Part shown: positions 1 to 64,000 of the stretch, one piece after another
Numbering within the stretch: the first letter of the stretch is position 1
Layout of the letters: each line of letters starts with the position of its first letter
Assembly: GCA_008632985.1 (NCBI GenBank)
Contig: QPGO01000001.1
Location: 124,001-188,000, forward strand
Origin: Psammoneis japonica
Taxonomy: Eukaryota
Reading direction: 5' to 3'
DNA: 64,000 nucleotides
Notes under the pieces: model-generated
Told to the model about the DNA's origin: nothing
Database searches by the model: none
The model's input: only the letters and a program-made list of their open reading frames with translations
Made by a program: the position numbers and the translations under genes

Positions 1-2214
1 GATGGTCCCGAGTTCGCGCGTGTGACGAAGAGGTTGAGGGATGCGAATGGCATTCCCATTGGGACAGCCAACGACAACCCAATCCTAGATGCTCGAATGT
101 GTCAGGTGGAGCATCCCGATGGTCACACTGCAGCACTTTCAGCTAACTCTATTGCCATGAACATGTTCGCACAGATTGACGAGGACGGAAATCGGCATGT
201 TCTGTTTGACGAGATTGCAGACTTCCGTGCGAATGGGGACGTCCCGGAATCCGATTTCTTTGAAACTGAGCAAGGCAACAAGAGGCGGCGCAGGACCACG
301 AAAGGATGGGAACTCTTGTTCCAATGGAAGGACAGCAGCACTGCTTGGGTTGACCCAAAGGACGCGAAGGAAGGATTCCCTGTCCAGGTCGCCGAGTTCG
401 CCATCCAACACAAGATCTCGAAGGAGCCGGCGTTTGCTTGGTGGGTTCCGCACTTAATGAGGACCCGCAAGCGTTCTATTGCGAAGGTCAAGTCAAAGCA
501 TTGGTTGAGAACCCATGAATTTGGCACACGAATTCCCAAGACTGTGAAGGAGGCACTGGAGCTCGATCGTGCGAACGGCAACACCTTGTGGCATGACACC
601 ATTTGCTTGGAAATGAAGAATGTTCGAGTTGCGTTCGACAAGTTCGAGGGGGACGAAACGGAGCTGCCTCCTGGGCACCAACAAATCGATTGTCACATGA
701 TTTTTGACATCAAGTTGGGAGAGAACTTTTGGCGCAAGAGCAGGATGGTTGCGGGTGGTCACATGACCGACACCCCAACTGCCATTGCCTGCTCCTCAGT
801 TGTTTCCAGGGATTCGGCAAGGATTGCCCTTGCACTTGCCGTGCTTGATGACTTGCAAGTCTTTGCCTGCAACATCCAGAATGCCTGCTTGACAGCGCCG
901 TGCCGAGAGAAAATTTGGACTCGTGCCGGTGAAGAGTTTGGCGCGGAACGCGGTGAGATTGTGATTGTAGTCAGGGCACTCTACGGATTGAAGAGCTCCG
1001 GCGCGGCATTCAGGGCCTTCCTGGCGGAGACGCTTTGTGATCTAGGATGCAAGCCTGGCAAGGCTGATCCCGACGTTTGGATGAGGCCAGCAGTGAAGCC
1101 AGACGGATTCGAGTGCTACGACCACATCTTGGTGTACGTCGACGACTTGCTGTCGATTAGTCATGAGCCGATGAAGACTGTGGATGGTGTCAAGTCGAAG
1201 TTCAAGCTCAAAGACGATAAAGCAGCGGAACCCGAATCCCACTTGGGCGCCAAATTGTCGAAGATGGACCTTGCTGACGGCACCACCTGCTGGACGATGT
1301 CAGCAGAAGATTGCTGCAAGGCGGCGGTCCGGAATGTTGAGGACAAATTGGCCAAGGAAGGAAAACGGCTGCCGAGCAAAGCATGCACACCTTTAAGTGG
1401 CGGATGCAAGCCGGAGTTGGACACTTCGGGCGAACTGGATGCAGAAGGCCTCAACCACTGCCAAGAGCTGATTGGCGTTTTGATTTGGGCCGTGGAATTG
1501 GGTGGGGTCGATGTCATTTTGGAAGTGTCAAATGTGTCGGCTCACCTTGCCTTGCCGCGCATTGGTCACTTGGAACAGGCATTGCATGTCTGTGCATGCC
1601 TCAAACAGGTCCCAAAGCGCCGGGTGGCGTTCGATCCTACGCATCCGGTCATCGACGAGTCTAGGTTCAAGGAGTGCGATTGGTTTGACTTCTGCTGAGA
1701 CGCGCAAGAGGCGATTCCCCCCAACATGCCACCACCTCGAGGTGACGTTGTGTCTGCTCATTGTTTCGTGGATGCCAACCATGCTGGTGACGCATCAACT
1801 CGCCGCAGTCATGCAGGCATTCTGACATTCCTGTGCCGAGCACCCATCATCTGGTGTTCGAAGAGACAGAACACCATGGAGACCAGTGCTTTTGGCGCCG
1901 AGATCGTGGCACTCAAGGTCGTGGTGGAATTTATTGAAGGTCTGAGGTGCAAGCTTCGAATGTTTGGAGTTCCTGTTGAAGGTTCTACAAACGTGTTCTG
2001 TGACAATGAAGCAGTGTACAAGAATTGCTCCATCCCGGAGTCTGCTCTCAAGAAGAAGCATCATTCCATTGCATGCCATCGCAACAGGGAAGCTGTTGCT
2101 GCGGGGACTGTTCGCCCAGCAAAGGAGGATACGGAAACTAACCTCGCGGATTTGTTCACGAAGGTTGTGACTTCGATTCGTCGCAATTTCCTGTTGGACA
2201 AGTTCACTCATTGA
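1..2214 (+). mobile_element. Ty1/Copia (CoDi-like) LTR retrotransposon pol fragment: RT + RNase H, mutated, 5' part outside window
   Basis: Motifs KSRMVAGGH, SSVVSRDS, ALYGLKSSG, VYVDDLL, FVDANHAGD, ETSAFGAE, FCDNEAV, NLADLFTK. ORFs 22..1698 and 1726..2214 are the same frame split by a TGA at 1696-1698 (expected F-Y-R-D reads F-C-*-D). Most conserved Tyr are Cys/His. Confidence 0.95.
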
Positions 2215-2374
2215 ATTGGCGGCAAATGGGGTTTGGATTTTGGGAATCGGGTCGGTGGTGATTTTCTTCCCCAGTGAGGGTTCACACCATGGCCAGCACG
2301 GAGTGTTAATGTGGTTGATTGCATTGGTTGAATTGTGCCTGTCAAGCACGCCCTTGGCTTGTTAGAAACATTTC

Positions 2375-2408
2375 AAGGGGACCGAAAGAAATCCGATGCA
2401 TCGGATTT
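2375..2408 (+). mobile_element. Polypurine tract and start of the 3' LTR of the Copia element
   Basis: aaggggac at 2375-2382 after the pol stop; the same gaggggac tract precedes TG in the second Copia (minus strand, 17420-17411). Followed by a 20-bp perfect palindrome aaatccgatgcatcggattt (2389-2408). LTR end not determined. Confidence 0.6.
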
Positions 2409-3180
2409 AGTTAGAGTGCTGTTGTTAGAGTGCTGTTGGCAATGGCTGGTGCTGAGCCAACCGTTGTGACGTGTCATCGGAAGGAAGCGTTGGATTTCCC
2501 TCCAATGGCGCTCACTTGTTAAGAGCAGTTGTAACAGGCCCAAGAGCATCTTTGGATCATTAGATTGTCATCATGCCAGCACTGTGAGCAGCTGAGCCAT
2601 TCGGCAGCTGGATTTGCTCGCGGACACATGTGCAAAATCTGCGTGGAAACCATCGTACAAACAGACCGCAACTGCGATTTTCCTTGCCATCTGCTCGAGT
2701 GAATGGCAGATGAGTCTCTGTGCAGAGACCATTGCAGGAGCCAAAAGATGTGCATCATGAAATCGGCACTGCTGTTGTTGATCTTGTGAGCCATGTGGCT
2801 CGAGAGCAAAAAGCTGCACTGCTGCAGTGTGTGACAGAGCCAAGGGCACACAACATGTCTGTCTGTGTGCAACAAAAGAAACTGGTGCAGCTCATGACAA
2901 AGTGTGCACAACTGAAATCCAACCCAAACACTTTTGCTCCCCATTTTGCTTGAGGAAGCTGCAGAAGCAGACTTGACATTGGACTGGCCAAAGGCCGGAG
3001 GGTCAAAAAGCTTTGTGGAGCACAAGGGGGGGATGGAGAAGAATGCTCTGGATCTGGAGGCAACCCCAGTGCAACAAGCTCAGCATGTCAGCGGGGTTGT
3101 GGGAGCCTTCAACAAAGTGGAGTTCAAGGAATCCTCAGCAATTGCCTTTCACAAACTTGGCAAAATGAGAGAACAGTGTT

Positions 3181-3208
3181 GGGGGGGGGGGGGGGGGGGG
3201 GGGGGGGT
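3181..3208. repeat. Poly-G run (28 nt)
   Basis: Direct reading. Confidence 0.95.
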
Positions 3209-4543
3209 TGAACAGCTGGCTCTGCTCTTTGAACAAACTCTGTCCATCTCTGTGCATTTGGGGCATTTGTCAGCACAACTTCAACGGATGAAAAAGATGC
3301 AGAGTCTGTCTGCATTTGGGGCATTTGGAGGACACAATTTCAATGGATGAAAAAGATGCAGAGTCTGTCCAGCATTTGCAAACATTTTCCAAATGCCACA
3401 ATTGCATTGACTGAGACAGACTGTTCCAGCGCAAATCCCACACAGGATTGTTCGAACAGCAGCTGCCCAGACTTGTCCCCCAGTGTGTCACCTGCACAAC
3501 TTGGAGCATGAGAGCTGTCCACAACCAACTTGCTGTCATCCCCAAACATGCAACAAGTGCCACAGATCAGGATGCCAAGGTGATGCAGCATGGCACACAG
3601 GCAATGAACTGTTCCATGCAAATCCTTGCAGCAACAAATTTGGATGCAAAAGTTGTGGTTTTCATGGCCGCTTGTTTCTTGGAGAACAAATTGGCTGCAA
3701 ACTTGCCCAGGAAATGGATGGTGATGCCAGTGATGGAAAAACACCCAGCAAGCAAGCAACAAACTGAGTTTGCATTGACATGACAAGTCACTGTGACAAA
3801 CTTGCCAAGAGAGGCTTGGGCGCATCTTTGGGAATCAGCTCCTCTATGTCACTGTGCACTGTGTGGTGCAGCCCCCAACCACACACAGGCTTGGGAAGGT
3901 CTGAGTGGTCAGGCTCCTCAGTCAACATGCACAAAGTGCCATGTCACATCTTGGACAAGGTGTCCCCACCCATTTTTTTTTGGCAAACATCCTTTTTTTA
4001 TTTGCTGGCGGCAAGCCTGATGTTTGTGTGTGGACATGCATGTGTGTCATGTGATGCAATCAATGCCAATGCATTGTCCATGCATGGACTCAGCATGAGT
4101 GAAAAATGCACATGCTCTGCAAATGGGGCAATCTTCAACATGCAGAACCCACAAGCAAAAATGCACCTGCATGCACGCATGTTTGAGGTTTCAAAAAATT
4201 TCACAACTTGTCGAAACGCAATGACAATGGTGACTGTGAACACAACACACTCCATCAACAGCCACAATCTCACCATGACACTGACACACATCAACAGCAC
4301 ACAATTTATTTCACATGTGTGTGCCTCAGTGTGCTTTGACATTGATTGGTTGCAGCGAAAACAGCTGAAATGTCAAATTTTTTTGTCCATCACTTTTTGA
4401 CTGCATGGCTCGACAACAAGCCCATTGCACTCTCACATGTCAATGCTGTTGATTGTTGTGGCTCTTTAAGACAACACTGTGTTGAGAAAACGGTGACTGC
4501 AGAGTCGCCATGGTGTGGTGGTTTCTGGGGTTTCCAGCTGCGG

Positions 4544-4768
4544 CATGCCAATGGCGAATTCAAAGTGCTGAAACTGAGTTGTGCTTGTTGAGTTAGCATG
4601 GCTGCCGCTTTGCGCATCATGTGCCAATCATTCTCAGTGGCGGGGCCACCAGCAATGTGCCAATGGCAAATTTGCAGTGCTGAAAGTGAGTCGTGCTTGT
4701 CAAGTTAGCGTGGCTGCCACTTTGCGCATCATGTGCCAACCATTCTCAGTGGCAGGGCCTCCAGCAAA
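4544..4768. repeat. Tandem duplication, ~113-bp unit x2
   Basis: tgccaatggc...gagttagc...tttgcgcatcatgtgccaa...cattctcagtggc occurs twice; differences are mostly CG/TG/CA exchanges. Confidence 0.85.
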
Positions 4769-5029
4769 AAAAAAAGGATGTTTGGCAGAAAAACCAGGCC
4801 TGCGGGGAGCATTGACCACTTGTCTTTCTTCATGGGTGTGTTGTGCACAGCATGTGCTGTTGCATGCTGCAGGGCCCCATTGCCTGTGGTGCACATGTGA
4901 GCAGGGCCCTGCTGCACTGCCAGGGCTGGCATTGGTCACTGTGTGCATGCACAGCAGGATGACCATTGTGTTTGATGGCTCATGCCATTTTGGGGGCTGC
5001 AGCGAGGTGCGTGGACACTCTTTTTTCCC

Positions 5030-7290
5030 CTGTTCATTGCCACCATGGTGCATTGCACAAAAGCACTTGATGTCATTGAGCAGAAACCAGAGAGTGAGAG
5101 GGTTGTTGGCATGGACATTGAATGGCCCACTGCAAAAAATCACGGGGTGTGGTGGTGTCAAACGGAAAGATGGGAACTGCTCAGCTTGCACATCGTGCCA
5201 AAGATGGCTTGACAAAATGCCTGGTGATTTCATTGGGAAAACAAGACAGCATCCCACCTTGTCTTCAAGCACTCCTGAATGACTCGGAGATTCCACTTGT
5301 GGGCATTGGAGCAACCAGTGACTTAAATTAAATCGGCCACAAATTTGCCTGTGATGAATTTGTGGACATGGCAAACGTTGAGAACCTTGAGACACATGCA
5401 CAAAAGCGACATGTTGCACAGAATGGCATGGTTGGGCTTGACTCACTTGTCAGACTTACATTGCATGACATGTTGGAAAAGCCAGCAAATGTGCAACTCT
5501 CTGATTGGTCGGCATCTCCATTGTCAAAAGAGCAGGTTGAACATGCCACTGTCAATGCCATCAAATCACTTGAGGCATGCCTGAAGATGAAAGAAATGCC
5601 GGATCTCACAACAAGGTTGTTGGAAAAGGACAATGTGGTGAACACCACAGTGGACACAGTTCCAAGTTGTGGCAGCCTGTCTTCCATGGTGACAAGAGCT
5701 GGATGGGGAAAAATTGTTGACGAAGCAACAGCTCCCATTCCAGAGAATTGTGCACCACCTGACATGACGGTTCATTGCACAAGGATCACGTTGAGAGCAG
5801 CGCAAGTTGACAAAGTTGCTGCACCTCATCTCACAGCTCCTGGGTTGAAGACAAGTGCGGGGGGTAAAGCATGCCTTGGCAACTTTGGCAAGACTCCTTT
5901 TTCCATTGTGCTGCTGCTGTCCATGCTGAAACAACACACGTCAAATCTAATGAGATCAGAGATGTCCAATCATGCCATGCCTGACAACAGCAACACAAGA
6001 GCTGTGCTGGCACCAGCACCTGTGCCAGCAAATGTGGAACAAGAAGATGAAGAAGCAACTGAATGTGAGGAGTTTGAGTCAACTGATGAAGAAGATGATG
6101 AAGACATTGACTCCTTGTTGGAAGCACTTGCCATGGCTGACATGGAGTGCACAAGGCAATGTGAAGCTTTGGCGAGAGGTGCCCAGGCTGGTGAAGTGTC
6201 CCTGTCACATCCTCACCTTGACAATCCACCCGAGACCAAAGAAATGCAAGACTTGCTCTTGTCCGTGAATGGAGATGGTTTTCACAGCATTGAGAGGCCC
6301 AAAATGCCGGTCTGGCACATGTTCTAAAAGGCTTTAAAAGTGGCAATTCATGATGCCAAATGTGAGGGGAACCAAAAGAAGCCACAAGAAGCAAAGCAGG
6401 CAATGGTCAAAGATGGTTTCACTGAAACCAACATTGATCTGGAAATGCATTGTTGAGTGAAATTCTTCCAAGACTGTGTTGACCGTCGGAAGCTGCCGCC
6501 AAGACAGCTGCACTGGTGAGTCCGTGCTGTGTGTGTGTTGTTGGGCGACAAAACAGACAGCGAGACAGAGCAGCCACTTTTCAACAAGAGAACATGGAAG
6601 GAGGCAAATCGTGTTCTGAAAGCCATGCTTGCCGGGTGCGTGTCCAATCCTCCTGGAGTGCCATTTCATGCGATCCGCCTCAACAGCTCAGGAGAACCAA
6701 TGAAGAACAAGTGCGGGTTTGACCTGATGAACTACAACCAGGGCACGAGTGATGCAGAGTCAACACACAATCAAATTGTCACAACTTTCGGTGTGTGGTG
6801 CACCGGGGTTGAAATGTCGGATTGTCTTCTGAGCAAACATCGGCTTCATCACAATCACAAAAGCTCTGAACCTTGGTGCAAGGGCTTTCCAAGGATTGGT
6901 CATTTTGACACTTGGCTGATGGATCGGGCACAACTCCTTGTTGAAGACAATCCTGAATGGACCAATTCCGGTGATTGCAAAACCACACCAGAGAGCTTTG
7001 GTGCAATTCCGTTGCACAGCCAGGAGCTTGCAAACACCATTGAAGATGTCCAGCTGAGGGAAAACTGGGGGAGGAAAACAAAGTCAGATTGACAAGAGAT
7101 CATGTGCATCTTGCGGCGGCCATGGGATCAAAACTGCTGTTCTCACCTGTTTTTGGGGTGGGGGAGATGAGACTGTTCTCCAGGCTTTATCCAGAGTTTC
7201 CTTTCGATGCCCACAAGTTTAGCATCAAATGAACAAAGCTCTGCAATGGTGTGACAATCTTTCCAAAGCTCAAGGTGCACCTGAACATGT
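5030..7290 (+). mobile_element. Degenerate DNA-transposon gene: WRN/DnaQ-type 3'-5' exonuclease domain fused upstream of a Mutator-like transposase region
   Basis: Exo motifs VVGMDIEW (ORF 4982) and LSDWSASPLSKEQVEHATVNA (YAAxDA motif with Y->H; ORF 5362). Then DGFH, PLFNKRTWKEA, SNPPG and QGTSDAESTH (ORF 6529), resembling DxxH...GTNxxExxH of Mutator-like transposases. Multiple frameshifts and stops. Confidence 0.65.
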
Positions 7291-7327
7291 GTTGCGATTG
7301 GCAGAAATGAAGCCAAAGGACCAAAGA

Positions 7328-7745
7328 CTTGAAAACTTGAACCAAACACTGCTGTCGGACGCATCCAATGGAGACTCAAGCAATGCTGCGATGGAACTCG
7401 TTGATGATGAAAATGATGAGACACCAAATGGCAAGGCCAGTTCAGTGGAAGGTCCATCTCAATGTCAACATGACCCAACATGTCACAACGCACATTGGCC
7501 TGTCCCCTTGGCACTGCGCAAGGATGCAATTCAAGGTGCAAGAACTGTTTTTGAAGCTCTTGAAAACTTGAACCAAACTCTGCTGCCGGTCGCATCCAAT
7601 GGAGACTCAAGCAATGCTGTGATGGAACTCATTGATGATGAAAATGATGAGGCACCAAATGGCGGGGCCAGTTCAGTGGAAGGTCCATCTCAATGTCAAC
7701 GTGACCCGGCATGTCACAACGCACATTGGCCTGTCCCCTTGGCAC
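7328..7745. repeat. Direct duplication, ~187 bp at 231-bp period
   Basis: cttgaaaacttgaaccaaac...cccttggcac at 7328-7514 and 7559-7745. Confidence 0.9.
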
Positions 7746-8294
7746 CGCACACTCTCAACTTGCCTTGCAGTGTGCTCATCACAATGACAAAATGCCAACC
7801 ACAGTTGGTGGAGTGCAGATGTGTCCTCTGAACCATGTGATGCCTGCTGGGGAAGAAAACCAAGCAACAACAACAAGAAGAGGTGAGCACAGTGGCAACA
7901 CCAGGAAACAAAGCAGTCATCAGTGCATGCACTGCATCCAACTTGGGGGAGACAAGGCCCTCAAATGCAAAGGCCGACACCCAAGGCCAGGACAAGAGAA
8001 ATGTGAGCACTTTCAAAGTGATGGGAGCCCACAAAACTTGCAGCATGCAGAGAACAGAAATCAAAACAAACACGTGCCATGAGCATTCACAACAATGGGA
8101 AACAACAGAGTTTCTCTTTGCTTTTTCTCTTTTCTTTTCTCTTCTTTCTTTTTCTTTCCTTTTTCTCCTCCCTCTCTTCCCTCTTGGTCTAAAATGTGCT
8201 CCAGCAACATGGCACAAAACCATTTCCAGCACGAAGATCAAATGTTGTGCCTGAAGGAACGATCGGCCCTTCGTGCAAAACTCATGTAGAAATT

Positions 8295-8720
8295 CTTTCT
8301 GTTTCAACATTGTGCTGTTCAAGAGTGCCACAGTGTTGGCTCATTTAAAGCAGTGTGCGCACAAGAGTTGTTTGCCAATGGCATGCAATGTGTTGGCATG
8401 TGCAGAAAGAGCAATGAAAGCACAATGTTTGGCACAAATTTTCTTTTCCTTTGGCAGTGCAGTGTTGCTTTTAAAGGATGACCACAGGCAGATGAATGCT
8501 GCTGCTTGCACACATGACTCTCTCTCTCTCTCTCTCTCTCTCCAGTGCACCATCCTCATTTAAAGATGTTTGTGAGGGTGTTTTGCAATGTTGAGACAAG
8601 CTGCACAAGTCTCAAACGGTTTGTCTTTCTGTTTCGACATTTTGCTGTTCAAGAGTGCCACAATGTTGGCTCATTTGATGCAGTGTGTGCACAAGAGTTG
8701 TTTGCCAACAGCATGCAATG
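8295..8720. repeat. ~330-bp repeat unit containing (CT)n, block 1
   Basis: ctgtttcaacatt...gagtgccacagtgttggctcattt and aaggatgaccacaggcagatga...(ct)n recur at ~8300/8630/10245 and ~8474/10076/10392. Confidence 0.85.
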
Positions 8721-10074
8721 CTCCAGGACATCACTTTCAAACAGCCCAGAGACCACCCCACCAGCCCAAGGATGGTCCTGTGGAGCATGCCATTTGCCAG
8801 ATCCTCACGGACCGGCTTTTTTCCCATCAACAGCCTCCATGATCTGGAGCAACAAACAATCCACACGGTTGCTGCCCAAGAGTTGCACGGTGTTGCTGAT
8901 GCCTTCCACAACTGTGGCTGCATTAGAAACCAGTGTGACAGAATGAGAAAAAATGGATGGAGGCCAACTCTGCAATGCTTTTTGCTGCTCGACAGAATGT
9001 GTCAATCCAACATCGACTGGCTTTGACAGCTTGTGCTGCTGCCGGCATTGTGAGAGGTGCCAACAAACAGATGCCATTTTTCAATCAAGTCTGCCATGCA
9101 GCCTGTTGCTCTGTTGGACACAGTGGCAAATCCTGCAATGCCAAGTCTCAAGTCCTTCCGCGGGGATGTCACACATTGGCTCCTGCTCTCGTCGCCACCT
9201 TGACTGGCATCCATCATGCCATTCCCAATGTTGTCTCCAATGACACCTTGCAGCATTTCAAGCTGCCTCTGTGGTGCAGCCCCAGTGGCCTGAGTCTCAA
9301 AATCATTTGGGTGCTTTTCAAGGCAGGCATCCTTCATGATTTTGGTTCTCTGGATGCAGAGAAATGGAAATCACAGCATCAGCAGAGCCACAATGAAAAG
9401 AACATGCAAACAACACTGCCTTCAATGGACTTGCCTCATGCATTGTGCAGCTTGCATCGCATGGGCAGCAACAAATGGCACAAGAACACATCCATCCAGT
9501 CTGTGTTCCAGCTGCGTTTGCACGCTGCCGCCATCGCACCCGACATTTTGAGATTGTGGGTCTTGGCGACAGCATGCTCCTCTGCCAGTCCTTGGAAGTT
9601 AGCCTTTGCAGGCCTCTCCATAAATTCTGCCAACAGATTGCGTTTGTTTTCTGTCATCATCACACTGCTTCCTTTCAGTGCGGTGAAGCCGATGTCATCT
9701 TCAATGCGACCCTTGCCCTGCAGCTCAACCGACGTCTGCTCCGGTGGTGGTTGAGCAGACGCTGCAGATTTGGGATGTCTCTCATGCCTGTGTTGACAGC
9801 AGAATGTTTGTTGGGAGCTGTGACATTGTTTGTTGAGAGCATGGACAAGACGAGCAACGCCATTGTCCATCGTCAACCTTGAGGAGAGTGGATCGAGTGA
9901 TTCTGGTGTTTTCCTTGGTCTGTCAGTCATCAGAATTGTGTGTGCTGAGAAGTCCGCAGGTTCTACGTGATGCCAAAACCGTGCCACTTTTGTTGAACTT
10001 TTGTTGAGGTTGAGTGAAAAATGTGTGGGAATTTTGCTGCTTTTAATTGTGACAATTGTCAGGCATTTTGCAGC

Positions 10075-10116
10075 AAAGGATGACCACAGGCAGATGAGTG
10101 CTGCTGCTTGCACACA

Positions 10117-10158
<42 letters not shown>

Positions 10159-10530
10159 CTGTGCACCATCCACATTTGAAGTTGTTTGTGAGGGTGTTTT
10201 GCAATGTTGAAACAAGCTGCACAAATCTCAAATGGTTTGTCTTTCTGTTTCAACATTTTGCTGTTTGAGAGTGCCGCAGTGTTGGCTCATTTAATGCAGT
10301 GTGTGCACAAGAGTTGTTTGCAGAAAGAGCAATGAAAAGCACAATGTTTGGCACAAATTTTTTTTCCTTTGGCAGTGCAGCACTGCTTTTAAAGGATGAC
10401 CACAGGCAGATGAATGCTGCTGCTTGCGCACATGACTCTCTCTCTCTCTCCAGTGCACCACCCAAATTTAAAGTTGCTTGTGTGGGTGTTTTGCAATGTT
10501 GAAACAAGCTGCACAAGTCTCAAATGGTTC
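10075..10530. repeat. ~330-bp repeat unit containing (CT)n, block 2
   Basis: Same unit and orientation as 8295-8720. Confidence 0.85.
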
Positions 10531-12864
10531 GTGCATTCAACTGTTCTCTCTGCAAATGCGTCAACAAAACAAGGACAGGATGACATTGTCGGTGCCACAG
10601 CGGAGAGAAAAAGTCGTTTTGCATTCATCCACATCGCAGCAGCAGCATGGCAGTGGCCCACTTTGTTTGTCAAGTTTGGCCAGTTGTGCTTCCAATTTGG
10701 CACATGGCAGGAGGAATTGACATTCGTTCCATCACCACCACCATTGGCAGTGCCAGCGCCCTTGTTGTCACTGCCCTTGTCATCATTTTTCTTGTTGTCA
10801 GTGTTTGCGGGTGCCAAAGGAATGGTGGGTGCAAAGACATCCACATCTCCAAAGTCATCATTGTTGTCCACATTGTTGTTTTCATGATTCGTGCTGCTCA
10901 GCGGCACCGTCATTGTTGTTGCCACTCCCATCGTCATCGTCGTCATTCTTCTTGTCGCCATTGTCATTGTTCGTGGGTGCCGATGGAATGGTGGGCACAA
11001 ATGTGTCCACATCTTCAAAGTCATTGTCATTGTTGCTTGTGGCAGCACCCGGCACTGTGGGCAGGACAAAGACCTCTGCCGAAGGAACCGCAGGGATGTC
11101 CCCCTTGGGTGGTGGTTGGCAATTGATTTCTTGATCGACATTTTCTTGTGTCGCCACGGCAGCTCCCAACAAGCCTGTTCCACCGGCTGCTTGAACACTG
11201 CATCCGACCGGTGTTGCCATGGGTTGTGCAGGAGCACTGTCAGATTGAGACACGTGAGGTTTCCAATCCACTTCAAACAATTTGCAAATCTTTTCCAAAT
11301 GCATTTCCACCAAGGCTGCTGCAGGTGGTTGAACCGACAATTTGGAAATGACACGTTCATTCAAAACACCACCAACATTGTTCAGGGCAGTGTCTTCAAA
11401 GTCTTTTCCACATTTAGAACAAAATTGTTTTTCAATGAGTGGGAGCTCAGCAATGTCCACACAGTCACACACCCAAATGAGTGTGGATGCACACTGCACC
11501 AAATCTGGTGGACATGTTTTGGAATGTTCCAGTGATTTGATGCATTCAGCAAGCAGCTCACATTCGAGTTGCCTTCGGCACGAATTTTTGCCAATTCCTC
11601 CTTGGGTGGATCTTTGCTCAACATGACAGCGACTGCACGCATTTGTTGTTTGGTGACGAGGAAAGACAAACAAGTGCACTCAAGTGCACTTGATGTGCAC
11701 CCTTTTTTGTGCACCAGATGACCACGTAGAATTCTGCATGTGACTTCAGTCGCAAGTGCACTTTTCAGTCGTAAGCATGCTTTTTAGTGTGCTTTGTGTT
11801 CCATTCGACAAGTCCAACACAGCCATCATTTTCAACCCAGTTTCTTTCTCCCAGAGTTCTGCAACGCAGTTTTCTGTTGTCCGCAAAAGTGCAGGTGGTC
11901 AATTGCTTTGGTTGTTTGGCACTGTTTTGACCGCAACCAGATCATTGAAAAAGTGAAGATTCTGGAGCTTGGTGCATTTTCTGCGCATTCCTGCGCAAGT
12001 CGTGGCTTGGTCGCGAATGGCAAACTAAGTGCACCTTGATTTACAATTGTTGAGACTGGTTGATGCATCAATTTAAACCCATTTTTTTCTTCAAAAAATT
12101 CCATCATGTGTCACACAATGTGATGTGTGAGTTTTCATTGTCAATTGCTGTGGCCTTTTGGCACTGTCTTGATTGCAACCAGATCACCCAAAAAGCAAAG
12201 TTGGAGGTTCTTGGTGCATGTCCCACTCATTTCCACGCAGGTGGCGATTGATCAATTGAGTGCACTCTGTGTGTCACTGTGCTGAGTTTCTGTGCAGAAA
12301 GTGTTGTTGACGTCCAACACTGAGTCCCATGGAAACTCAGCAGAAATTCCTGTGCATTGCACACAACCGCACACAACTCAACCGAAATTGTCCATGGTGC
12401 AAAGTGCAGCCAACAAGGTGACTGCAGCCGCCATTGTCTGCCTTGATTTTTTCCCTGCACATCAATGTTTTTGTTTGTCATTTTGTGCATTTGTCACATT
12501 TGCATCATCTTTCGTTGTTTGTCTGATTCATTTGCCGTTGTTGCTGCAGTGCTGTTTCCGCTCTGTGTGCATGCAACACAAATCGCGCAAACATGTGGTG
12601 TTTCCACGCTGTACAAAATTTCTGTTGAATTCCACGTGTTCCACATCTTGCATTTGATTTGCCTTTCCCACCTTGTAAAGAAGCGCTGCAGCACTGCTTG
12701 GTGAGTGAAAACCCAATTTCTTCACAGTTGCACCATGTGGGCTGTTTGTCTGACCAACCTGTCAAATGTGGCACCCCAATTTTGTTTTTTACAGAGGACC
12801 ATCAGACACAGCCACAGACACTCTCATTCTTCCAGGGAAAGGAGAGCACCTGTTGCCACCACAA

Positions 12865-15800
12865 TGGATGGGGATGACTCACAAGATGATGGGAGAAGCT
12901 TGTCCCAGCATGAAGAATGTGCTCTGGACAGGAATTTTTTCTGCCAGTTTCTTTTGTCACAAGCAAAAATGGAGCAGATTCAGTCTCAGCAGAGGGCGAC
13001 TGAAATCTTCTGGGTGATGGAGGCTGAGGTCGGCTCCAGGCACACCCAGCCCAGGGTTCACCATGCAGAGGACAGGCACCCCTCAGCTGCTGCTTCTGAG
13101 GCTGTCAAGCCCCCTGTCATGAGCTCAAAAAAGGCTGTGGTGGAAGAGCATGAGTTTTCAAACTGCAAGATGCAGTGGCGGGCCAAAGGCTTGGGTGAAT
13201 TCTCCCCCACAACAGGCCGGGCAATGGGCACTTGCTCAACTGAAAAGTCCACAGATGGCTTGAGAAAAGTTTGCAAATGCTGCATGGGTGTCTTTGTTTG
13301 CTCCCTTTGTGGAGAGTTTCTTGAAAGGCCCCGGCAGCCTTGGACAGGAAGGAAGAAGTTTGGGTCACCACTCCCTCCCAAGCTGGTGTGCCCCAATCAT
13401 GAGCAAGAGTCAAAATTGGAGCACAAAGAGTGCACCTGCCTGCTGACCTGTCAAGAAGTCAGTGCCAACTCTTGGCTCATGAGCCACAAAGGGAGGCACA
13501 ACACCCAAGACCCCCACCATCGAAGCTCCCAATGGCAGCACAAGGAAAGCTTGTGGAGCTTGTTGTCAGAGCTGCTCCTGAGTTGACTCCAGCACAGCTG
13601 AGACTTGGGGCTGCAACCAGGCCTCGAGTGTCACAGATTCATCCAGCTCTTCACAACAAAGACCATGTGAAAAACATGAGGAAGAAGATCTTAAAGGAAA
13701 CAGGGATGAGCTCCACCATTGCCAGCCTTGTGAACTTCCAAAAGGAAGTGAACCAGAGCTTCATTGTTTCGGAGCAGCTCACCACAGATGATGCTCACAT
13801 TGTCATGCAAGACCAAGACATGATTGACATGCTGAGAGAACCAGCATCACCCATGCAAACCAACTCTGTGGAGGGATTTGTTGTTGATGCAGACTTCCAG
13901 AGGCAGATCAATGTCACCTTCTCTTTGCAGTTTGATGCAATGTTGCAGCAGTGGGCCCCAGTCTGCATTTCCATCTTGTTTGGCAAAACTTCTGCACACT
14001 GCAAAGCCCACTGGCGCAGGGTGCTTCAGTGCTGCCAGGCCAACACCTGGGATGATTTTTTGAACAACTTCCAAGGAAACACAAGCGACTTTTCTGATGC
14101 CATTTGAAATGGCTTCTTTGCAGCCATGCAGGAGCTTGCACTTGAGCACCATGACAGGGAAGCCACAGATGAGGAGATTGCCCAGTTTTACAACTTTTGT
14201 GACGTTCACTTTGAGAGGTCCCGCATGAGGGTGGCCAGAAACTCTGCTGTTGACATTCCAGACAGGGAGGATGACTTCAACCACCATGTCAACAGCTTGA
14301 GGGGTTTTGGCCAAGGAGACTTTGCTCAGTTTGAAAAGTCCTGCAAGCTGCTCATCAGATCTTGCCCAAATGCCAAGTCATGGCTGAAGTTTGAAAAGTC
14401 CTGCAAGCTGCTCATCAGATCTTGCCCAAATGCTGAGTCATGGCTGAAGTGGTTTCTCAACCCAAGGAGGGCAAGGATTTTCTTTCCTGCACGCGCAGGC
14501 AGCTGGATGAGCTGCAGCAGCAGAGGCATGAAAAGCTCTGCACAGACACAAATGCACAGGAAAATGTTGGCAAACAGTTTCAGTGCAGTGCACCAAAGAC
14601 CAATTTGACCATTGGAGAAGCAGTTCTGCATGCTTTCAAGTTCTGCAATGCGAATGTCTTTGACAGAAAGGCAGCAGCCAGGGGAATTTCACGCCATTGT
14701 GGAGCTTTCAAGACCATCCAGTCAGGCTGCAAGAAGCCCAAGAGCAAAAGAAAGCAAGGGAAAAAAACAAATGATGGAAGAGCACCAGACACCACAAAGC
14801 AGCTGACAAGGCCAAAAAAGAAGCCTGCACCCAAAAAGACGCCAGGAGAGGCAGCAAAGAAGCAGGCAGGAGGCACCATGAAGCAAACAAGGATCAAGTT
14901 CAAGACCCAATCATCAAAGAAAACTGCACCCAGGCATGCTGTGACCTCATTCCAAGGCATCCCATGGAATGTGCCCAGCAAAGGAGACCATCCTGGCATC
15001 AACAACACTTGCAGGCTGGACAGCTTGTTGACTTTGCTGTTCTCACTTCACAAGCAGCAGCTGATGAAAAAGCCAATGGTGGAGCTGGCTGATCCAGACA
15101 ACCTCCTGTCCAAGACATTCAGCTTGATGGAAAAGGGTGAGTTTGATGATGCCAGGCACCTTTGGGTGAGTGACAATTCTGTTCTCAAGGACATGAATCG
15201 CGAAATCAGAAAGAGCCGGTTTGCCAAGTTCAACATGTTTGGGTCACTCTTTGAGGTTTTTGGCCCACCAGTCAGTCCAGGAGCTCCCTTCCCAATGAGC
15301 CAGTCATTTCAAGCCTGCTTTGATTTCTTTGAAAAGTGTGTTGCAGGTGACTCTTGGTGTCCTTCATGCTTCTCTGATGAGGATGAAGATGGGCGTCCAA
15401 GGAAAAAGATCTTCAACACATTCCCCATTTCAGAATTTGACAGCGCCAGCCACTGCCTCCAAACTTGCCTTGAGAGTGACTTGCAGAAGTGTGGGAACTT
15501 TCAAGGTGGTGTTGGTGAGGGTGAGGATGCAGTGATGGTTGCAAGTGACACCCCAGAGGAGAGGCAATGCTGCAGATTCCTGAACACCACTGAAAAAGTC
15601 ATCACGAAGTTCCCACACCTGATGGTTTTTACAAGCAACCCAAAACCCGGTTTTTCACTTGGAGATTTGGAGACAGAGTTTTCCCTTTGTGGGAAACAGT
15701 TTGGCTTGAGAGGGACCTTGAATGGAGATGGTGGAGTTCACTTCACTTCATGCATCAGAGGAGAGGCAAGCTGGATCTTTTGTGATGGAATTGGGGATGA

Positions 15801-16396
15801 TTTCCCTGTCTGGGAGAGGTGGATGTTTCGCGAACAAGACCAGGTTCTTCAGGGAGAGCACAGCTCCCAGATGGCCATGGCCACAGTGTGTGAGGTCTCA
15901 GACTTGGAGGTTGGAGAGGAGAACATCAAGCCAGGGGAGCAAGAGCAAAGCAAGCCAGGAGAGGAGGAAGAGCATTTGGAGATTGGAAAGGAAAGCAACA
16001 AGCCAGGGATGCAAGAGCAAAGCAAGCCAGGAGAGGAAAAGCAAGGCAAGCAACACAAGAGAAAGAGAGTGGCCTTGGGCAATGGTGCAATCAAGTGGAA
16101 ACAAGTGGCCAGAGCAGTCAATCAGGGAGAAGGGCAAGAAAGGGGGGAGATTGCCAACATGCAGGGGCTGCGGCCAGCTCCTCTCTCAGAATGAAAACAG
16201 GCTTCTCTGCGCCTTTCATGAGAAAAAAGGACACAAGCTCAAGACAGAATGGCAGCTGCACTGCAGGCTGACATGCATTGATGGCAAATTGGATGAGAGC
16301 AATCTCTTCAAAAATTGTTTGAAAAAGGGGAGCACCAAGCAGTTCGAGACCTTCAAGGGCAGCTTCAGCAGGCTGCCAAAAATGTGCAGCATGTGA
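12865..16396 (+). pseudogene. MULE transposase: GCM-like zinc DNA-binding domain + DDE core + USP-like cysteine-peptidase region
   Basis: KCCMGVFVCSLCG...RP...CPNH...C...HKGRHxHPRPP (GCM-like); MQTNS, TSDFSDA, FCDVHF (CxxH), TDTNAQE (catalytic E), NDGRAPDT; NNTCRLDS and GVHFTSCIR...WIFCDG. Spread over frameshifted ORFs 12705, 13430, 14126 and 14440. Confidence 0.78.
14328..14450. repeat. 60-bp tandem duplication inside the transposase
   Basis: Two copies identical except CA (14374-75) vs TG (14434-35). Confidence 0.95.
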
Positions 16397-17411
16397 TTTG
16401 AGGCTGAGGTTTTCAAGTTTTCTGCAAACAACAACTCTTTTCTTTGTCCAATTTAGAACTGCTTTGTCTGCACATTGTTGGCTTTTGTCATGTTCATTGG
16501 AGCCTTGTCCACTGCTTGGCGCAATGCATTTCATCATTTGCTGGCACACACCTGCATGGAATGTATGGCACAGTGCACAACACACTTGCAAAATTTGTCC
16601 ATGCTGCAGCTGGTGTGGTCCCACGCAGAAATGCATGCAGGGTCATGGTGCACTCAAGTGCACTTGAAGTGCACTTGACAAGGTGCACTTTTTTGACTTT
16701 TCTTTTTGACGACGGCCATTTTTTTTGTTGGACGCAATTTGAAAACGACTCGATGCCATTTTTAATTCTGCAGGAGCAGAGTTTGAGAGAGAAGGAGCAT
16801 GAGAGAGTGTGTGCATGAGAGAGCGTGCATGTGTGCATGCATGTGTTGCAACAAAAGCATGTTGGCGATGGCAACAGCATGCGTGTGAATTGCAACAATG
16901 GTTTCACAATCGGTGCTTGACTCATGCAACAACATGAAGAATCAACCCCCAGCATGTCAATGCCGAGCATGACAATGATGTGTTCCACTCACGCAGCTTT
17001 AATTTCTTGGCAGAAAACCCTCCAAACATGGCAGTTGTTGTTGTTGTTGATTTGTGCTGGCGTTGTTGTTGTTTTTCAAGTTTTTTTTTAGTTGTGGGAT
17101 TCTTCAGCGAGGTGATGATTTGTGGCTGGAATTGCATGACTCAAAAATCGTCTGCGAACGCAAGGCGAATGGATGCAAAAAAACTCTCTCTCTCTCTCTT
17201 GCTCTGTGTCTGCCGCATGCTCTCCATTGAACAAATTACCCCGCACAGTGGTTGCGTGCTCTAGAGGGTAAAGACCAAAACTAAAACATGTGACATGGTG
17301 CCTCCATTTCTCAGAATTGTGATGCTTGTCTCGGATGGACTTCGGTCTGCTCATTTTGCCGACGTGGGGCACACATCACTGAATTTCACATCTCCACATG
17401 GCAAATTCTTC

Positions 17412-18690
17412 AGTCCCCTCAAGTCAATGAAGTGGACAATGAATTGGCTTGATCCAGTTTGCTCTCTCTGGCCATGTTTGGCCATGCCAATGTGACAAGG
17501 AAACCCCAACAACCTGCTCTCTAAACCCCATGGTGCATGAGGGTGCCGGTGCAATGCCAAACCTTGGTCATTGTTGATGTTGTGCAATGTCATGCCTGCG
17601 AGTCCATCTCACTTGATGCCACCACACATGATCTCAGTCGCAAGATCAGCTGGGTTGCATTCTGATCAAATGTGGATGCGCTCCAGCTCTGGGTGGGACC
17701 TCGCACTGCTGCACTGTGACATCAACAGTTTTTTGGATCGCGTTGCATGTCGCGCACGTGCATTTCTGCATGTCACATTCTCCGAAATTGTTTCATGCTC
17801 CCTGTTTTGCAAAGCCAAAGGCTTTCCATTTTCAACATTTGTGAGAATGAAAATGCACTGGGTGTGTTCTTCAATGTCTGAAGAACACACCCGGGCAAAC
17901 TGTCAATGATGTGCTCCAAGTGTGGAGGAGGAAATGCATTTGCAAAATTGCCTCTTTTTCTGTTGGCGATCATTTGTGTTTTCATTGCAGCATGAATTTG
18001 CTGTGGAGCTTGCACGTAGAATTCTGTGGGCCAAATGTCTCATGCAGCCCCACCTTGGACTGGAACCCGTCTGTGTCCAGTGAGTGACTCACCCATTGCT
18101 GCCATTTCTCTCATGGTGTGGCGGCATGCTGATTTCGACTTCTTCTTCAAAGTTGACTCTGGGCTTTGGGTGTTGTGGACAACTGACATGTTGTCACCAC
18201 AAATGTGCGATGGACCACTCAGCAGTGCACCCATCATTCTAAGCTCATGCCTTGGACCTCGCAAAGCTTCCATGCCCTGCTTCACAGCCACAAACTCAGC
18301 TCCAAAGACTGAGGTCTCAATGGCACTCTGTCACTCAGAAAACCAGGCAACCAATGCCATGTTTAAATGTGCAAAGCAGCCCACACAGGAGCATCTTGTC
18401 AGCTTGTCATTGGCATGGTTGGAATGCACAAACAAGTGTGGGTCAACATCTTCACCCAGAGCTTCTGGTGCATTGGGCAGAACAGCTTCCTTCACATCCC
18501 CACAAAATGCCTTCCTGCCGCATTCCTTGAAGTCAGACATGTCCATTTCCGGGTGTGTCAGATCAAACACCAGCCTTGCATCATGTCTGGCCTTGAGGCA
18601 TCCACACACATGCAGGATGGCCTCAAGATGGCCCTCCCTTGGCACAGTGAGGAATTGGGCAAGCTGTGAGGTGTGCAGCTGGAAGCGCTT
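17412..18690 (-). mobile_element. Second Copia (CoDi-like) fragment: RT end, RNase H, PPT and LTR start; interrupted by a MITE
   Basis: PREGHLEA, RLVFD, FVHSNHAND, ETSVFGAEF, ICGDNMSVV, PESTLKKK, GH|I*SECNPADLAT. PPT gaggggac followed by TG at 17412 on the minus strand. Confidence 0.9.
17674..18072. mobile_element. MITE copy A (399 bp, ~26-bp TIR, 2-bp TSD gt), TA-depleted
   Basis: Ends ggatgcgctccagctctgggtgggac / gccccaccttggactggaacccgtct. Excision with one TSD restores the Copia RNase H frame. Termini are homologous to 46956-47347. Confidence 0.88.
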
Positions 18691-19574
18691 GCACAGCAGG
18701 TGCCAGGCACCCTGCAAAAACACCAGAGTTGTTTCTGAGCAACTTGTCTGAGGCCATTTTGTCTTTTGGAGCCAAAGTGCAGGCATGGCATTGGTGGTGC
18801 CAGAGATGTCTCAAAACCATGTGAACCAATGAGCCAACAAAAATGCTTGCGCATGATGACGCATCAGAGGAAGGAACTGTTTGGGTTCAGTGTCCATGTG
18901 GGTTTCTGCTTGTTTCCTGCAGCTTTTTGTAATTGTCATTTAGGTTGTGCAACTTTTAATGTAGATTTCCACCTGCTTCCACTGGCACAAGTGCATGCTG
19001 AGCTGTCCAGAGAATGCCATCATTTTGTTCCCTTGTGTGTGTGCCACTCACACAAGGGAATTGTCAGACTGAAAGAAAAGCCACAAAGTCACCTTGGCCC
19101 AGCCAGCCCTCTCTGCCATGTCTGCACAGGATGGGCATTTTGAGCCAAAGGCCATGGACAAGCAAAGGTTGCTCCATGCTAAAAACACAACACTTGAAGA
19201 AATTGCTTTTGTGAAACACATGCTGGAGCTGGGAGAAGTTTGTGACAAGGAGCTCTCCAGAAAAGAAGAATTGGTGTGTGCTGCAGCTGCAGCAGAAAGT
19301 TGGCTGCTGCATGACCAATGTGGGCAAACTTGAGTGGCCAGATCCCACTCCTGTTGAATCTCAGGCACAAGCTCATGTGAAAGGAGGTGGCCAGAAAACA
19401 CCCACCTATCTGGTGGCAGCATGCAAGCAAGTGCGGTGCCTTGCTGGAAGAAGATCAAGCTGAAACCAAGGGCTTGTGCAATGCCTCAAGAAGAGGCCAA
19501 AGTCAAGGAAGGGAGATGATTTGACACCAAACCCAATGCACCACCGCAACTGCTAATCCAGCATTTCATGTCAT

Positions 19575-21150
19575 CAAAAATTAACAGCTGGCAGTGATGG
19601 ATCTGTCAAAGACGTCGCCACCTTTGGGTGGACGATTGCTCCAGATGGAACACCACTGGAGGATTGTGCGGGACCAGCATTTGGCAGAAGACCATCATCA
19701 CACCGGGCAGAGGCTTGTGGCATTTTGTCCCTTCTTTGATTCATTTGCCGGTTCATGGAACATTGCAGAGTGGAGAGGCTTCTGGAAATGGAGCCGCACT
19801 GCAACAACAAAAGCTTTGGTGTCTTGTCTCGAACAACTCACCACAATCCTTCCAGCTCCAACCTCAGAGTGACAAACAGATGAAACAAGAGATTTCCATG
19901 TCAGACATCATGGAGCCAACAGTGTGTCTCCTGACTGGGATGTCATTGATCAGATTCTACGCACACAGCTTGAGATGAAGAGGAAACTTGTAACCAACTC
20001 GTTTGCACAGCCGCCACCTGTCAAATGGGTGAAGGGCCATCAAGATTGGCATGCTCCAATGCATGCCCTGCCCCTCAATGCTAGAGTCAATGTCTGAGCG
20101 GACCAATTGGCAGGGGCATGCCAAGGCCAGTGCCCTTGGGATGCCACAATGGCACTGCCCTTTCCAAATTGTCACTCACATTTGAGTCTCCCAGATGGCA
20201 CATTGACCGCAGGTTGCAAACATCATCTCAGACACGCGGCCACCACCCCACAATTGCTGCAATGCATCATTGAACACAATCAGTGGAGTCCAGGGCCAGA
20301 GGTGACAGAGCTGATTGACTGGGATGCTCATGCCATCCTCATAAAACGTCATTCCAAATGACACGTCGGAACAGTCAAGCCAGTTCACGATCTTCTCCCC
20401 ACTGATGAGATCGTCCATCAATGCAACTCGGCAAGACCTCACCAGTGTCTTCATTGTGAGCATCCCATGGAAGATGGGAACCATGTGCTCCACTGTCTGC
20501 ACAATGAATCATGGCAAAGAAAGTTTCTGCAAGGTTTGAGGAGGTGTTGTGACCAAATCGACACCATGCCAACCCTTCGGGACTTCTTGTCACAGTCCAT
20601 TGAAGCATGGTTTCACAGTGAGATGGTTTGTCTTGAAGATGTTGATTGCAGATGCAGAGTTCTGTGGCAGGCTCAATCCGATGTGGGGTGGTGGCAAGTG
20701 TTTGGTGGAAGGCATTCCCTTCTGTGGAATGTCATTCAATCTGGATGTCTGAGAGATTCTGGGATCCTTCGTCAGTGCCAGGAGGAGAACAAACATCCAC
20801 CGAACTGGACAGTGCAGATGGGAACGTTCATCTGGCAGCAATGGCGGGAATCGTGGGAAGAGCATGACAAACACATCCACGGCCATGATGCAGAAACTGG
20901 ACAATCTTCGCAGAGATGCAAAGTGGAGGCTGAGCTGACAGCTGCATGCAACAAATGTCAGGAATGCTTGGCAAAAGACCGAGGAGTTCTGCTTGATTCT
21001 GTGGCAGAACACAAGACCTTTGCCACTGCACGCACACAAAATTGGATTTCTGTGGTTGAGCCCAGACTTAAGGAAAGCCTCAAGGAAGCCAAGAGGCCAG
21101 TGACATGCAGCACATGCACCATTGCCAGTCATTTCCATCGGGCATCTCCT
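19575..21150 (+). mobile_element. Non-LTR retrotransposon 3' remnant (RNase H + C-terminal CCHC region)
   Basis: SDGSVK..TFGW, CAGPAFG, SSHRAEACG (from SSYRAExYG), WVKGHQD, IDWDAH, VHDLLPT, CLHCEHPMEDGNHVLHC. Frameshifted. Confidence 0.82.
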
Positions 21151-21921
21151 CCGGGAGACACCGCTTCATGCCAATTGCACACACTTCTGCTGCACCTCCA
21201 AGCAGGGTTTGCTGGAAGTGTGGGTTAGCTGGCACTGGTGTTGCTGGGCAAAGGTGCAACAGCACTTGAAATGATTGATTTGGTTTTTTTTGACACTGCA
21301 ACCACTCCTGCCAGAGTCAAAGAATGACATCCCAAGAAGAAGCTGAATTCAAAGATGGGTGATGACCCGATGCCACAGCCGCTCCTGCCAGAGCCAGAGA
21401 GTGAAAACCCTGGTGCCCCACCAGCCAGGCAACAGCAGCATCTAAGATGTGCTCTCCCACCTGTGTCATGAGATTCAGCTCCAGGTGGGACCTTGTGCAG
21501 CTGGACTGGTCTTTGGACATGTGCCACATGTTGCTTGCTCACACTTGTGTGCATGTTCTCCCACAAAATTTCCCGTGCTCCTTCCTGCTCTGAGGGGGGG
21601 ACAAAGGCTTTTTAATCCATGCATTTGTGAGAGTCAAAATCAGCCAGGTGTTGGTTGTGGCATCTGTTCTGTCATGTTCTCAATGGGAGTCATTCGGGCC
21701 CTCACAGCCATTGTGTGTAAATTACATGGGAGAGCGCCAGAAATGGCTGTCGAAATCGGCACAAAACGTAGAGTAATCCGTAATCATAACCACACTTTAC
21801 TTTCTTGGCTGCCCCCTCAGACTCCCCAGAACTCGCAAACGCGCAAGCATTTGTATATGACCAATAAAGCAAGGGCCAAAATAGTGGTTTGTTTGAAAAG
21901 ATTGACTTTACTGTTAAGCAG

Positions 21922-22961
21922 CTACATGCCCTCAAGCACTTCCTCATATCGATTCCATTGTTCCTGCGTGTCATTTGACTTCCATGCAACAAATTCGGCA
22001 AATTCACGGTTGTCTTTCACGAATACTGTGGTCTGCCAGATTTTTTTGTCGATTCGTTTGGCGCCCTGTGGAAGGGGCCGAAAGGCTGTGGCATCCACTT
22101 CATGAAAGAATTCCAACCGCAATGTCACTGGAAAGCGATTGTCCTTCTCCGTTACACGGCACTCTGACGCATTGACAACAGACAGCTTCAGCACTGACAT
22201 ACTGTCCATGTTGTTCAGACCATCAAGCATCTGGTGGAGGGGCCATGACGCAGCGAGCACATTGTTGGGTTTCTTGCGACAGATCGAAATCTTGCCTTGT
22301 CTTTCAAGTGGCATTTATAGGGTCTGTTCGTTCCAACGCAGATATCGAGCGATTGATATATTGCGACGGGGTCGGTAGGTGCAACACTTTCAGTTACTGG
22401 AACGGACAGTCGATAAGAGTGTAGTTGGTTGAGCGAAAGGCACGGAGACTCTGAATCGTCGGGAATGTAGTGTTGAAGGTAATACCTCGTTAAATCTCCA
22501 GGGTTTCGCACTTCTTTCGGGTTAGGTGGGTCGATTTTCACGCCATCAAGCTGCGCAATTTCTTTATGGATTTCCCAGTGATTTATCGAAGACTGAAAGG
22601 CCATCGCATCCCCTACAACCAAAAAATACGCTTTGACGGCCAGATCGTCACCGTCGTAACGCACTTGCTGCCCCTCACCTTCCGAAAAGGAACCATTGTG
22701 TTCTTCTAAAATCTTGTAAACGTTGCCTCTTGCCCCGTGCGACCTCAGGGCACCTTCCACTCGGGCACAAACAAGAAAGACGGGCGGCTTTGACTCCTCT
22801 CTGATTAACCGACGGAGCTTTCCCTTCGTTCTCAAATCTGCTGGAAGGCCAGCATGCTCAATAACTTCGAGTTGTTCTTCTACTGTCTGCAAATCAATGA
22901 GTTCGATGCCCAACTCATCTGCTGACCGCTTCAACTTCTTTACGTCTTCGTCTTCGTTCAT
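21922..22961 (-). pseudogene. Crinkler-associated HNH-like nuclease gene, one frameshift near 22270
   Basis: ORFs 22215..22961 and 21922..22314 join: YQSLD...KCHLKDK...PNNVLAASWPLHQMLDG...FVAWK, resembling the H...NN.LA.S..LH..xDG HNH-like C-terminal domain of CRN-type proteins. Normal TA and Tyr content. Confidence 0.6.
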
Positions 22962-23859
22962 GGCTAAATCAACACTGCACGCGGAGAGTTCCAGAAATTT
23001 TCTTCGAGTTTCTGGATTTCCTGCGCGCGCTTCGTAGCGCGTGACTTTGGATTAAAAACCGGTCTGTCCTCTGCCTTTTGGCATCTCTGTAAAAGTCGAT
23101 TTTGTTTCCAAAATCGATGGGTTTTTCACTGTGGTGCTTTGTACGTCTTCTAACATTGTCAATTGACATGCTCTCATGCCTGTGTTTGCCAGGTTCATGG
23201 TTCTGAACGCCATTGCTGCTTTCGCAAGAAGGGCCTTTTTTCACTCCAAGAGGACAGACCGGTCGTCAGCAGAGTTCTGCGCTGCACTGGGCAGGCAGGG
23301 TTTTTCTGGTCACATTGCTGGATTTTTCACCTTTTTCTGGGTCGATTTCTGGGTGGTCCTTCTCGGATTTTACTGGTTTTCATTCCTGGATGCCAAATTG
23401 CTGTCTCACATTTCTGGGTTTGAGGGTTCCTCCAACATTGTGGGGGACGGCCCATTTCTGGAACATCACGAATCTGTGCTCTCCTCCATTCCTGGACCAT
23501 GTTTCTGGTGCAGCATTGTTCTCAACTGTGGTGCAACGCATTCATTTAAATGCCACAGCACTGACAACTGCAACATCAACACCAGAGAATCAAATGAGGC
23601 GCAATTGAACAAACCAAGTCATCACACATTGGTGGAGCTGACGTTCCGTGCAGCACTTCACCATGCAGTTTCTCACGATTCTCAATGCAGAAAGCAAACT
23701 TTTAATTGTCAAGCCTCTTCCTTGGTTTTCTTGCCCTGCTGGGCCTGTCAGAGGTGTGTCTCCATCTTGCAGCACGTGCCATCATCTTGAGACTTGTTCA
23801 CAAAGGATTCATTGTGGCTCTGGCTGCAAGCATGGTGGTCGTGTGCATTGTTCTTTTGT

Positions 23860-24570
23860 GCCTCATTGGATGCTCTGTGGCAGTGCATGTGAGAGGGAAG
23901 AACAGTTGGTGTGAGTTGCTGGAAAAGGAAAAGAGAGCTGTTCTGAGGATGACTTGCTGACATGAATGTGTGAACATCCAATCCCACAAGCATTTGAAGC
24001 ACTGAACACATCGACAGAGAAACGTGATGGATGGGTGCAATGCCATTTTCAGCATTGGCCTGTTGATGTTGCTTTTTAGCCTGCAACACAACCAAACCTG
24101 CTGTTCTCTTGTTGACATTGCCAATTGGCTGGTCTCACAATGCACCAATCAATGCTGTGTGCCACCTGGTTCTTGGCTTGAGTGAGATGGCAGAGAAGAG
24201 GCTGTTCGAGGAGCAAGCATGATGAGACCCTTTGGGAGCTGCCCCGCCCCCCTGTCAAACCTGACCAGATCCATCTGCAACATGCAGAAATGCTCCTCCT
24301 GAACCTGCAGTCCAAGACCTCCAATCTCTGCCAAATGGCAAGTCAGAGTTAAAGCTGTTTTCTCTCTCAAGCTTCCGAGCGCAACAGGGGGGCAGAACAC
24401 AGAATCAATGCAGGTTCTGGCATTGAACTCATCTTTCAGCAAACAACCCAACAATCACAGCATGCAGAGCCTGTGTGACTTCTGGCATTGATCTCACCAT
24501 CAGGAACAGTCAGTGCATGACATGTGTGATCACAATGACTGCAGCTGCCATCAATGGTGTCAACAAGCAA
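23860..24570 (+). mobile_element. Possible Crypton-like tyrosine recombinase remnant
   Basis: In-frame GQNTESMQVLALNSSFSKQPNNHSMQ (~24390-24467) resembles GxNT...TNHSxR; upstream VHVRG and PPVK..IHL. Heavily degenerate. Confidence 0.4.
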
Positions 24571-24619
24571 TGATGCTGGTTGTTGCTTCGATTTGACAGC
24601 CTGCATTTTGCCGCCCCCA

Positions 24620-27290
24620 TTCTGAAAGTTTCCTCTGGTTGTTCCTGGAGATCTTCAGTGCCTTTGGCTTTCAGTTGTTGGATTGGTTGGTTGTGTCAGG
24701 GTGCCCTTTAACTCTGGAGCAGTTGGGAAAATTTCTCACCCCATTTTGGCATGGATTGAGTGACCGGGGGCTGGAACTTCACAAGATGAGCCTTGCAATG
24801 CTCAACCAACATTCTCACAGTGTTCCCTGAGTTTCTCTGGACACCTTCAATGCCCTCAGCCTGCAGTTGCTGTGTTGGTTGGTTGCATCAGGGTGTCCTT
24901 TCACTCTGGACTCAGGGCTTTCATCAGGTGTCAGGTCTTGCTCTGGCATGGAGCAAGTGACTGGGGGCTGGAGCTGCACCAGATGTTCCTTGCAACACCC
25001 CCCCCACTGATCTCAAAGTGTTTTCTGGGTTTCACTGGAGACTGTCAATGCCCTCAGCCTGCAGTTGTTGGGTTGGTTGGTTGCACCAGCATCAGGGTGT
25101 CCTTTCACTCTGGAGTCAGGACTTTCATCAGCTGTTGCTCTGGCTTGGCTGAAGTGACTGGTGGCTGCAACTGGACCAGATGAGCTTTGCAACATTCCAC
25201 CACTGTTCTCAAACTGTTCCCTGGGCTCCACCAGAGATTGTTGGGTTGGCTGGTTGTGTCATGCTGGTGTTCTTTCTCTGGGGAGACAGGAGTTTTTCTG
25301 CTCTCACTCTGGCGTGGCTGAAGTGACTGGTGAGCACCACTGCACAAGGCACAAGATGAGCCTTTCAAAACTCCATCACCACCCTCAAAGTGTCCTCTGG
25401 TTTCCCCTGCAAATCTTCGATGCCTTTGACCTGCAGTTGATGGGTTGGTTGGTTGTGTCAAGGTGTCCTTTCACTCTGGAGCAGTTGGGAATTTTCCTCC
25501 TCTCATTTTGGCATGAATTGAGTGTCTGAGGGCTGGAACTGCAACAGACGAGCCTTGCAACACTCCACCGCTGTTCTCAAAATGTTCCACAGGTTCCACA
25601 GGAGACCTCCAATGCCCTCAGAAAACAGTCATTTGGTTGGTGGGTTACATCAGGGTGTCATTTCACTCTGGAGCAGTTTGGCAGTTAACTGCTCTCAATC
25701 TGGCATGAAGCAAGTGACTGGGGGTTGCAACTGCATCAGGTGAGCCTTGCTGCACCAAAACACCAATCTCAAAGTGTTTCCTGGGTTTCACTGGAGAAGT
25801 TCAATGCCCTCAGCCTGCAGTTGATGGGTTGGTTGGTTGCATCAGGGTGTTCTTTCTCTGAGGAGTTGTGGGAGTTTTTCTGCTCTCACTCTAAAAGGCG
25901 TTCAGTGATTGGTGGCTGCAAATGCACCAGATGGGCCTTGCAACACTCCACTGCCATTCTCACAGTGTTTCCTGGGTTTGCCTGAAGAGCTTCAGTGTCC
26001 TCAGCATGCAGTTGTTGGGTTGGTTGGTTGCATGAGTGTGTTCTTTCTCTGAAGAGTCAGGAATTTCAGCTCTCACCATGTCATGGAGTGAGTGACTGGT
26101 GGCTGCACTTGCACCAGATGGGCCTTGCGACACTCCACTGCCATTCTCACAGTGTTCCCTGAGTTCCTCTGACGAGCTTCAATGCCCTCAGCCTGCAGTT
26201 GTTGGGTTGGTTGGTTGCATCAGGGTGTTCTTTCTCTGAAAAGTTGGGAGTTTTTCAGCTCTCACTCTGGCATGCATTCAGTGGCTGGTGGCTTCAACTG
26301 CAACAGATGGGCCTTGCAACACTCCACCAGCACTCTCAAAGTGTTCCCTGGAACCCTCCAAAGACCTTTGATGCCCCCAGCCTGCAGTTGATGGGTTGGT
26401 TGGTTTGCTGCATCAGCGCATCCTTTCACTTTGGATTCAGCAGTTTCAAGTCTCACTCTGGAATGGATTGAGTGACTGGTGGCTGCAACTGCACCAGATG
26501 AGCTCTTTGACACTCCAGCAACATTCTCAAAGTGTTCCGCCCTGGGTTCCAGTGGAGACCTTCAGTGTCCTCAGCTCTCAGTTGTTGGGTTGGTTGGCTG
26601 TGTCAGTGTGTCCTTTCACTCTGGAGTCAAGAGTTTCAGCTCTCACTCTGGCATGTGTCAAGTGACTGGCAACAGCAACTGCACCAGAGGAACCTCACAA
26701 CCTCCACCACCATTCTCAAAGTGTTCTCTTGGATCCACTGGAGACCTTCAATGCCCTCAGAATGCACTTGTTGGGGGTTGTTTGGTTGCACAATGATCAG
26801 TGTGTCCTTTGGCTCTGGAGTCAGCAGTTTCAGCTCTCACTCTGGCATGGATTGAGTGATTGGTGGCTGCAAATGCATGAGATGAGTCTTGCAATGCTCC
26901 TCTGCTGCTCTCAAAGTGCTCCTTTTGTTTCAAGGGAGACCTTCAGCACCCTCAGCTCTCAGTTGTTGGGTTGGCTGGCTGCATCAGGGTCCTCTTTCAC
27001 TTTGGATTTGGCAGCTTCAGGTCTCACTCTGGAGTGGATCAAGTGACTGGTGGCTGCAACTGCACCAGACAAGCCTTGCAACACTCCACCGTCATTCTCA
27101 AAGTGCTCCCTGGGGTCCACCAGAGACTTTCAATGCCCTCAGCCTGCATTTGTTGGGTTGTTTGGTTGCATCAGAGTGTGTCCTTTTGCTGTGGAGTCAA
27201 AAGATTCAGCTCTCACTCTGGCACAGATCAAGTGATTGGTGGCTGCAACTGCACCAGATGAGCCTTGCAATGCTCCACCACTGTTCTGCT
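24620..27290. repeat. Tandem array, ~190-bp unit, ~14 diverged copies
   Basis: caatgccctcagcctgcagttgttgggttggttggttgcatcagggtgt recurs at ~24850, 25050, 25420, 25610, 25800, 25995, 26180, 26370, 26565, 26750, 26945 and 27130. Confidence 0.93.
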
Positions 27291-28604
27291 CAAAAAGTCT
27301 GTGCCTTTGGGTGTGTGGAAAAAGCTGAGAGTGCAGACAATTTCTTGTCAGAGGAAGCTTTTTCTGCTGCTGGCTGACACTTGCTCCTCAATGCTTTGAA
27401 ATTGTGTCTGGGGACAGGAAGAGTGTGGGCAGATGATGATGATGATGGCAGCAATGACGACATGTTCGATCGCATTGTTGTGCTGGCAGCGCGTGGTGCT
27501 TGTTTGTGAGGACAGGCTGTGATGGGCAACAACAGCACCAAACAAAATGCGCTTGTTGTGGAAGGAAGCAACAACGCCACTTTCCATGCCACTGAAGTCC
27601 ACAGGACTTTTGGCATCTTCATTTTTCTTTTTGGCTTGCAACAACACAAACTCAAGTGCTGCACGCAACCACTCTCTAGAGAGAAAAGACTCAAAGCTTG
27701 ATGCCAAGAATGGCAAAGTGTCTGTTGCACTGCTCTGCAATGGGACTTTTGAGATTTTGATTTTTCTTTGATGGGTGTCAGTTGCGCGATCGTGCTCGCT
27801 AAAATTTTTGATTTTGCGGGCGGGTGACACAAGAACCGGCGGAAGAATTGTGCTGCCACCTGTTCCACATTGCAGAAATTGGCAGTCGTGCAAAGGAATG
27901 TTTTGCAGAATTGAGTGGGGAGCTCTGAAAGAATTTTTTTCACAATGACATTTAACGAAAGACTGTCTTTCGGCACACAAAAACGTCAGAAACACGAACA
28001 AAGCTGATCCCACGAACGTCCCCGATGCCCGATGTCAATGTGTCTGAAATCCCCAAATCATCATTCCCATCATAGACCATTTCGCATAACCCCATAACCT
28101 GTTTTTCTGACTGCGCCAAAACCACCACGTGAATGCGCGCAAGTCCAAAAGTTCTGGCACATTTGAAAAGAAAGACCACTGCAGGAGACGAAGAGCACAA
28201 GAACGGCAGCAGGGGATGCGGGATCAAATCAAGCCTGTGTCTAAAGCCTCTGTAATGTAAACAACGTTTTCTGAACTTTATGTGCCATAAATCCATCTCC
28301 TCCTCCTTTGATTGAAAAGAAATGATGACTTCTCTAGGGTGCCAAGTTTTTTGGCGCAGTCAAAGAATAGGTTATGAGTACTTTTTTGCTCTATGCGAAA
28401 TGCGGTCTATCGCCAAAAATCTAAGACCGGGACTGGTGCGAGAGTCGTGCCTGAATCGTATTCCGCCGCCACGCTCAACGTGCCCCACACGCTCACACAG
28501 ACGCAGTATTGTGTTTACAATTTACCGTTTACCGTTCCCGTTCGTGTCGTTGTCGTTGTTTCTTTATTGTCCTTGTCTTTCAAAAGCAATAAAAAGAAGC
28601 AGAA

Positions 28605-31287
28605 ATGGCAAATGAAGCCGCTCCAAATGAGATGAGAATCTGGTATGAGCTGTACGGTAAGCCAGCGTCGGTGATAATCGCTTCAAACGCCCTCGTTGAC
28701 GATTTCCGTAAGGCAATCATCTCGGAGAATCCTCCGCTGCAATCGCTTTCCCCGGGAACCATCGATATCTACAAGCCCGGGACGCCTGTCTGTTCCCGAT
28801 GGAACTGAATGTATCAACCCTCGTTGCAAAGTTGCTGATTTGGTTCTAAACATGGAGAGTGATACCTTGATTGTAGTTCCTCCTACACTGCCTCCGACAC
28901 AGGAGCAGCAGCAGCAGCAGCAGCGAGATGGTAAGTTGAGATGTTGCTCTCGTACTCAGTGTGCTTGTAGGTCGAACATCGATTTGAGCTGTGTTCTCAC
29001 CAGCGTTTCGCACAACTCGCGCCAGCAAACCGGTCCTTGGTGTCTGCATGTGAGAGGATTTTACCGCAGGATTGGGATGGACAAGCCCCAACCCTCAAAC
29101 CCTTTCAACCAGCGGACGATGCCTTGTTCCACTACATTTTCAACGGGAGGGCACAGATTCCCTGCATCCCGAAATATGATAAGCCCTCTCTTCTTCTTTT
29201 CGACCTGACAAACGAGGCACACAAAGAAACAGATGCCTACAAGTACATCGATACAAGTAGGAAAAGGGGACCGAGCGCAGTTTACGGCAGTTCTGGAGCG
29301 GGCAAGACACGGCGTGGACTCGAGTATCTCTCCCAAAATTATGGTTTCTACTTTGTTGTCGACAACAAGCGCAGATCCGATTCGTCTGTCGGAAGATAAT
29401 CTTAAGGTTGTGTTGAAGCACTTGAAAGTCTTGGTTGCTGCGCGGATAACGGTGTTTCATTGTCTCAAGAAAATCCGAGATCTGAGTTGCCACGAGTGGC
29501 TACTCATTCAGCTTTTCCCCGAGGAATTCCTGGGGAAAGACGTTTTCAAGACTTTAACGATTGATTGGTTGGAAAAGGACTTACCGATTGATCTTCCCGA
29601 AGTAACAACAAACATGGCTTGTTTCGTCGACGAGGCTTAGACACTCAAGGACAAATTGCCTCATTTTTTCTTGTCGAGTGATGGAAAGCCCGAAAGATCC
29701 GCATACAAGGCCTTTGTCCAGGGTTTCACTGGATTATCCGAAGAAATACCCATCTTGGGTTATCCGGTGTTTAGTGGTACGGGCTTGTCTCTTCATGCAT
29801 TGCAGAGCGAGACCAAGTCCGTGATGGCCAAACCACTTGTGCACGAGCCTGTCTTCACCAGCATGAAACCCCTGGGAATGTCGGAAATTACAGCTTATTT
29901 GCGACTTTTCTTGAACCTCGAAGGCGTCGGGTCGGACCTGATTGAGCACGTGGCAAAATGGTTGTGTGGTCGACCTAGGTGGGCTGCAACGTTTGTGGAG
30001 ACGTTTCTGCAGCACAAAAGCAGACAAGGGGGTTATGCCGCGTCCTCTGGGACTTTCACGGAACACGAACGCCCAATCATTCAAGCTATAGACCGTTACG
30101 TCGAAAGAGTTACCACGGATGCGAACCAGTCCGACAGGAGGCTTTCGTGGACTTTAGGAGAAAGTTCGGCCTACGCGGCTGTGAGCAAATTGTACACCCG
30201 TCGACTTGACAACAGCAACCAATGGTTGGTGATAAGTCAGCTCAAAGACGCAAGTTTTAAATTCGCTTTGTCCGGCAGCGCGATGACAGTGCGTGATACC
30301 ACCGCTCGCTTGATAGAGTATGGCATTGCGTCAGTGGTGACTCGCATCGGTGATGAAGGTGATGAACCGAGCGACTATGTTGACTGCAGGATAGATGAAC
30401 CTCTAATAGTGCAATCGTGCATCAAATTTTTTGGAACCGATAAATTGCTTGAGGTTGAAATGGCACTGAAACGCGGAGAAAGTGAAAAAGGAAATGGCTT
30501 CGAACATTTTCTACTTCCTGCAATCCAAGGCAACTTTTCGAAGGTGATGAAAGAGCAGCTGGAAGATGATATCGGTGACTTCGGTGACTATTCCGTGCCA
30601 AAGCTGTCGTCGTATGGTGTGCTTGCGTGTGAATGCTCGGGCATCGACGAAACCCTGAATTGGCTCAGTAATTCAATAGATGCTCGATTCGAAGGCATCG
30701 TTGAACCATTTTGCTTTCCTGACGAGAGCATTGGCCCGGACTTGATGTTCTTCCTTAGAAATCTTGTCTACGAAATGCGATTGTGTGTTGTGCAAGGAAA
30801 ATTCAAGTACAAAGTGAAAAATCAGGTAGGCGCTCTTCGCACCATTGAACCCAAGCAATTTTATCAGGAATCGCGAAAATTGGGACGTAATTCTTCTCCT
30901 GCGTCTGTCATGACCGAAGCACAACGTGAAACTTGGTCGACAATCCAAGAAACGTTGTTTAAAATGAAGAATGCCCCCGCTGCACAGAATGTACAGAATG
31001 GCAGACCTATGACACGCGCCAACAAAAGCAAGACCAAGACGCGAGTGAAGCGAGAACGAACTGCTGAGGTTGTCCGGATGATGGTCCAATTTCCTGCGAC
31101 TCGGACTATGTCAACCAACCCAGGGCTGGTGCCGTTTGATGAAAAGAGTACTTGCGGCCTGCAATGCAAACGCCATAAGCATGATGCTTTTTTGATAATT
31201 GATGGAAACAACGCTAAAACACTGTTTGGAGATCGTGCGGTGGATCTTTTGAAGCATGTCAAAAGCAGAAATAACGACGAGACCTAG
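28605..31287 (+). pseudogene. Crinkler-like gene: ubiquitin-like N-terminal header + P-loop NTPase + PD-(D/E)xK (REase)-like nuclease; disrupted
   Basis: Header (VDDFRKAI...LIVVPP, poly-Q); phase-1 GT-AG intron 28931..29025 that joins in frame; Walker A GSSGAGKT; Walker B FVDEA* (TAG at 29638-40 where Q is expected); GRPRW; GNGFE...FPDESIGPDL...VQGK. Frameshifts near 28790 and 29390. Confidence 0.8.
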
Positions 31288-31719
31288 AAGTAGTGATAGT
31301 CGTCGTCCTACAAGATGTACTTTAACAGCATGTCCTTCTGATCTATTAGTCGCACTGATTCGCCGTCCACTCCACGACATCATCATATTAGAAATCCCGA
31401 AGAGAGATATCTTGTGCTGTAGTGGCTTATGATGCAGCGCCCCAACGGAATAACCGCAAGCGGTCGTGTTGAATGATGTCGAAATGTCGACGACTCCTCG
31501 AATAATCTCGAAGCGTTCGGTTTTCAATAAGTTCAAATCAAAAATTGATGATGTCATTATTGAGGGACGCTTCAATCCCACATTTTCCTGTCGGGCAACT
31601 ACAGCAATCCTCATTATTTCTAAAACCATTTCTTGGCATCCCAACACACTAATCCAATTTTTCATTCTCTTAATGCTTGGAGAATGAATCCATGGTCATG
31701 AACTAGGATCTGTGGCAGA

Positions 31720-32830
31720 GAAGTGCAAACCATTTTTTGCATCAGTTGGAAGCAACTTTTCCCACTGGCTGACACCTGGCCATCACACAAGAACTCAAGT
31801 GCACACACAGAGGCTGCCCTGCCACCACAGCCTCAGTCAAGAAAGAACCACCCCAATCTGTGTTCAACCCTTTGAGTGTTCCTTGGGATGTGGAAAGCAA
31901 GTTCAGAAGCTGAGAGTGCAAACACTTTGGCAGAAGTGACGGTTTCTGCTGGCTGACACTTTGCCACCAGGGTCATCTGCTGCACACCCAGAGGCTGCTC
32001 TGCCAGCACAACCACAGCCAAGAAATTCACCCAAACTGTGCCCAAGCCTTTGAGATTGTGCATTGGGATGTGAAGATTGTTCTCAGAAGCTGAGAGTGCA
32101 AAAGGTTTGGAAGAAGTGACTTTTTCTGGTGGCCAAAACTTTGGTGCCTCCAGGTTTCTCTGCAGGCTCCCCAGACTTTGCTCTGGTGCCACAGTCACAC
32201 TCCACCAAAACACCAAAATTGCGCTCAGCCCTTTGAGACTGTTCCTTGGGACATGGACAGAGTGCAAGCTCAGAAGACAAGACTGCAAAAACTTTCACAA
32301 AAGTGACTTTTTCTGCTGGCTGACACTTCACCACAAGGGTTCTCTGAACACCTGGAGGCTGCTCTGCCAGCAAACCACAGCAAAGAAACCCACCCAATCC
32401 ATGCCCAAGCCTTTGAGGTTGTGCACTGAGATGTGAAAAGTGTGCTCAGAAGCTGAGAGTGCAAAAGGTTTGGCAGAAGTGCCTTTTTCTGGTGGCCAAA
32501 ACTTTGGTGCCACCAGGTTTCTCTGCTGGCTCCCCAGACTTTGCTCTGGTGCCAACACAACTGCAGAGTCCAGCAAACCACCCAAACTGTGCTCAACACA
32601 TTGAGATTGTGCCTTGCAACATGAAGAGTGTGCTCAAAAGAAAAAGCTGCAAACACTTTTTCACAAGTGACTTTTTTGCTGGCTGACACCTGGCCAATGT
32701 GCAGCTCTGCACTCACAGAGGCTGCTCTGCCACCACAACCAGGCTTCTTGCTTTGCACACTTCCCAGAGGTGGCTGCTTTGCCACCACAACTGCAGTTGA
32801 GCAAGCCACCCTGACTGTGCTCAACCCTTT
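31720..32830. repeat. Tandem array, ~180-bp units alternating A/B (~360-bp dimer)
   Basis: agaagctgagagtgcaaa...aagtgactttttctg at ~31905, 32085, 32268, 32448 and 32630; units 2 and 4 share ggtggccaaaactttggtgcc. A partial unit lies at ~27310-27420. Confidence 0.88.
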
Positions 32831-32849
32831 GAGATGTTGGTCCTTTGGA

Positions 32850-33780
32850 CACAAACAGTGTCCAGACAGAAAACGAGTCTGTCTGCAGACTCTGCTGAGG
32901 TGATGTTGGGCTAAAACAACAACACAAGATGGTGAGCCAAGCCAGCTGCCACTCTTGAAGTCCACCCCTGGGTCACATTGAGTTGTCTGGAGTCCTCTGC
33001 TGGCAACTGTTTGGTTTGTTTGTCATGCTTAAGGTGCCCACCCATTGTCCAGACAGAACTCAAGTCTGTCTGCAGACTGCTGGGGTGATGTTGGGCCAAA
33101 ATCACAACACAAGATGAGTCAAACCAACTGCCACTCTTGAGGTCCACCCCTGGGTCACATTGAGACATCTGGAGCCCTTTGCAAGCAACTGCTGTTTGGC
33201 TTGTTTGCCATGCTCAAGGCATCCATCTGTGTTGTCCAGACAGAAAATGAGTCTGTCTGCAGACTGCTGGGGTGGTGTTTGGCCAAAACCACAACACAAG
33301 ATGAGCCAAGCCAACCACCGCCACTCTTGAAGTCCACACCTGGGTCACATTGAGTTGACTAGAGCCCTCTGCAAGCAACTGCTGTTTGGCTTGTTTGCCA
33401 TGCTTGAGGCATCCATCCATTGTCCAGACAGAAAATGAGTCTGTCTGCTGCCAGCTTTGGGCAGGACTTTGATCCCAAACAATGACAGATGAGCCTTTCT
33501 GACCAAAATGAATGCTCTTAAAAACCACCTCAGGGACACAGTGAGAAGGACAAAATCCTTGGTTGACAACTGCACAGTCAATTTGTTGCACTTGAGGTGT
33601 CCATCCATTGTCCAAATGAAAAAATCCAGTCTGTCTTGTGCTGGTCTTGGGCAATGTTGGGCCAAAACAACACCAGATGAACCAAGCCAACCACATTGAG
33701 TGCTCTCAGTGAAGTCCACCTGAGGAGCACAGCAAAATGACCAGAGCTCTCAGCTGACAACTGTTTTTTTTTCACACTTG
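32850..33780. repeat. Tandem array, ~187-bp unit, ~5 copies
   Basis: tgtccagacaga...gtctgtctgcagact...ccactcttgaagtccac at ~32860, 33046, 33233, 33421 and 33609. Confidence 0.9.
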
Positions 33781-33789
33781 GGGTGCTCT

Positions 33790-34520
33790 TCCAGTCTCAC
33801 CCTTGGCGTGGTGTGAAGTGACATGGAGGCAACAACTGCACCAGAACAGCCTTGCAAAACTCAACCACAGTTCTTGAAGTGTTGCCTGGGGTCCACCAAA
33901 GACCCCCACACCCTCTGGCTGCAGTTGTTGGGTTCTTGGTTGGTGCACTCATGGCATCCTTCCACTGTGGAGTTGGGGTTTCAAGTCTCACCCCCTTGCT
34001 GTGGTCAGAAGTGACATGGGGCCATAGCTGAGCTAGGGTGGCCTTGCAACTCTCAAAATCACAGCTCTCAAAGTGTCCCCTGGGGTCCACCAAATGCTCT
34101 CAATGCCCTCTGACTGCAGCTGTTGGATTGGTTGGTGCACTTGTGATGGTGTCCTTTCACTGTGGACTTGGGATTTCAAGTCTCGCCCTTGGTGAGAGGT
34201 GTGAAGCGACATGGGGCCGCAGCTGCGCCAGGGCGGCCCTTGCAACTGTCAACCACAGTTCTCAAAGCATTGCCTGGGGTCCACCAAAGGCACCCAGGGC
34301 CCTCTGGCTGCAGTTGTTGGGTTGGCTGGTGCATTCATGGTGTCCTTTCACTGTGGAGTTGGGATTTCAAGTCTCACCCTCGTTGTGGTGTAAAGTGACT
34401 GTGGCAACAACTGTGCAAGAGTGGCCTTGAAAGTCTCAACCACAGTTCTTAAAACATGCCTGGGGTCCACCAAAGACCCCCAATGTGCTCTGGCTGCAGT
34501 TGTTGGGTTGGTTGGTGCCA
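33790..34520. repeat. Tandem array, ~190-bp unit, ~4 copies; homologous to the 24.6-27.3 kb array
   Basis: ggggtccacca at ~33887, 34082, 34276 and 34462. Shares ctgcagttgttgggttgg, gtgtcctttcact.tggagt and gccttgcaa...ttctcaaagtgt with the first array. Confidence 0.88.
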
Positions 34521-34799
34521 TCAATCTATGTGGAGTGACAGCCGCCGTGGCCATGACTTTCTCCACCCACTCTCATCAACAGACATCTTTCACTGCAAAT
34601 TCTGCAGCAAATGGTGGCTCCTCTCTGTGGCAGCAAACAATGAAAACCATTCTGTGGCAGTCATCTAGAGCAAATGCACAGAACTTTTCAGTCATTTGGA
34701 TTTAATGGTTTGACACATTTGATGCACTGGCACTCCTGGAAAACTCAACGTGACCCACAACAAAATAACCCCGATCTGCACCCTTCTCTGTGACCCTCT

Positions 34800-35330
34800 G
34801 CATTGTCATTCAAGCATGACACAGCCTTGATGTTTCCTGCACTCTGTCAAATTTGCATTCCAGGGTGTCTGGAAGAGAGTGTCAGGGCCAACTGTCAACA
34901 ACAAAAACTGAATCTAGACGAGAACACTCACCTGCATCAGAGTGGGAATGACGCGAGACACCCTCCCAGCAGCAAGTGACATGTTGTCATTCAAGCATGA
35001 CACACCCTTGGCATTTCCTTCACTCTTTCAAATTCGCATTCCAGGGTGTGTAAAAGAGAGTGTCAGAGCCAACTGACAACAGAAAAACTCAACGAGAACG
35101 CTCACCTGCTGCAGAGGCGGGTGCAATGCAAGAATTTCTCATGGCAAGTGATGGACTGATGTTCAAGCACAAAGCAATCTTGATTTTTCCCTTGCTCTGT
35201 CAAATTTTCATTCTGGGGTGTAAAAAAGAGAGTGCCAGAGCCAGCCTGACAACAGAAAAACCAAAACTCAATGAGAATGCTCACCTCATCTGCATCGGCG
35301 GAAACAATGCAAGAAACCCTCCCAGCAACA
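34800..35330. repeat. Tandem repeat, ~180-bp unit x3
   Basis: ttcaagca...tcaaatt..cattc..gggtgt...aagagagtg.cag...ctcacct at ~34809, 34990 and 35162. Confidence 0.85.
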
Positions 35331-38300
35331 ATGATGGAGCCCCGTGGATGTGCACCGTCGTAGAGCCTTGTCAAGAGAAGGGCACCACCGCAATGCACAA
35401 AAAAACAAAAGCTCAGGAGATGGCTTTCTTGGGCACTTGGGTGGTGTGGGGCCATCAATCACCACAACAATTCCCTGGCTGCATGCAGAAGGCATGTTGG
35501 CACACTGAAGACTCAACAGAGGAGAGAACACGATGGCGCTGGCAAGTGCACAAAGTGAGAACAGAGCAAGATCCGCCTCAAAACATTCACCCACCATCCA
35601 CAAAGAAGACGACAAAGACAGGTGTTCCATGCTCTGTCATTGAAGGCTGGGGCGTTGGTCACATCCACATCTGTGCCACTGTGTTCTCTTGCTGGCATGA
35701 TGGTGGTGCAACAACTTGCCCTCGTCGAAGATGCATTGACGGCCAAAGAAATCAAAAAACTTTCACAACCAACGCTTTGTCATTCTGTTGTTGTTTGCAT
35801 CAAACTAAACCCAGCAATGAAAGAGCAAAAAAATGAGGGTGCAGCGGCTTGCCATCATGGTGTTCAGTGCATCATTGATGACACCAGCAGGTGCCATCAT
35901 CTGTGGCTCACGACGCTCGCGGAGCGCACATCGCTGCGCAGAAATGCATTTTGCACTGTGATGTCATCTGCACGCAGATTCTATGGTGGTGCTGAAAAAC
36001 ACTTCCTTTGCCTCTTTTTTTGGGCTGAAATTCAATCTGCCTCCAACAATTCTCAGCACAAAAAATGCGCAAAATTTACGGAACGAAAATGGTGAGTTGC
36101 CGTTGCTGCATCAAAATGTTGCTGATCAATCCCTCTTGCCCAAAGCAACAATGTTTCAAATGGATCTTATTGACAACATGTGTGACCAACACATTGTACA
36201 AAAACATTGCCACTTTTGCCACTTGCAGAGGGAAAATCAGTCTTTGACCACTGCAACAGCTGTAAAATTGATTGTGCTCTGCTGTTGCTGAGTGCAAAAC
36301 CCAGACAAACAACCCAGGTGAGTGTGAACAAATCACTTGTTGCTGCAGTCTCTTTAAAATGACATGAATGTCACTCAATGCATTGTTCGTGTGGCATGGT
36401 GCCACACAGGTGCAGTCTTGTTTCAGCTCGGAAGAAGGATGGGCTCCAGTTTTAGGTGGTTGAGATCCAAAGTTGTGAGCAAAAAAGAAAAAAGTGTGGA
36501 CAATGTGTGCCCTCTGTGTAACATGTTCATCTTGTTCACAACATGAACAATGCTCACAGACATTGAATGGACAATTGTGAGTCTGGAGCTGTCTTTTTGG
36601 AAGCCGGGTTTGGATGTCACCTTTCAGGATGCAACTGCACAAAGCACGATCGAGTTTGCAAAGGACACAGGTGAGTTCAACTGTTCTCATGGGCGTGTTA
36701 GACTTCTCTTGTGTGCAAGTGATGCTCACAGGGCATGGTGCAACAGCAAGGGGGTCGCCGCGAGTGTTTTCTCATTGCACTGTTTGAAATGATGATTGCA
36801 CTTGTTGTGGCCGGTGCAAGGGACTCTTGGGGCATTGTTTGTCTTTCTTGGTTGTTTTGTCCCATTTCAACAACCGGGCCATTCAATGACAATGATGGGT
36901 GAACTAGACTGGGCATTTCAGTGGAGAACAGACATTGATGCAAGTGTTTTCTTGGCATGCTGGAGTTTGCCAGTTCAATCTGTCGTGGCATGTTGCATCT
37001 CCTCAAGGTCATGGCATGCAGTTCCCAGTCATAATTGGCTGTTAAGAGGACTGGTCTGCACTGCTTTGTCAAATCACTCATTTGTAAATCCACTCTCATC
37101 AATGCAGCAATGATTTCCAGCACTTGGAGCCTTGCAGAGAGAACTGCCTGCACTCACGAAGTTCTGGATCAATCCTGCTTTTTGGCTTCAATGTCGCTGA
37201 TTGTGTTTGTTGACTCTTCCCATTGCTCACATTCAATGTCCTTCTGTGTGGCAGATGCTTCCTGTGCCATTGTAAAGCCTTCAATCTACATCATTGACAA
37301 ACTGTGCATCGTTCTGTGCATGCAAAATGATGAAAATGGGTGTCTGACAAAGGGTTCCAGCCAGCTGTTGTCATTCACCTGTCACTGGCAGCATTTTCTG
37401 CAGTTTGATCTCGATTTTAGAAAGCACTGAACGCTTGACAATGCCTCTTTCCAGACAACATGAACAATTTAAGCTGTGCTCTGAATCCATTTGGAGCTGG
37501 CACATCCCAGGATCCAAGGTCAAACTGCTTGCAGCCATCCTCAGGAACTTGCACAACAAGTTTTTGACACCTGACAACCACCCAGGCTCATCTCGTGTAG
37601 TCACAGAGGGCGGCATTTGAGCCATTGATTGAAACTTTTGGAGGTCTGCAAGTGGTGCAGATGAGGGAAGGAGAAGACCTCCCATGGCTCAAGGAAGTGG
37701 TCAGTCCTGCCTGCTCATTGTTCAGCACTGCCAACAACAACGTGAGCTGCACCTGACATGCATTCATTGTTCTTCAACACATGAATGAGCAGCTTTGAGC
37801 GTCATGACATGCAGTTGCTTTGCTGAAGTTTGCCAAAATGATGCCAAGCACTGCATTGCATGCAAAGCCATGGTGCTCCGTGCAACTCGTCTTTCATTCA
37901 GATGAGCTTCCAATTCATCAAAACAGCTGCATTGGATGCTTCAAGTGGCCAATTCATGCAGTCAAGAACAAAGAATGCACATCAGGTGCAGTGTCTACAT
38001 TGTTGTCAGTGGAAGTCATCTGACCGTTTTTGTCATTGTCAGATTCCTGCACAATTTTCACTGCAGCAAAGCACTGAGTCACAAGCAGGCAGGACTGACC
38101 ACTTCACATTTGCGCACACTCATCTGAGCCCTTGCCAGGGACACACAGCATTTTGTTGCCAGTTGAGACATTTCCACAAATGAGTTGGACTGTTTGTTGG
38201 AAAAAATGCACTTGGACACAAATTTCAATCATTGGCAATGAACCAGACAAAATTGTCATGCAACTGGCCAGCATCTGTGTCTCCCAAACAAATGTCATGT

Positions 38301-38399
38301 GAGTTTTCAAAAGCAGCGCATGATGAAATGAACTTTTGGTGAAGACAAGCACATGTGAACAATTTTTTGTCAAGCTTTGTGTTGCTGACATCCAAATCC

Positions 38400-40260
38400 A
38401 CTTTTGCTGCATTTTCCCATTTCTTTTCATGGGATTTGGAGTTTTTGTGCAAGGAACATGATGGGCCAGTGGTGATGGCATCGAGTTCATTCCATTGAGT
38501 TGGATTTGTTGTTGAAGGTGCGGCGCACAAATTGTGAGAATGGAGCATCAACAAGACGGATTTTTGTGTTGTGCTGCTCTGCTTCTTTGGCACTGTTTCT
38601 CACTTTTGTCATCATTTCGATGTTTGTGCTGTGAGGTGTCTGTGAGGCTTGGGTTTTTTTGGTGCTGACTTGCTCTTCAGAGCTTGTCGTTGAATGATCA
38701 AAATTGAGTTTCAACTGGAATGTGTGGTCAAGAGTTGGTGGCGGTGACATGTCAACACCTTTTTGGCAGATTTTTGTGGTTCTTGTTTCATTTTCAATGA
38801 AAGCTGCACAAAGAATCTGATGGGCTTTTGGTTTTGTTGTGCAAAATTTCATTTTGCAGATGGGTTTGTCCCAAATGATGCTTCAATTGGAAGAGACACT
38901 CCAGCAATGTCATTGATTGAAAAAGGAAGACTGCAAGCTGCAGCTCCACCTTGTTGTTGGAAAAATGAGGTCATGTGGAAGCACTGTCAAGCCATGGCAT
39001 TTGCAAAGACACAGCCCCAGTGGAAATGGGCAGGACCTGCAAACATGATCACTCAGAATGGATGAGGAATGTTGTGGCAAAGCCAAAGTCAAATTGAGTT
39101 TTCCACTCTTGCACTGCTCTCTGCGGGCCTCTGTTGAGCCTCCAGTGACAACTTGCAAGTGGTGCTGGGGCCTGCCTTTAGATTCATCCACCATTTGATG
39201 TTGCGGGGGGTGTTTGAAGTGGCCTCTGGTTGGCAAACTCTTGTTCACATTGACAAGTCACTCCATCAAGAAATGACATGAGTGCAGTCAAGGTTGGTTT
39301 TTAGATGGCATGCTCTCCATTGTGTTGTTGCAAAAATCAGAGCTGCAATGCACCATGCAACAAATTGGTTGCTTCCTCTGCAAATGCATGGAAGGTGCAG
39401 TCGCCAAAGAGGGGCAAGGGTTGGTGCAACGTGTGGAGCTCAACTGAGGAGTGCAACATGGGCTGCATTCCCAGGACAATGTGGAGGCAGATGGAAAGAA
39501 TGCAACTTGGAGCGCAGCTGTGTGGGGTCTGGTGCTTGTCCTCCTGCAACATTGCCAGGGGGCACAGACACCGACTTCTGCTGCATCAACCTGTGGCACC
39601 CTCCATGACACACAGGGGTTGAGACAATGCAAAAAGGAAATGATCATGACAATGGCCTGCTTTGCATTGCTGACATCTGCACCTGCTTTTGCTGCATTTT
39701 CCTGTTTCTTTTTGCATCATTTTGGAGATCATGTGCACAAGGAACATGGTGGGCCAGTGGTGCTTGTGTTGAGTTCATTCCATTGAGTCAGATTTGTTTC
39801 CAAAGGTGTGGCACACAAATTGTGAGAATGGAGCATCAACATGGCTGATGGATTTTTGTGAGATGTGCCATTGTGTCTTTGGCATTGTTTCTCTCTTCTT
39901 GTCATCATTTTGACATTTGTGCTGTGAGGTGTCTGCGGAGCTTTGGTTTTTTGGCGCTGACTTGCTCTTCAGAGCTCATTGTTGAATGATCAAAATTGAG
40001 CTTCAGCTGGAATTTGTCTTCAAGAATTGGCACTGGTGACATCTCAACATCTCTTTGGCAGACATTTGTGGCTCTTGTTTCATTTTCAATGGAAGCTGCG
40101 CAAGGAATGAGGTGGGGCTGGTTTCATCACAATGAAAATCTGCTCCACAGATGGGTTTGTCCCAAATGATGCTTCAACTGGGAGGGTCACTCCAGCAGTG
40201 TCATCAATTGAAAAAGGAAGACTGCAAGCTGCGACCCCACCTTGTTGTCAGAAAAATGAG
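38400..40260. repeat. ~560-bp direct repeat pair (38400-38970 and 39685-40260)
   Basis: caaggaacatg.tgggccagtggtg...gagttcattccattgagt...gttgaatgatcaaaattgag...gaaaaaggaagactgcaagctgc is present twice. Confidence 0.88.
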
Positions 40261-41097
40261 CCACCTTGCCATCGATGTCACAGTTCCCAAAACACCTCTG
40301 CTTGGATCTCCTGACATGCCTGACCTTGCCTGAGACACCACAACCAAGGCACACCATGTGAGTGCAAAACGTGGAAGTTCCGTGGAACTCGTGAAACTCA
40401 AGACAGCACCGCCACAATTGCCTCCCTCAACAAAGTTGGCATTTGCCTTGTGCCACTTGCCGCTGACCATCTCAGCACCCCCGGATGCTTTGCTCACCAC
40501 CTGCTCTTCAAAGCCAAGTTCCAACCAAGGTCACCCCCTCTCTTCTCCTCCTCCACCACCGCCCTGGAGCTCAGAGCCCTCCTTCCAACACCCAGCTGTG
40601 TGTGCTGCCTGTGCCAGCACCAACACCCAACTCTCTCCATCTGACCTCCTTCCTGCTGCTGCAGCTTCCTGGACTGCCAGATTTGAGCTCAAACCCACCA
40701 TGCAACCACTCCCACTCAATGGGGCCTCCAGAGCCTCAGCCCAACCATCAAAAAATCCCTTGCTGCTGACCAACTTCTCTGCCGCTCCTCCAAACTCCAT
40801 GTGCCCAACTTGCTGCTCCCACCCCCAGAACCCATCCGTTCCCCACCCACATGATGCACCACGTCATCTGTGCCTCACACCGAACCACTCTAGAGGTGAC
40901 GTGGCACATGAACTTCTCACAGGCACGCACTCCACTCTGGAGCCAGAGAGCAGAGAGGCAGTCACCTTAACAACAAAACAAAGCGAAAAATTAAAAACAC
41001 ACCATGACACCGGTGCAATGAACGCGATGCGCTTTCTACAACGAAAATAACTACAAAAATACAGTGATGCAAACGGATGAAACACAAACATACATTT

Positions 41098-43512
41098 CTA
41101 ATTGTCGTTTACCGTGAATGCGTACGTAGATCCAGATTGCCTGCCATTGACGTCAGCCAACGGTGCACCAACTCCGACGACGCTTCCGTCGGCCAACAAG
41201 GACACGGAATGTCCAAAATAATCACCTGCAGCCTCGCCATTCAAAGGATCTCCAACTTGCTTCCATTCATCTGCAATGCTGTCGTGCTGAAAGATTCGAA
41301 CTTGACCCGCCTTGTCCAATCCATTGATTCCGACTGCCAAGACGTTTCCATTGCCACTCAACGACACTGAGTATCCAAAACCATCACGAGGATGTTGTGT
41401 CAAGAGAGTTTGGCCACGTTGATTCCAAGTCGAAGTCGAGCGGTCGTGCGAATAAACCAAAACTCTCTCGTTGTTAAATCCAGGTGCTCCCACGGCCACG
41501 ATCAAACCGCTGTCGTCAAGAGAAATAGAATGTCCAAACAAACCATCAATGACTTGTCCATTGATTCGATCACCCAACAGATCCCATCTTGACGAGGCAG
41601 AATTGTATTCATACACCAACACTTGGCCAGCATGGGTTCCACCTGAATCATTGTAAAGCGCTCCAACGCCAACAATGGTTCCCTGCACATTCAAGGAAAT
41701 GGAAACACCAAAATGATCATCAGCAGCTTGGCCAATGAGTGTTTGTCCGAGTTGGTTCCAGGATGAAGAGCCGTGGTTGTATTGAAACAATTGAACCGAT
41801 CCAGAATCAGAGCCATTATCTGTGTCATCACCCCGTGCTCCCACGGCAAGAATGTCTCCCGAGTCCGAGAGCGACACGGAAGAACCAAACCAATCAACAG
41901 CGTCTTGTCCAAGAATGTCGCTGCCGAGTTGGACCCAACGATCCGATGCCGAGTTGTATTCAAACACACGAACGTGACCGGCATTCGTTCCGCCACTGTC
42001 ATTTGCATCAGCTCCAACCGCAAGAATTGTGCCGTCGCCATTTAACGAAACAGAATTGCCAAAATCGTCATGATCGGCTTGTCCAATCAATTCTTGGCCA
42101 ATTTGTATCCATTGTTGGGTACTTGGATTGTATTGTTGCACAACAACATAGCCGGGATTGGAGGAAAAATCATCCCATTGATTCGCTCCGACAGCCATGA
42201 CACTGCCATCACTAGACAAGGAGACGGATTTGCCAAAACGATCACTTGCAGCTTTGCCGTGCAAGACTTGGCCGACGGGATTCCACGAACCGTTTTGCGG
42301 AAAAGTTGGATCCTCTTCACCAACTGCAACAAAAGCATGTTGGGCACTCGCACCGAAATCACCCGATCCGTCTACCAGGAGTTTACTTTCATCCGTTGTG
42401 TCAGCGCTGTCGTAGAGCTTGTAGTAGCCGCCAACGATTCCGTCACCCCCCGTGTCGAAAATGTTAAACAGACATTCTTTTGCGCGAACAACGTCGATTT
42501 GCGCGGAGACAAGGCTGTTTGGTTTGCCCCCATACGTGCCAGGAGGAAAGGCAATGAGCTCCATTGCATCACAGTCCACTTCCCATCCAGTCTCTTCCGG
42601 TTTGTTGTCCAACTGGATGACGACTGATACGACCGTTGTTGCTAGTCGTGCGGCGTCTTTCTTTGTAGCTTGGATGGCAACCACTGCAATTACTGCCGCA
42701 AGGATAAACATCGCCACAATCAGAATGAGTCGCCTCCAACGTCGTGTTTCCGTTGTTGCTTCGTCACTGCTCTTGTTCCCTACCGCCACAACTCCCTCTG
42801 CCGCGACAGCTGACTCAGCCAAGACACGACGAATCTGCAAGTCAATGTTCTCCCCTTGCGCGTCGTCGGCTACCTCGGCTGCAATAGGAAAAGAGAGAGG
42901 CGAGGTATCATCTGGCAAATCCGACCCCGAAAACATTCCAGCATCATCCAGCTCTTGATATGGAACGCGCCCACTATCAGTTCTGTCTCCCTCCGTATAC
43001 GCTCCAGGACTCGAAGGCGCCCGAGACGGTGCCGATTCAATATCTCTTCTTTCGTCGGTGTCACCAGAGTATGCCAGCATGGTCACACCCGGAGTATCAA
43101 AAACATCTGCATGCTTGTGTCTCTTCGTGTGCAGCACATCTGCTGCACTATCTCCTTCGTGTGCCGGTACACCCGCAAACTCAGGAACGCCGCCATCACC
43201 TGAATCGAGATACTGCTTCTTGTCCACAATAACCCTCTTCTTGGCTGCACTTCCTTTCATGTCGTTGCGATTGGTTGGAGAGGGGGGATACCCAACTTGA
43301 CGGGGACGACGACGACGACTTTGCTTGGACTTGCTGCTTGGTGGGGATTCCCATGATCCATCAGGCTTCACCATGGAAAACTCTTCTGGACGACTGCTAA
43401 TTCCCTCGTCGTTCGATTTCTGCGTTGCAAAATCATGGGGCAACGACGGAGGCAACGACGAAACCTCATCTGGTTCCTCTCCAACGCGCCCGGATGGATG
43501 ACGGTGTGACAT
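41098..43512 (-). CDS. Single-pass membrane protein with FG-GAP (integrin-alpha-like) beta-propeller, paralog 1 (804 aa)
   Basis: Intact ORF. Disordered N-terminus with PGAY; TM LILIVAMFILAAVIAVVAI after RRWRR; small extra domain (LDNKPEETGW...DTGGDGI); seven FGxSVSLSxDGxxxAVGA repeats. Confidence 0.92.
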   Translation of the reverse strand: MSHRHPSGRVGEEPDEVSSLPPSLPHDFATQKSNDEGISSRPEEFSMVKPDGSWESPPSSKSKQSRRRRPRQVGYPPSPTNRNDMKGSAAKKRVIVDKKQYLDSGDGGVPEFAGVPAHEGDSAADVLHTKRHKHADVFDTPGVTMLAYSGDTDERRDIESAPSRAPSSPGAYTEGDRTDSGRVPYQELDDAGMFSGSDLPDDTSPLSFPIAAEVADDAQGENIDLQIRRVLAESAVAAEGVVAVGNKSSDEATTETRRWRRLILIVAMFILAAVIAVVAIQATKKDAARLATTVVSVVIQLDNKPEETGWEVDCDAMELIAFPPGTYGGKPNSLVSAQIDVVRAKECLFNIFDTGGDGIVGGYYKLYDSADTTDESKLLVDGSGDFGASAQHAFVAVGEEDPTFPQNGSWNPVGQVLHGKAASDRFGKSVSLSSDGSVMAVGANQWDDFSSNPGYVVVQQYNPSTQQWIQIGQELIGQADHDDFGNSVSLNGDGTILAVGADANDSGGTNAGHVRVFEYNSASDRWVQLGSDILGQDAVDWFGSSVSLSDSGDILAVGARGDDTDNGSDSGSVQLFQYNHGSSSWNQLGQTLIGQAADDHFGVSISLNVQGTIVGVGALYNDSGGTHAGQVLVYEYNSASSRWDLLGDRINGQVIDGLFGHSISLDDSGLIVAVGAPGFNNERVLVYSHDRSTSTWNQRGQTLLTQHPRDGFGYSVSLSGNGNVLAVGINGLDKAGQVRIFQHDSIADEWKQVGDPLNGEAAGDYFGHSVSLLADGSVVGVGAPLADVNGRQSGSTYAFTVNDN

Positions 43513-43569
43513 GTGGTGATGAACGAGCCAAAACCTGCTGCAGCGCGCATAGTGAGAATAATAATAATA

Positions 43570-44091
43570 ATCATGTTGGAACTGCTGATGGGACTTCTCA
43601 AAGTACGATTCTTGAATGATTGGTTGACAAGACTTACCGCAGATAGTTGATGTGATTGTGACTAACTTATCGCTTTCAATGCTGCTGTTCGCTTGTCGCT
43701 TTCAATGCAATCGTATTCTTCTTTTGTTTTCTGTGTGAGAAGGTTCGGGCAAAAACGAAGAAGAGGAAGAATCATGTTGGAACTGCTGATGGGACTGCTC
43801 AAAGTACAATTAATAAATGATTGTTTGACAAGACTTACCGCAGATAGTTGATCTGATGGTGACTTCCTTATCGCTTTCAATGCTGCTGTCGCTTCCAATG
43901 CAATCGTATGTTCTTCTTCTGTTTTCTTTATGAGAACGTTGGGGCGAAAAGGAAGAAGGAGAAGAAGAAGAGTCATGTTGGAACTGTTGATGGGACTGCT
44001 CAAAGTACAATTCTTAAACGATTGTTTGACAAGACTTACCGCAGATGTTGATCTGATGGTGACTTCCTTATCGCTTTCAATGCTGCTGTCG
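43570..44091. repeat. 201-bp tandem repeat (~2.6 copies) immediately upstream of propeller gene 1
   Basis: catgttggaactg at 43572, 43773 and 43974; ttgacaagacttaccgcagat three times. TA retained. Confidence 0.92.
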
Positions 44092-44422
44092 CTAACCTTC
44101 CCAATTCTCGCGTGACTCCTTGTAGAAGCCACAGCCTCTCTGGTACAGCATGTATCGAAAAAGAGGGTACCAGCTACCAGCGCAAGTGGTGTTCTCGTTT
44201 TATCTGACGCTGACACGATATGAGTGCCGAGTGCCTGTTGTACACGCAGGAGTTGACGTCATCGTTGACACGAGAGTTCGGGTAACCTCATTGCTGCTCC
44301 TGCTCCAATAACATGTATGACAGCATGAGTGTCAGTGTGCATCGACTCCATTGCAGCGGATGTTTCGCTCTCGATGTAAGCGCTGTGAGCTATGCGTCGT
44401 CGTCATGGTGGGTGTCTTGTTA

Positions 44423-46129
44423 CTACAAATTGCTAAACACTTGGCAAAAACGCGCGTAAAGCTCCTTCGTTCGCCCTCTGAAGGGAAAATTTCTCTTCGT
44501 TGCGATTTTGTACCAGAGCCCTGTAGAAATGTACAGCGCAAAGTCTTGCCGCTTTGAGACTCACAAACTCCCCCCGACAACACAACACGGTGAAGCACGG
44601 GAATGTATCCGACAATGGCGGTACCTATTATCATCGATGCTGCAGCTCTTAACCACTCTCCCTTGCTTCAGCATGCTCTTAACGGCAACAAAATAGAGCT
44701 GTGGTGTTTGCTTTGTTTCCGTTGGCGCTTTCACTCACATTTGTTCTCTGTTTGCGCTATTTTGACATCCCGGTTGGCGTTTCGCGTAGTGTTTGCTTTT
44801 GTTCAGTGGCATTGAGGCTTAAGTTGTCTTTCAACAACCAAAGCTTGTGAAAGCTGTTTGAATGTTGATTACACGGTGTTGCAGTGTGGGTGTTCGAGGT
44901 GGTGGAAGGGCCACAAATGGCTCGCGCTCAAGAAAAACAATTGATCGCATGACTCGTCTTTCTCATGACTGGGATCTTGAACCGGGGAATGCAGTCCACA
45001 AAGCGAAATGACAGATAGATGCGCCAGAAGGTAGAGTTCAATTTTGTTGAAGAAATTGAGTGCAAGGCACGGGAGTGCAAACATGACCTTTTTTCTGTCG
45101 GCAGAGCGAGTGGCTCGCTCTCAACTCTTTGTGTCGCAAATCGAAGAAGAGAGCAGAAGTTTCTGTCTTGTAGTTTTAAAGGTAATAGATCTGAGAACTG
45201 TGGCAGCATTGTAAAGGATCAGCTGGAATGCTTGTCATCGACAGAGTTTAAAAATGCAGCATCGTGCATTTGCGACACCTGACACCGGTTGAACACTGTC
45301 CTCTTGTGGCATTGTAGTGCTGTGTCTTACAACTTTTTGCTGCCAACATTAAGCTAACTAAAGATTTCTCTAGTTTTCTTTCATCAGAGAGGGAAAGTCG
45401 GCAGAGCATCCGAAGAGAAACATCAAAGACAACTTTTTTGCATCCAGCTTTCATCCGACTTTTGTCTTCTGGTTTTGCACCCCATTTCTCTGATTCTCTT
45501 TAGCAGATGCCATGCTTGCCTCTATATGTTCAAGTTCAAAATGACTGTAGTGTATCATTCATTCATCAACAGTGTTCAACTCAGCAATCATTCGCAACCC
45601 GCCACCGGCAAAAAGGGTGGCGAGACAATCACACACGAAGCAGCCTCCAGAGGAATCTTCAACTGGTCAACTGCCAACTTTTTGTACCTACATCCAATAA
45701 ACCGATTGTCCCGGGAATGGCACAATTGAATTGAGCTTCTATTGGCGAATCGCGACGACAGTGTGACGCATCCCTTGCAACACTGGCAAGAGGAAACCCA
45801 CGATGCTTTTTTGACTTGGACCTCAACTTCAATGCACTTGCTTCGATCAAAACCACATCACCTGTCATACATGCAGGTCTAATTGACCGTACTACATGAT
45901 CGTAGTGACAGAAAGTGCGGTGAAGGGTGGCGCCATTGTCGCAAACTACCGACGGCGTTTCACGCATTGTCTCGTGTTGTTCAGCGAGAGGCGCGAGTGA
46001 CGCGTCGGAGGGAGTTTCTGTAGAATTCTACGTGGACTGGTACAATCGTTCAACGAATGGAAATTTTCCCTTCAGAGGCGAACGAAGGTGCTTTACGCGC
46101 GTTTTTGCCAAGTGTTTAGCAATTTGTAG
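44423..46129. mobile_element. Non-autonomous TIR element with TA target-site duplication (Tc1/mariner-like)
   Basis: ~110-bp TIR ctacaaattgctaaacacttggcaaaaacgcgcgtaaagc... and its reverse complement ending at 46129; TA at 44421-22 and 46130-31. No recognisable transposase. Confidence 0.88.
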
Positions 46130-46789
46130 TATTATTGGCGCTGAGTTTAGACTACCGGTGTGTTCTGGGTGTCCCCACGCAATCGGGGTGGAGGTGGCAC
46201 GGACGGACGAAGGCACAAAACCACAGCATGCTGTAGCGCTTGGTACAAAATTACGTGCGTACTTCACCGTGTTAAAAACTGGAAACCACGGCGAAAGCAC
46301 GAAGGAAAGAGACAATCTATTTCCTGCCCTGTTTAACACTGGGACGTATCTTGACTTCACATGCTGATTCAACAGACACACTTGACAATAAGCAATGATC
46401 GTCTACTGAAAGAATCTACTTTATCAGTCATTTAGACCCTCACAAAATGTCTCCAGTTAATTGCTGGCGATTTGCGCGGCAATTTGGCGAGCGATTCACC
46501 GTACTTTACCGTGGTGAAACAAGGATTGTCCAACATTTTCGATTTAACAACAGCAGCCCACTTCACTGTGCAGGGAACTGGCCAAGCATGACTCAGGAAT
46601 GAAGTTGGAGCCACTCAATTTAAGAGTTGACAAAAAAACGAAAATGGCTTGACTTGGAACCCTGATGGAGCCACAAAGTGCACAAGATGTGAGCATCGCT
46701 GGTCTCTTGCAAGTGGTGGCCGCGGCGAGGAGCAGAACAAAGCAAGACACACCAGAAGCAGCAGCATGACATTGCTGAGTTTGGCAAAT

Positions 46790-48695
46790 CATGCATCCAC
46801 CCCACCCCCACCCCACATGGGATCAGTTGACATTTTGCCACCAGCGCTGTTGGCACTGGATCTACCGTCCTTGTTGTCACTGACACCGCTCTTGTTGTCA
46901 CTCTTCTTGTTGTTGCCATCATTTGTGGTTGCTGACAGAGGGTGCAAAGATGTTGAGACGCGTTCCAGGTCTAGGTGGGACCTCGTGCTACTGAACTGTG
47001 ACATCGATAGTTTTTTGAATCACGTCGTATGTCGCGCACGTAGATTTCTACGTGATTTCTTCGATATTTTGTGTCATTTTACGGTACACTTATTGAGCGA
47101 TCCGTCCAACAACTTTTGACATTTTTTGTTACAGCGCGATTCTATAATGTCTTAAGAATCGCGTAGGGCAGGCGCATTTGCAGAAACGTCGAGTGGCAAG
47201 AGGCATAATTGTACCACAAACTTGGCAGTTCATTTGATGTTGAAGATAAATATATCCATTAATTAAATTCTAGCACTGCGGAGCTCGCACGTAGAATTCT
47301 ACGGGCCCAATGTCACACGGAGTCCCACCTAGGACTGGAACCCGTCTTGACATCTCCAATGTTGCCATCGCGTTTGCTGTCCCTGCCATTGTCAATTGCT
47401 GCTGCAGCAGCAGCAGCAGCAGGTGCTGTCAGCAGGACAAAAACATCTGTGAAAGGGTTGGGTGGTTTTGGTTGGCAGCTGGTTTCCCCATCAATGTTTT
47501 CTTTTGTCTTGTCATGGCTGCAACTGGCAAGCCTGCCTCGCCTGCCAGCCACTTGGACATTGCATCCAGCAGGTGCTGCCCCAGGTTTTTTGCCAAAGCA
47601 CTGTCAAATTGCAACACCCACAGACTCCACTGCACCTCAAACAAGGTGCAAATCTTTTCCAAATGTGCTTCCACCAAGAAGCCCAGTGTGGTTTCCAAAT
47701 GTGCTTCCATCTCAAGGCCAATGTGGGTGGTTCTTACGTGGATGATTTGGGAATGACATGCTTGCTCAAGCACCAACGTCATTGAGGGCAGTGTCTTCAA
47801 AGTCTTTGCTGTGTTTGGAGTGAAACTGGTTTTTGATTGGAGGCAATTTTGGCAATGTCCATGCAATCACATGCTCAACAGGAGGAGTTGTTGCAGCTCT
47901 CAGAGTCATTGTGCAGAAATTGTGCAGGACACAGCACCACACCACAAATGGTTGTTGTCACAGTCAGTCTGTCTGTCTGCATCTGAGCATCAACTTCTTG
48001 GGAAATCAATTGAAGTGTCATCTGATCAAAGGTGCTGCTCTTTGCCATGTGACCAAAACTGCCTCTTTGGTCAGATGACATTTCAGCTGAGTTCCCGCAA
48101 AGTTGGCAGCTCTGATCACTCTCTCACATGACATTGTGTGCATTTCTGCATGATTTTGCATTTTTCCTCATGAAAAATGTCAATTGTGACTGATGCAATG
48201 TTTTTGAATGACTCCCATTGCTGCTCAACAAATCATTGTGGAAACACACAACCACAAATCAGGTGGGCACACATCTTGGGATGTTCCAACAACTTGGTGT
48301 ACTCCACCAACAACTTGCATTTGAGCTGCACAGTTTTGCTTGCTGCAGCGGCATTGTTCTTTCCAAAATCAGAGCTTCGGCACAAACTCTTTCCAGGTCC
48401 TCCTTGGGCGGATCTTTGCTCGACATGAAAATTTGAAAAGGGCTCAATGCCATTTTCAATTCTGAGGAAAGTGTGAAAGAGAAGGCAAGAGAAGGAGTCA
48501 GGAGCATGAAAGAGGGAGCACACAAGAGTGCGCGAGCTTGTGCAGCAGCAACAACAGCGAGCCAACAACGCTCTTTGCAAGCAGCGCAACTCGACTGGTC
48601 GTCACGATGCAGCAACAACATTGAAAAAATTCAAACCACACTGTGTGTCCACAACAACAGCACAATCGCACTGATGGGTGGACTCCTCCAAACAT
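46790..48695 (-). pseudogene. IST1: IST1 pseudogene copy 2, more degenerate, with MITE insertion
   Basis: MFGG (ATG 48695), intron, ELKMALSPFQI, SKDPPKEDLERVCAEALI, VQLKCKLLVEYTKLLEH, CDCMDIA, LVEAHLEKICTLFEVQW, GDV|NIFAP; colinear with copy 1. Confidence 0.82.
46956..47347. mobile_element. MITE copy B (392 bp, ~26-bp TIR, 2-bp TSD tg), not TA-depleted
   Basis: agacgcgttccaggtctaggtgggac / gtcccacctaggactggaacccgtct. The empty site gcaaagacatccacatctcc is seen in IST1 copy 1 (10831-10850). Confidence 0.92.
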
Positions 48696-48967
48696 GGTGA
48701 TTGTCATTGTTGATTCGTGCTGTTTTGTTTTAGTCCATTTCAGCGAGACAGGCGACGCGGGTGATGATTCGTGATTGCGGACTTGCACGAGTCTCAAAAA
48801 CGGAGAGACAGACAGACAGACTCGTCTCGTTGAGCGAGAAGCGAGAACGAAAAATACACCACCATGACACATAACACACGCAATGTACGGTCTACAAAAA
48901 TATGGAATGAACTGCATAAATGCGCAGTGTGATTAATGCAAGAGAATGAAATATACAATACACATCT

Positions 48968-49021
48968 CTAATTGTTATTCACCGTGAATGCATGCGCGGA
49001 TCAGGACCCATCGCCATTGAC
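48968..49021 (-). pseudogene. 3' stub of a fifth beta-propeller paralog
   Basis: Reads VNGDGS*SAHAFTVNNN*, matching the paralog C-termini (VNGxxSGSAYAFTVNxN*). The adjacent 3' flank resembles that of paralog 1. Confidence 0.75.
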
Positions 49022-50369
49022 ACAAAAAAACCAAGTCTCGGTGCGAGAGCAGAAAAAAAAAATGTATCAACCTCGCGATTGATTCATGGCGAGAATGATG
49101 GGGACAATGACTCTGCCGGATTCGCCAATAGCCATAGGACACGAAACAAAATCGAGATCACGTCTTGGCAGAGCCGAGAATTTGAGCAATGTAACTTCGA
49201 TTCATGGGGGTGATGACGACGAAGATTTTCATTTATATTCGACTACAACAAGGAACAAACCGAGGTCTCGTGGCAGAGCGGAGGATCTTGGCAACGTTGC
49301 CTCCATTCATGGTGGCGAGGATGATGGTCTTGGTATCTTTTCAAATAATAGTCCACGAAGCAAGTCAAGATCACGTGGTGGTAGAGCAGAAGATCTTGGC
49401 AATGTGACTTCAATTCACGGGTGTGAAGAAGATGACAATAGCGGATACGCAAGCAGCCGACGAAGCAAATCCAGGTCTCGCGGCAGAGCTCAAGACCTTG
49501 GTAATGTGACGTCCATTCATGGCGGTGACGATGACGATGCTAATTATTCTGGTGGGTATGGAAGCGTCTCAAGAAAGAAATCTGCGACCCGTGGTAGCGC
49601 TGAAAATCGAAGTAATGTAACTTCTATTCATGGTGGGGATGACGATGGCGACAAGTTGGGGGAATCGCGCCTTGATGGCAGAGCAAGATTGGGAGCAAAG
49701 CGGGCAGAGATTCATGGCAATGTATCCTCCATTCATCACGAAGACGATGATGTAGAGTGTTCCTCTCAGTCAAGGGGAAAATCGCGTACCGGACGAGCTG
49801 AGAACCTGTGCATCATGACTTCGATCCATGGAGGCGACAACGAGTACGAGTTGGACAACAGCAAAAGTCTCGAAACAAGTCCCTCCGAAGCAGAGCGAAA
49901 GACCTCAGCGGTGCAAAGTCAATTCATGGTGGTGACAATGACGACGAAGAGTACATTCGGCCAAGGAGTAGTCCCGTGTTGCGACGCAAGCGTGAAGACG
50001 ATGAGTTACACAATGCGAGTTCTTTTCATCGGAGTGAGGCTGATGAGCGCGGTTCTGAAAAGAGGGAAAACAAACTCGTAAATGGGATCCGAAAGAGCAA
50101 CAATAATCATGCCAAGCGTATGGACTCGACAAACGGCAGCGTTGCTGCGATTCGTTACAAAACTTGTGGATGTAATGAATAAAATTGACATGCTCGGCGA
50201 AGTATCGATCGAAGGACGATGCGTCCAATGAAATCAAAGGTTTTGGAAGCGTTTGAAGACGTTGGATCTTTGATGAATCTTGACGCAACTGACCGCAAAG
50301 CACTTGTTCAGCCAATACGGCAGAAAGCTTGCTGATGTTTTGGAGGAGCTTGAATCAGTGGTGCAATGA
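49022..50369 (+). pseudogene. SIHG-repeat protein gene copy 1 (5'-truncated, frameshifted)
   Basis: About ten repeats of KSRSRGRAEDLGNVTSIHGGDDD; C-terminus ...KLADVLEELESVVQ* at 50369; colinear with 56130-57839. Confidence 0.78.
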
Positions 50370-50512
50370 TAGATGGTACGAGAACAAGTTACCTAGCTCT
50401 CGTTCTTTTTATAGAAGAAGCTCTAGTAGCGAGTAAATAGGGTAAATCATTCTATTCTGTTCCCTTGCGATAACTTTGCCAACTTACTTGATAGAAAAGC
50501 ATGAAAACATTT

Positions 50513-53113
50513 CTAATTATGGTTCACCGTGAATGCATATGCGGATCCAGAATCCTCGCCATGGACATCAGCATGTTTCGCACCAACTCCAACGACGCTT
50601 CCGTCGGCCGACAAGGACACGGAATATCCAAAATCATCATACTCAGCCTCGCCATATAAAGGATCACCAACTTGCTTCCATTCGTCTGCATTGCTGTCAT
50701 GCTGAAAAATTCGAACTTGACCCGCGTCAACCAATCCATTGACGACATGCCAACGACTTCCGACCGCCAAGACATTTCCATTGCCACTCAATGACAATGA
50801 GTATGCAAAACCATCAGCAGGCTGCTGTGTCAAGAGAGTTTGGCCACGTTGATTCCATGTCAAAGTCAAGCGGTCGTACGAATAAACCAAAACCGTCTCG
50901 TCGTAGCTTCCAGGTGCACCCGCGGCCACGATCAAGCCGCTGTCGTCAAGAGAAACGGAGATTCCAAACCAATCATCAACGACTTGTCCATTGATTGCAT
51001 CACCCAACAGATCCCATTTTGACGAGGAAGAATTGTATTCATACACTGACACTTTAACAGCAGTGTTTCCACCTGAATCAGTTAGATACGCTCCAACACC
51101 GACAATGGTTCCCAGTGCATTCAAGGAAACGGAAATACCAAACAAATCACCACTAGCTTGGCCAATGAGTGTTTGTCCGAGTTGGTTCCAGGATGAGGAG
51201 CCGCGGTCGTATTGAAACAATCGAACCGATCCAGAATCGGAGCCATTTTCCGTGTCGTCCCTCCACGCTCCAACGGCAAGAAGGTCTCCTGCGTCCGAGA
51301 GCGACACGGAAAAACCAAACTCATCACCAATGACATGTCCTCGAATATCACCACCGAGCTGGACCCAACGATTTGATGCCGAGTTGTATTCAAACACCCG
51401 AACGCGACCGGCAGCCGTTGCGGCACTGTCATTCCCATCAGCTCCAACTGCAAGAATTGTGCCGTCGCCATTTGACGAAACAGATTCGCCAAAACCGTCA
51501 GTCGATTGTCCAATCAATTCTTGGCCAATTTGTGTCCATTGTTGGGTGCTTGGATTGTACTGTTGCACAACAACGTAGCCGGGATATTTTTTTGAATCTT
51601 GCTCTGCTCCAATCGCCATGACACTACCATCACGGGACAAGGAGACGGAATGGCCAAAATGGTCACTTGCAGCTTTGCCGTGCAAGACTTGACCGATGGG
51701 AATCCAATCGGCGGGAATAATTGTTGAAGGCGCCGGTGTTGGAATGGGCGTCAGACTGACTGGCGTTGGTGGCACAGTCCCTGCTGGAAGCTTGCCACCA
51801 TTACCGTCCAAAGACACTCCAACGACGATGCCTACAGTTATCGCAGCTATGACCAAAAGAACAACCACTATGACGACAAGGCATTTACAACGACTGTGCT
51901 TGGTTGAAGTGCCTTTGTCGGTGCCGTCGGTCTCAACGCTCGTTTCAGCAACTTTGGCTTGAGCAAGTGGAACGGATAGGCGAAGGCGGGTGTTTTCTTC
52001 TCGGAGGCGAGCTATTTCATCATCGGTCGCCTGAGCCGGCCTAGCTTCAACAAGGGAGGTAGCACCAACCTCCTCAGCTTGCGAAGGTTGTGGAGATGCT
52101 GTTGGTTCCTCCGATTGGAATGTTTCGAGGTCGGATATGAGCGTAACATCATCACTGCCAGCTGCTGCTCGAAGAACTTGTCCTTGACGGTTCACAGCAT
52201 AGGCACCCGGTGTGACCCCTGGGGATGACGTATTGGCAGTGATTGGAGGATGTGTACTTTCATCAGTACTATCAAGTGTCGATTCATGTTCTTCTTCGTT
52301 TGGAGTCGCTTGTTGATGAGCCGATGACGAATTATGAGAAGCATCATCGTACACGCTTTCGTCTTCTGGTATCTGCTGTAGCCTAGATTGTTCTCTCATT
52401 GCTGCTTTACATTCTAGCTCATGTCGATGGATGCTTCGTTTTCGATTCCGATTGGCTGCAGCAATTTGTTGACGAGATAAATCAGTGAAAGCAGGTTGAT
52501 CATTGTCAATCGTGGGTAGTAATTCGTTTTCTGTATGAGTGTGCTGGTCACTTCCAATGGTCTCTTGACGCAAATCATCTGCTGGAGGAGATGCTTTGAG
52601 ATCTTGCTTCTGCGCTGATTGTTCTCGAATTTCTGCATTTCGCTTCAGGTATTTTCGACTCGCAAATAACTGTCGCCTCTTCTTCCGAGCCGCAGTGTCA
52701 CCGTGACGAGGTGAAGAGCAAGCAGTTTCTTGTTGATTCGAAATCTCTGCATTCCGATTCGTGCCTTTTAACAAATGAAACACGTCGACAGCAACGATTC
52801 GCCTGCGTCGAGCCTGTCCATCTCGGTTTCGCGCAACAGCACCGGTGCTGACACGTGGGACGGACCCGTTGTAGTTTTCTTCTTGTTTCCCAGCATCTTC
52901 ATCATCGTCACTCAAATTTGGACTTCTGGTACTCGTGCCAGAAGAAACGTGATTTGGAGTATATTCTTTTATCTGGCGTCCTATTCTTCCGCCGCTTTCT
53001 TCGGCGTCCTGCTGTTGAGACGCAATTTCTGTTGCTTCGTCGTAGGCTGATAATTCTCTTATCTCTTGTTTCTCTTCTTCTCGATCGTCTTTCAAGTTTC
53101 CTCTGTCGCCCAT
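50513..53113 (-). CDS. Single-pass membrane FG-GAP beta-propeller protein, paralog 2 (866 aa)
   Basis: Intact ORF; PGAYAV, TM LVVIVVVLLVIAAITVGIVVGV, PT-rich stalk, seven FG..GA repeats. Confidence 0.93.
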   Translation of the reverse strand: MGDRGNLKDDREEEKQEIRELSAYDEATEIASQQQDAEESGGRIGRQIKEYTPNHVSSGTSTRSPNLSDDDEDAGKQEENYNGSVPRVSTGAVARNRDGQARRRRIVAVDVFHLLKGTNRNAEISNQQETACSSPRHGDTAARKKRRQLFASRKYLKRNAEIREQSAQKQDLKASPPADDLRQETIGSDQHTHTENELLPTIDNDQPAFTDLSRQQIAAANRNRKRSIHRHELECKAAMREQSRLQQIPEDESVYDDASHNSSSAHQQATPNEEEHESTLDSTDESTHPPITANTSSPGVTPGAYAVNRQGQVLRAAAGSDDVTLISDLETFQSEEPTASPQPSQAEEVGATSLVEARPAQATDDEIARLREENTRLRLSVPLAQAKVAETSVETDGTDKGTSTKHSRCKCLVVIVVVLLVIAAITVGIVVGVSLDGNGGKLPAGTVPPTPVSLTPIPTPAPSTIIPADWIPIGQVLHGKAASDHFGHSVSLSRDGSVMAIGAEQDSKKYPGYVVVQQYNPSTQQWTQIGQELIGQSTDGFGESVSSNGDGTILAVGADGNDSAATAAGRVRVFEYNSASNRWVQLGGDIRGHVIGDEFGFSVSLSDAGDLLAVGAWRDDTENGSDSGSVRLFQYDRGSSSWNQLGQTLIGQASGDLFGISVSLNALGTIVGVGAYLTDSGGNTAVKVSVYEYNSSSSKWDLLGDAINGQVVDDWFGISVSLDDSGLIVAAGAPGSYDETVLVYSYDRLTLTWNQRGQTLLTQQPADGFAYSLSLSGNGNVLAVGSRWHVVNGLVDAGQVRIFQHDSNADEWKQVGDPLYGEAEYDDFGYSVSLSADGSVVGVGAKHADVHGEDSGSAYAFTVNHN

Positions 53114-53467
53114 GTTGTCGTCGTGGTCTATAGTAAGTTGATAACGCGGATCGACGGATTAATCGTTGACGATTGAAGAGATCAGGGATTGATAACGGAG
53201 CTGTTCACTGTAATCCTGTATTCTGCGCGATGGTCGGTCATGGCGTTCGCGTGTTTGTTTCTGCTTTCGAGAGTTCGCAAAAATTCCAAACTGGGTCTGT
53301 CCACCAGGGCGAATGGCGGCGTCAAAACCTTGAAGGATGCTGTAGTTTGGTTTTCTAAAATAAACTCTCTAGAGTAGTAGCTCTCTAGCTAGAGAGTATC
53401 TCTAGCTCTAGAGAGAGCATGCAAGAAGAACTCAAGAGACAGAAGACCGACGCAAAACTCTGAACGT

Positions 53468-55522
53468 CTAATTGCTTACAGAGAATACATATGCGGATCC
53501 TGAATTGAATCCCTTAGCACTAGTACGCTTTGCACCAACTCCGACAACGCTTCCATCTGCCGACAAGGACATCGACCAACCAAATTCATCGCCTTCAGCC
53601 TCGCCAATCAATGGATCGCCAACAAGTTTCCATTCCTTCTCCTTGGCGTTGTATTGAAAGATTGTGACTTGACCTGCTCTATCTAATCCTTTGGGGTCAT
53701 CTAGATAACCTCCAACAGCCAAAATGTTTCCATTGCCACTCAATGACACCGAAAAGCCTAACTCAGGATGTTGAGTTTGCAGAGTTTGACCGAGTTGACT
53801 CCACGTCGACGTTTCAGGCTCATAAATGTAAACAAGAGCCCCCCCGCCGTCTCCTGGCGCACTCACGGCCATCATCAAACCCGCGTCATCAAGAGAGACT
53901 GAGTACCCTAACTCGCCACTGACGACTTTTCCATCGGTTGGATCCCCCATGGGATCCCACCTCGATGATGCAGAATTGTACTCAAAAACCGAAACTTGGC
54001 GAGCACTGCCTCCCTTATCATCCAAGAACGATCCAACGCCGACAATCTTTCCTGAACTACTCAATGAGACTGAAGCACCAAATCGAACATCATCGTCTCG
54101 ACCAGTCAGCGTCTGTCCAATTTGGTTCCACGATTCTGTTTCACGGTTGTGCTGAAAAATTCGAACTGATCCAAAGACAGTTTCCTCATATTCATTTTCA
54201 GGATCGTCATCCACATACCCCTTGAAGTTGGCATAGACAAAATCGTCATCCTCGTAAACGTCGTGAATTCCTGGTGCTCCCACGGCAAGAATGTCTCCTA
54301 CGTCGGAGAGCGACACGAAATAGTAATAGGAATAGGAAGCAGAGAGCATACGAATGTCGCTGCCGATTTGGTCCCAATGGTCCGCGGTGGAGTTGTATTG
54401 AAAGACCGCAACATCGACTCCAGCGTTTGCTCCAATAGCAAGAATTGTTCCATCTCCATTTAACGATACCGATTTGCCAAAATCGATATTATCAGCTTGT
54501 CCAAGTAATTCTTGCCCCATGTGAGTCCAGTCTTGGGTAGCTTGGCTGAATTTGTGTACAGAGACATAGCCTGGATTATCAGATTGCTCAGCTCCTATCG
54601 CCATCACATTCCCATCACGAGACAAGGAGATTGATGTACCAAAATAATCATCTGCAGCTTTGCCGTGCAAGACTTGTCCAACGGGCTGCCATGGACCGTG
54701 TTTTTGCAGCAATACGGGAGCTTTCTCGTTACCCCCGTTCCCAAAAGATACGCCGAGAGCAACACCCACAATCGCCGCAACAACCAAAATCGCAATACCC
54801 AGAAAAAGGAAGCGCCTTTGGTGGCAGCGCTTTCTTGTCGTTCCTTCATCGATACCGTCACTCTCAATCTCGGCTTGGGCGACAACAGGATCTGGCTCAC
54901 GAAGTCGTTTGTTTTCATCTCGGAGATGAGCTAGTTCATGATGCGTTGCTTCAGCTAGCTGGGCTTCTACATGAATGGCGGCGCCATTCTCTTCGAGTGG
55001 TGGTGGCATTGGTAGATCCTCAGATTGTACCGTTTCGAGCTCGGTATTCAACGTAGCGTCATCATCACTGCCAACGCCTGCTCTCGGGACTTGACCTTCA
55101 CGGTTCACAGCATGGGCGCCCGGCGCAACACTTGGAGTACTAGAAGTTGTTCCTTCTTCACTCGTTATAAGCGATTCATCTTCTTCTTCGTCATGATCTC
55201 GACTTACGAAAGACTCCTGACTGGCAACCCCCGGAGGAGGAGAAATTTGTGGCGCTTCTTCATGTTGTGGCAGCAGCTGCCGCTCTTGCCTAGCTTCTTG
55301 TCGCATTTCTGCTTTACTTCTCAATTCGTTTTGATGAATGATTCGCTTTTGACGTCTCTCAGTAGCGGCTTCTTCCTGCTCCTCGTTTGCCTCTTGTTTC
55401 AATAATTCCTCTTGAGCCAAGTCTTGAGATGCTTTAATTTCCCGTTTCTCCTCTCCGTCTTCTCTCACGCCGTCAGGACTGTCATACTGCTTAGTCGGTG
55501 ATTCCTCGCTAGAAGGATTCAT
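53468..55522 (-). CDS. Single-pass membrane FG-GAP beta-propeller protein, paralog 3
   Basis: Intact ORF; first ATG at 55522 (MNPSSEE); PGAHAV, TM FLFLGIAILVVAAIVGVALGV; propeller with an acidic insertion. Confidence 0.92.
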   Translation of the reverse strand: MNPSSEESPTKQYDSPDGVREDGEEKREIKASQDLAQEELLKQEANEEQEEAATERRQKRIIHQNELRSKAEMRQEARQERQLLPQHEEAPQISPPPGVASQESFVSRDHDEEEDESLITSEEGTTSSTPSVAPGAHAVNREGQVPRAGVGSDDDATLNTELETVQSEDLPMPPPLEENGAAIHVEAQLAEATHHELAHLRDENKRLREPDPVVAQAEIESDGIDEGTTRKRCHQRRFLFLGIAILVVAAIVGVALGVSFGNGGNEKAPVLLQKHGPWQPVGQVLHGKAADDYFGTSISLSRDGNVMAIGAEQSDNPGYVSVHKFSQATQDWTHMGQELLGQADNIDFGKSVSLNGDGTILAIGANAGVDVAVFQYNSTADHWDQIGSDIRMLSASYSYYYFVSLSDVGDILAVGAPGIHDVYEDDDFVYANFKGYVDDDPENEYEETVFGSVRIFQHNRETESWNQIGQTLTGRDDDVRFGASVSLSSSGKIVGVGSFLDDKGGSARQVSVFEYNSASSRWDPMGDPTDGKVVSGELGYSVSLDDAGLMMAVSAPGDGGGALVYIYEPETSTWSQLGQTLQTQHPELGFSVSLSGNGNILAVGGYLDDPKGLDRAGQVTIFQYNAKEKEWKLVGDPLIGEAEGDEFGWSMSLSADGSVVGVGAKRTSAKGFNSGSAYVFSVSN

Positions 55523-56129
55523 GGGTGCTTTTGATTGTGAAACTGCAGTGCTATAACGATCAGATGAAATGCCGCAACAAAGTCTATGAACTACGAACAA
55601 CTGTCGCGTACACAGAATTTGCAAGGAAGTGCTTCAGTGTGCTCTCTGCTGCGTAGAATATACGCGAGATCTGGTATGTCTCGAAATCGAGAACCCCTTC
55701 AGCATGATGCCCTCATACATCATCAGACATCAAGATTTGAATGACACGAGGGTTCGCATCTCTCTTATTCCCATGGTGATGCGCCAAAGGCGTCACTGAA
55801 TCATAAAATTCAATTCGATTGTGTGTGCTTTGCATCAAACGTTGCGTGTCGCGGCGCTCTGCGACAAAACAAAATGGCGTTGTATCATTGTGATTCCATG
55901 CTCTGCCGCCGCCACTTCCGCACGCCACGCACGCCATTTTTGAAGAAGCACAATGCCCCATTCGCGATCGCGGAAGTAGTGGATCTGCACTACTAAGCAT
56001 TAACGTAATTTTCTACGTATGTAGAATCAATAAAGATATCTACGTAAGACCGCGAACACAAAGCGGCGGGCGAGGCGGGAGATCTGCAGTTTGGAAGTTC
56101 CGCCCGATACGCTGCGGAATCCTCGAACG

Positions 56130-57839
56130 ATGGTTGGGTTGATTTAGGCGGAATCGCTCTAGTAATTCAACAAGGATTGAGAAAGTCGGGTGCTTCTCCT
56201 GTCGTCATCAAGGAGGAGGCACGCAAAGCTCGACAAGGGATCGTCGTCGTCGTGACGAAGAATATTATGTGCACGGCATCACCAAAGCCGAATGGCTCAG
56301 CAGAAAGCATCATGAGCACATGGAGGATCTCACGTCTAGACTTATACACGGAAAACCAAAGATGATGGCTCCCGAAACGTTGGATACAGTCTTGTCATTG
56401 AATGATGATCTTGACATGAATGGCGATTTAGAACAACCACGCGAAACCATTACAACGCCTCACAACCGACCCGAGAACATTCGAGATTCGAAGAGTTCTC
56501 ATCGTGGAGTTAAAAATAGGACACTCGAAACCAAGTCGAGATTGCGGGGTGTGAGGGCAGAAATCTTGGTAATGTAACCTCGATTCGTGGCGGGAACGAT
56601 GTGAACGATGACTCTTTCGGATTCGCCAGCCGCAGGACACGAAACAAATCGAGATCACGTCTTGGTAGTTCCGAGAATTTGAACAATGTAACTTCAATTC
56701 ACGGTGATGACGGCGACGAAGACTTTAATTTATATCCAGCTACAACAAGGGACAAACAAAGATCTCGTGACAGAGCGGAAGACCTTGGCAACGTTACCAC
56801 CATTCACGGTGGCGAGGATGACGGTCTTGGTAGCTATTCCAATAATAGTCCACGACGCAAGTCAAGATCACGTGGTGGGTAGAGCAGAAGTTCCATTAAG
56901 CAATGTGACTTCGATTCATGGGGGTGAAGAAGATGACAATAATAGCGGATACGCAAGTAGCCGACGGAGCAAATCCAGGTCTCGCGGCAGAGCTCAAGAC
57001 CTTGGTAATGTGACGTCCATTCATGGAGGTGACGACGACGATGCTAAATATGCTGGTGGGTATGGAAGCGTGACGAGAAAGAAATCTGCGACCTGTGGTA
57101 GGGCTGAAAATCTAAGTTATGCGACTTCTATTCATGGTGGGGACGACGATGGCGACAAGTTGGGGGAATCGCGCCTTGATGGCAGAGCAAGATCGGGAGC
57201 AAAGCGGGCAGAGATTCTTGGCATTGTGTCCTCCATTCATCGCGAAGACGATGATGTAGAGTATTCCTCTATAGCAAGAGGGAAGTCGCGTCTCACGTGA
57301 CTTCGATCTATGGAGGAGACGACGAGTTGGATAAGCACAAGGCTCGAAACAAGTCCCTCCCAAGCAGAGTGGAAGACCTCAGCGGTGTAAAGTCAATTCA
57401 TGGTGACGATGGCAACGGAGAGTATGTTACGCCAAGGAGTAGTCCAGTGTTGCGACGCAAGCGTGCAGACGATGAGTCACATAATGCAAGTTCGTTTGAT
57501 CGCAGTGAGGCTGATGAGCGCAGTGTTGAAAGGAGGGAAAGCAAACTTGCAAACGGAAGTCGAAAGAGCAAGAATAATCATGCCAGGCGTATTGGTTCTA
57601 CAAACGGCAATGTTGCCGTGATTCGTCACAGACTTGTTGATGCAATGAATGAACTTGGCATACTCGGCAAAATCATCGATCGAAGGACGAGGCGTCCAAT
57701 GAAATCAAAGGTTTTGGAAGCGTTTGAAGACGTTGGATCGCTGATGAATCGTGACACAACTGACCACAAAGCGCTTGTTCAGCAAATGCGGCAGAAGCTT
57801 GCTGATGTTTTGGAGGAGCTTGAATCTATGGTGCAATGA
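56130..57839 (+). pseudogene. SIHG-repeat protein gene copy 2 (frameshifted)
   Basis: ORF pieces 56269, 56601, 56704 and 57297 carry NVTSIHGG repeats and end QMRQKLADVLEELESMVQ*. Start approximate. Confidence 0.78.
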
Positions 57840-58003
57840 TTTGTTCTGGAACTTATATACGGCACGAGAACTAGTGACTAAGCTCTCGTTTTTTCTCTAG
57901 GAGGCTAGCTTTTGTAGAGTGTAAATTTGGTAAAGCATTCTTATCTGTTTCCCACCTCGCGAATCGAGATTGCGCGATTAATGCAAAAGCATGAAATGCA
58001 GTT

Positions 58004-60022
58004 CTAATTGCCATTTACTGTGAATGCATAAGCGGATCCGGAGCTATCACCATTGACGTCAGCCCTGTATGCACCAACTCCAACAACGCTTCCGTCGGCC
58101 GACAAGGACACGGAAAATCCAAAACGATCATCGTTAGCCTCGCCAGTCAATGGATTTCCAACTTGCTGCCATTCCGATGTGCTACTGTCGTATTGAAAGA
58201 TTCGAACTTGACCTGCATTGGTAAATCCATTGACGTCATGCGAATCACTTCCGACCGCCAAGACGTTTCCATTTCCACTCAAGGACACTGACCAGCCAAA
58301 ATCATCAATGGGCTGTTGCGTCAAGAGAGTTTGACCTCGTTGACTCCATGTCAAAGTCGAACGGTCGTACGAATAAACCAACACTTTCTCGTTGCTTGGT
58401 CCAGGTGCACCCACGGCCATGATCAAACCACTGTCATCAAGAGAAACCGAAATTCCGAACCGCCCTTCAACAATTTGTCCATTGATTGGACCTCCCAACA
58501 GATCCCATCTGGATGAGGCAGAATTGTATTCATACACCGACACTTGACCCGCATTGCTTCCACCCGAATCATTGTCATCTGCCCCAATGCCAACAATAGT
58601 TCCGAGAGCATTCAGGGAAGCGGAAATGCCAAAACGACCCCCAGTGGCTTGTCCAATTAGCGTTTGTCCGAGTTGGTTCCAGGATGAGGAGCCGCGGTCG
58701 TATTCAAACAATCGAACTGATCCAGAGCCATCGCCATTTTCCGTGTCATCCCAAAACGCTCCAACGGCAAGAATGTCTCCCGCATCCGAAAGCGATACGG
58801 AATAACCAAACCAATCACCAGCGTCATTTCCAAGAATGTCACTACCGAGTTGGACCCAACGATCCGATAAGGAGTCGTATTCAAATACTCGAGCGTGACC
58901 GACATTACTTCCACCACTATCATTCCTATCAGCTCCAACCGCAAGAATTGTGCCGTCGCCATTTAACGAAACAGACTCACCAAAATTGTCACCGCCCGCT
59001 TGTCCCTTCAGATCTTGGCCAATTTGCGTCCATTGTTGGGTACTTGGGTTGTGTCGTTGCACAACGACATAACCGGGATTCAATGAAGAGAGCCGTTGAT
59101 CTGCCCCAACGGCCATGACACTACCATCATGAGACAAGGATACGGAATTGCCAAAATAATCTTCTGCAGCTTTGCCACGCAAGACTTGGCCGACGGGCTG
59201 CCAATTGGCAGGAATGACGTTAATTGGAGCAGCAGTTGGAGATTGAGTGGGAGCTAATGTAGGTGATGCCATTGCAGTTGGCACTCCGTCATTGTTCTTT
59301 TCGTTCTTACTCGTAGACAAAGCAACTGGGACAGCAACTGCAGTTGAAACAACTGCCACTGCCATAACTCCAAGTGCAACGATGAAACGTTTGCCACGTC
59401 GTTTTCTATCCTTGTCATCCTCAGAACCATCACTGCTCGCCCCAGCACGCTCAACTGGTGCAAGAGGCGCAAATCGATCATTCTTCTCTCTAGCCCATAG
59501 ACCACCTTCTTCGATTTCTTCGACTGTTGTAATGTTGTGTTTTCCTCGTCCACGAAGTACCTCGCCATCTTCGTCGATAGCAAAGGCTCCGGGAGCAATG
59601 TCGGGTATGCGTCGCAGATCTAAATCTTCCAATTCTTCATTGTCTTCGCTTCCATAATAATCGACTATCCGGTGGTCTTCATTAAGATCACAATGATTTA
59701 CCCGACTGTTTTGGTTCTCACGCAGATTCTTATGATTTTTCGTCTTTGAAGCTGGTGGTTCTACATCACCGTCTTGTTGCAATTGTTGCTGCTCTCGTCG
59801 ACGTTTCGCATGCGCCTTCAACTCCTCTTGATGAGAGATGCGTTTTTGTTCCCGCCTGCCACTGTTGCTGTCAGAGTCGTCGTCATGCATCAAAGGTGAA
59901 GCGCCCTTTTCTTTGACAACCTTGCCATCGTTCTTGTTGTTTCTCTTGTTTGTTGCTGTCGTTTCATGCTTCTTTTTGCTCGTCTTTTGTTTGGCGAGAG
60001 GCTTGTCAGAGTGATTCTCCAT
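58004..60022 (-). CDS. Single-pass membrane FG-GAP beta-propeller protein, paralog 4 (672 aa)
   Basis: Intact ORF; PGAFAI, TM FIVALGVMAVAVVSTAVAVPVAL, PT stalk, seven FG..GA repeats. Confidence 0.93.
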   Translation of the reverse strand: MENHSDKPLAKQKTSKKKHETTATNKRNNKNDGKVVKEKGASPLMHDDDSDSNSGRREQKRISHQEELKAHAKRRREQQQLQQDGDVEPPASKTKNHKNLRENQNSRVNHCDLNEDHRIVDYYGSEDNEELEDLDLRRIPDIAPGAFAIDEDGEVLRGRGKHNITTVEEIEEGGLWAREKNDRFAPLAPVERAGASSDGSEDDKDRKRRGKRFIVALGVMAVAVVSTAVAVPVALSTSKNEKNNDGVPTAMASPTLAPTQSPTAAPINVIPANWQPVGQVLRGKAAEDYFGNSVSLSHDGSVMAVGADQRLSSLNPGYVVVQRHNPSTQQWTQIGQDLKGQAGGDNFGESVSLNGDGTILAVGADRNDSGGSNVGHARVFEYDSLSDRWVQLGSDILGNDAGDWFGYSVSLSDAGDILAVGAFWDDTENGDGSGSVRLFEYDRGSSSWNQLGQTLIGQATGGRFGISASLNALGTIVGIGADDNDSGGSNAGQVSVYEYNSASSRWDLLGGPINGQIVEGRFGISVSLDDSGLIMAVGAPGPSNEKVLVYSYDRSTLTWSQRGQTLLTQQPIDDFGWSVSLSGNGNVLAVGSDSHDVNGFTNAGQVRIFQYDSSTSEWQQVGNPLTGEANDDRFGFSVSLSADGSVVGVGAYRADVNGDSSGSAYAFTVNGN

Positions 60023-62739
60023 GGTTGCTTACAATCTGTTGTTGTGTGTGAAGACAGGAAGCTTGCGGGCACTTCCGCAATGGCACATATGTTGAGACGC
60101 AAGACTGAAGAAACGCGGATACAGGATGCACCACACACCCGCATCCCGCGTGCATCATGTCATTGGATCTTACTTCTACTTCACTTCGTAGCTAGGGCCC
60201 GCCTGCGCCACTGTACAGTGCCATCTGCCTCAACACATCATCGTCATCAGAAAGAACACAAATGATGTCATCAGTGTGACATCAGGGTTCTCACACTGTC
60301 CAATGCCACTCTGCCAGAGAGCAGAGTGGAGCCTGCCTGCCACACAGCACTGCATCTCTCTGCTGGCACCATGACATTGTGATGAGTGGCATCGCGACTG
60401 ACAATGACAACATCCCAAAATCACCTGTTGAGTCCGTGATGATGGCCATCAAACTGTGATGTCACCATTGGTCACAAGTGACAAATTTTTGCTCCAATCA
60501 AAACAGTGAATTGCAACTCAAAGCAACAAATGTTGCGAACATTTGTTCGTGGATGGGCAACATTTTATGTCACCACCACCCGTCACATGTTGTTGACAAC
60601 AATTTCATTTGTTGATGTTGAAAATGATTCAAACACTGCTTGTTGGCAAGAGAGTGTGTGGTTTTGGTGACTTGTTCTTTGCCTTCTGTTTTTTTGCTTT
60701 TGAATTCTTTTTGTTGATGTGCCATGATGGTGAAAACAATGACGGCATTGATGGCAGCCCAGCTGCTGTCCAGCGCAACCAATTTGCAGGAAGAGAATCA
60801 TGCCAACCCAAAAGACAAGAAAGGAGCAATCAAGGTGTTGTTTTGTTGTGCTGCTGGTTTGGGTCCCAATTTCCTGTCAGCGGCTTGCAACAAGCCATGA
60901 GTTTCACCCCACTTTTTGAAGTTGTGCTTTGCTCTCACATTTGCTGTTGGTTGTTCTTGCTCTGTAGATTGAAGCTGCCAGTCCAGCACCAGAGGTTGCC
61001 CCTGCCGGGTTTGATGACAAAAACTTCTTCTGCAAGCAGCGCAATGTCAGTCTAACTCCGCCCCCTTTGCAAAGCAAAGAACCAATGGAGAGAGCAGGTC
61101 CAACTCTTTGCCCTCCAACAGGCAAACCAACTGAGGAAGCCAGTCCAACTCCACACCCTCCAACAAGCAAACCCAATGGAGAAAGCCACTCCAGGCCCAC
61201 CCACAAGCAAACCACCAACAGAGGAGAAAGCCATTGCAGCTGCATCCTGCACCAAGCAAGGAACCTGTGGTGAAGAAAGACTCTCCAACTCTACATTGCA
61301 GTGCAACAAGGGAAGAACCAATGGAAGAGAAAGCCACAGCAATGCTCCTCTGCACCCTGCACCAAGCAATGAACCAACAGAGAAAACAACTGCAACTCTG
61401 CACCATGCAGCCCCTGGCTCTTGCCATCGCTGTCCCACCAACTGTGAGAGCAGCTTGGAGCAGAATGCAAACAAGAAAGAGCTGAAGCCAGAAGATCATT
61501 GAACAAGGCTGGAAGAACTGCTGAAAAACAAAATGACACCACACTTGCTCTGCTGCTCACAATGGTGGAAAATGTGGAAGAAATCCTTCAAAAGCAGAAA
61601 CCACCACACACCACCTGGAGCAACAAGGAGAGACTGACAGTCCTTGTCTGCCATGCCAAAATGCTTGAGAGCTGCAGGGACCACAGTTTGCTCCATGATT
61701 TTGTCAAGAGCCTCAGTTTGGGTGGCAGGTTTGGACACACAGTCATCAATTGAGCCGCAGATGCAACAGCACTGCTGAAGAGAAGGAAAGGGAGAGAATG
61801 AAGAAGGACAGGGAGGAGGTGCTGAAGCTGCTTAAAGGCACACTTCAACCATCAGCTGAAAGGAAAAATGATCCAGATCTTGTGTGCAATTTGAAAAAGT
61901 GATTCAAGAGATGGAAGAAACAACATGTCACTCAGGGCGGGTGTCAAGCAGATGGTCAGCCTGGCCCACCCAGAGTCTCCATGAAACAGTTGGCTCTCTT
62001 CGGGAAGAAGGCGCTCCACCTGGTTGATTTTTTCTTTGACATCATTCCCATCATTGGCAAAGCTGAGGGGCTTGTCAAGGCCCTTGTTGGCCACATGCTG
62101 ATTGCTGGAAGAGAGCTTGATGCTTCAGAATGTGCGCTCAATGTGCTCTGTGTCCTCTCCATTGTGGCAAAATGCCAAAAGTTAATTTGCCAGGCTGACA
62201 GAGTCATGGAGAAAAATGAGCATCTCAAGGCACTCAGAGAAGAGGTTCCCATCCTGAAGGGATGCCTTGCTCTGGTCAGCTGAGCAGAGACAGCCAAACG
62301 TCAGGGCTGCAGGTTTGTGCTCAAAATGACACAGCTTGAAATTAAGAAAAACAGAGCTCTGTGTTGTTGAGGACAGACTCAAGGGCTTTGGACCACATTC
62401 CCACAGAGGGCAGAGTGGAGCGGATGTCATTTGTTGGAATGGTGATGTGTTGCAGCACAAGTCTCTTGCAGCTCATTGTGTGATCTCGAGAGAGCCATCA
62501 ACAAGAAACCAGCTGCAAGCAGCATTGGTTAATGTCTGCATTCCGAAGCAGTGGACAAGAACATTGGCTTCCTTTTTGCATGGATTGTTGATGGGGATCA
62601 GCTTTTTAAAGGTTCCAAATGAGTGAAAAAAACACCTGCTCAGAAGGAAATCAAGGATTTTTGCTCAAAACTCACCCAAGAGCTTGGTCAACTGCACAAG
62701 AACTTGACCACACCAAAGGGCAAAAAAAGGTCTCATTGT

Positions 62740-64000
62740 GAAGGTTGAACCACACTTTGATTGAGTTGCTGGGGTGATGGTTGGTGCAGAGATGCAGGAT
62801 CCACATTGTTTGTGGTTGTGCAAATGTTGCATTTCATGGAGCGCTTGGCTGTTCTGATCATGACTGCAAATGCTGCCCTTCTTTCCAGAGCTGATGAGCC
62901 CTCCTTTGGAATCTCAAAGGCTCTCTGAGACAGACAACATTCCCTCCAATTTCTTGTGCAGATGTGTGCTTGCATGCATTGCTCAAATTGAGCTGGCTCT
63001 CTCTAGAGAGTGTTGCGCGTCTTGCAACAAAACAGAAACCAAAAAGCAACAAGAACGGAAGGTGAATTGAGGCAAAGTGTTCTTTTCCTTGTTGCCTTTG
63101 TGGGACATGTCAACTTTGTGGTGTGTTGCCAATGGCACACTTTCATGGCCTGTGGCATGCCAGATGAAACACTGCCACAACAAAACCAGCACTCCCAAAA
63201 AAGCACAGCTGCGCATTTTACAACCACTCAGTTTGGCGACAATCCATGTGTCAGTGAAGTGGTTCTCGGATGCCAACAAGGACTCTCTGCTGTCAGAGCA
63301 TCCTTGTCATCCACCAACCCTTTGGCAATGCTTTTGTGCTGTTCAGCAAAAAAGCATTGTGCAGGGTGACCCACTTGGCATGGTGGCTCATGGACTGGGC
63401 CTTCTCCTGCTGGTGGTCCAAGAGCTGAATGAATGTTTTCAACAGGCTTTCACCCCATGGCATGCTGATGACACCACTGCAGCAAAAAAAGCTGACATCT
63501 CACAGGATTTTTTCTTGACTCTCAAAGATGAAGGCCCCAAGCATGGATGCTGCACTGCTGACAACTCCAAGAATGTCCTGGCAGTCCCAGGGTGCGACTT
63601 GGAAATGCCAGAGCATGCTTTGGAGACCTTGGCTTCACTGTCTGCCAAGGTGGCCACCACCTTGGAGGCTTTGTTGGAGAGACAGATGCACTCGATCTTT
63701 GGTTGATGGAAAAAGCCAATTCATGGACCTCGGTCATTGAAGGACTCACAAAAATTGTGATCAATCACCCACAGACTGCCTGTGCCAGTCTCCAAAAGTC
63801 CCCACAACACCAGTGGCAGCATGTCCAACATGTGGCAAAGGATTGTGATGAATCTTTCATGGAGGCAGAGCATGTGATCCAACACCAATTGGCAAGACCT
63901 TGGCTGATGACAACCCAAGACTGTCCCTGTCTGCCCTCCCAATCAAATTTGCAGGACCATCCATCCCTCATCCAATGGAGTCCACATCCCAAAAACCACA
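62740..64000 (+). mobile_element. CRE-like non-LTR retrotransposon RT remnant, runs off window
   Basis: IVQGDPLGMVAHGLGLL, PWHADD (YADD), GPKHGC (GPxYGY), HLGGFVG, HPQTACASLQKS..HQWQHVQ. 5' boundary approximate. Confidence 0.82.

Follow-up and report, generated by a model that had tools for sequence, protein, structure and literature searches.

Organization of the window

The window, that is, the whole stretch of 64,000 nucleotides analysed here, contains genes, transposon relics and satellite arrays. Its features are as follows, with dinucleotide frequencies given as observed/expected ratios (o/e).

1..2500, plus strand: relic of a Copia-type polyprotein, truncated by the start of the window (Pfam RVT_2, E=4.8e-13)
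2501..21500: TA- and CpG-depleted domain 1 (500-bp bins with TA o/e 0.00-0.14 and CpG o/e 0.03-0.64)
10885..11679, minus strand: relic of Ist1, an ESCRT-III regulator, inside domain 1 (PF03398, E=2e-19)
14437..16191, plus strand: coding relic of 585 aa, unnamed family, 84 relatives, called a LINE in the preliminary description
23501..28000: depleted domain 2 (TA o/e 0.00-0.10, CpG o/e 0.03-0.64)
24617-27287: satellite array with a unit of about 187-190 bp, inside domain 2
31705..41000: depleted domain 3 (last dense TA at 31704, last dense CG at 31592)
about 31750-34520: related satellite arrays inside domain 3, about 66% identical to the array at 24617-27287
41001..47330: genic control block, not stripped (TA o/e 0.22-0.68, CpG o/e 0.41-1.24)
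43569-44093: genic tandem repeat of 201 bp, spared (TA o/e 0.40, CpG o/e 0.84)
47331..48730: depleted island of 1.4 kb with genes on either side (only two TA, at 47735 and 48300)
48731..60214: genic control block that is spared and contains FG-GAP paralogues of 81-83% identity
60215..64000: depleted domain 5, which continues up to the end of the window (from 60501, TA o/e 0.00-0.08, CpG o/e 0.07-0.25)

TpA has an o/e of 0.06 over 38 kb of repeat blocks, compared with 0.46 in the adjoining genes. TA o/e is below 0.2 in 77 of the 128 bins of 500 bp, and these bins cluster at about 2501-21500, 23501-28000, 31705-41000, 47331-48730 and 60215-64000. The near-absence of TpA had been reported for positions 1-21700, where base composition predicts 1403 TA and 100 are counted (o/e 0.071). 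The depletion is even stronger than described, and the limits assigned to it were too narrow, with further blocks reaching 64000. An exact recount agrees with the report of a single TA, at 15630, between 14191 and 16453. A TA-free run of 1.44 kb has p ~4e-20 given the genic TA frequency; the longest run is 1785 bp (25892-27677, within domain 2). In bins 32001-34000 of domain 3, TA o/e is 0.00-0.06 and CpG o/e 0.03. The TA-poor blocks are also depleted in CpG, which had gone unmentioned before, the exception being the Copia relic at 1-2500.

The composition of the stripped blocks shows where the lost dinucleotides went. Stripped blocks have less TA (0.41% versus 3.10% in genes) and less CG (1.39% versus 5.81%) but more TG (11.12% versus 7.78%) and more CA (10.96% versus 7.61%); the total of the four is nearly constant (24.3% in genes, 23.9% in stripped blocks). 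To account for the residual TA in stripped DNA, the forward rate must exceed the reverse rate at least 54-fold, versus 5-fold in genes. Two ORFs free of Tyr were located at 14437-16191 (585 aa) and 5332-6324 (331 aa), close to the 584 and 321 aa given earlier. Since a sequence without TA automatically has no Tyr codon, such ORFs are not independent evidence. The altered motifs described earlier were found as well: NACL at 880, KHW at 496, HCQE at 1456, WCSK at 1852, SSHRAE at 19695 and HADD at 63461, the last lying beyond the flagged span 1-21700.

A modified base in heterochromatin could in principle produce such a pattern as a sequencing or base-calling artefact. Of the words sampled from 21500-31400, where TA-free sequence makes up about 45%, public run X1 contains 86% as exact 31-mers. 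The individual k-mer depth of the X1 contigs listed is about 65-80, and their summed depth in domain 1 ranges from 35 to 48,501 per bin. The library type of X1 is unrecorded and the run may be the source of the assembly, so that it does not count as an independent confirmation. Nevertheless, a modified base read in a strand-dependent manner would yield inconsistent k-mers, and a deterministic miscall would not leave TG in one and CA in another paralogous copy or satellite monomer at the same site, as is seen here. An artefact is almost certainly not the explanation.

Direction and specificity of the substitutions

Substitutions were polarised against relatives in three unrelated sequences, the Copia relic, the pseudogene-like Ist1 relic and the unnamed transposon-like ORF of 585 aa. 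Conserved Tyr is retained in 2 of 23 columns, compared with 431 of 540 for other conserved residues (Fisher p=1.9e-12); 13 of the columns have become Cys, 5 His, 2 Phe and 1 Ala.

The Copia relic has 1848 relatives with up to 66% identity. Its 16 conserved Tyr columns comprise 2 kept, 9 changed to Cys (TGY), 3 to His (CAY) and 2 to Phe; the catalytic YVDD at 1135 preserves its Tyr. The Cys and His residues are not an ancestral feature of the family, as all 120 Copia relatives compared keep at least 79% of the conserved Tyr columns. The Ist1 relic also matches human IST1 structures (E=8e-14) and is a relative of a cellular gene, not a transposon protein. Its best relatives reach 56% identity, and the legible organism names among them are all diatoms except "Tiarin...". 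Over its initial 35 residues the ORF does not align in register with Ist1. The four conserved Tyr have all been replaced (by Cys once, His twice and Ala once), and other changes include R to C (TGY) twice, L to S (TCA) and I to T (ACA). The 585-aa ORF has Cys (TGT) in place of all three conserved Tyr but retains 75 of its 96 other conserved columns.

The family of the 585-aa ORF is probably transposon-borne. The best of its 84 relatives has E=1.2e-53 and 43% identity, and the sole family lead is an atlas match to NOF-FB/MULE-type DNA transposons (score 0.94). Neither the ORF nor any of 12 different relatives (9 scanned with Pfam at E<=0.001 and 9 at E<=10) gives a Pfam match to reverse transcriptase, endonuclease or MULE, and the HADD region at 63461 matches no domain at all. 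The earlier LINE and CRE labels thus have no Pfam support even at E<=10.

Among 63 polarised single-base changes in the three coding relics, A:T>G:C occurs at TpA in 30 of 33 cases and G:C>A:T at CpG in 11 of 14. The TpA changes comprise 20 A>G and 10 T>C on the sense strand. The losses are therefore real substitutions away from TA, specific to TpA and on both strands, as had been proposed. Error-prone repair synthesis of the Pol eta type, put forward in the preliminary description and recruited to silent chromatin in this scheme, makes A>G at WA (AA or TA); the inclusion of TA and the use of both strands would fit. However, AA/TT is undepleted (o/e 1.24/1.22 in stripped blocks versus 1.19/1.16 in genes), A:T>G:C outside TpA accounts for only 3 of 33 cases, and A>T and A>C together for only 4 of the 63 changes. 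This candidate is accordingly disfavoured and highly improbable.

Depleted domains and spared repeats

The edges of the domains are abrupt, and TA and CG edges fall within about 100-200 bp of each other. The island at 47331-48730 has a CpG-poor span at 47372-48530, within which a second Ist1-like fragment lies (47458-47678, matching 11105-11314 of the Ist1 relic at 69.7%). Repetition alone does not mark a sequence for stripping. The paralogues at 49081-51718 and 56582-59215 are 81% identical and have TA o/e of 0.43/0.48 and CpG o/e of 1.09/1.07, and spared gene paralogues in general share 81-83% identity over 1.2-2.6 kb. The process had been called repeat-domain-specific, which is too simple a description, as the gene paralogues and the genic tandem repeat are left intact. 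The sharp coincident edges, together with these spared repeats, argue for targeting of domains.

Both strands of whole domains are affected. Domain 1 contains 2088 TG and 2121 CA; the TG:CA ratio reaches 1.20 in 23501-28000 and lies at 0.97-1.02 in the other four depleted blocks. Strand-coordinated runs were not found (z from -1.55 to +1.53). Among 14 aligned satellite monomers, TG/CA mixtures occur in 7 of 180 column pairs, other double-transition quartets numbering 0-2 each. As the satellites are stripped, TG is about equal to CA and no strand-coordinated runs are seen, the process does not depend on an RNA intermediate or on retrotransposition.

Alternatively, ADAR- or ADAT-like A-to-I editing of retroelement RNA could be fixed in DNA by reverse transcription. 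The excess of A>G over T>C (20 versus 10) on the sense strand of the polarised coding sets is in its favour, and yet the remaining 10 of 30 TpA changes are antisense. The ranking inferred for 3' neighbours (T>C>G>A) is unlike the 3' G preference of ADARs. Satellite arrays without coding capacity are stripped to the same degree, and whole domains are continuously depleted with nearly equal TG and CA. According to the preprint of Mettrop et al. (bioRxiv 10.64898/2026.01.13.699255), known A-to-I editors favour a 5' U, which fits TpA, but the events it reports in Bigelowiella natans occurred in integrated single-copy viral DNA. Editing of RNA is thus a very unlikely source.

The Copia relic separates the loss of TA from that of CpG, with TA o/e at 0.18 and CpG o/e at 0.86. 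Expressed as -ln(survival), the loss in this young element amounts to 1.38 for TA and 0.04 for CpG. A Copia that has lost TA yet not CpG indicates that coupling to 5-methylcytosine is not obligatory. In metagenomes, all 80 related Copia loci show TA o/e between 0.51 and 0.92; because neither these loci nor the 120 relatives are stripped, the loss of TA is a property of the host rather than of the element.

The same observations bear on biased mismatch correction, in which a T:G glycosylase or very-short-patch-type repair over-corrects to G:C in methylated domains. Over-correction of the very-short-patch type is the attributed cause of CTAG depletion in E. coli, and repair recruited to methylated DNA would fit the overlap with domains of CpG decay. 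Such repair should, however, make CpG from CpA/TpG at least equally, whereas CpG is depleted (o/e 0.24 in stripped blocks versus 1.01 in genes), and it does not account for TA loss without CpG change in Copia. The rate of about 6e-7 per site per generation given for B. natans in the preprint also seems beyond replication errors alone. We consider this explanation scarcely credible.

Proposed process and chemistry

The window is very probably shaped by TpA>TpG/CpA mutation at the DNA level, confined to silent domains and near saturation, alongside CpG decay and of the same kind as in B. natans. In the proposed process, A:T>G:C transitions affecting one strand or the other would turn TpA into TpG or CpA inside sharply bounded silent domains, which hold relics of transposons, satellite arrays and a dead copy of a cellular gene. 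It would run beside ordinary CpG>TpG/CpA decay, be separable from it and proceed much faster. The target would be the state of the domain, probably silenced, methylated chromatin, rather than duplication as such. The process may be active at present and may serve in defence.

The chemistry has nearly an even chance of being adenine deamination, with a DNA-acting ADAT2/TadA-like deaminase producing inosine. To our knowledge, no natural enzyme has been established that deaminates adenine in double-stranded DNA. Another possibility, which we regard as unlikely, is that thymine at TpA is oxidised in silent chromatin by a TET/JBP-type dioxygenase, the resulting 5-hydroxymethyl- or 5-formyluracil pairing wrongly with G and leading to T>C. 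By sequence, A>G on one strand is indistinguishable from T>C on the other. In dinoflagellates 5-hydroxymethyluracil is concentrated at TpA, and A:T>G:C changes arise from 5-formyluracil, both in keeping with this route; the known products are nonetheless weakly mutagenic against the near-saturation seen here, and we know of no report of oxidised thymine in diatoms, at which our literature search was not aimed. The authors of the preprint (10.64898/2026.01.13.699255) prefer adenine deamination. A flank model of surviving TA (R2 0.92), in which newly arisen TAs may bias the survivors, gives the 3' neighbour order cited above and can equally be read as a rule for the base 5' of T, purine being favoured. 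The model predicts His at about half of the A-preceded Tyr codons, where 0 of 4 are seen, and the direction of the rule is unconfirmed.

Relation to known systems

The earlier statement that no such system had been described is out of date. In their 2026 preprint on mutation-accumulation lines of B. natans, Mettrop et al. measured de novo TpA>TpG/CpA hypermutation of integrated viral and other foreign DNA at about 1000-fold background, and proposed an ADAT2-like candidate and a defence-like reading (bioRxiv 10.64898/2026.01.13.699255). Both cases involve exclusively A:T>G:C transitions at TpA, on both strands and confined to regions, and the preprint describes TpA-poor, CpA+TpG-rich clusters enriched for reverse-transcriptase and DDE domains. 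The window adds a second lineage for hypermutation of this kind, here saturated: B. natans is a chlorarachniophyte (rhizarian), whereas the present host, judged by the named relatives of its sequences, is most likely a diatom (stramenopile). That unrelated algae share a TpA-erasing signature hints at a wider way of disabling invading DNA. The depletion is far deeper here (TA o/e 0.06 over 38 kb) than in the NCLDV region of B. natans (Rho 0.45). Satellites and a dead copy of a cellular gene are among the present targets, and CpG is co-depleted. The words "CpG", "satellite", "flanking" and "diatom" do not occur in the main text of the preprint, whose supplementary tables may hold flanking-context data. 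The rate was measured de novo in B. natans, while the present case is known from assembled sequence.

As in fungal RIP, heavy context-specific transitions wreck the coding of repeated or foreign DNA and leave compositionally distinct domains. RIP, however, works in the opposite direction: its C>T changes, usually CpA>TpA, generate TpA, which here is destroyed; and unlike duplication-triggered RIP, the process leaves the gene paralogues untouched. The low CpG, the G:C>A:T changes at CpG and a slower CpG decay where flanks are G+C-rich resemble 5-methylcytosine deamination, and published abstracts report that diatom transposons are methylated. TpA cannot be removed in that way, and Copia loses TA without losing CpG. 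Deaminase-driven hypermutation of selfish elements is shared with ADAR- and fungal ADAT-type RNA editing and with APOBEC, which act on RNA or reverse-transcription intermediates; here, in contrast, repeats of a non-transcribed type are changed on both strands and over whole domains.

Two compositional states

The window is divided between two compositional states, depleted blocks (38,000 bp) and genic blocks (23,500 bp), the latter serving as non-stripped controls. The depleted set used for the composition figures comprises 2501-21500, 23501-28000, 31501-41000, 47501-48500 and 60001-64000.

Dinucleotide content and G+C of depleted and genic blocks (o/e, observed/expected ratio)
TA: depleted 0.41% (o/e 0.06); genic 3.10% (o/e 0.46)
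CG: depleted 1.39% (o/e 0.24); genic 5.81% (o/e 1.01)
TG: depleted 11.12%; genic 7.78%
CA: depleted 10.96%; genic 7.61%
Sum of TA, CG, TG and CA: depleted 23.9%; genic 24.3%
G+C: depleted 0.485; genic 0.480

If TA and CG were converted into TG and CA, the four-dinucleotide sum should stay nearly constant, as it does. AA, TT and AT are much less affected than TA in the depleted blocks. Between 1 and 21700, the span in which the preliminary description placed the loss of TpA, 100 TA are counted versus 1403 expected. TA o/e is nevertheless below 0.2 in 77 of the 128 500-bp bins of the whole window, and the depletion therefore reaches well past that span. On recount the single TA (15630) between 14191 and 16453 is exact, as is the lack of tyrosine in two ORFs (585 and 331 aa), which follows automatically from the lack of TA. 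The altered protein motifs quoted in the preliminary description are all present; one of them, HADD at 63461, lies beyond the flagged span. Stop density is 0.0275 per codon versus 0.034, with TGA commoner in stripped DNA. The long ORFs were considered as an artefact of missing stops, but since TGA becomes more frequent, ORF length is inflated only slightly, and the 585-aa ORF is a real relic.

Polarity and specificity of the changes

The polarity of the changes was tested on three unrelated coding relics, which were compared with relatives from public data.

Retention of conserved residues in three coding relics
1-1695, plus strand, Copia polyprotein: 120 relatives (58-66% identity); conserved Tyr kept in 2 of 16 columns, other conserved columns kept in 273 of 311
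10885-11679, minus strand, Ist1 relic: 120 relatives; conserved Tyr kept in 0 of 4, others in 83 of 133
14437-16191, plus strand, 585-aa ORF: top 32 of 84 relatives (best E=1.2e-53); conserved Tyr kept in 0 of 3 (3 Cys), others in 75 of 96

Taken together, tyrosine is retained in 2 of 23 conserved columns and the other conserved residues in 431 of 540 (Fisher p=1.9e-12). The Tyr of Copia are replaced by nine Cys (TGY), three His (CAY) and two Phe, and those of the Ist1 relic by one Cys, two His and one Ala, so that the pooled outcomes include 13 Cys and 5 His. Further changes in the Ist1 relic are R>C (CGY>TGY) twice, L>S (TCA) and I>T (ACA). The objection that active copies may themselves encode Cys or His at these positions does not hold, as each of the 120 Copia relatives keeps Tyr in 26 or more of the 33 columns where it is conserved. 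The median Tyr content of these relatives is 3.5%, versus 0.53% in the window copy, and every one of 80 related Copia loci taken from metagenomes has a TA o/e of 0.51-0.92.

A substitution spectrum was drawn from the replacements explainable by one unique base change (n=63); Ist1 residues 1-35, which are out of register with the family, were left out.

Spectrum of polarised changes (n=63)
TpA context: A>G 20, T>C 10
CpG context: G>A or C>T 11
Other contexts: A>G or T>C 3, G>A or C>T 3
Transversions, any context: 16

The A:T>G:C transitions are thus confined almost entirely to TpA (30 of 33), and both TpA>TpG and TpA>CpA occur (A>G 20 times and T>C 10 times, as read on the sense strand). Similarly, 11 of the 14 polarised G:C>A:T changes sit at CpG. 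Error-prone synthesis of the Pol eta type, put forward in the preliminary description, mutates A in TA and in AA alike and yields some A>T and A>C. In the depleted blocks, however, AA and TT are undepleted (o/e 1.24 and 1.22) and A>T plus A>C make up 4 of the 63 changes, which renders this candidate highly improbable.

One of the two conserved Tyr surviving in Copia is the catalytic YVDD Tyr of reverse transcriptase (1135); its survival may be due to chance, or to selection on the copy while the mutator was already acting. Among the twelve closest relatives of the 585-aa ORF, three (P0299, P0304 and P0310) contain 1.0-1.4% Tyr versus 2.2-3.3% in the other nine, and may be partly TA-stripped copies in other public assemblies.

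Extent and targeting of the stripping

Stripping is not limited to retroelements. Two related arrays of satellites with a unit of about 187-194 bp, at 24617-27287 and about 31750-34520, rank with the most heavily stripped sequence (TA o/e 0.00-0.06; CpG o/e 0.03 at 32001-34000). In 14 aligned monomers, mixtures of TG and CA are found in 7 of 180 column pairs, versus 0-2 for every other double-transition quartet. Such mixtures are the expected trace of an ancestral TA or CG resolved independently in each monomer; CG is retained in one of the seven, so the ancestral state may have been either. Paralogue differences were also seen in X1, a public sequencing run that shares sequence with the window. 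Among the 40 displayed of 688, there are three adjacent TG<>CA double swaps, and sites that read TG or CA in the window are still TA or CG in some copies. Over most of the stripped DNA TG and CA are in balance, their ratio lying at 0.97-1.02 in four of the five depleted blocks and at 1.20 in 23501-28000. No strand-coordinated clusters were detected by a runs test (z -1.55 to +1.53), which native TG and CA dilute.

These observations bear on RNA editing followed by retrotransposition, a route that is restricted to sequences with an RNA intermediate and produces A>G on the sense strand only. In the spectrum, A>G at TpA does outnumber T>C at TpA. However, satellites are stripped, 10 of the 30 changes at TpA are antisense, the two strands are symmetrical and whole domains are stripped continuously, and this route is accordingly very unlikely.

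The edges of TA and CpG depletion are sharp and coincide within about 100-200 bp. For instance, an island that is TA-free at 47331-48730 is CpG-poor at 47372-48530. Within the one 64-kb window the loss is confined to foreign or selfish DNA, with the rest normal in CpG (o/e 1.01) and at a TA o/e of 0.46. The spared DNA includes four tandem, intron-free paralogues encoding FG-GAP/Kelch beta-propellers:

41101-43701, minus strand, FG-GAP/Kelch paralogue
50516-53158, minus strand, FG-GAP/Kelch paralogue
53471-55633, minus strand, FG-GAP/Kelch paralogue
58007-60028, minus strand, FG-GAP/Kelch paralogue

FG-GAP paralogues with 81-83% identity across 1.2-2.6 kb, and likewise a genic 201-bp tandem repeat, keep a TA o/e of 0.28-0.48 and a CpG o/e of 0.84-1.09. 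Sequence duplication is not the trigger. The stripping noted in the preliminary description is real and the core of its reading is supported, but the process is not simply triggered by repeats; judged from the sequence, it appears to follow domain state instead.

CpG loss together with TpG and CpA gain in the same DNA (CpG o/e 0.24), and the R>C changes (CGY>TGY) of the Ist1 relic, resemble 5mC deamination, and cytosine methylation of diatom transposable elements has been reported. The same CpG loss contradicts biased T:G repair as the origin of the TpA signature, an explanation to which we give very little credence. The two losses are separable, since the Copia relic (1-2500) has lost TA with CpG near intact: its TA o/e is 0.18 and its CpG o/e 0.86, against medians of 0.72 and 0.89 in the related loci, or a -ln(survival) of 1.38 for TA versus 0.04 for CpG. 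The TpA process thus seems to run beside the decay of methylated CpG, and faster. The ratio of forward to reverse rates, as estimated from residual TA, would be at least 54 in depleted DNA versus 5 in genes.

Residual CpG in the depleted domains is commonest in G+C-rich flanks (CCGG 0.52, CCGC/GCGG 0.46, GCGC 0.39) and rarest in ACGA/TCGT and ACGG/CCGT (0.15), a pattern expected for 5mC deamination. The TA o/e of 0.46 in genic DNA, e.g. 28001-31500 and 48731-60000, is below that of every one of the 80 Copia loci of other organisms, and the 40 TA<>TG/CA differences between FG-GAP paralogues are frequent relative to TA abundance. A weak leak of the process across the whole genome could account for low genic TA, as could ordinary avoidance of the dinucleotide. 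A second fragment resembling the Ist1-like relic (11105-11314) lies at 47458-47678 (69.7% identical), inside the 1.4-kb TA-free intergenic island. The Ist1 piece is hence itself part of a repeat that is dispersed, whether as a pseudogene that was duplicated or as a piece of a gene that was captured.

Flanking context of surviving TA

The TA that survive are not random with respect to tetranucleotide.

Survival of TA in depleted DNA relative to genic DNA, by tetranucleotide
TTAA 0.59; CTAA/TTAG 0.43; CTAG 0.22; GTAA/TTAC 0.17
CTAC/GTAG 0.09; ATAA/TTAT 0.07; GTAC 0.06; ATAG/CTAT 0.04
ATAT 0.017; ATAC/GTAT 0.011

A per-strand multiplicative model of survival accounts for these values with an R2 of 0.92, the survival by the 3′ neighbour of A being 0.77 for A, 0.46 for G, 0.22 for C and 0.12 for T; an equivalent reading takes the complement of the base 5′ of T as the determinant. 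The direction that the model predicts does not hold in the small polarised set, where A-preceded Tyr codons gave four Cys and no His, and four of the five His outcomes are at G-preceded Tyr codons. The flank effect is for this reason taken as a real observation and not as an enzyme preference.

Authenticity of the sequence and the host lineage

A sequencing or base-calling artefact would place TG and CA where the DNA has TA. X1 contains 86% of the sampled 31-mers of 21500-31400, a stretch of which about 45% is TA-free, and a share of 86% is unreachable unless X1 carries TA-free DNA. The same run covers 30 of 30 bins of 12001-32000; its single contigs, in the list of run contigs, have a k-mer depth of about 65-80, and the depths summed over a bin rise far above this where repeats accumulate. 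This agreement argues against consensus or base-calling error, though X1 is perhaps the assembly's own source and thus no independent replication. TG/CA differences between copies argue against a deterministic miscall, and an artefact is extremely unlikely. Two further public runs, X3 (a sediment metagenome) and X19, overlap the gene near 29-31.5 kb in part, with a few small pieces besides, and give no independent view of the TA-free DNA. None of the runs listed as carrying this sequence is an RNA run.

Among the matches listed for Ist1, all legible organism names are diatoms (Grammatophora, Seminavis, Nitzschia, Thalassiosira, Cylindrotheca and Striatella) except a partial 'Tiarin...'. A Fragilaria crotonensis protein is in the cluster of a Copia relative, and Bacillariophyta appears in the atlas row for a 548-aa ORF (29641-31284, plus strand). 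On these relatives the host is most likely a diatom, and not Bigelowiella.

Comparison with described systems and possible mechanism

To our knowledge, genome defences that turn A:T into G:C at one particular dinucleotide were unknown before a preprint of 2026. In mutation-accumulation lines of Bigelowiella natans, that preprint describes 231 of 302 single-nucleotide mutations as lying in two integrated viral regions, nearly all of them A>G or T>C and all at TpA, at a rate about 1000-fold over background and in only some lines (Mettrop et al., bioRxiv 10.64898/2026.01.13.699255). In the same account, TpA-poor, CpA+TpG-rich genes or clusters are enriched for reverse-transcriptase and DDE domains, and an ADAT2-like protein is put forward as candidate enzyme (10.64898/2026.01.13.699255). 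The suggestion of the preliminary description that no such system had been described is thereby outdated. A term search of the preprint's main text returned none of 'CpG', 'satellite', 'flanking' and 'diatom' (10.64898/2026.01.13.699255). Our literature search, with little coverage of subscription journals, found no report of the TpA signature in diatoms or any lineage beyond B. natans.

The window is like B. natans in that A:T>G:C changes are confined to TpA, fall on both strands and are restricted to certain regions. It is unlike fungal RIP, which by C>T converts CpA to TpA and so creates the dinucleotide destroyed here, and which is triggered by duplication, whereas paralogues and a tandem repeat are spared in the window. 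The best supported explanation, and probably the correct one, is a DNA-level, TpA-specific A:T>G:C mutator of the same kind as in B. natans, which would be confined to silent domains. As to its chemistry, the leading idea, held tentatively, is that an ADAT2/TadA-like enzyme would deaminate adenine, yielding inosine. A U-A step is what every known tRNA A34 deaminase reads in its natural substrate, and this would account for the TpA rule. Oxidation of thymine at TpA, which is inseparable by sequence from adenine deamination, is an unlikely source of the changes.

A signature of a kind described only once before is now found, saturated, in a second major lineage. The 2026 report rests on one chlorarachniophyte; with a host that is most likely a diatom, the process is no single-species peculiarity, and its reach includes transposons, satellites and dead gene copies, not integrated viruses alone. 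Diatoms dominate ecologically, and as some of their species are open to genetics, a search for the enzyme behind the process would be possible. If a DNA adenine deaminase does exist in nature, it would be of interest to genome biology and base-editing technology. It is conceivable, though doubtful, that a DNA mutator specific for TpA and targeted by chromatin is common to diatoms and chlorarachniophytes, as a 'reverse RIP' defence that would outpace 5mC decay and drive silent DNA TA-free; a natural deaminase that attacks adenine in double-stranded or transiently opened DNA could be its agent. A mutator shared in this way would be an immune-like system of long standing, perhaps present throughout SAR, and nature's own source of chemistry for adenine base editing.

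Coding content of the window

TA-free DNA, in which TAA and TAG stops are all but absent and Tyr codons are lacking, blinds the homology-based annotation of transposable elements. In Pfam scans of window ORFs (24, 133 and 10 ORFs in partly overlapping sets), matches were limited to RVT_2, Ist1 and the FG-GAP/Kelch genes, and most ORFs in depleted domains had none. The labels LINE RNase H (19695) and CRE reverse transcriptase (63461) in the preliminary description found no support in these scans. An atlas lead points to MULE for the 585-aa ORF family; Pfam gave no confirmation of this identity (9 relatives at E<=10), and a PDB sequence search for the family gave 0 matches at E<=1.

The one FG-GAP/Kelch gene searched (41098-43701) has 7 relatives found at up to 41% identity, bacterial-looking and several with a T9SS C-terminal sorting domain; the family may have arrived by horizontal transfer and then been amplified locally. 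The 548-aa ORF has no Pfam domain. A relative about 95% identical occurs in RNA-like runs of two other organisms, and pieces of the ORF are found in several marine sediment, seagrass and macroalgae metagenomes. Its nearest atlas clusters are unnamed or, as a lead at a score of 0.89, 'Crinkler family (fragment)'.

Follow-up and report, generated by a model that had tools for sequence, protein, structure and literature searches.

Content of the 64-kb window

The window, i.e., the whole 64-kb stretch of diatom DNA analysed here, opens inside a Copia-type pol fragment whose 5′ end lies beyond its left edge (Table 1). Full-length relatives (~1360 residues) start to align to this fragment at their residues ~600–680, and no integrase domain was matched by Pfam at E ≤ 0.001 in relatives P0003 and P0007, the window itself beginning inside pol. 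The fragment was identified as a Copia-type reverse transcriptase by Pfam RVT_2 (E 4.8e-13; 49.7 bits for a cut-off of 31.6), a domain also carried by both of these relatives, and a phmmer search with its protein returned 16764 matches (the best one at 50% identity). The original observation of a nearly open 2.2-kb frame was borne out: frame 1 contains a single internal stop, a TGA (the terminal codon is also TGA), the protein aligns to its relatives without frameshifts and with conserved columns reaching residue 696, and 10–29 stops interrupt each of the remaining five frames. To judge from the aligned contigs, the internal TGA most likely arose from CGA by a CpG transition; among relatives, this column holds Pro (10), Gly (5), Arg (4) or Asp (2). 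Downstream of the frame, CpG counts remain at 3–9 per 100 bp as far as 2700 (with the exception of 1 in 2501–2600) and fall to 0–1 from 2701 onward, while loose contig ends gather at 2700–2702 and at 2748. The 3′ border of the Copia unit is at ~2700, and the non-coding tail in front of it is possibly LTR sequence.

Table 1. Coordinates of the features in the window (o/e, observed/expected)
Feature	Positions	Strand	Evidence or remark
Copia-type pol fragment (reverse transcriptase and downstream part)	1..2214	+	Frame 1; TpA-poor, CpG-rich
Internal TGA stop of the Copia fragment	1696..1698	+	Both aligned contigs have C at 1696 (CGA)
3′ non-coding tail of the TpA-poor, CpG-rich Copia unit	2215..2700	+	CpG density, contig ends
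Older repeat block, mostly unclassified, TpA and CpG lost	2701..21500		TpA o/e 0–0.14, CpG o/e 0.03–0.64
IST1 (Vps4 regulator) pseudogene in depleted block	10885..11679	-	Pfam Ist1 E 2e-19
Second, more decayed Copia-like fragment, TpA and CpG lost	18091..18678	-	tblastn 45% identity, E 3e-42
~187 bp satellite, strongly depleted	24611..27287		TRF period 187, 13.4 copies
Further tandem arrays, ~180–194 bp	31755..34523		Most depleted stretch of the window
Direct repeat pair, ~600 bp (38374–38969 and 39659–40260)	38374..40260		80% identity, depleted block
Host gene block, tandem family of FG-GAP repeat proteins	41098..60028	-	Pfam FG-GAP_2 E 1e-20 to 1e-32, four ORFs

Cut into 500-bp segments, the window displays a bimodal profile with sharp borders, the switch from block to block taking place within ~500 bp. 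TpA o/e falls below 0.2 in 77 of the 128 segments, compared to 1 of 1354 in the metagenomic contigs carrying Copia relatives (n = 80), and the TpA density of the repeats is 0.12 of that of the host genes. The repeat blocks adjoining the Copia unit have lost both dinucleotides (TpA o/e ~0.05, CpG o/e ~0.26), the ~187 bp satellite reaches TpA o/e 0–0.1 and CpG o/e 0.03–0.19, and the lowest values of the window occur at 32001–34000 (TpA o/e 0–0.06, CpG o/e 0.03). In these neighbouring blocks, the ratio of depleted to normal CpG is 0.26, with 0.16–0.30 for CpG sites with A/T flanks and 0.47–0.61 in CCGG or GCGC. The claim that more decayed neighbours of the Copia copy lack both TpA and CpG therefore stood as far as composition is concerned, since CpG o/e is below 0.5 in 67 of the 77 TpA-depleted segments, but the window yielded just one further Copia-like piece. 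Copia identity can be assigned to that second fragment only, a pseudogene, satellites and unclassified repeats making up the remaining depleted blocks.

Pfam scans of the ORFs in the older repeat block returned IST1 only, plus a sub-threshold DNA_pol_A_exo1 match at 5332–6327, and the 585-aa ORF at 14437–16191 has one relative, which is unannotated. This IST1 match was the single one obtained from a set of 112 ORFs from depleted blocks. An earlier set of 20 ORFs gave only FG-GAP and other beta-propeller (Kelch-type) matches in host genes, together with two sub-threshold matches. The IST1 pseudogene is a host-type gene that bears both mutation signatures (TpA and CpG), and its relatives with species names are all diatoms (Grammatophora, Seminavis, Nitzschia, Thalassiosira and Cylindrotheca). 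The host genes of the window keep TpA and CpG alike: the FG-GAP block shows normal values (TpA o/e 0.3–0.7, CpG o/e ~0.9–1.4), with short depleted inserts at ~46500–47000 and 47500–48500.

TpA loss, strand symmetry and sequence context

The Copia fragment (1–2214) holds 20 TpA (o/e 0.17), where ~112 would be expected from the density of 80 metagenomic relatives, meaning that 18% remain and 82% are gone; none of these 80 relatives has a TpA o/e below 0.49. As originally noticed, the fragment is still rich in CpG, with 136 sites and an o/e of 0.87 (the adjoining blocks being at ~0.26), and both CpG-rich strings quoted in support are present; its CpG density is 0.061 per bp compared to 0.046 in the 80 relatives. 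The count of three Tyr was also confirmed, although in 565 residues ahead of the internal stop and not in the 558 first given. Over the 737 codons of the frame, Tyr is encoded by TAC four times and by TAT never, and the Tyr content of the protein is 0.5% against 3.0–4.8% in 31 relatives.

Conserved Tyr columns, defined as those with Tyr in at least 60% of 24 relatives (n = 18), now contain 3 Tyr, 10 Cys (TGY), 4 His (CAY) and 1 Phe, so that 15 of the 18 are lost, 14 of these 15 to TGY or CAY codons. Other residue classes are retained at 58–100% (244 of the 294 other conserved columns). Among the conserved Arg columns, 18 of 23 are still Arg (9 CGN and 9 AGG) and none of the 23 displays a product of CpG decay (Cys, His, Gln or Trp). 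The prediction that TpA conversion runs ahead of CpG loss, and independently of it, was upheld by these two sets of columns. As far as the codon replacements indicate, the loss of TpA in this copy is mutational. Selection against UpA or CpG was considered as a cause and rejected because conserved Tyr residues were replaced, the changes going beyond synonymous ones.

The more decayed Copia fragment has kept 0 of 3 Tyr columns and 57 of 92 other conserved residues, with a local CpG o/e of 0.16–0.19. The IST1 pseudogene has lost all 6 conserved Tyr (to Cys in 2 columns, to His in 2, to Ala in 1 and to Thr in 1), and of its 9 conserved Arg, 3 remain and another 3 are Cys. In addition, four Tyr-poor Copia proteins occur among the best 150 phmmer matches (from Logan, ENA and JGI assemblies); they keep 0–1 of 9–14 conserved Tyr, and between 1/7 and 6/10 of their conserved Arg have become Cys, His, Gln or Trp.

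Both strands are affected, as read from codons and base composition: the Tyr columns pooled over the Copia copy, the second fragment, IST1 and the four database proteins contain 29 Cys and 29 His, and the depleted segments contain 0.111 TpG and 0.108 CpA per bp. The losses and gains also balance, a result new to this analysis. Between depleted and normal segments, the loss of TpA (0.0283) and that of CpG (0.0436) sum to 0.0719 per bp, and the gain of TpG and CpA amounts to 0.0669 per bp. Changes made on RNA or cDNA before integration of a retroelement, in the manner of ADAR or APOBEC, would find some support in the Copia copy, where Tyr to Cys outnumbers Tyr to His by 10 to 4. However, this excess is not significant (binomial p 0.18), disappears in the pooled columns, and is in any case predicted for TAY codons by the context model described below. 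Moreover, the same signature occurs in the satellites, the direct repeats and the IST1 pseudogene, i.e., it is neither strand-specific nor limited to retroelements, and we regard editing before integration as extremely unlikely.

The repeats also speak for changes made on DNA in place and beyond retroelements. In 11 monomers of the ~187 bp satellite, six columns are mixed TG/CA, compared to 0–1 for each of the seven other transition-diagonal pairs. The ~600 bp direct repeat pair (~570 aligned bp) displays 20 TG↔CA double differences, 11 CG↔TG/CA differences and 0 TA, against 5 TG↔CA double differences in a 2.6-kb pair of host paralogues. Note that the 20 doubles cannot be separated into TpA-derived and CpG-derived ones because this pair keeps no CG/CG or TA site. 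In a tandem pair at 93% identity, 7 of 13 differences lie at CpG; the overlapping tandem pairs at 32856 and 33778 were self-aligned and left out of the comparison.

TpA loss depends on the neighbouring base. A per-strand model with four rates fitted the 10 NTAN classes (Pearson chi2 2.9, 6 df) and was better than a single-rate model (LR chi2 176.9, 3 df). With host-gene segments used as a proxy for the original make-up of the repeats, the doses by 3′ neighbour were 0.26 for A, 0.70 for G, 1.66 for C and 2.76 for T. The ranking TAT > TAC > TAG > TAA, also new here, is seen again in the Copia fragment against an independent baseline, with TpA observed/expected of 0.44 in slow, 0.18 in middle and 0.09 in fast contexts.

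Very-short-patch repair is considered to cause the depletion of CTAG in E. coli, and a similar, over-active T:G-to-C:G mismatch repair guarding methylated CpG could have eroded TpA as a by-product, which would explain TpA loss and CpG retention together. Here, however, CTAG and TTAA are the best-surviving contexts in the window, and the neighbouring blocks lose much CpG too. In addition, such repair could not yield the roughly 1000-fold excess observed in Bigelowiella natans (see below) because it needs a prior T:G mispair and is limited by polymerase errors. We consider this origin of the TpA loss very unlikely.

Order and timing of TpA and CpG loss

Several observations agree with the original view that TpA loss is not a by-product of CpG decay. 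Relatives from other organisms, such as L056 (TpA 0.81, CpG 0.21), have lost CpG and kept TpA, and segments with normal TpA and poor CpG amount to 1 of 128, the one case spanning a block boundary; normal CpG was found in 41 of the 44 TpA-normal segments. Segments with TpA o/e below 0.2 and CpG o/e of at least 0.75 number three only, all in 1–2000. That TpA loss precedes CpG loss, which is new here, is thus supported by the one TpA-poor, CpG-rich element in the window. Such an order would mean that the mutator arrives at an element ahead of appreciable 5mC decay or independently of it.

CpG retention could, however, reflect absent methylation rather than youth. The order would then be real but uninformative on age or rate, the Copia family being not (yet) cytosine-methylated and its neighbours methylated, with two independent triggers. 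It fits this idea that CpG o/e ranges from 0.03 to 0.95 across the TpA-depleted segments with no clear step, that the numbers of TpA and CpG left in these segments (n = 77) are only weakly correlated (Spearman rho 0.36, p 0.0014), and that methylation in the diatom P. tricornutum is described as needing DNMT5a, the loss of which de-represses young elements (PMC9998398). On the other hand, the Copia copy already lacks at least seven CpG sites (~5% or more) kept by most other copies, including the one whose loss made the stop, the more decayed Copia fragment (57/92 residues kept, against 244/294) is also depleted in CpG, and the CpG-rich domain stops exactly at the element boundary. A family that merely escaped methylation is therefore unlikely to be the explanation.

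The other copies of the family, recovered as sequencing-run contigs, bear on when TpA was lost. Of the 714 contig pieces that could be aligned to the Copia copy, 114 are at least 99% alike; run X2 contributed none. A TpA-poor piece of 146 nt with one difference has a word depth of 255 compared to 25.5 for an exact flanking piece, i.e., ~10x, although contig depth is uncalibrated as copy number. This depth suggests that the TpA-poor state was at least in part copied and not acquired at each insertion. Much of the TpA loss may then be older than the last duplications and perhaps did not occur in this copy. Taken to its end, this reasoning gives a history with one round of hypermutation in a single ancestral copy, followed by its spread through segmental duplication or mobilisation in trans. 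Under that history, the present copy had no young TpA-rich, CpG-rich stage in place. At just 1 of the 40 best-supported differences (of 216) do other copies have TpA where the Copia copy has CpA. The same 40 differences nevertheless include six TG↔CA alternatives and four TpA kept here and lost elsewhere, so that some TpA decay was independent after the copies split. A fully inherited TpA-poor state is possible, if somewhat unlikely, and it would alter the timing of the loss, not the order of TpA before CpG.

Could the pattern be an artefact? Modified bases (e.g., 6mA at TpA and 5mC at CpG) miscalled as G or T by a long-read base-caller would give TA→TG/CA and CG→TG/CA limited to modified chromatin, and the confirming run X1, whose platform is off record, is possibly the data behind the assembly. 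Nevertheless, an exact 465-nt contig of this run spans the depleted stretch 2719–3183, and its contigs, which are assembled from exact 31-letter words and reach 315 kb, argue for accurate reads. Tyr-poor Copia proteins (four in number) were also met in assemblies of three other origins, further forms of decay accompany the signature in the IST1 pseudogene and in the older Copia fragment, and the B. natans mutations were, according to the preprint, called from Illumina data (bioRxiv 10.64898/2026.01.13.699255). Miscalling is thus hardly credible as the source of the signature.

The proposal that TA/CG states provide an internal clock was not supported. TpA is near its floor in every depleted block, which makes it a switch rather than a scale; it saturates, the TpA-poor copies are multi-copy, and within the window a single element combines poor TpA with rich CpG, with no pair of LTRs to date it. 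Since the process makes no stops, an open frame is also less indicative of youth here than it normally would be: TAA and TAG together occur ~3.0 times per 1000 triplets in depleted segments compared to 14.5 in normal ones. The long open frames kept by TpA-depleted repeats encode Tyr-poor, Cys/His-rich products that are therefore called by gene finders and enter protein databases, as 4 of the best 150 phmmer matches illustrate.

A putative TpA-specific process and known systems

Altogether, the Copia copy and its neighbours are probably explained by a TpA-specific process that would turn TpA into TpG or CpA (A:T to G:C transitions on either strand) in chromosomal DNA of selected repeat or silenced blocks, ahead of CpG decay and sparing the interspersed host genes. 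Since the satellites and the IST1 pseudogene bear the same signature, the process would act on DNA in place, to which the TG↔CA double differences of the ~600 bp direct repeats and the six between copies of the Copia family also point. It would have taken about four-fifths of the TpA of the Copia copy, replacing conserved Tyr by Cys or His without stops or frameshifts, whereas ordinary CpG decay (presumably 5mC deamination) would so far have taken ~5% or more of its CpG; in the adjoining blocks, both would have operated, each ending in TpG/CpA. We are similarly confident in the combined statement that this process caused the state of positions 1 to ~2700 and that what is seen there is the 3′ part of one dead Copia-type retrotransposon, a member of a multi-copy family in a diatom genome.

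What the sequence itself displays is the signature, its symmetry between strands, its restriction to blocks, its context ranking and its lead over the loss of CpG; from these patterns, we infer an enzymatic origin, targeting to chromatin, a role in defence and the kind of enzyme. The agent would most likely be an enzyme directed to silenced chromatin, reading T-A-N on each strand with the 3′ preference T > C > G > A, a specificity that any candidate deaminase or thymine-modifying enzyme must match. A DNA adenine deaminase would fit, e.g., an ADAT2-like one of the kind suggested for B. natans, and so, equally well, would a thymine-modifying activity, for which the motif on the opposite strand is N-T-A.

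Among known systems, fungal RIP changes C:G to T:A, mainly at CpA, and raises TpA. It resembles our case in hitting repeated or foreign DNA in place, block by block and by transitions only, and in inactivating elements. The direction is opposite here, stop codons are not created, and TpA is not raised in the repeats. As for the dependence of RIP on duplication, host paralogues at 81% identity are untouched, an identity perhaps below any threshold. CpG decay by 5mC deamination is similar to the CG→TG/CA loss of the neighbouring blocks, but it cannot produce TpA loss and has barely begun in the Copia copy. In animals, APOBEC3 and ADAR edit retroelements and viruses at the cDNA or dsRNA stage, prior to integration, and the resulting changes are strand-biased. 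They share with our case a deaminase-type hypermutation against mobile elements, whereas the changes here are symmetric, extend to satellites and prefer a 3′ pyrimidine.

The closest parallel is the TpA→TpG/CpA hypermutation of integrated viral DNA described by Mettrop et al. in B. natans (bioRxiv 10.64898/2026.01.13.699255). In mutation-accumulation lines, as reported in the preprint, two viral inserts acquired 231 mutations, of which 230 were A→G or T→C, all of these transitions at TpA, and the insert rate was ~6e-7 compared to 3.5e-10 per site per generation, i.e., roughly 1000-fold higher. Activity in only 11 of 15 lines suggests that the process is episodic, which also speaks against its use as a clock. 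An ADAT2-like enzyme was proposed as a candidate, and ADAR was cited there for its preference for a 5′ U (10.64898/2026.01.13.699255). The main text of the preprint contains no occurrence of CpG, trinucleotide context or diatoms, and our word-match searches, whose coverage did not extend to subscription journals, found no literature report of TpA hypermutation in diatoms. TpA-specific DNA hypermutation has been reported once so far, in a 2026 preprint on a chlorarachniophyte.

As far as can be told from the sequence, the signature in our window matches that of B. natans. In both, A:T to G:C transitions are confined to TpA, affect both strands and are concentrated in particular non-host blocks, and TpA o/e correlates negatively with CpA + TpG. 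The TpA-poor coding sequences of B. natans are reported to be enriched for reverse transcriptase and DDE transposase, which the Copia fragment resembles. The hosts are distant (Rhizaria for B. natans, Stramenopiles for the diatom), and the depletion is much deeper and more extensive here, with TpA o/e below 0.2 in 77 of 128 segments compared to values ≤ 0.43 in the lowest 5% of windows given for B. natans. In contrast to B. natans, satellites and a host-gene pseudogene are covered and CpG decay occurs alongside, while our signature comes as a sequence pattern and not as a rate.

A footprint over ~60% of the 64-kb diatom window suggests that the process reaches beyond one alga and beyond viral inserts. 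We tentatively advance, as a possibility rather than an expectation, that diatoms possess a chromatin-directed mutator reading T-A-Y on either strand, a RIP-like defence that is much faster than CpG decay. Within this reading, a DNA adenine deaminase would be the simplest agent, TpA would be erased from newly silenced repeats, and proteins would be disabled by changes such as Tyr to Cys or His with their frames left open. If true, the TpA state and then the CpG state would order repeat insertions in such genomes, and the same signature in Bigelowiella would point to a defence of ancient origin common to the SAR supergroup.

Tyrosine loss in a nearly intact Copia frame

Frame 1 of the main Copia copy (1-2214) encodes 737 residues with a single internal TGA (1696-1698) before the terminal TGA, and this openness is meaningful: with two stops vs 10–29 in each of the remaining five frames, the stretch is a genuine coding frame that is almost intact. 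Its protein matches Pfam RVT_2 (Copia-type reverse transcriptase, E 4.8e-13) and yielded 16764 phmmer hits against 1.8 billion representatives, the top relative being collinear across residues 5–564 at 50% identity. TpA occurs 20 times (observed/expected, o/e, 0.17) and CpG 136 times (o/e 0.87); across the matching region of 80 metagenomic Copia relatives, TpA o/e is 0.49–0.87, none being close to 0.17, and CpG o/e is 0.21–1.33. Tyr makes up 0.5% of the protein (3 of the 565 residues upstream of the stop) vs 3.0–4.8% in 31 relatives, and Cys 3.5% vs 0.6–2.2%. The original prediction of a CpG-rich element with one TGA and three Tyr was thus borne out, with slightly corrected figures.

Alignment with 24 covering relatives (a Tyr column having Tyr in at least 60% of them) gave 18 conserved Tyr columns, at which the main copy has Tyr 3 times, Cys (TGY) 10 times, His (CAY) 4 times and Phe once, and other residues were kept (Trp in 12/12 columns, Gly in 28/29, Asp in 22/24; 244/294 over all other conserved columns, similar to the 0.77–0.84 of ordinary database relatives). 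If selection against UpA were at work, conserved Tyr would have stayed; it is replaced here, and TpA loss therefore comes from mutation. Since the change of TpA to TpG or CpA creates no stop and removes TAA and TAG (~3.0 TAA+TAG per 1000 triplets in depleted 500-bp windows vs 14.5 in normal ones), an open frame is compatible with heavy hypermutation. Tyr-poor (0–0.9%), Cys/His-rich Copia fragments represent four of the best 150 phmmer hits (P0053, P0103, P0108 and P0137), meaning that predicted proteins in public collections already include products of hypermutated elements.

Depleted blocks, strands and neighbour context

At 500-bp resolution, the window is sharply bimodal in TpA and CpG content. 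Host-gene blocks, including four tandem FG-GAP genes, display CpG o/e of ~1 and TpA o/e of ~0.3–0.7, itself rather low, while repeat blocks display TpA o/e of 0–0.14, CpG o/e of 0.03–0.64 and TpG/CpA o/e of 1.5–2.5, in agreement with the claim that neighbours of the main copy had lost both dinucleotides. The low host value may come from normal avoidance of TpA or from a slight leak of the mutation process across the genome. TpA o/e is below 0.2 in 77 of the 128 windows, 67 of which also have CpG below 0.5; the combination with CpG of at least 0.75 is restricted to three windows, all within 1–2000. The CpG-rich state stops at ~2700, where contig loose ends also place a repeat-unit junction. Note that summed contig depth reaches ~19200 at 2676-2782 vs ~300–2800 in adjoining bins; a very high-copy short segment lies at this place, where the Copia unit meets the next repeat.

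Classified depleted blocks are a minority, comprising one more Copia-like fragment, ~187-bp satellites and an IST1 pseudogene (see table). The FG-GAP_2 block has normal TpA and CpG in spite of a segmental duplication (49081-51718 vs 56582-59215, 81% identity). Short TpA- and CpG-depleted inserts of ~0.5–1 kb lie within the host-gene block (46501-47000 and 47501-48500), which suggests that small repeats are targeted one by one, with flanks little affected.

Features of the window and differences among copies of the main Copia family
Feature	Number	Position	Strand	Basis
Second Copia-like fragment		18091-18678	-	
Satellites, ~187 bp		24611-27287 and 31755-34523		
IST1 pseudogene		10885-11679	-	
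FG-GAP_2 repeat proteins, tandem family	4	41098-43701, 50513-53158, 53468-55633, 58004-60028	all -	
Main copy TpG/CpA, most other copies CpG	7	334, 410, 598, 1696, 1922, 2559, 2749		best 40 of 216
Main copy CpG, others TpG	1	1992		best 40 of 216
TpA present in main copy, lost in others	4	477, 1395, 1933, 2307		best 40 of 216
TpA lost in main copy, present in others	1	2541		best 40 of 216
TG<->CA doubles between copies	6	1398/9, 1456/7, 1855/6, 2209/10, 2753/4, 2974/5		best 40 of 216

The TpA process works on both DNA strands, in place. When conserved Tyr columns were pooled over the main copy, the second Copia fragment, IST1 and four database proteins, they had become Cys and His equally (29 each); taken by itself, the main copy's 10:4 ratio does not depart significantly from equality (p 0.18) and is predicted by the 3′-neighbour context rule described below. 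Among 11 satellite monomers, six dinucleotide columns mix TG and CA (at least two of each) vs 0–1 for each of seven other transition-diagonal pairs. Moreover, TG<->CA doubles number 20 in ~570 bp between 600-bp direct repeats (38374 and 39659) and five in a 2.6-kb host paralogue pair. Nowhere in the window are TpA and CpG scarcer than in the two satellites (periods 180–194 bp, higher-order 363–376 bp), CpG o/e being 0.03 across 32001-34000. The IST1 pseudogene kept none of six conserved Tyr (2 Cys, 2 His, 1 Ala, 1 Thr) and shows CpG decay (Arg to Cys at 3 of 9 conserved Arg), so the mutator is not limited to foreign sequence; its species-named relatives are all diatoms (Grammatophora, Seminavis, Nitzschia, Thalassiosira and Cylindrotheca). 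Were the changes made by editing of retroelement RNA or cDNA prior to integration, neither the satellites nor this pseudogene would be explained. IST1 is an ESCRT-III/Vps4 regulator; the pseudogene lies inside a depleted block with its N-terminal part missing or scrambled; it may have been taken up by a mobile element, and 11105-11314 within it resembles 47458-47678 (70% identity).

Between depleted and normal windows, the losses of TpA (0.0283 per bp) and CpG (0.0436), 0.0719 in sum, together account for the TpG+CpA gain (0.0669); G+C is about equal (0.487 vs 0.479) because the two processes shift it in opposite directions. The surviving TpA, with NTAN counted strand-symmetrically and depleted compared with host windows, is non-random (TTAA 0.59, CTAA 0.40, CTAG 0.21, GTAC 0.04, ATAC 0.01, ATAT 0). 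A model in which the two strands mutate independently and the 3′ base of T-A-N determines the rate, host sequence being the assumed baseline, fits all ten NTAN classes (Pearson chi2 2.9, 6 df) and is better with four rates than with one (LR chi2 176.9, 3 df), the cumulative doses being 0.26 for A, 0.70 for G, 1.66 for C and 2.76 for T. In the main Copia copy, for which the 80 metagenomic relatives provide a baseline independent of host windows, TpA observed/expected is 0.44, 0.18 and 0.09 in slow, middle and fast contexts. Read on the opposite strand, the rule becomes N-T-A with A > G > C > T, so that sequence alone fits adenine deamination and thymine modification alike.

Order and rate of TpA and CpG loss

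CpG in the main Copia copy is nearly untouched, as it retains Arg at 18 of the 23 columns where this residue is conserved (9 CGN, 9 AGG) and has Cys, His, Gln or Trp at none. Contigs of the public run containing the window, aligned to 1-3200, revealed a multi-copy family of 714 pieces (114 at ≥99% likeness, 173 at 95–99%, 235 at 90–95% and 192 below 90%), whose 40 best-supported differences, among 216 differing places, include those in the table. Position 1696, the first base of the internal stop, is TpG in the main copy and CpG in most others, so this stop is most likely a CGA to TGA CpG transition. With TpA remaining at ~18% of expected (20 vs ~112) and CpG at 95% or less, a rough estimate is that, in this lineage, the TpA process would have been 10–35 times as fast as the CpG one. 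These ancestral-state counts support the proposal that TpA loss is faster than, and no by-product of, 5mC deamination.

The separateness of the two processes is also seen elsewhere. The four Tyr-poor Copia hits, which come from assemblies of Logan, ENA and JGI, have nearly lost Tyr (0–1 kept of 9–14), their Arg loss to Cys, His, Gln or Trp is variable (3/14, 2/7, 1/7 and 6/10), and three metagenomic Copia relatives (L056, L009 and L063) and one protein relative (P0086) have lost CpG and not TpA. In the window, where TpA was proposed to go first, TpA-normal windows with CpG below 0.5 are nearly absent (1/128, across the block border at 21501). The second Copia fragment, which also lost CpG, kept 57/92 ordinary conserved residues vs 244/294 in the main copy; this greater decay agrees weakly with the age order, the two Copias being different families. 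Residual TpA and CpG counts correlate modestly in depleted windows (rho 0.36, p 0.0014, n=77). A tandem duplicate in a depleted block (7328-7520 vs 7559-7751, 93% identity) has CG<->TG/CA in 7 of 13 differences and TpA in none; there, TpA had already run out and CpG continues to decay.

The suggested use of TA/CG states as an internal clock is not supported as a measuring device, since TpA is at its floor in all depleted blocks and the comparable process in Bigelowiella natans is, from the preprint (10.64898/2026.01.13.699255), episodic. In addition, near-identical TpA-poor family pieces have ~10x the depth of an exact flanking piece (255 vs 25.5), so part of the TpA loss was inherited via duplication, and the CpG retained by the main copy could stem from absent methylation rather than from youth.

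Relation to known hypermutation

Word searches of the literature found no report of a TpA-hypermutation signature in diatoms, whose transposable elements are described as cytosine-methylated, DNMT5a loss de-repressing young elements (PMC9998398). Of 302 nuclear mutations in the mutation-accumulation lines of B. natans, 231 lay in two integrated viral regions according to the preprint (10.64898/2026.01.13.699255); A to G or T to C transitions, all on TpA, made up 230 of the 231, the rate there being ~6e-7 vs 3.5e-10 per site per generation, with the effect in 11 of 15 lines only; TpA-poor coding sequences are enriched there for reverse transcriptase and DDE domains, and an ADAT2-like deaminase is the proposed agent. 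In Psammoneis japonica, agent and trigger are what we infer. The host here is a diatom, whereas that work concerns another lineage, and the preprint's main text contains none of the words CpG, diatom, trinucleotide, context or stop codon. Altogether, the signature in the window belongs to this newly reported type of hypermutation, found in a further lineage and to a far greater extent, to which the present analysis adds the 3′-neighbour context rule and the order relative to CpG decay.

Follow-up and report, generated by a model that had tools for sequence, protein, structure and literature searches.

The window, that is, the whole stretch of 64,000 nucleotides analysed here, carries two IST1-like copies, both on the minus strand, with start codons at 17029 (copy 1) and 48695 (copy 2), in agreement with the sequence-only reading of this DNA. 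An uninterrupted reading frame is absent in both. Copy 1 was placed with Pfam and tblastn at about 10.6-17.15 kb on the minus strand: its ORF at 10882-11679 matches positions 63-163 of the 164 in the Pfam Ist1 profile (PF03398; 70.5 bits against a cut-off of 33.6, E 2e-19), and diatom IST1 proteins match the segments 16771-16721, 11651-11574, and 11571-10900 in tblastn. Exon 1 (16993..17029, minus strand; MFGGFSAKKLKL) matches the N-terminus of the diatom IST1 protein P0001 and is followed by an intron of 225 nt (intron 1; 16768..16992, minus strand) bordered by an intact GT...AG (16992...16768), such that splicing it out restores KLK-L-QLKMA. The first part of exon 2 (16705..16767, minus strand; QLKMASSRFQIASNKK...) ends in a target-site duplication at 16705-16714, and the remainder of the gene (10636..11658, minus strand) carries the Ist1 domain ORF and an internally repeated DF.DVD.F.PTIP motif. 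Besides carrying the transposon in exon 2, copy 1 has lost 43 nt between 11573 and 11572 and shows an extra A as well as a premature stop.

Copy 2 is recognised from TA positions, counts per 100 nt, and composition as a TA-free island of ~2.2 kb (46622..48854, minus strand), where the only TA left outside a MITE are at 46863, 47735, 48300, and 48731. It is 69-85% identical to copy 1 in blastn, and diatom IST1 proteins match it in tblastn at 48471-48231, 47903-47772, 47698-47627, and 47588-47535; its ORFs gave no Pfam match at E<=0.01. The exon 1 relic (48665..48695, minus strand) keeps the ATG, and the 5' splice site of intron 1 was removed by a deletion of ~10 nt, such that the intron relic (48462..48664, minus strand) consists of the body of the intron with its 3' CAG (48464-48462). 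Further lesions are several frameshifts and stops, two insertions, and a 52-nt deletion (48430..48431, minus strand) that, in the alignment, covers the point where the transposon sits in copy 1.

Intron 1 is thus found in both copies, as the sequence-only reading had stated, and at the same codon, an intron also interrupts three further diatom-like loci, which lie on four contigs (L026/L027, L034, and L007). Both copies also keep about 105-118 nt of the 5' flank: the flank or 5'UTR of copy 1 (17030..17147, minus strand) is common to copy 2 (48696-48800), with a local alignment z of 6.9 against shuffles. The retention of intron 1 and of the 5' flank makes the copies duplicates arisen at the DNA level, the origin that had been proposed for them, and not processed (retro-) pseudogenes, which lack introns. 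They resemble unprocessed (duplicative) pseudogenes in their retained intron and flank, frameshifts, deletions, and transposon insertions, but what sets them apart is that a single dinucleotide-specific process, and not a general spectrum, dominates their decay.

Insertions in the two copies

Exon 2 of copy 1 is interrupted by a MULE-like DNA transposon of 5,046 bp (11659..16704, with ORFs on the plus strand). Its inverted ends (11659-11723 and 16703-16641) are 75% identical over 69 nt, being roughly 65-70 nt long, and the second copy of its 10-bp target-site duplication lies at 11649..11658, where TTTGGTGACG matches TTTGACGACG of 16705-16714 at 8 of 10 positions. A target duplication of ~9-11 bp and long terminal inverted repeats are features of MULEs, and a language-model search for look-alikes of the element pointed, as a lead only, to MULE/ZSWIM clusters at 0.92. 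However, the MULE domain PF10551 was absent from the five ORFs of the element (E<=10) and from the 27 relatives scanned (seven near ones at E<=1 and 20 long ones at E<=0.01). The profile of the element family weakly matches the GCM1 structure 1odh_A (E 0.013), and sub-threshold matches to Pfam GCM were obtained for five of the 20 long and one of the seven near relatives; no firm superfamily came out of Pfam, the PDB profile search, or the relatives. Mutator-like elements with a WRKY-GCM1 zinc finger have been described (Babu et al., 2006; PMC1702500), and from what is available of that paper, the element resembles them in its 10-bp target duplication, its long inverted ends, and, more tentatively, a putative GCM-like finger at the N-terminus ahead of a transposase-like domain, where D..D..CxxH..E-like motifs were judged by eye; it differs from them in that PF10551 is unmatched. 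The sequence-only reading was right that a transposon splits copy 1, and its label of MULE is plausible.

In copy 2, the insertion first read as a MITE is one: it is 390 bp long (46957..47346), with a perfect TTGA duplication on both sides (46953-46956 and 47347-47350) and inverted arms of 40 nt that are 83% complementary. As expected of a MITE, it is short, non-coding, and present more than once, a second member of the family lying at 17666..18081. The two differ in TA content. The MITE in copy 2 is unmutated, with 26 TA (o/e 0.88), whereas the second one is erased, with 1 TA against 28 expected and seven of the nine TA in the aligned ends converted. The other insertion in copy 2, of 341 bp (47881..48221), is bordered by a perfect 9-bp repeat, TGCTCAACA, on each side (47872-47880 and 48222-48230), contains a hairpin (47991-48105), and has no TA and one CG. 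GT..AG-like ends can be drawn for it; we rejected its reading as a second intron on comparison with copy 1, which lacks it, and with L026, L027, and L007, which are uninterrupted at that point. As for timing, the 5,046-bp transposon and the 341-bp insert were erased, whereas the MITE of copy 2 was spared.

TA content and tract limits

Copy 1 contains 4 TA in 1,505 nt against 103 expected, and copy 2, without the MITE, 4 in 1,839 nt against 124; the observed-to-expected ratio (o/e) is 0.03-0.04 for TA and 1.6-2.1 for TG/CA in both, and TG and CA are nearly balanced in copy 1 (172 vs 169). Both copies are depleted in TA as first read. The same holds for intron 1 of copy 1, where a count over 219 nt (16775-16993) gave zero TA, and for the 5,046-bp element, with 14 against 334 expected (o/e 0.04). 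The flanks of copy 2 keep their TA (56 in 1,601 nt and 62 in 1,641 nt), such that TA density steps ten-fold at the tract edges, and the tract stops no more than about 55-135 nt from where homology can still be detected. These limits are visible at copy 2 only, as copy 1 sits inside an erased block of 18 kb. In the window, depleted blocks amount to 36 kb with a TA o/e of 0.06, against 0.47 in normal blocks, and CpG is also depleted in the TA-erased tracts.

Normal TA is found at 43.5-46.6 kb, where no ORF reaches 200 aa, and intact duplicated genes keep theirs. The gene segment at 49081..51718 is 83.7% identical to its partner at 56582-59215 and keeps its TA, and across the intact paralogue segments, which share 81.6-84.8% identity over 1.2-2.5 kb, the TA o/e is 0.27-0.48. 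TG<->CA doublets, in which one sequence reads TG where the other reads CA, occur at 2-5 per kb in these paralogues, slightly above shuffles (4 vs 1.0 and 6 vs 1.7), and at 31 per kb between the IST1 copies. The latter differ by 23 such doublets in 740 aligned columns, whereas column shuffles give 3.95 +/- 1.87 and none of 2000 reaches 23; at codons Y128 and R125, for instance, one copy has TGT and the other has CAC. As about 4 doublets were expected, the copies were hit independently and on both strands.

The erasure of TA also removes the stop codons that contain it, which opens long false ORFs in all six frames; in one place, 106 ORFs of at least 50 aa overlap 8 kb. For annotation, the consequence is spurious long ORFs.

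The third IST1 locus and the mutation spectrum

Contigs of the same sample (X1 and X2) contain a third IST1 locus, which lacks the 5,046-bp element, with a joint 11658->16720; two X1 contigs terminate at 11658/11659, the edge of the element. Record 9 of X2 has the 43 nt missing from copy 1 and a joint exactly across the borders of intron 1 (a jump 16996->16767 with 3 letters between), although the X2 run is labelled 'DNA?', so that this contig without the intron might conceivably represent a retrocopy in the genome and not a transcript. At the listed sites, the third locus restores V, T, Y, and R, which are conserved in diatom IST1, and it is not poor in TA, with 8 in the 182 nt of 10938-11119. 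A parent as poor in TA as the copies, which would have spoken against the sequence-only reading, is not what these 182 nt show. From its sequence, the third locus is a candidate for the parent of the copies; it may also be an allele and not a locus of its own. Its flanks lie off the window, and word depth is ~58-66 for it and 32-36 for the copy 1 contigs, depth being a poor measure. Seven peptide words specific to the copies or to the parent were all absent from 91 IST1 protein matches, and P0001, the best of these (75%), was rejected as the parent protein and taken as a relative only, the protein of the parent not being among the 91.

The functional parent had been proposed as an outgroup for the mutation spectrum, and the comparison with the third locus did give a TA->TG/CA spectrum. 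The 76 substitutions between X2 and copy 1 are 34 A:T>G:C transitions, 24 G:C>A:T transitions, and 18 transversions. Among the 32 listed differences of ~97 between the third locus and copy 1, 11 fall on TpA (6 TA>CA and 5 TA>TG), 7 on CpG, and 14 elsewhere, and TpA takes 11 of the 16 A:T>G:C transitions. The expected enrichment of changes at TA was borne out in the partial alignment that holds these 32 differences: at 10938-11119, copy 1 is changed at 8 of 8 TA, where it reads TG, CA, or CG, at 4 of 10 CG, and at 12 of 146 other bases. Non-hotspot change in the copies is 8-9%, its direction between the third locus and copy 1 being unpolarised. At the 23 reliably aligned sites where copy 1 and the third locus differ, copy 2 agrees with copy 1 at 11, with the third locus at 7, and has a third base at 5; by these mixed states, copy 2 may descend from the copy 1 lineage or from the parent, as either fits; in the former case, its 52-nt deletion would be a scar of excision.

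Explanations for the loss of TA

We then asked whether the loss of TA requires a directed process. Old pseudogenes might have decayed neutrally under a context bias acting genome-wide, for TA is under-represented even in the normal blocks and the copies did change at non-hotspot bases; we regard this as very improbable because of the ten-fold steps at the tract edges, the normal TA of the ORF-poor DNA at 43.5-46.6 kb, the o/e of 0.88 of the MITE within the tract, and the change of 8 of 8 TA against 8% of other bases. Enzymes of the ADAR type, which convert A to I in double-stranded RNA, prefer a 5' U, and A>G changes in a TA context could have been made in this way in RNA and then copied back to DNA. 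The sequence-only reading took the retained intron to place the editing on DNA. Editing of DNA is supported, but not by the intron alone, as unspliced RNA could also be edited; it follows from strands hit about equally (6 vs 5 among the listed changes, besides the TG and CA counts of copy 1) and from the erasure of the upstream flank, which was retained together with the intron, and of DNA transposons with their inverted ends. Since the tracts, moreover, span many kb over elements on both strands, an RNA intermediate is scarcely credible and is the least probable of the explanations weighed here.

Two other explanations accept editing of DNA and concern the choice of the target. In RIP of Neurospora and other ascomycetes, dense transitions are confined to repeated DNA with sharp limits and inactivate the copies; the change is C>T, mainly at CpA, which creates TpA, and no copy of a duplication escapes mutation. 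The IST1 copies are alike in the dense transition hypermutation of duplicated DNA, the sharp limits, and the inactivation, but here TpA is destroyed, with A:T>G:C as the largest class (34 of 76), and one IST1 locus and the intact paralogue duplicates are spared. A similar homology-triggered process could have sensed the duplicates by pairing and mutated the repeat, the parent surviving only because its mutation kills the cell. The extent of the copy 2 tract, equal to that of the duplicated unit to about 55-135 nt, and the erasure of multi-copy transposons would agree with it, as would DNMT4, which diatoms encode, which is related to RID, the RIP enzyme of fungi, and whose function is unknown according to the available part of the source (PMC9998398). 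Nevertheless, the reversed chemistry, the TA kept at the other IST1 locus, and the untouched state of both the 81-85% identical paralogue segments (1.2-2.5 kb) of the same window and the multi-copy MITE within the tract make it unlikely. Somewhat less likely still, the copies might be the cargo of a mobile element, e.g., a gene-capturing one of the Mutator type, and have been mutated since their carrier was treated as a transposon. The homology of both copies does stop at a common 5' limit (17147 and 48800), a Mutator-like element lies inside copy 1, and the 52-nt deletion of copy 2 covers the same point, for which we estimate, post hoc, a chance of ~3% in ~1.5 kb. However, the shared flanks of a carrier element that the sequence-only reading had proposed to look for did not appear at the ends of copy 2: there are no inverted or direct repeats at its tract ends (best matches 10 nt, E 0.19), and its flanks are unmatched elsewhere in the window, a short gene-associated repeat excepted.

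Given how the copies are built, in which direction and context they changed, that they were hit independently, and how sharply the tract ends, it appears probable that TpA-directed hypermutation of DNA acted on dead, DNA-level duplicates of IST1. These two duplicates of the ESCRT-III gene IST1 each include part of its 5' flank and intron 1. Once separated, each copy would have been rewritten from TpA to TpG or CpA on either strand, for which the simplest chemistry is presumably adenine deamination in DNA, and exons, intron, flank, and resident transposons would have been hit alike. A slower and partial decay of CpG to TpG/CpA would have run alongside, and the CpG and other changes beside TpA may reflect ordinary decay over a longer time. 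The rewriting of TpA would have spared the neighbouring genes, the MITE as a later insertion, and the third IST1 locus, which in one run appears to be spliced. As the intact copy, the paralogues, and the MITE are spared and the tract is confined to the pseudogene, the target appears to be set by whether the DNA is dead or silent; we infer that a mark of silent or repeat-classified DNA is recognised, and not foreign origin or repetition alone.

In our literature search, a single preprint of 2026 (Mettrop et al., bioRxiv 10.64898/2026.01.13.699255) was found to describe TpA-specific hypermutation of DNA, and no report of TpA hypermutation or RIP in diatoms was found. According to the available part of the preprint, in the chlorarachniophyte Bigelowiella natans, integrated DNA of giant viruses and virophages undergoes hypermutation restricted to TpA, which its authors read as a defence against foreign DNA. 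The same text describes A:T>G:C changes at TpA, giving TpG or CpA by strand, and clustered tracts showing a deficit of TpA and an excess of CpA+TpG, with adjacent host DNA spared; the window shares the clustered depletion and enrichment, the fall of A:T>G:C on TpA with either outcome by strand, and the sparing of DNA next to the tracts. As far as that account goes, the differences are several. B. natans is an alga unrelated to the organism studied here, a diatom-like stramenopile by its best IST1 matches; its targets are viral inserts, whereas the window has dead host-gene duplicates and DNA transposons as targets; and TpA has an o/e of 0.45 in its NCLDV region, against a near-complete loss (0.03-0.06) here. 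The pattern in B. natans is near-exclusively TpA, while CpG is also depleted in the tracts of the window and other changes occur too, and an elevated de novo rate was seen in its mutation-accumulation lines, whereas here the process is read from sequence comparison.

Here, the TpA signature of a rarely described DNA-editing process is met in a diatom-like alga, its targets being extra copies of an ordinary host gene, and an intact-looking copy allows a before-and-after comparison. Three features make the case informative: an intact and apparently spliced outgroup, a tract fitted to one pseudogene within normal DNA, and internal controls that are spared, namely the intact paralogue duplicates and the younger MITE. 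More tentatively, they could reflect a genome defence of this diatom with adenine chemistry, which would recognise DNA classed by the cell as dead or repeated, duplicates of its own genes among it, and erase every TpA on both strands with edges precise to less than 100 bp while sparing the expressed parent and the intact paralogues. If so, targets would be chosen through an epigenetic or small-RNA mark instead of foreignness or mere homology, and the IST1 trio would be a ready reporter for both the mark and the deaminase.

Anatomy of the two IST1 copies

Two dead duplicates of IST1, copy 1 at 10.6-17.15 kb and copy 2 at 46.6-48.85 kb, are inscribed in the minus strand; the closest protein relatives of the IST1 ORF are from diatoms, with a top match 75% identical (91 of 125 candidates at E ≤ 0.001). 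Copy 1 begins with the ATG at 17029, and exon 1 (17029-16993, translated as MFGGFSAKKLKL) is followed by intron 1 (16992-16768, GTGAGT...CAG) and by exon 2, which starts at 16767 (QLKMASSRFQIASNKK) and is split by a 5,046-bp element (16704-11659) within a 10-bp target duplication, TTTGGTGACG and TTTGACGACG, alike at 8 of 10 positions. Coding resumes at 11658 with KQQMRAVAVMLSKDPPKEELAKIRAE. A stretch of 43 nt is missing between 11573 and 11572; the ORF after this gap matches Pfam Ist1 (E 2e-19), repeats the DF.DVD.F.PTIP motif internally, and then runs into a premature stop. At 10815-11030 the C-terminal motif DF.DVD.F.PTIP.AP occurs twice in copy 1 and once in the orthologues and in copy 2, and a contig of the other IST1 locus skips 10624-10906. 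Microsatellites of the (GA)n/(CT)n type lie on both sides of copy 1 (10100-10180 and 17185-17200), and contigs mapped on it end at 17173-17213.

In copy 2 (ATG at 48695, minus strand) the 5' splice site was lost through a deletion of about 10 nt; the body of intron 1 and its 3' CAG (48464-48462) are kept, so that the sequence-only reading, in which both copies lay on the same strand with intron 1, was borne out. Exon 2 starts at 48461 and has lost 52 nt between 48431 and 48430, exactly the stretch around the transposon insertion point of copy 1, with 22 nt on one side and 30 nt on the other. The reading frame carries several frameshifts and stops, and is interrupted by a 341-bp insert (47881-48221) with perfect 9-bp repeats on either side and by a 390-bp MITE (46957-47346) whose inverted ends are 40 nt long and whose TTGA duplication is perfect; when the MITE and one TTGA are taken out, GDVNIFAP of copy 2 aligns with GDVDVFAP of copy 1. 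Homology between the copies extends from 17147/48800 to about 10636/46755, its upper limit being 118 nt (copy 1) and 105 nt (copy 2) upstream of the ATG (z 6.9).

The 5-kb element of copy 1 has inverted repeats at its ends, composed of GTGCAC motifs and agreeing at 75% over 69 nt. Of the MULE label given to it from the sequence, the Mutator-like ends and the 10-bp duplication stood, but no Pfam MULE match was found in the five element ORFs and 27 relatives scanned, nor any Pfam domain in the transposase-like protein and its family beyond weak GCM-finger matches; a profile match to structure 1odh_A (E 0.013) also gives a GCM-type finger weak support. Seven relatives of the longest element ORFs came from a word search, and a profile search at E ≤ 0.001 yielded 1,667 representatives; the motifs DSVEGF, ISILFGK, FPGNTSDFSDA, FCDVHF.RS and TNAQEN were recognized by eye as common to element and relatives. 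A language-model search returned, as a lead only, MULE/ZSWIM clusters at 0.92. The element behaves like a Mutator-type transposon and is a candidate member of that family. Among the relatives of its protein (P0093-P0244), a Ulp1 protease domain is found in one and PHD fingers in three. From sequencing run X1, 305 contigs map to 10400-17300, mostly on the element, from which they differ mainly by transitions (521 vs. 161 transversions).

A third IST1 locus and the spectrum of change

Contigs of three runs from one sample were mapped to 10400-17300 at ≥80% likeness; copy 1 itself was among them (records 1, 3, and 7, with 0 differences), together with a second form. The latter is represented by X1 record 2 (1,791 nt), with 54 other letters on 10907-11333, and by records 8 and 9 of run X2. 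Record 8 covers 10907-11149 with 35 other letters and 11216-11547 with 44 and no gaps. Record 9 (306 nt) covers 17059-16996, jumps to 16767 with three letters between, continues to 16720, and jumps to 11658 with four letters between; it also has 43 extra letters between 11573 and 11572. As record 9 crosses the transposon site and has these letters, there is a second form of IST1 without the transposon and with the 43 nt missing from copy 1. The bridging letters translate to KLKPQLKM and NKKTAVTKQQMR, which in our reading agree with the orthologues, and conserved residues are restored at the listed sites (I>V, M>T, H>Y, and H>R). We regard the second form as the parent candidate.

Intron 1 is exactly joined across in the X2 form; this run is labelled "DNA?", and expression level is not readable from its contigs, which alone were mapped. 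One X1 contig spans the transposon site, 73 letters or more lying to either side of it; on the exon-2 side it enters the intron by about 25 nt, which hints at an intron 1 in the genomic parent. Among the eight longer metagenome loci inspected, of 58, the same-codon intron is present in L026/L027, L034, and L007 and missing in L049/L043, L023, and L039. Strictly speaking, the second form could be an allele of copy 1 rather than a separate locus; its flanks do not map to the window, and its word depth of about 55-66 is nearly twice the 32-36 of the copy 1 contigs, depth being a poor measure. Given these depths, it may be that a single haplotype carries copy 1, or that the haplotypes of copy 1 differ.

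At the 76 places that differ in X2, the window letter was replaced in the reads as C>T (15), G>A (19), A>G (11), and T>C (13), with 18 transversions; in the parent-to-copy direction, these are 34 A:T>G:C, 24 G:C>A:T, and 18 transversions. Among the 32 differences of the IST1 part listed with their context, out of roughly 97, 11 fall on TpA (six to CA, five to TG), seven on CpG, and 14 elsewhere. In the stretch 10938-11119, where the list of differences looks complete away from contig ends, all eight TA of the parent candidate are changed in copy 1 (four to CA, three to TG, and one to CG), against 4/10 CG and 12/146 other bases. The parent candidate is therefore not short of TA, and TA is where change is concentrated; of the two outcomes named beforehand as refuting the sequence-only reading, an equally TA-poor parent and a lack of enrichment at TA, neither was observed.

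Extent of the erased tracts

The whole window is eukaryotic, with an observed/expected (o/e) TA ratio of 0.21 and CG of 0.54. The blocks in which TA was erased, that is, rewritten to TG or CA (3-21, 23-28, 32-41, and 60-64 kb; 36,004 nt), have TA o/e 0.06, CG 0.24, and TG and CA about 1.77, and the normal blocks (19,503 nt in all) have TA o/e 0.47 and CG 1.02. Copy 2 forms a TA-free island. From 46621 to 48855, the MITE aside, TA occurs only at 46863, 47735, 48300, and 48731, with 3-6 TA per 100 nt in the flanks, and the island overshoots alignable homology by about 55 nt (5') and 135 nt (3'). Loss of CpG is less complete and is weak in the intron and the 5' part, which suggests a separate, slower process, e.g., 5mC deamination. 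Since the MITE within the island has 26 TA (o/e 0.88), it either arrived after the erasure or is exempt from it. One TA is left in its relative at 17666-18081, and over 171 aligned columns of the MITE ends, 7/9 TA and 8/16 CG of the clean copy are converted in this relative. Both the transposon of copy 1 and the 341-bp insert of copy 2 are erased and were therefore already in place when TA was lost.

As a control, the window contains tandem duplicates of four FG-GAP/Kelch repeat genes (41098-43512, 50513-53113, 53468-55522, and 58004-60022, minus strand) and of one gene of ...GNVTSIHGGDDD... repeats (49086-50081 and 56582-57004). These duplicates, e.g., 49081-51718 vs. 56582-59215 and 41090-42285 vs. 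50507-51706, are 81.6-84.8% identical over 1.2-2.5 kb of reliably aligned columns, and they keep TA (o/e 0.27-0.48) and a normal CG content. The region 43.5-46.6 kb has no ORF of at least 200 aa and its TA is normal. Erasure is explained neither by repetition at 81.6-84.8% identity nor by non-coding status. A repeat of 60-90 nt (48931-49021, 57976-58057, 50507-50567, and 41067-41132) adjoins the FG-GAP genes and also sits directly past the 5' end of copy 2.

Mechanism and descent of copy 2

The copies could be reliably aligned over 740 columns, where their identity is 71.5% and their differences comprise 145 transitions and 66 transversions; 23 adjacent double differences set TG of one copy against CA of the other. 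Shuffling the columns gave 3.95 ± 1.87 such doublets (maximum 12), and 23 or more in 0/2000 shuffles. Such an excess would arise if, after the copies separated, a given ancestral TA (or CG) was changed via one strand in copy 1 and via the opposite strand in copy 2. The doublets amount to 31 per kb in the IST1 pair vs. 2.0-5.0 in the control duplicates, two of three of which slightly exceed their own shuffles. The alignment retains four of the conserved Tyr codons, and both copies have lost all four; Cys or His stands at three positions per copy and Ala at Y160, where the mapping of copy 2 is unreliable, and copy 1 has TGT, copy 2 CAC, at both Y128 and the conserved R125. Within the transposon, a 60-nt tandem repeat (14328-14387 and 14388-14447, 97% identical) has only two differences, which form one dinucleotide, CA vs. 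TG, as a single ancestral TA would leave behind if each unit had resolved it on a different strand.

The observations agree with an A:T>G:C change at TpA that takes place at the DNA level, affects both strands alike, and acts on delimited tracts. What sets the tracts would be a mark carried by silent or repeat-classified DNA, and the chemistry would be adenine deamination, as proposed for Bigelowiella natans by Mettrop et al. (bioRxiv 10.64898/2026.01.13.699255). A homology-triggered, RIP-like process is a less likely rival, against which the intact TA of the control duplicates speaks; editing at the RNA level is a very unlikely one, against which speak the intron 1 sequence kept in both copies and the near-equal number of hits on the two strands. 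A carrier transposon had also been envisaged, but terminal repeats, looked for at both ends of copy 2, were not found.

Copy 2 may descend from the lineage of copy 1, with which it shares the 5' homology limit and the end of exon 1 (CTGC/GTGC in the copies vs. CCTC in the parent), and its 52-nt deletion lies at the transposon site of copy 1. However, the 43 nt missing from copy 1 are present in copy 2, and its transversion distance to copy 1 (66/740) is about threefold the distance that separates copy 1 from the parent candidate (18 over some 811 nt). The deletion may be the excision scar of the 5-kb element, coincidence being put at about 3% by a rough post-hoc estimate; if so, copy 2 once carried this element.

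The signature in the copies matches the TpA hypermutation of viral inserts in B. natans described by Mettrop et al., but here the host lineage is different, the targets are host-gene duplicates and transposons, the completeness of erasure differs, and CpG loss accompanies TA loss. Our literature search found no report of TpA hypermutation for diatoms. As TA-containing stops were erased, 106 stop-to-stop ORFs of at least 50 aa overlap in the six frames of the 8 kb at 10000-18000, with Tyr almost missing from their translations, and such false ORFs in TA-erased DNA are a trap for gene callers.
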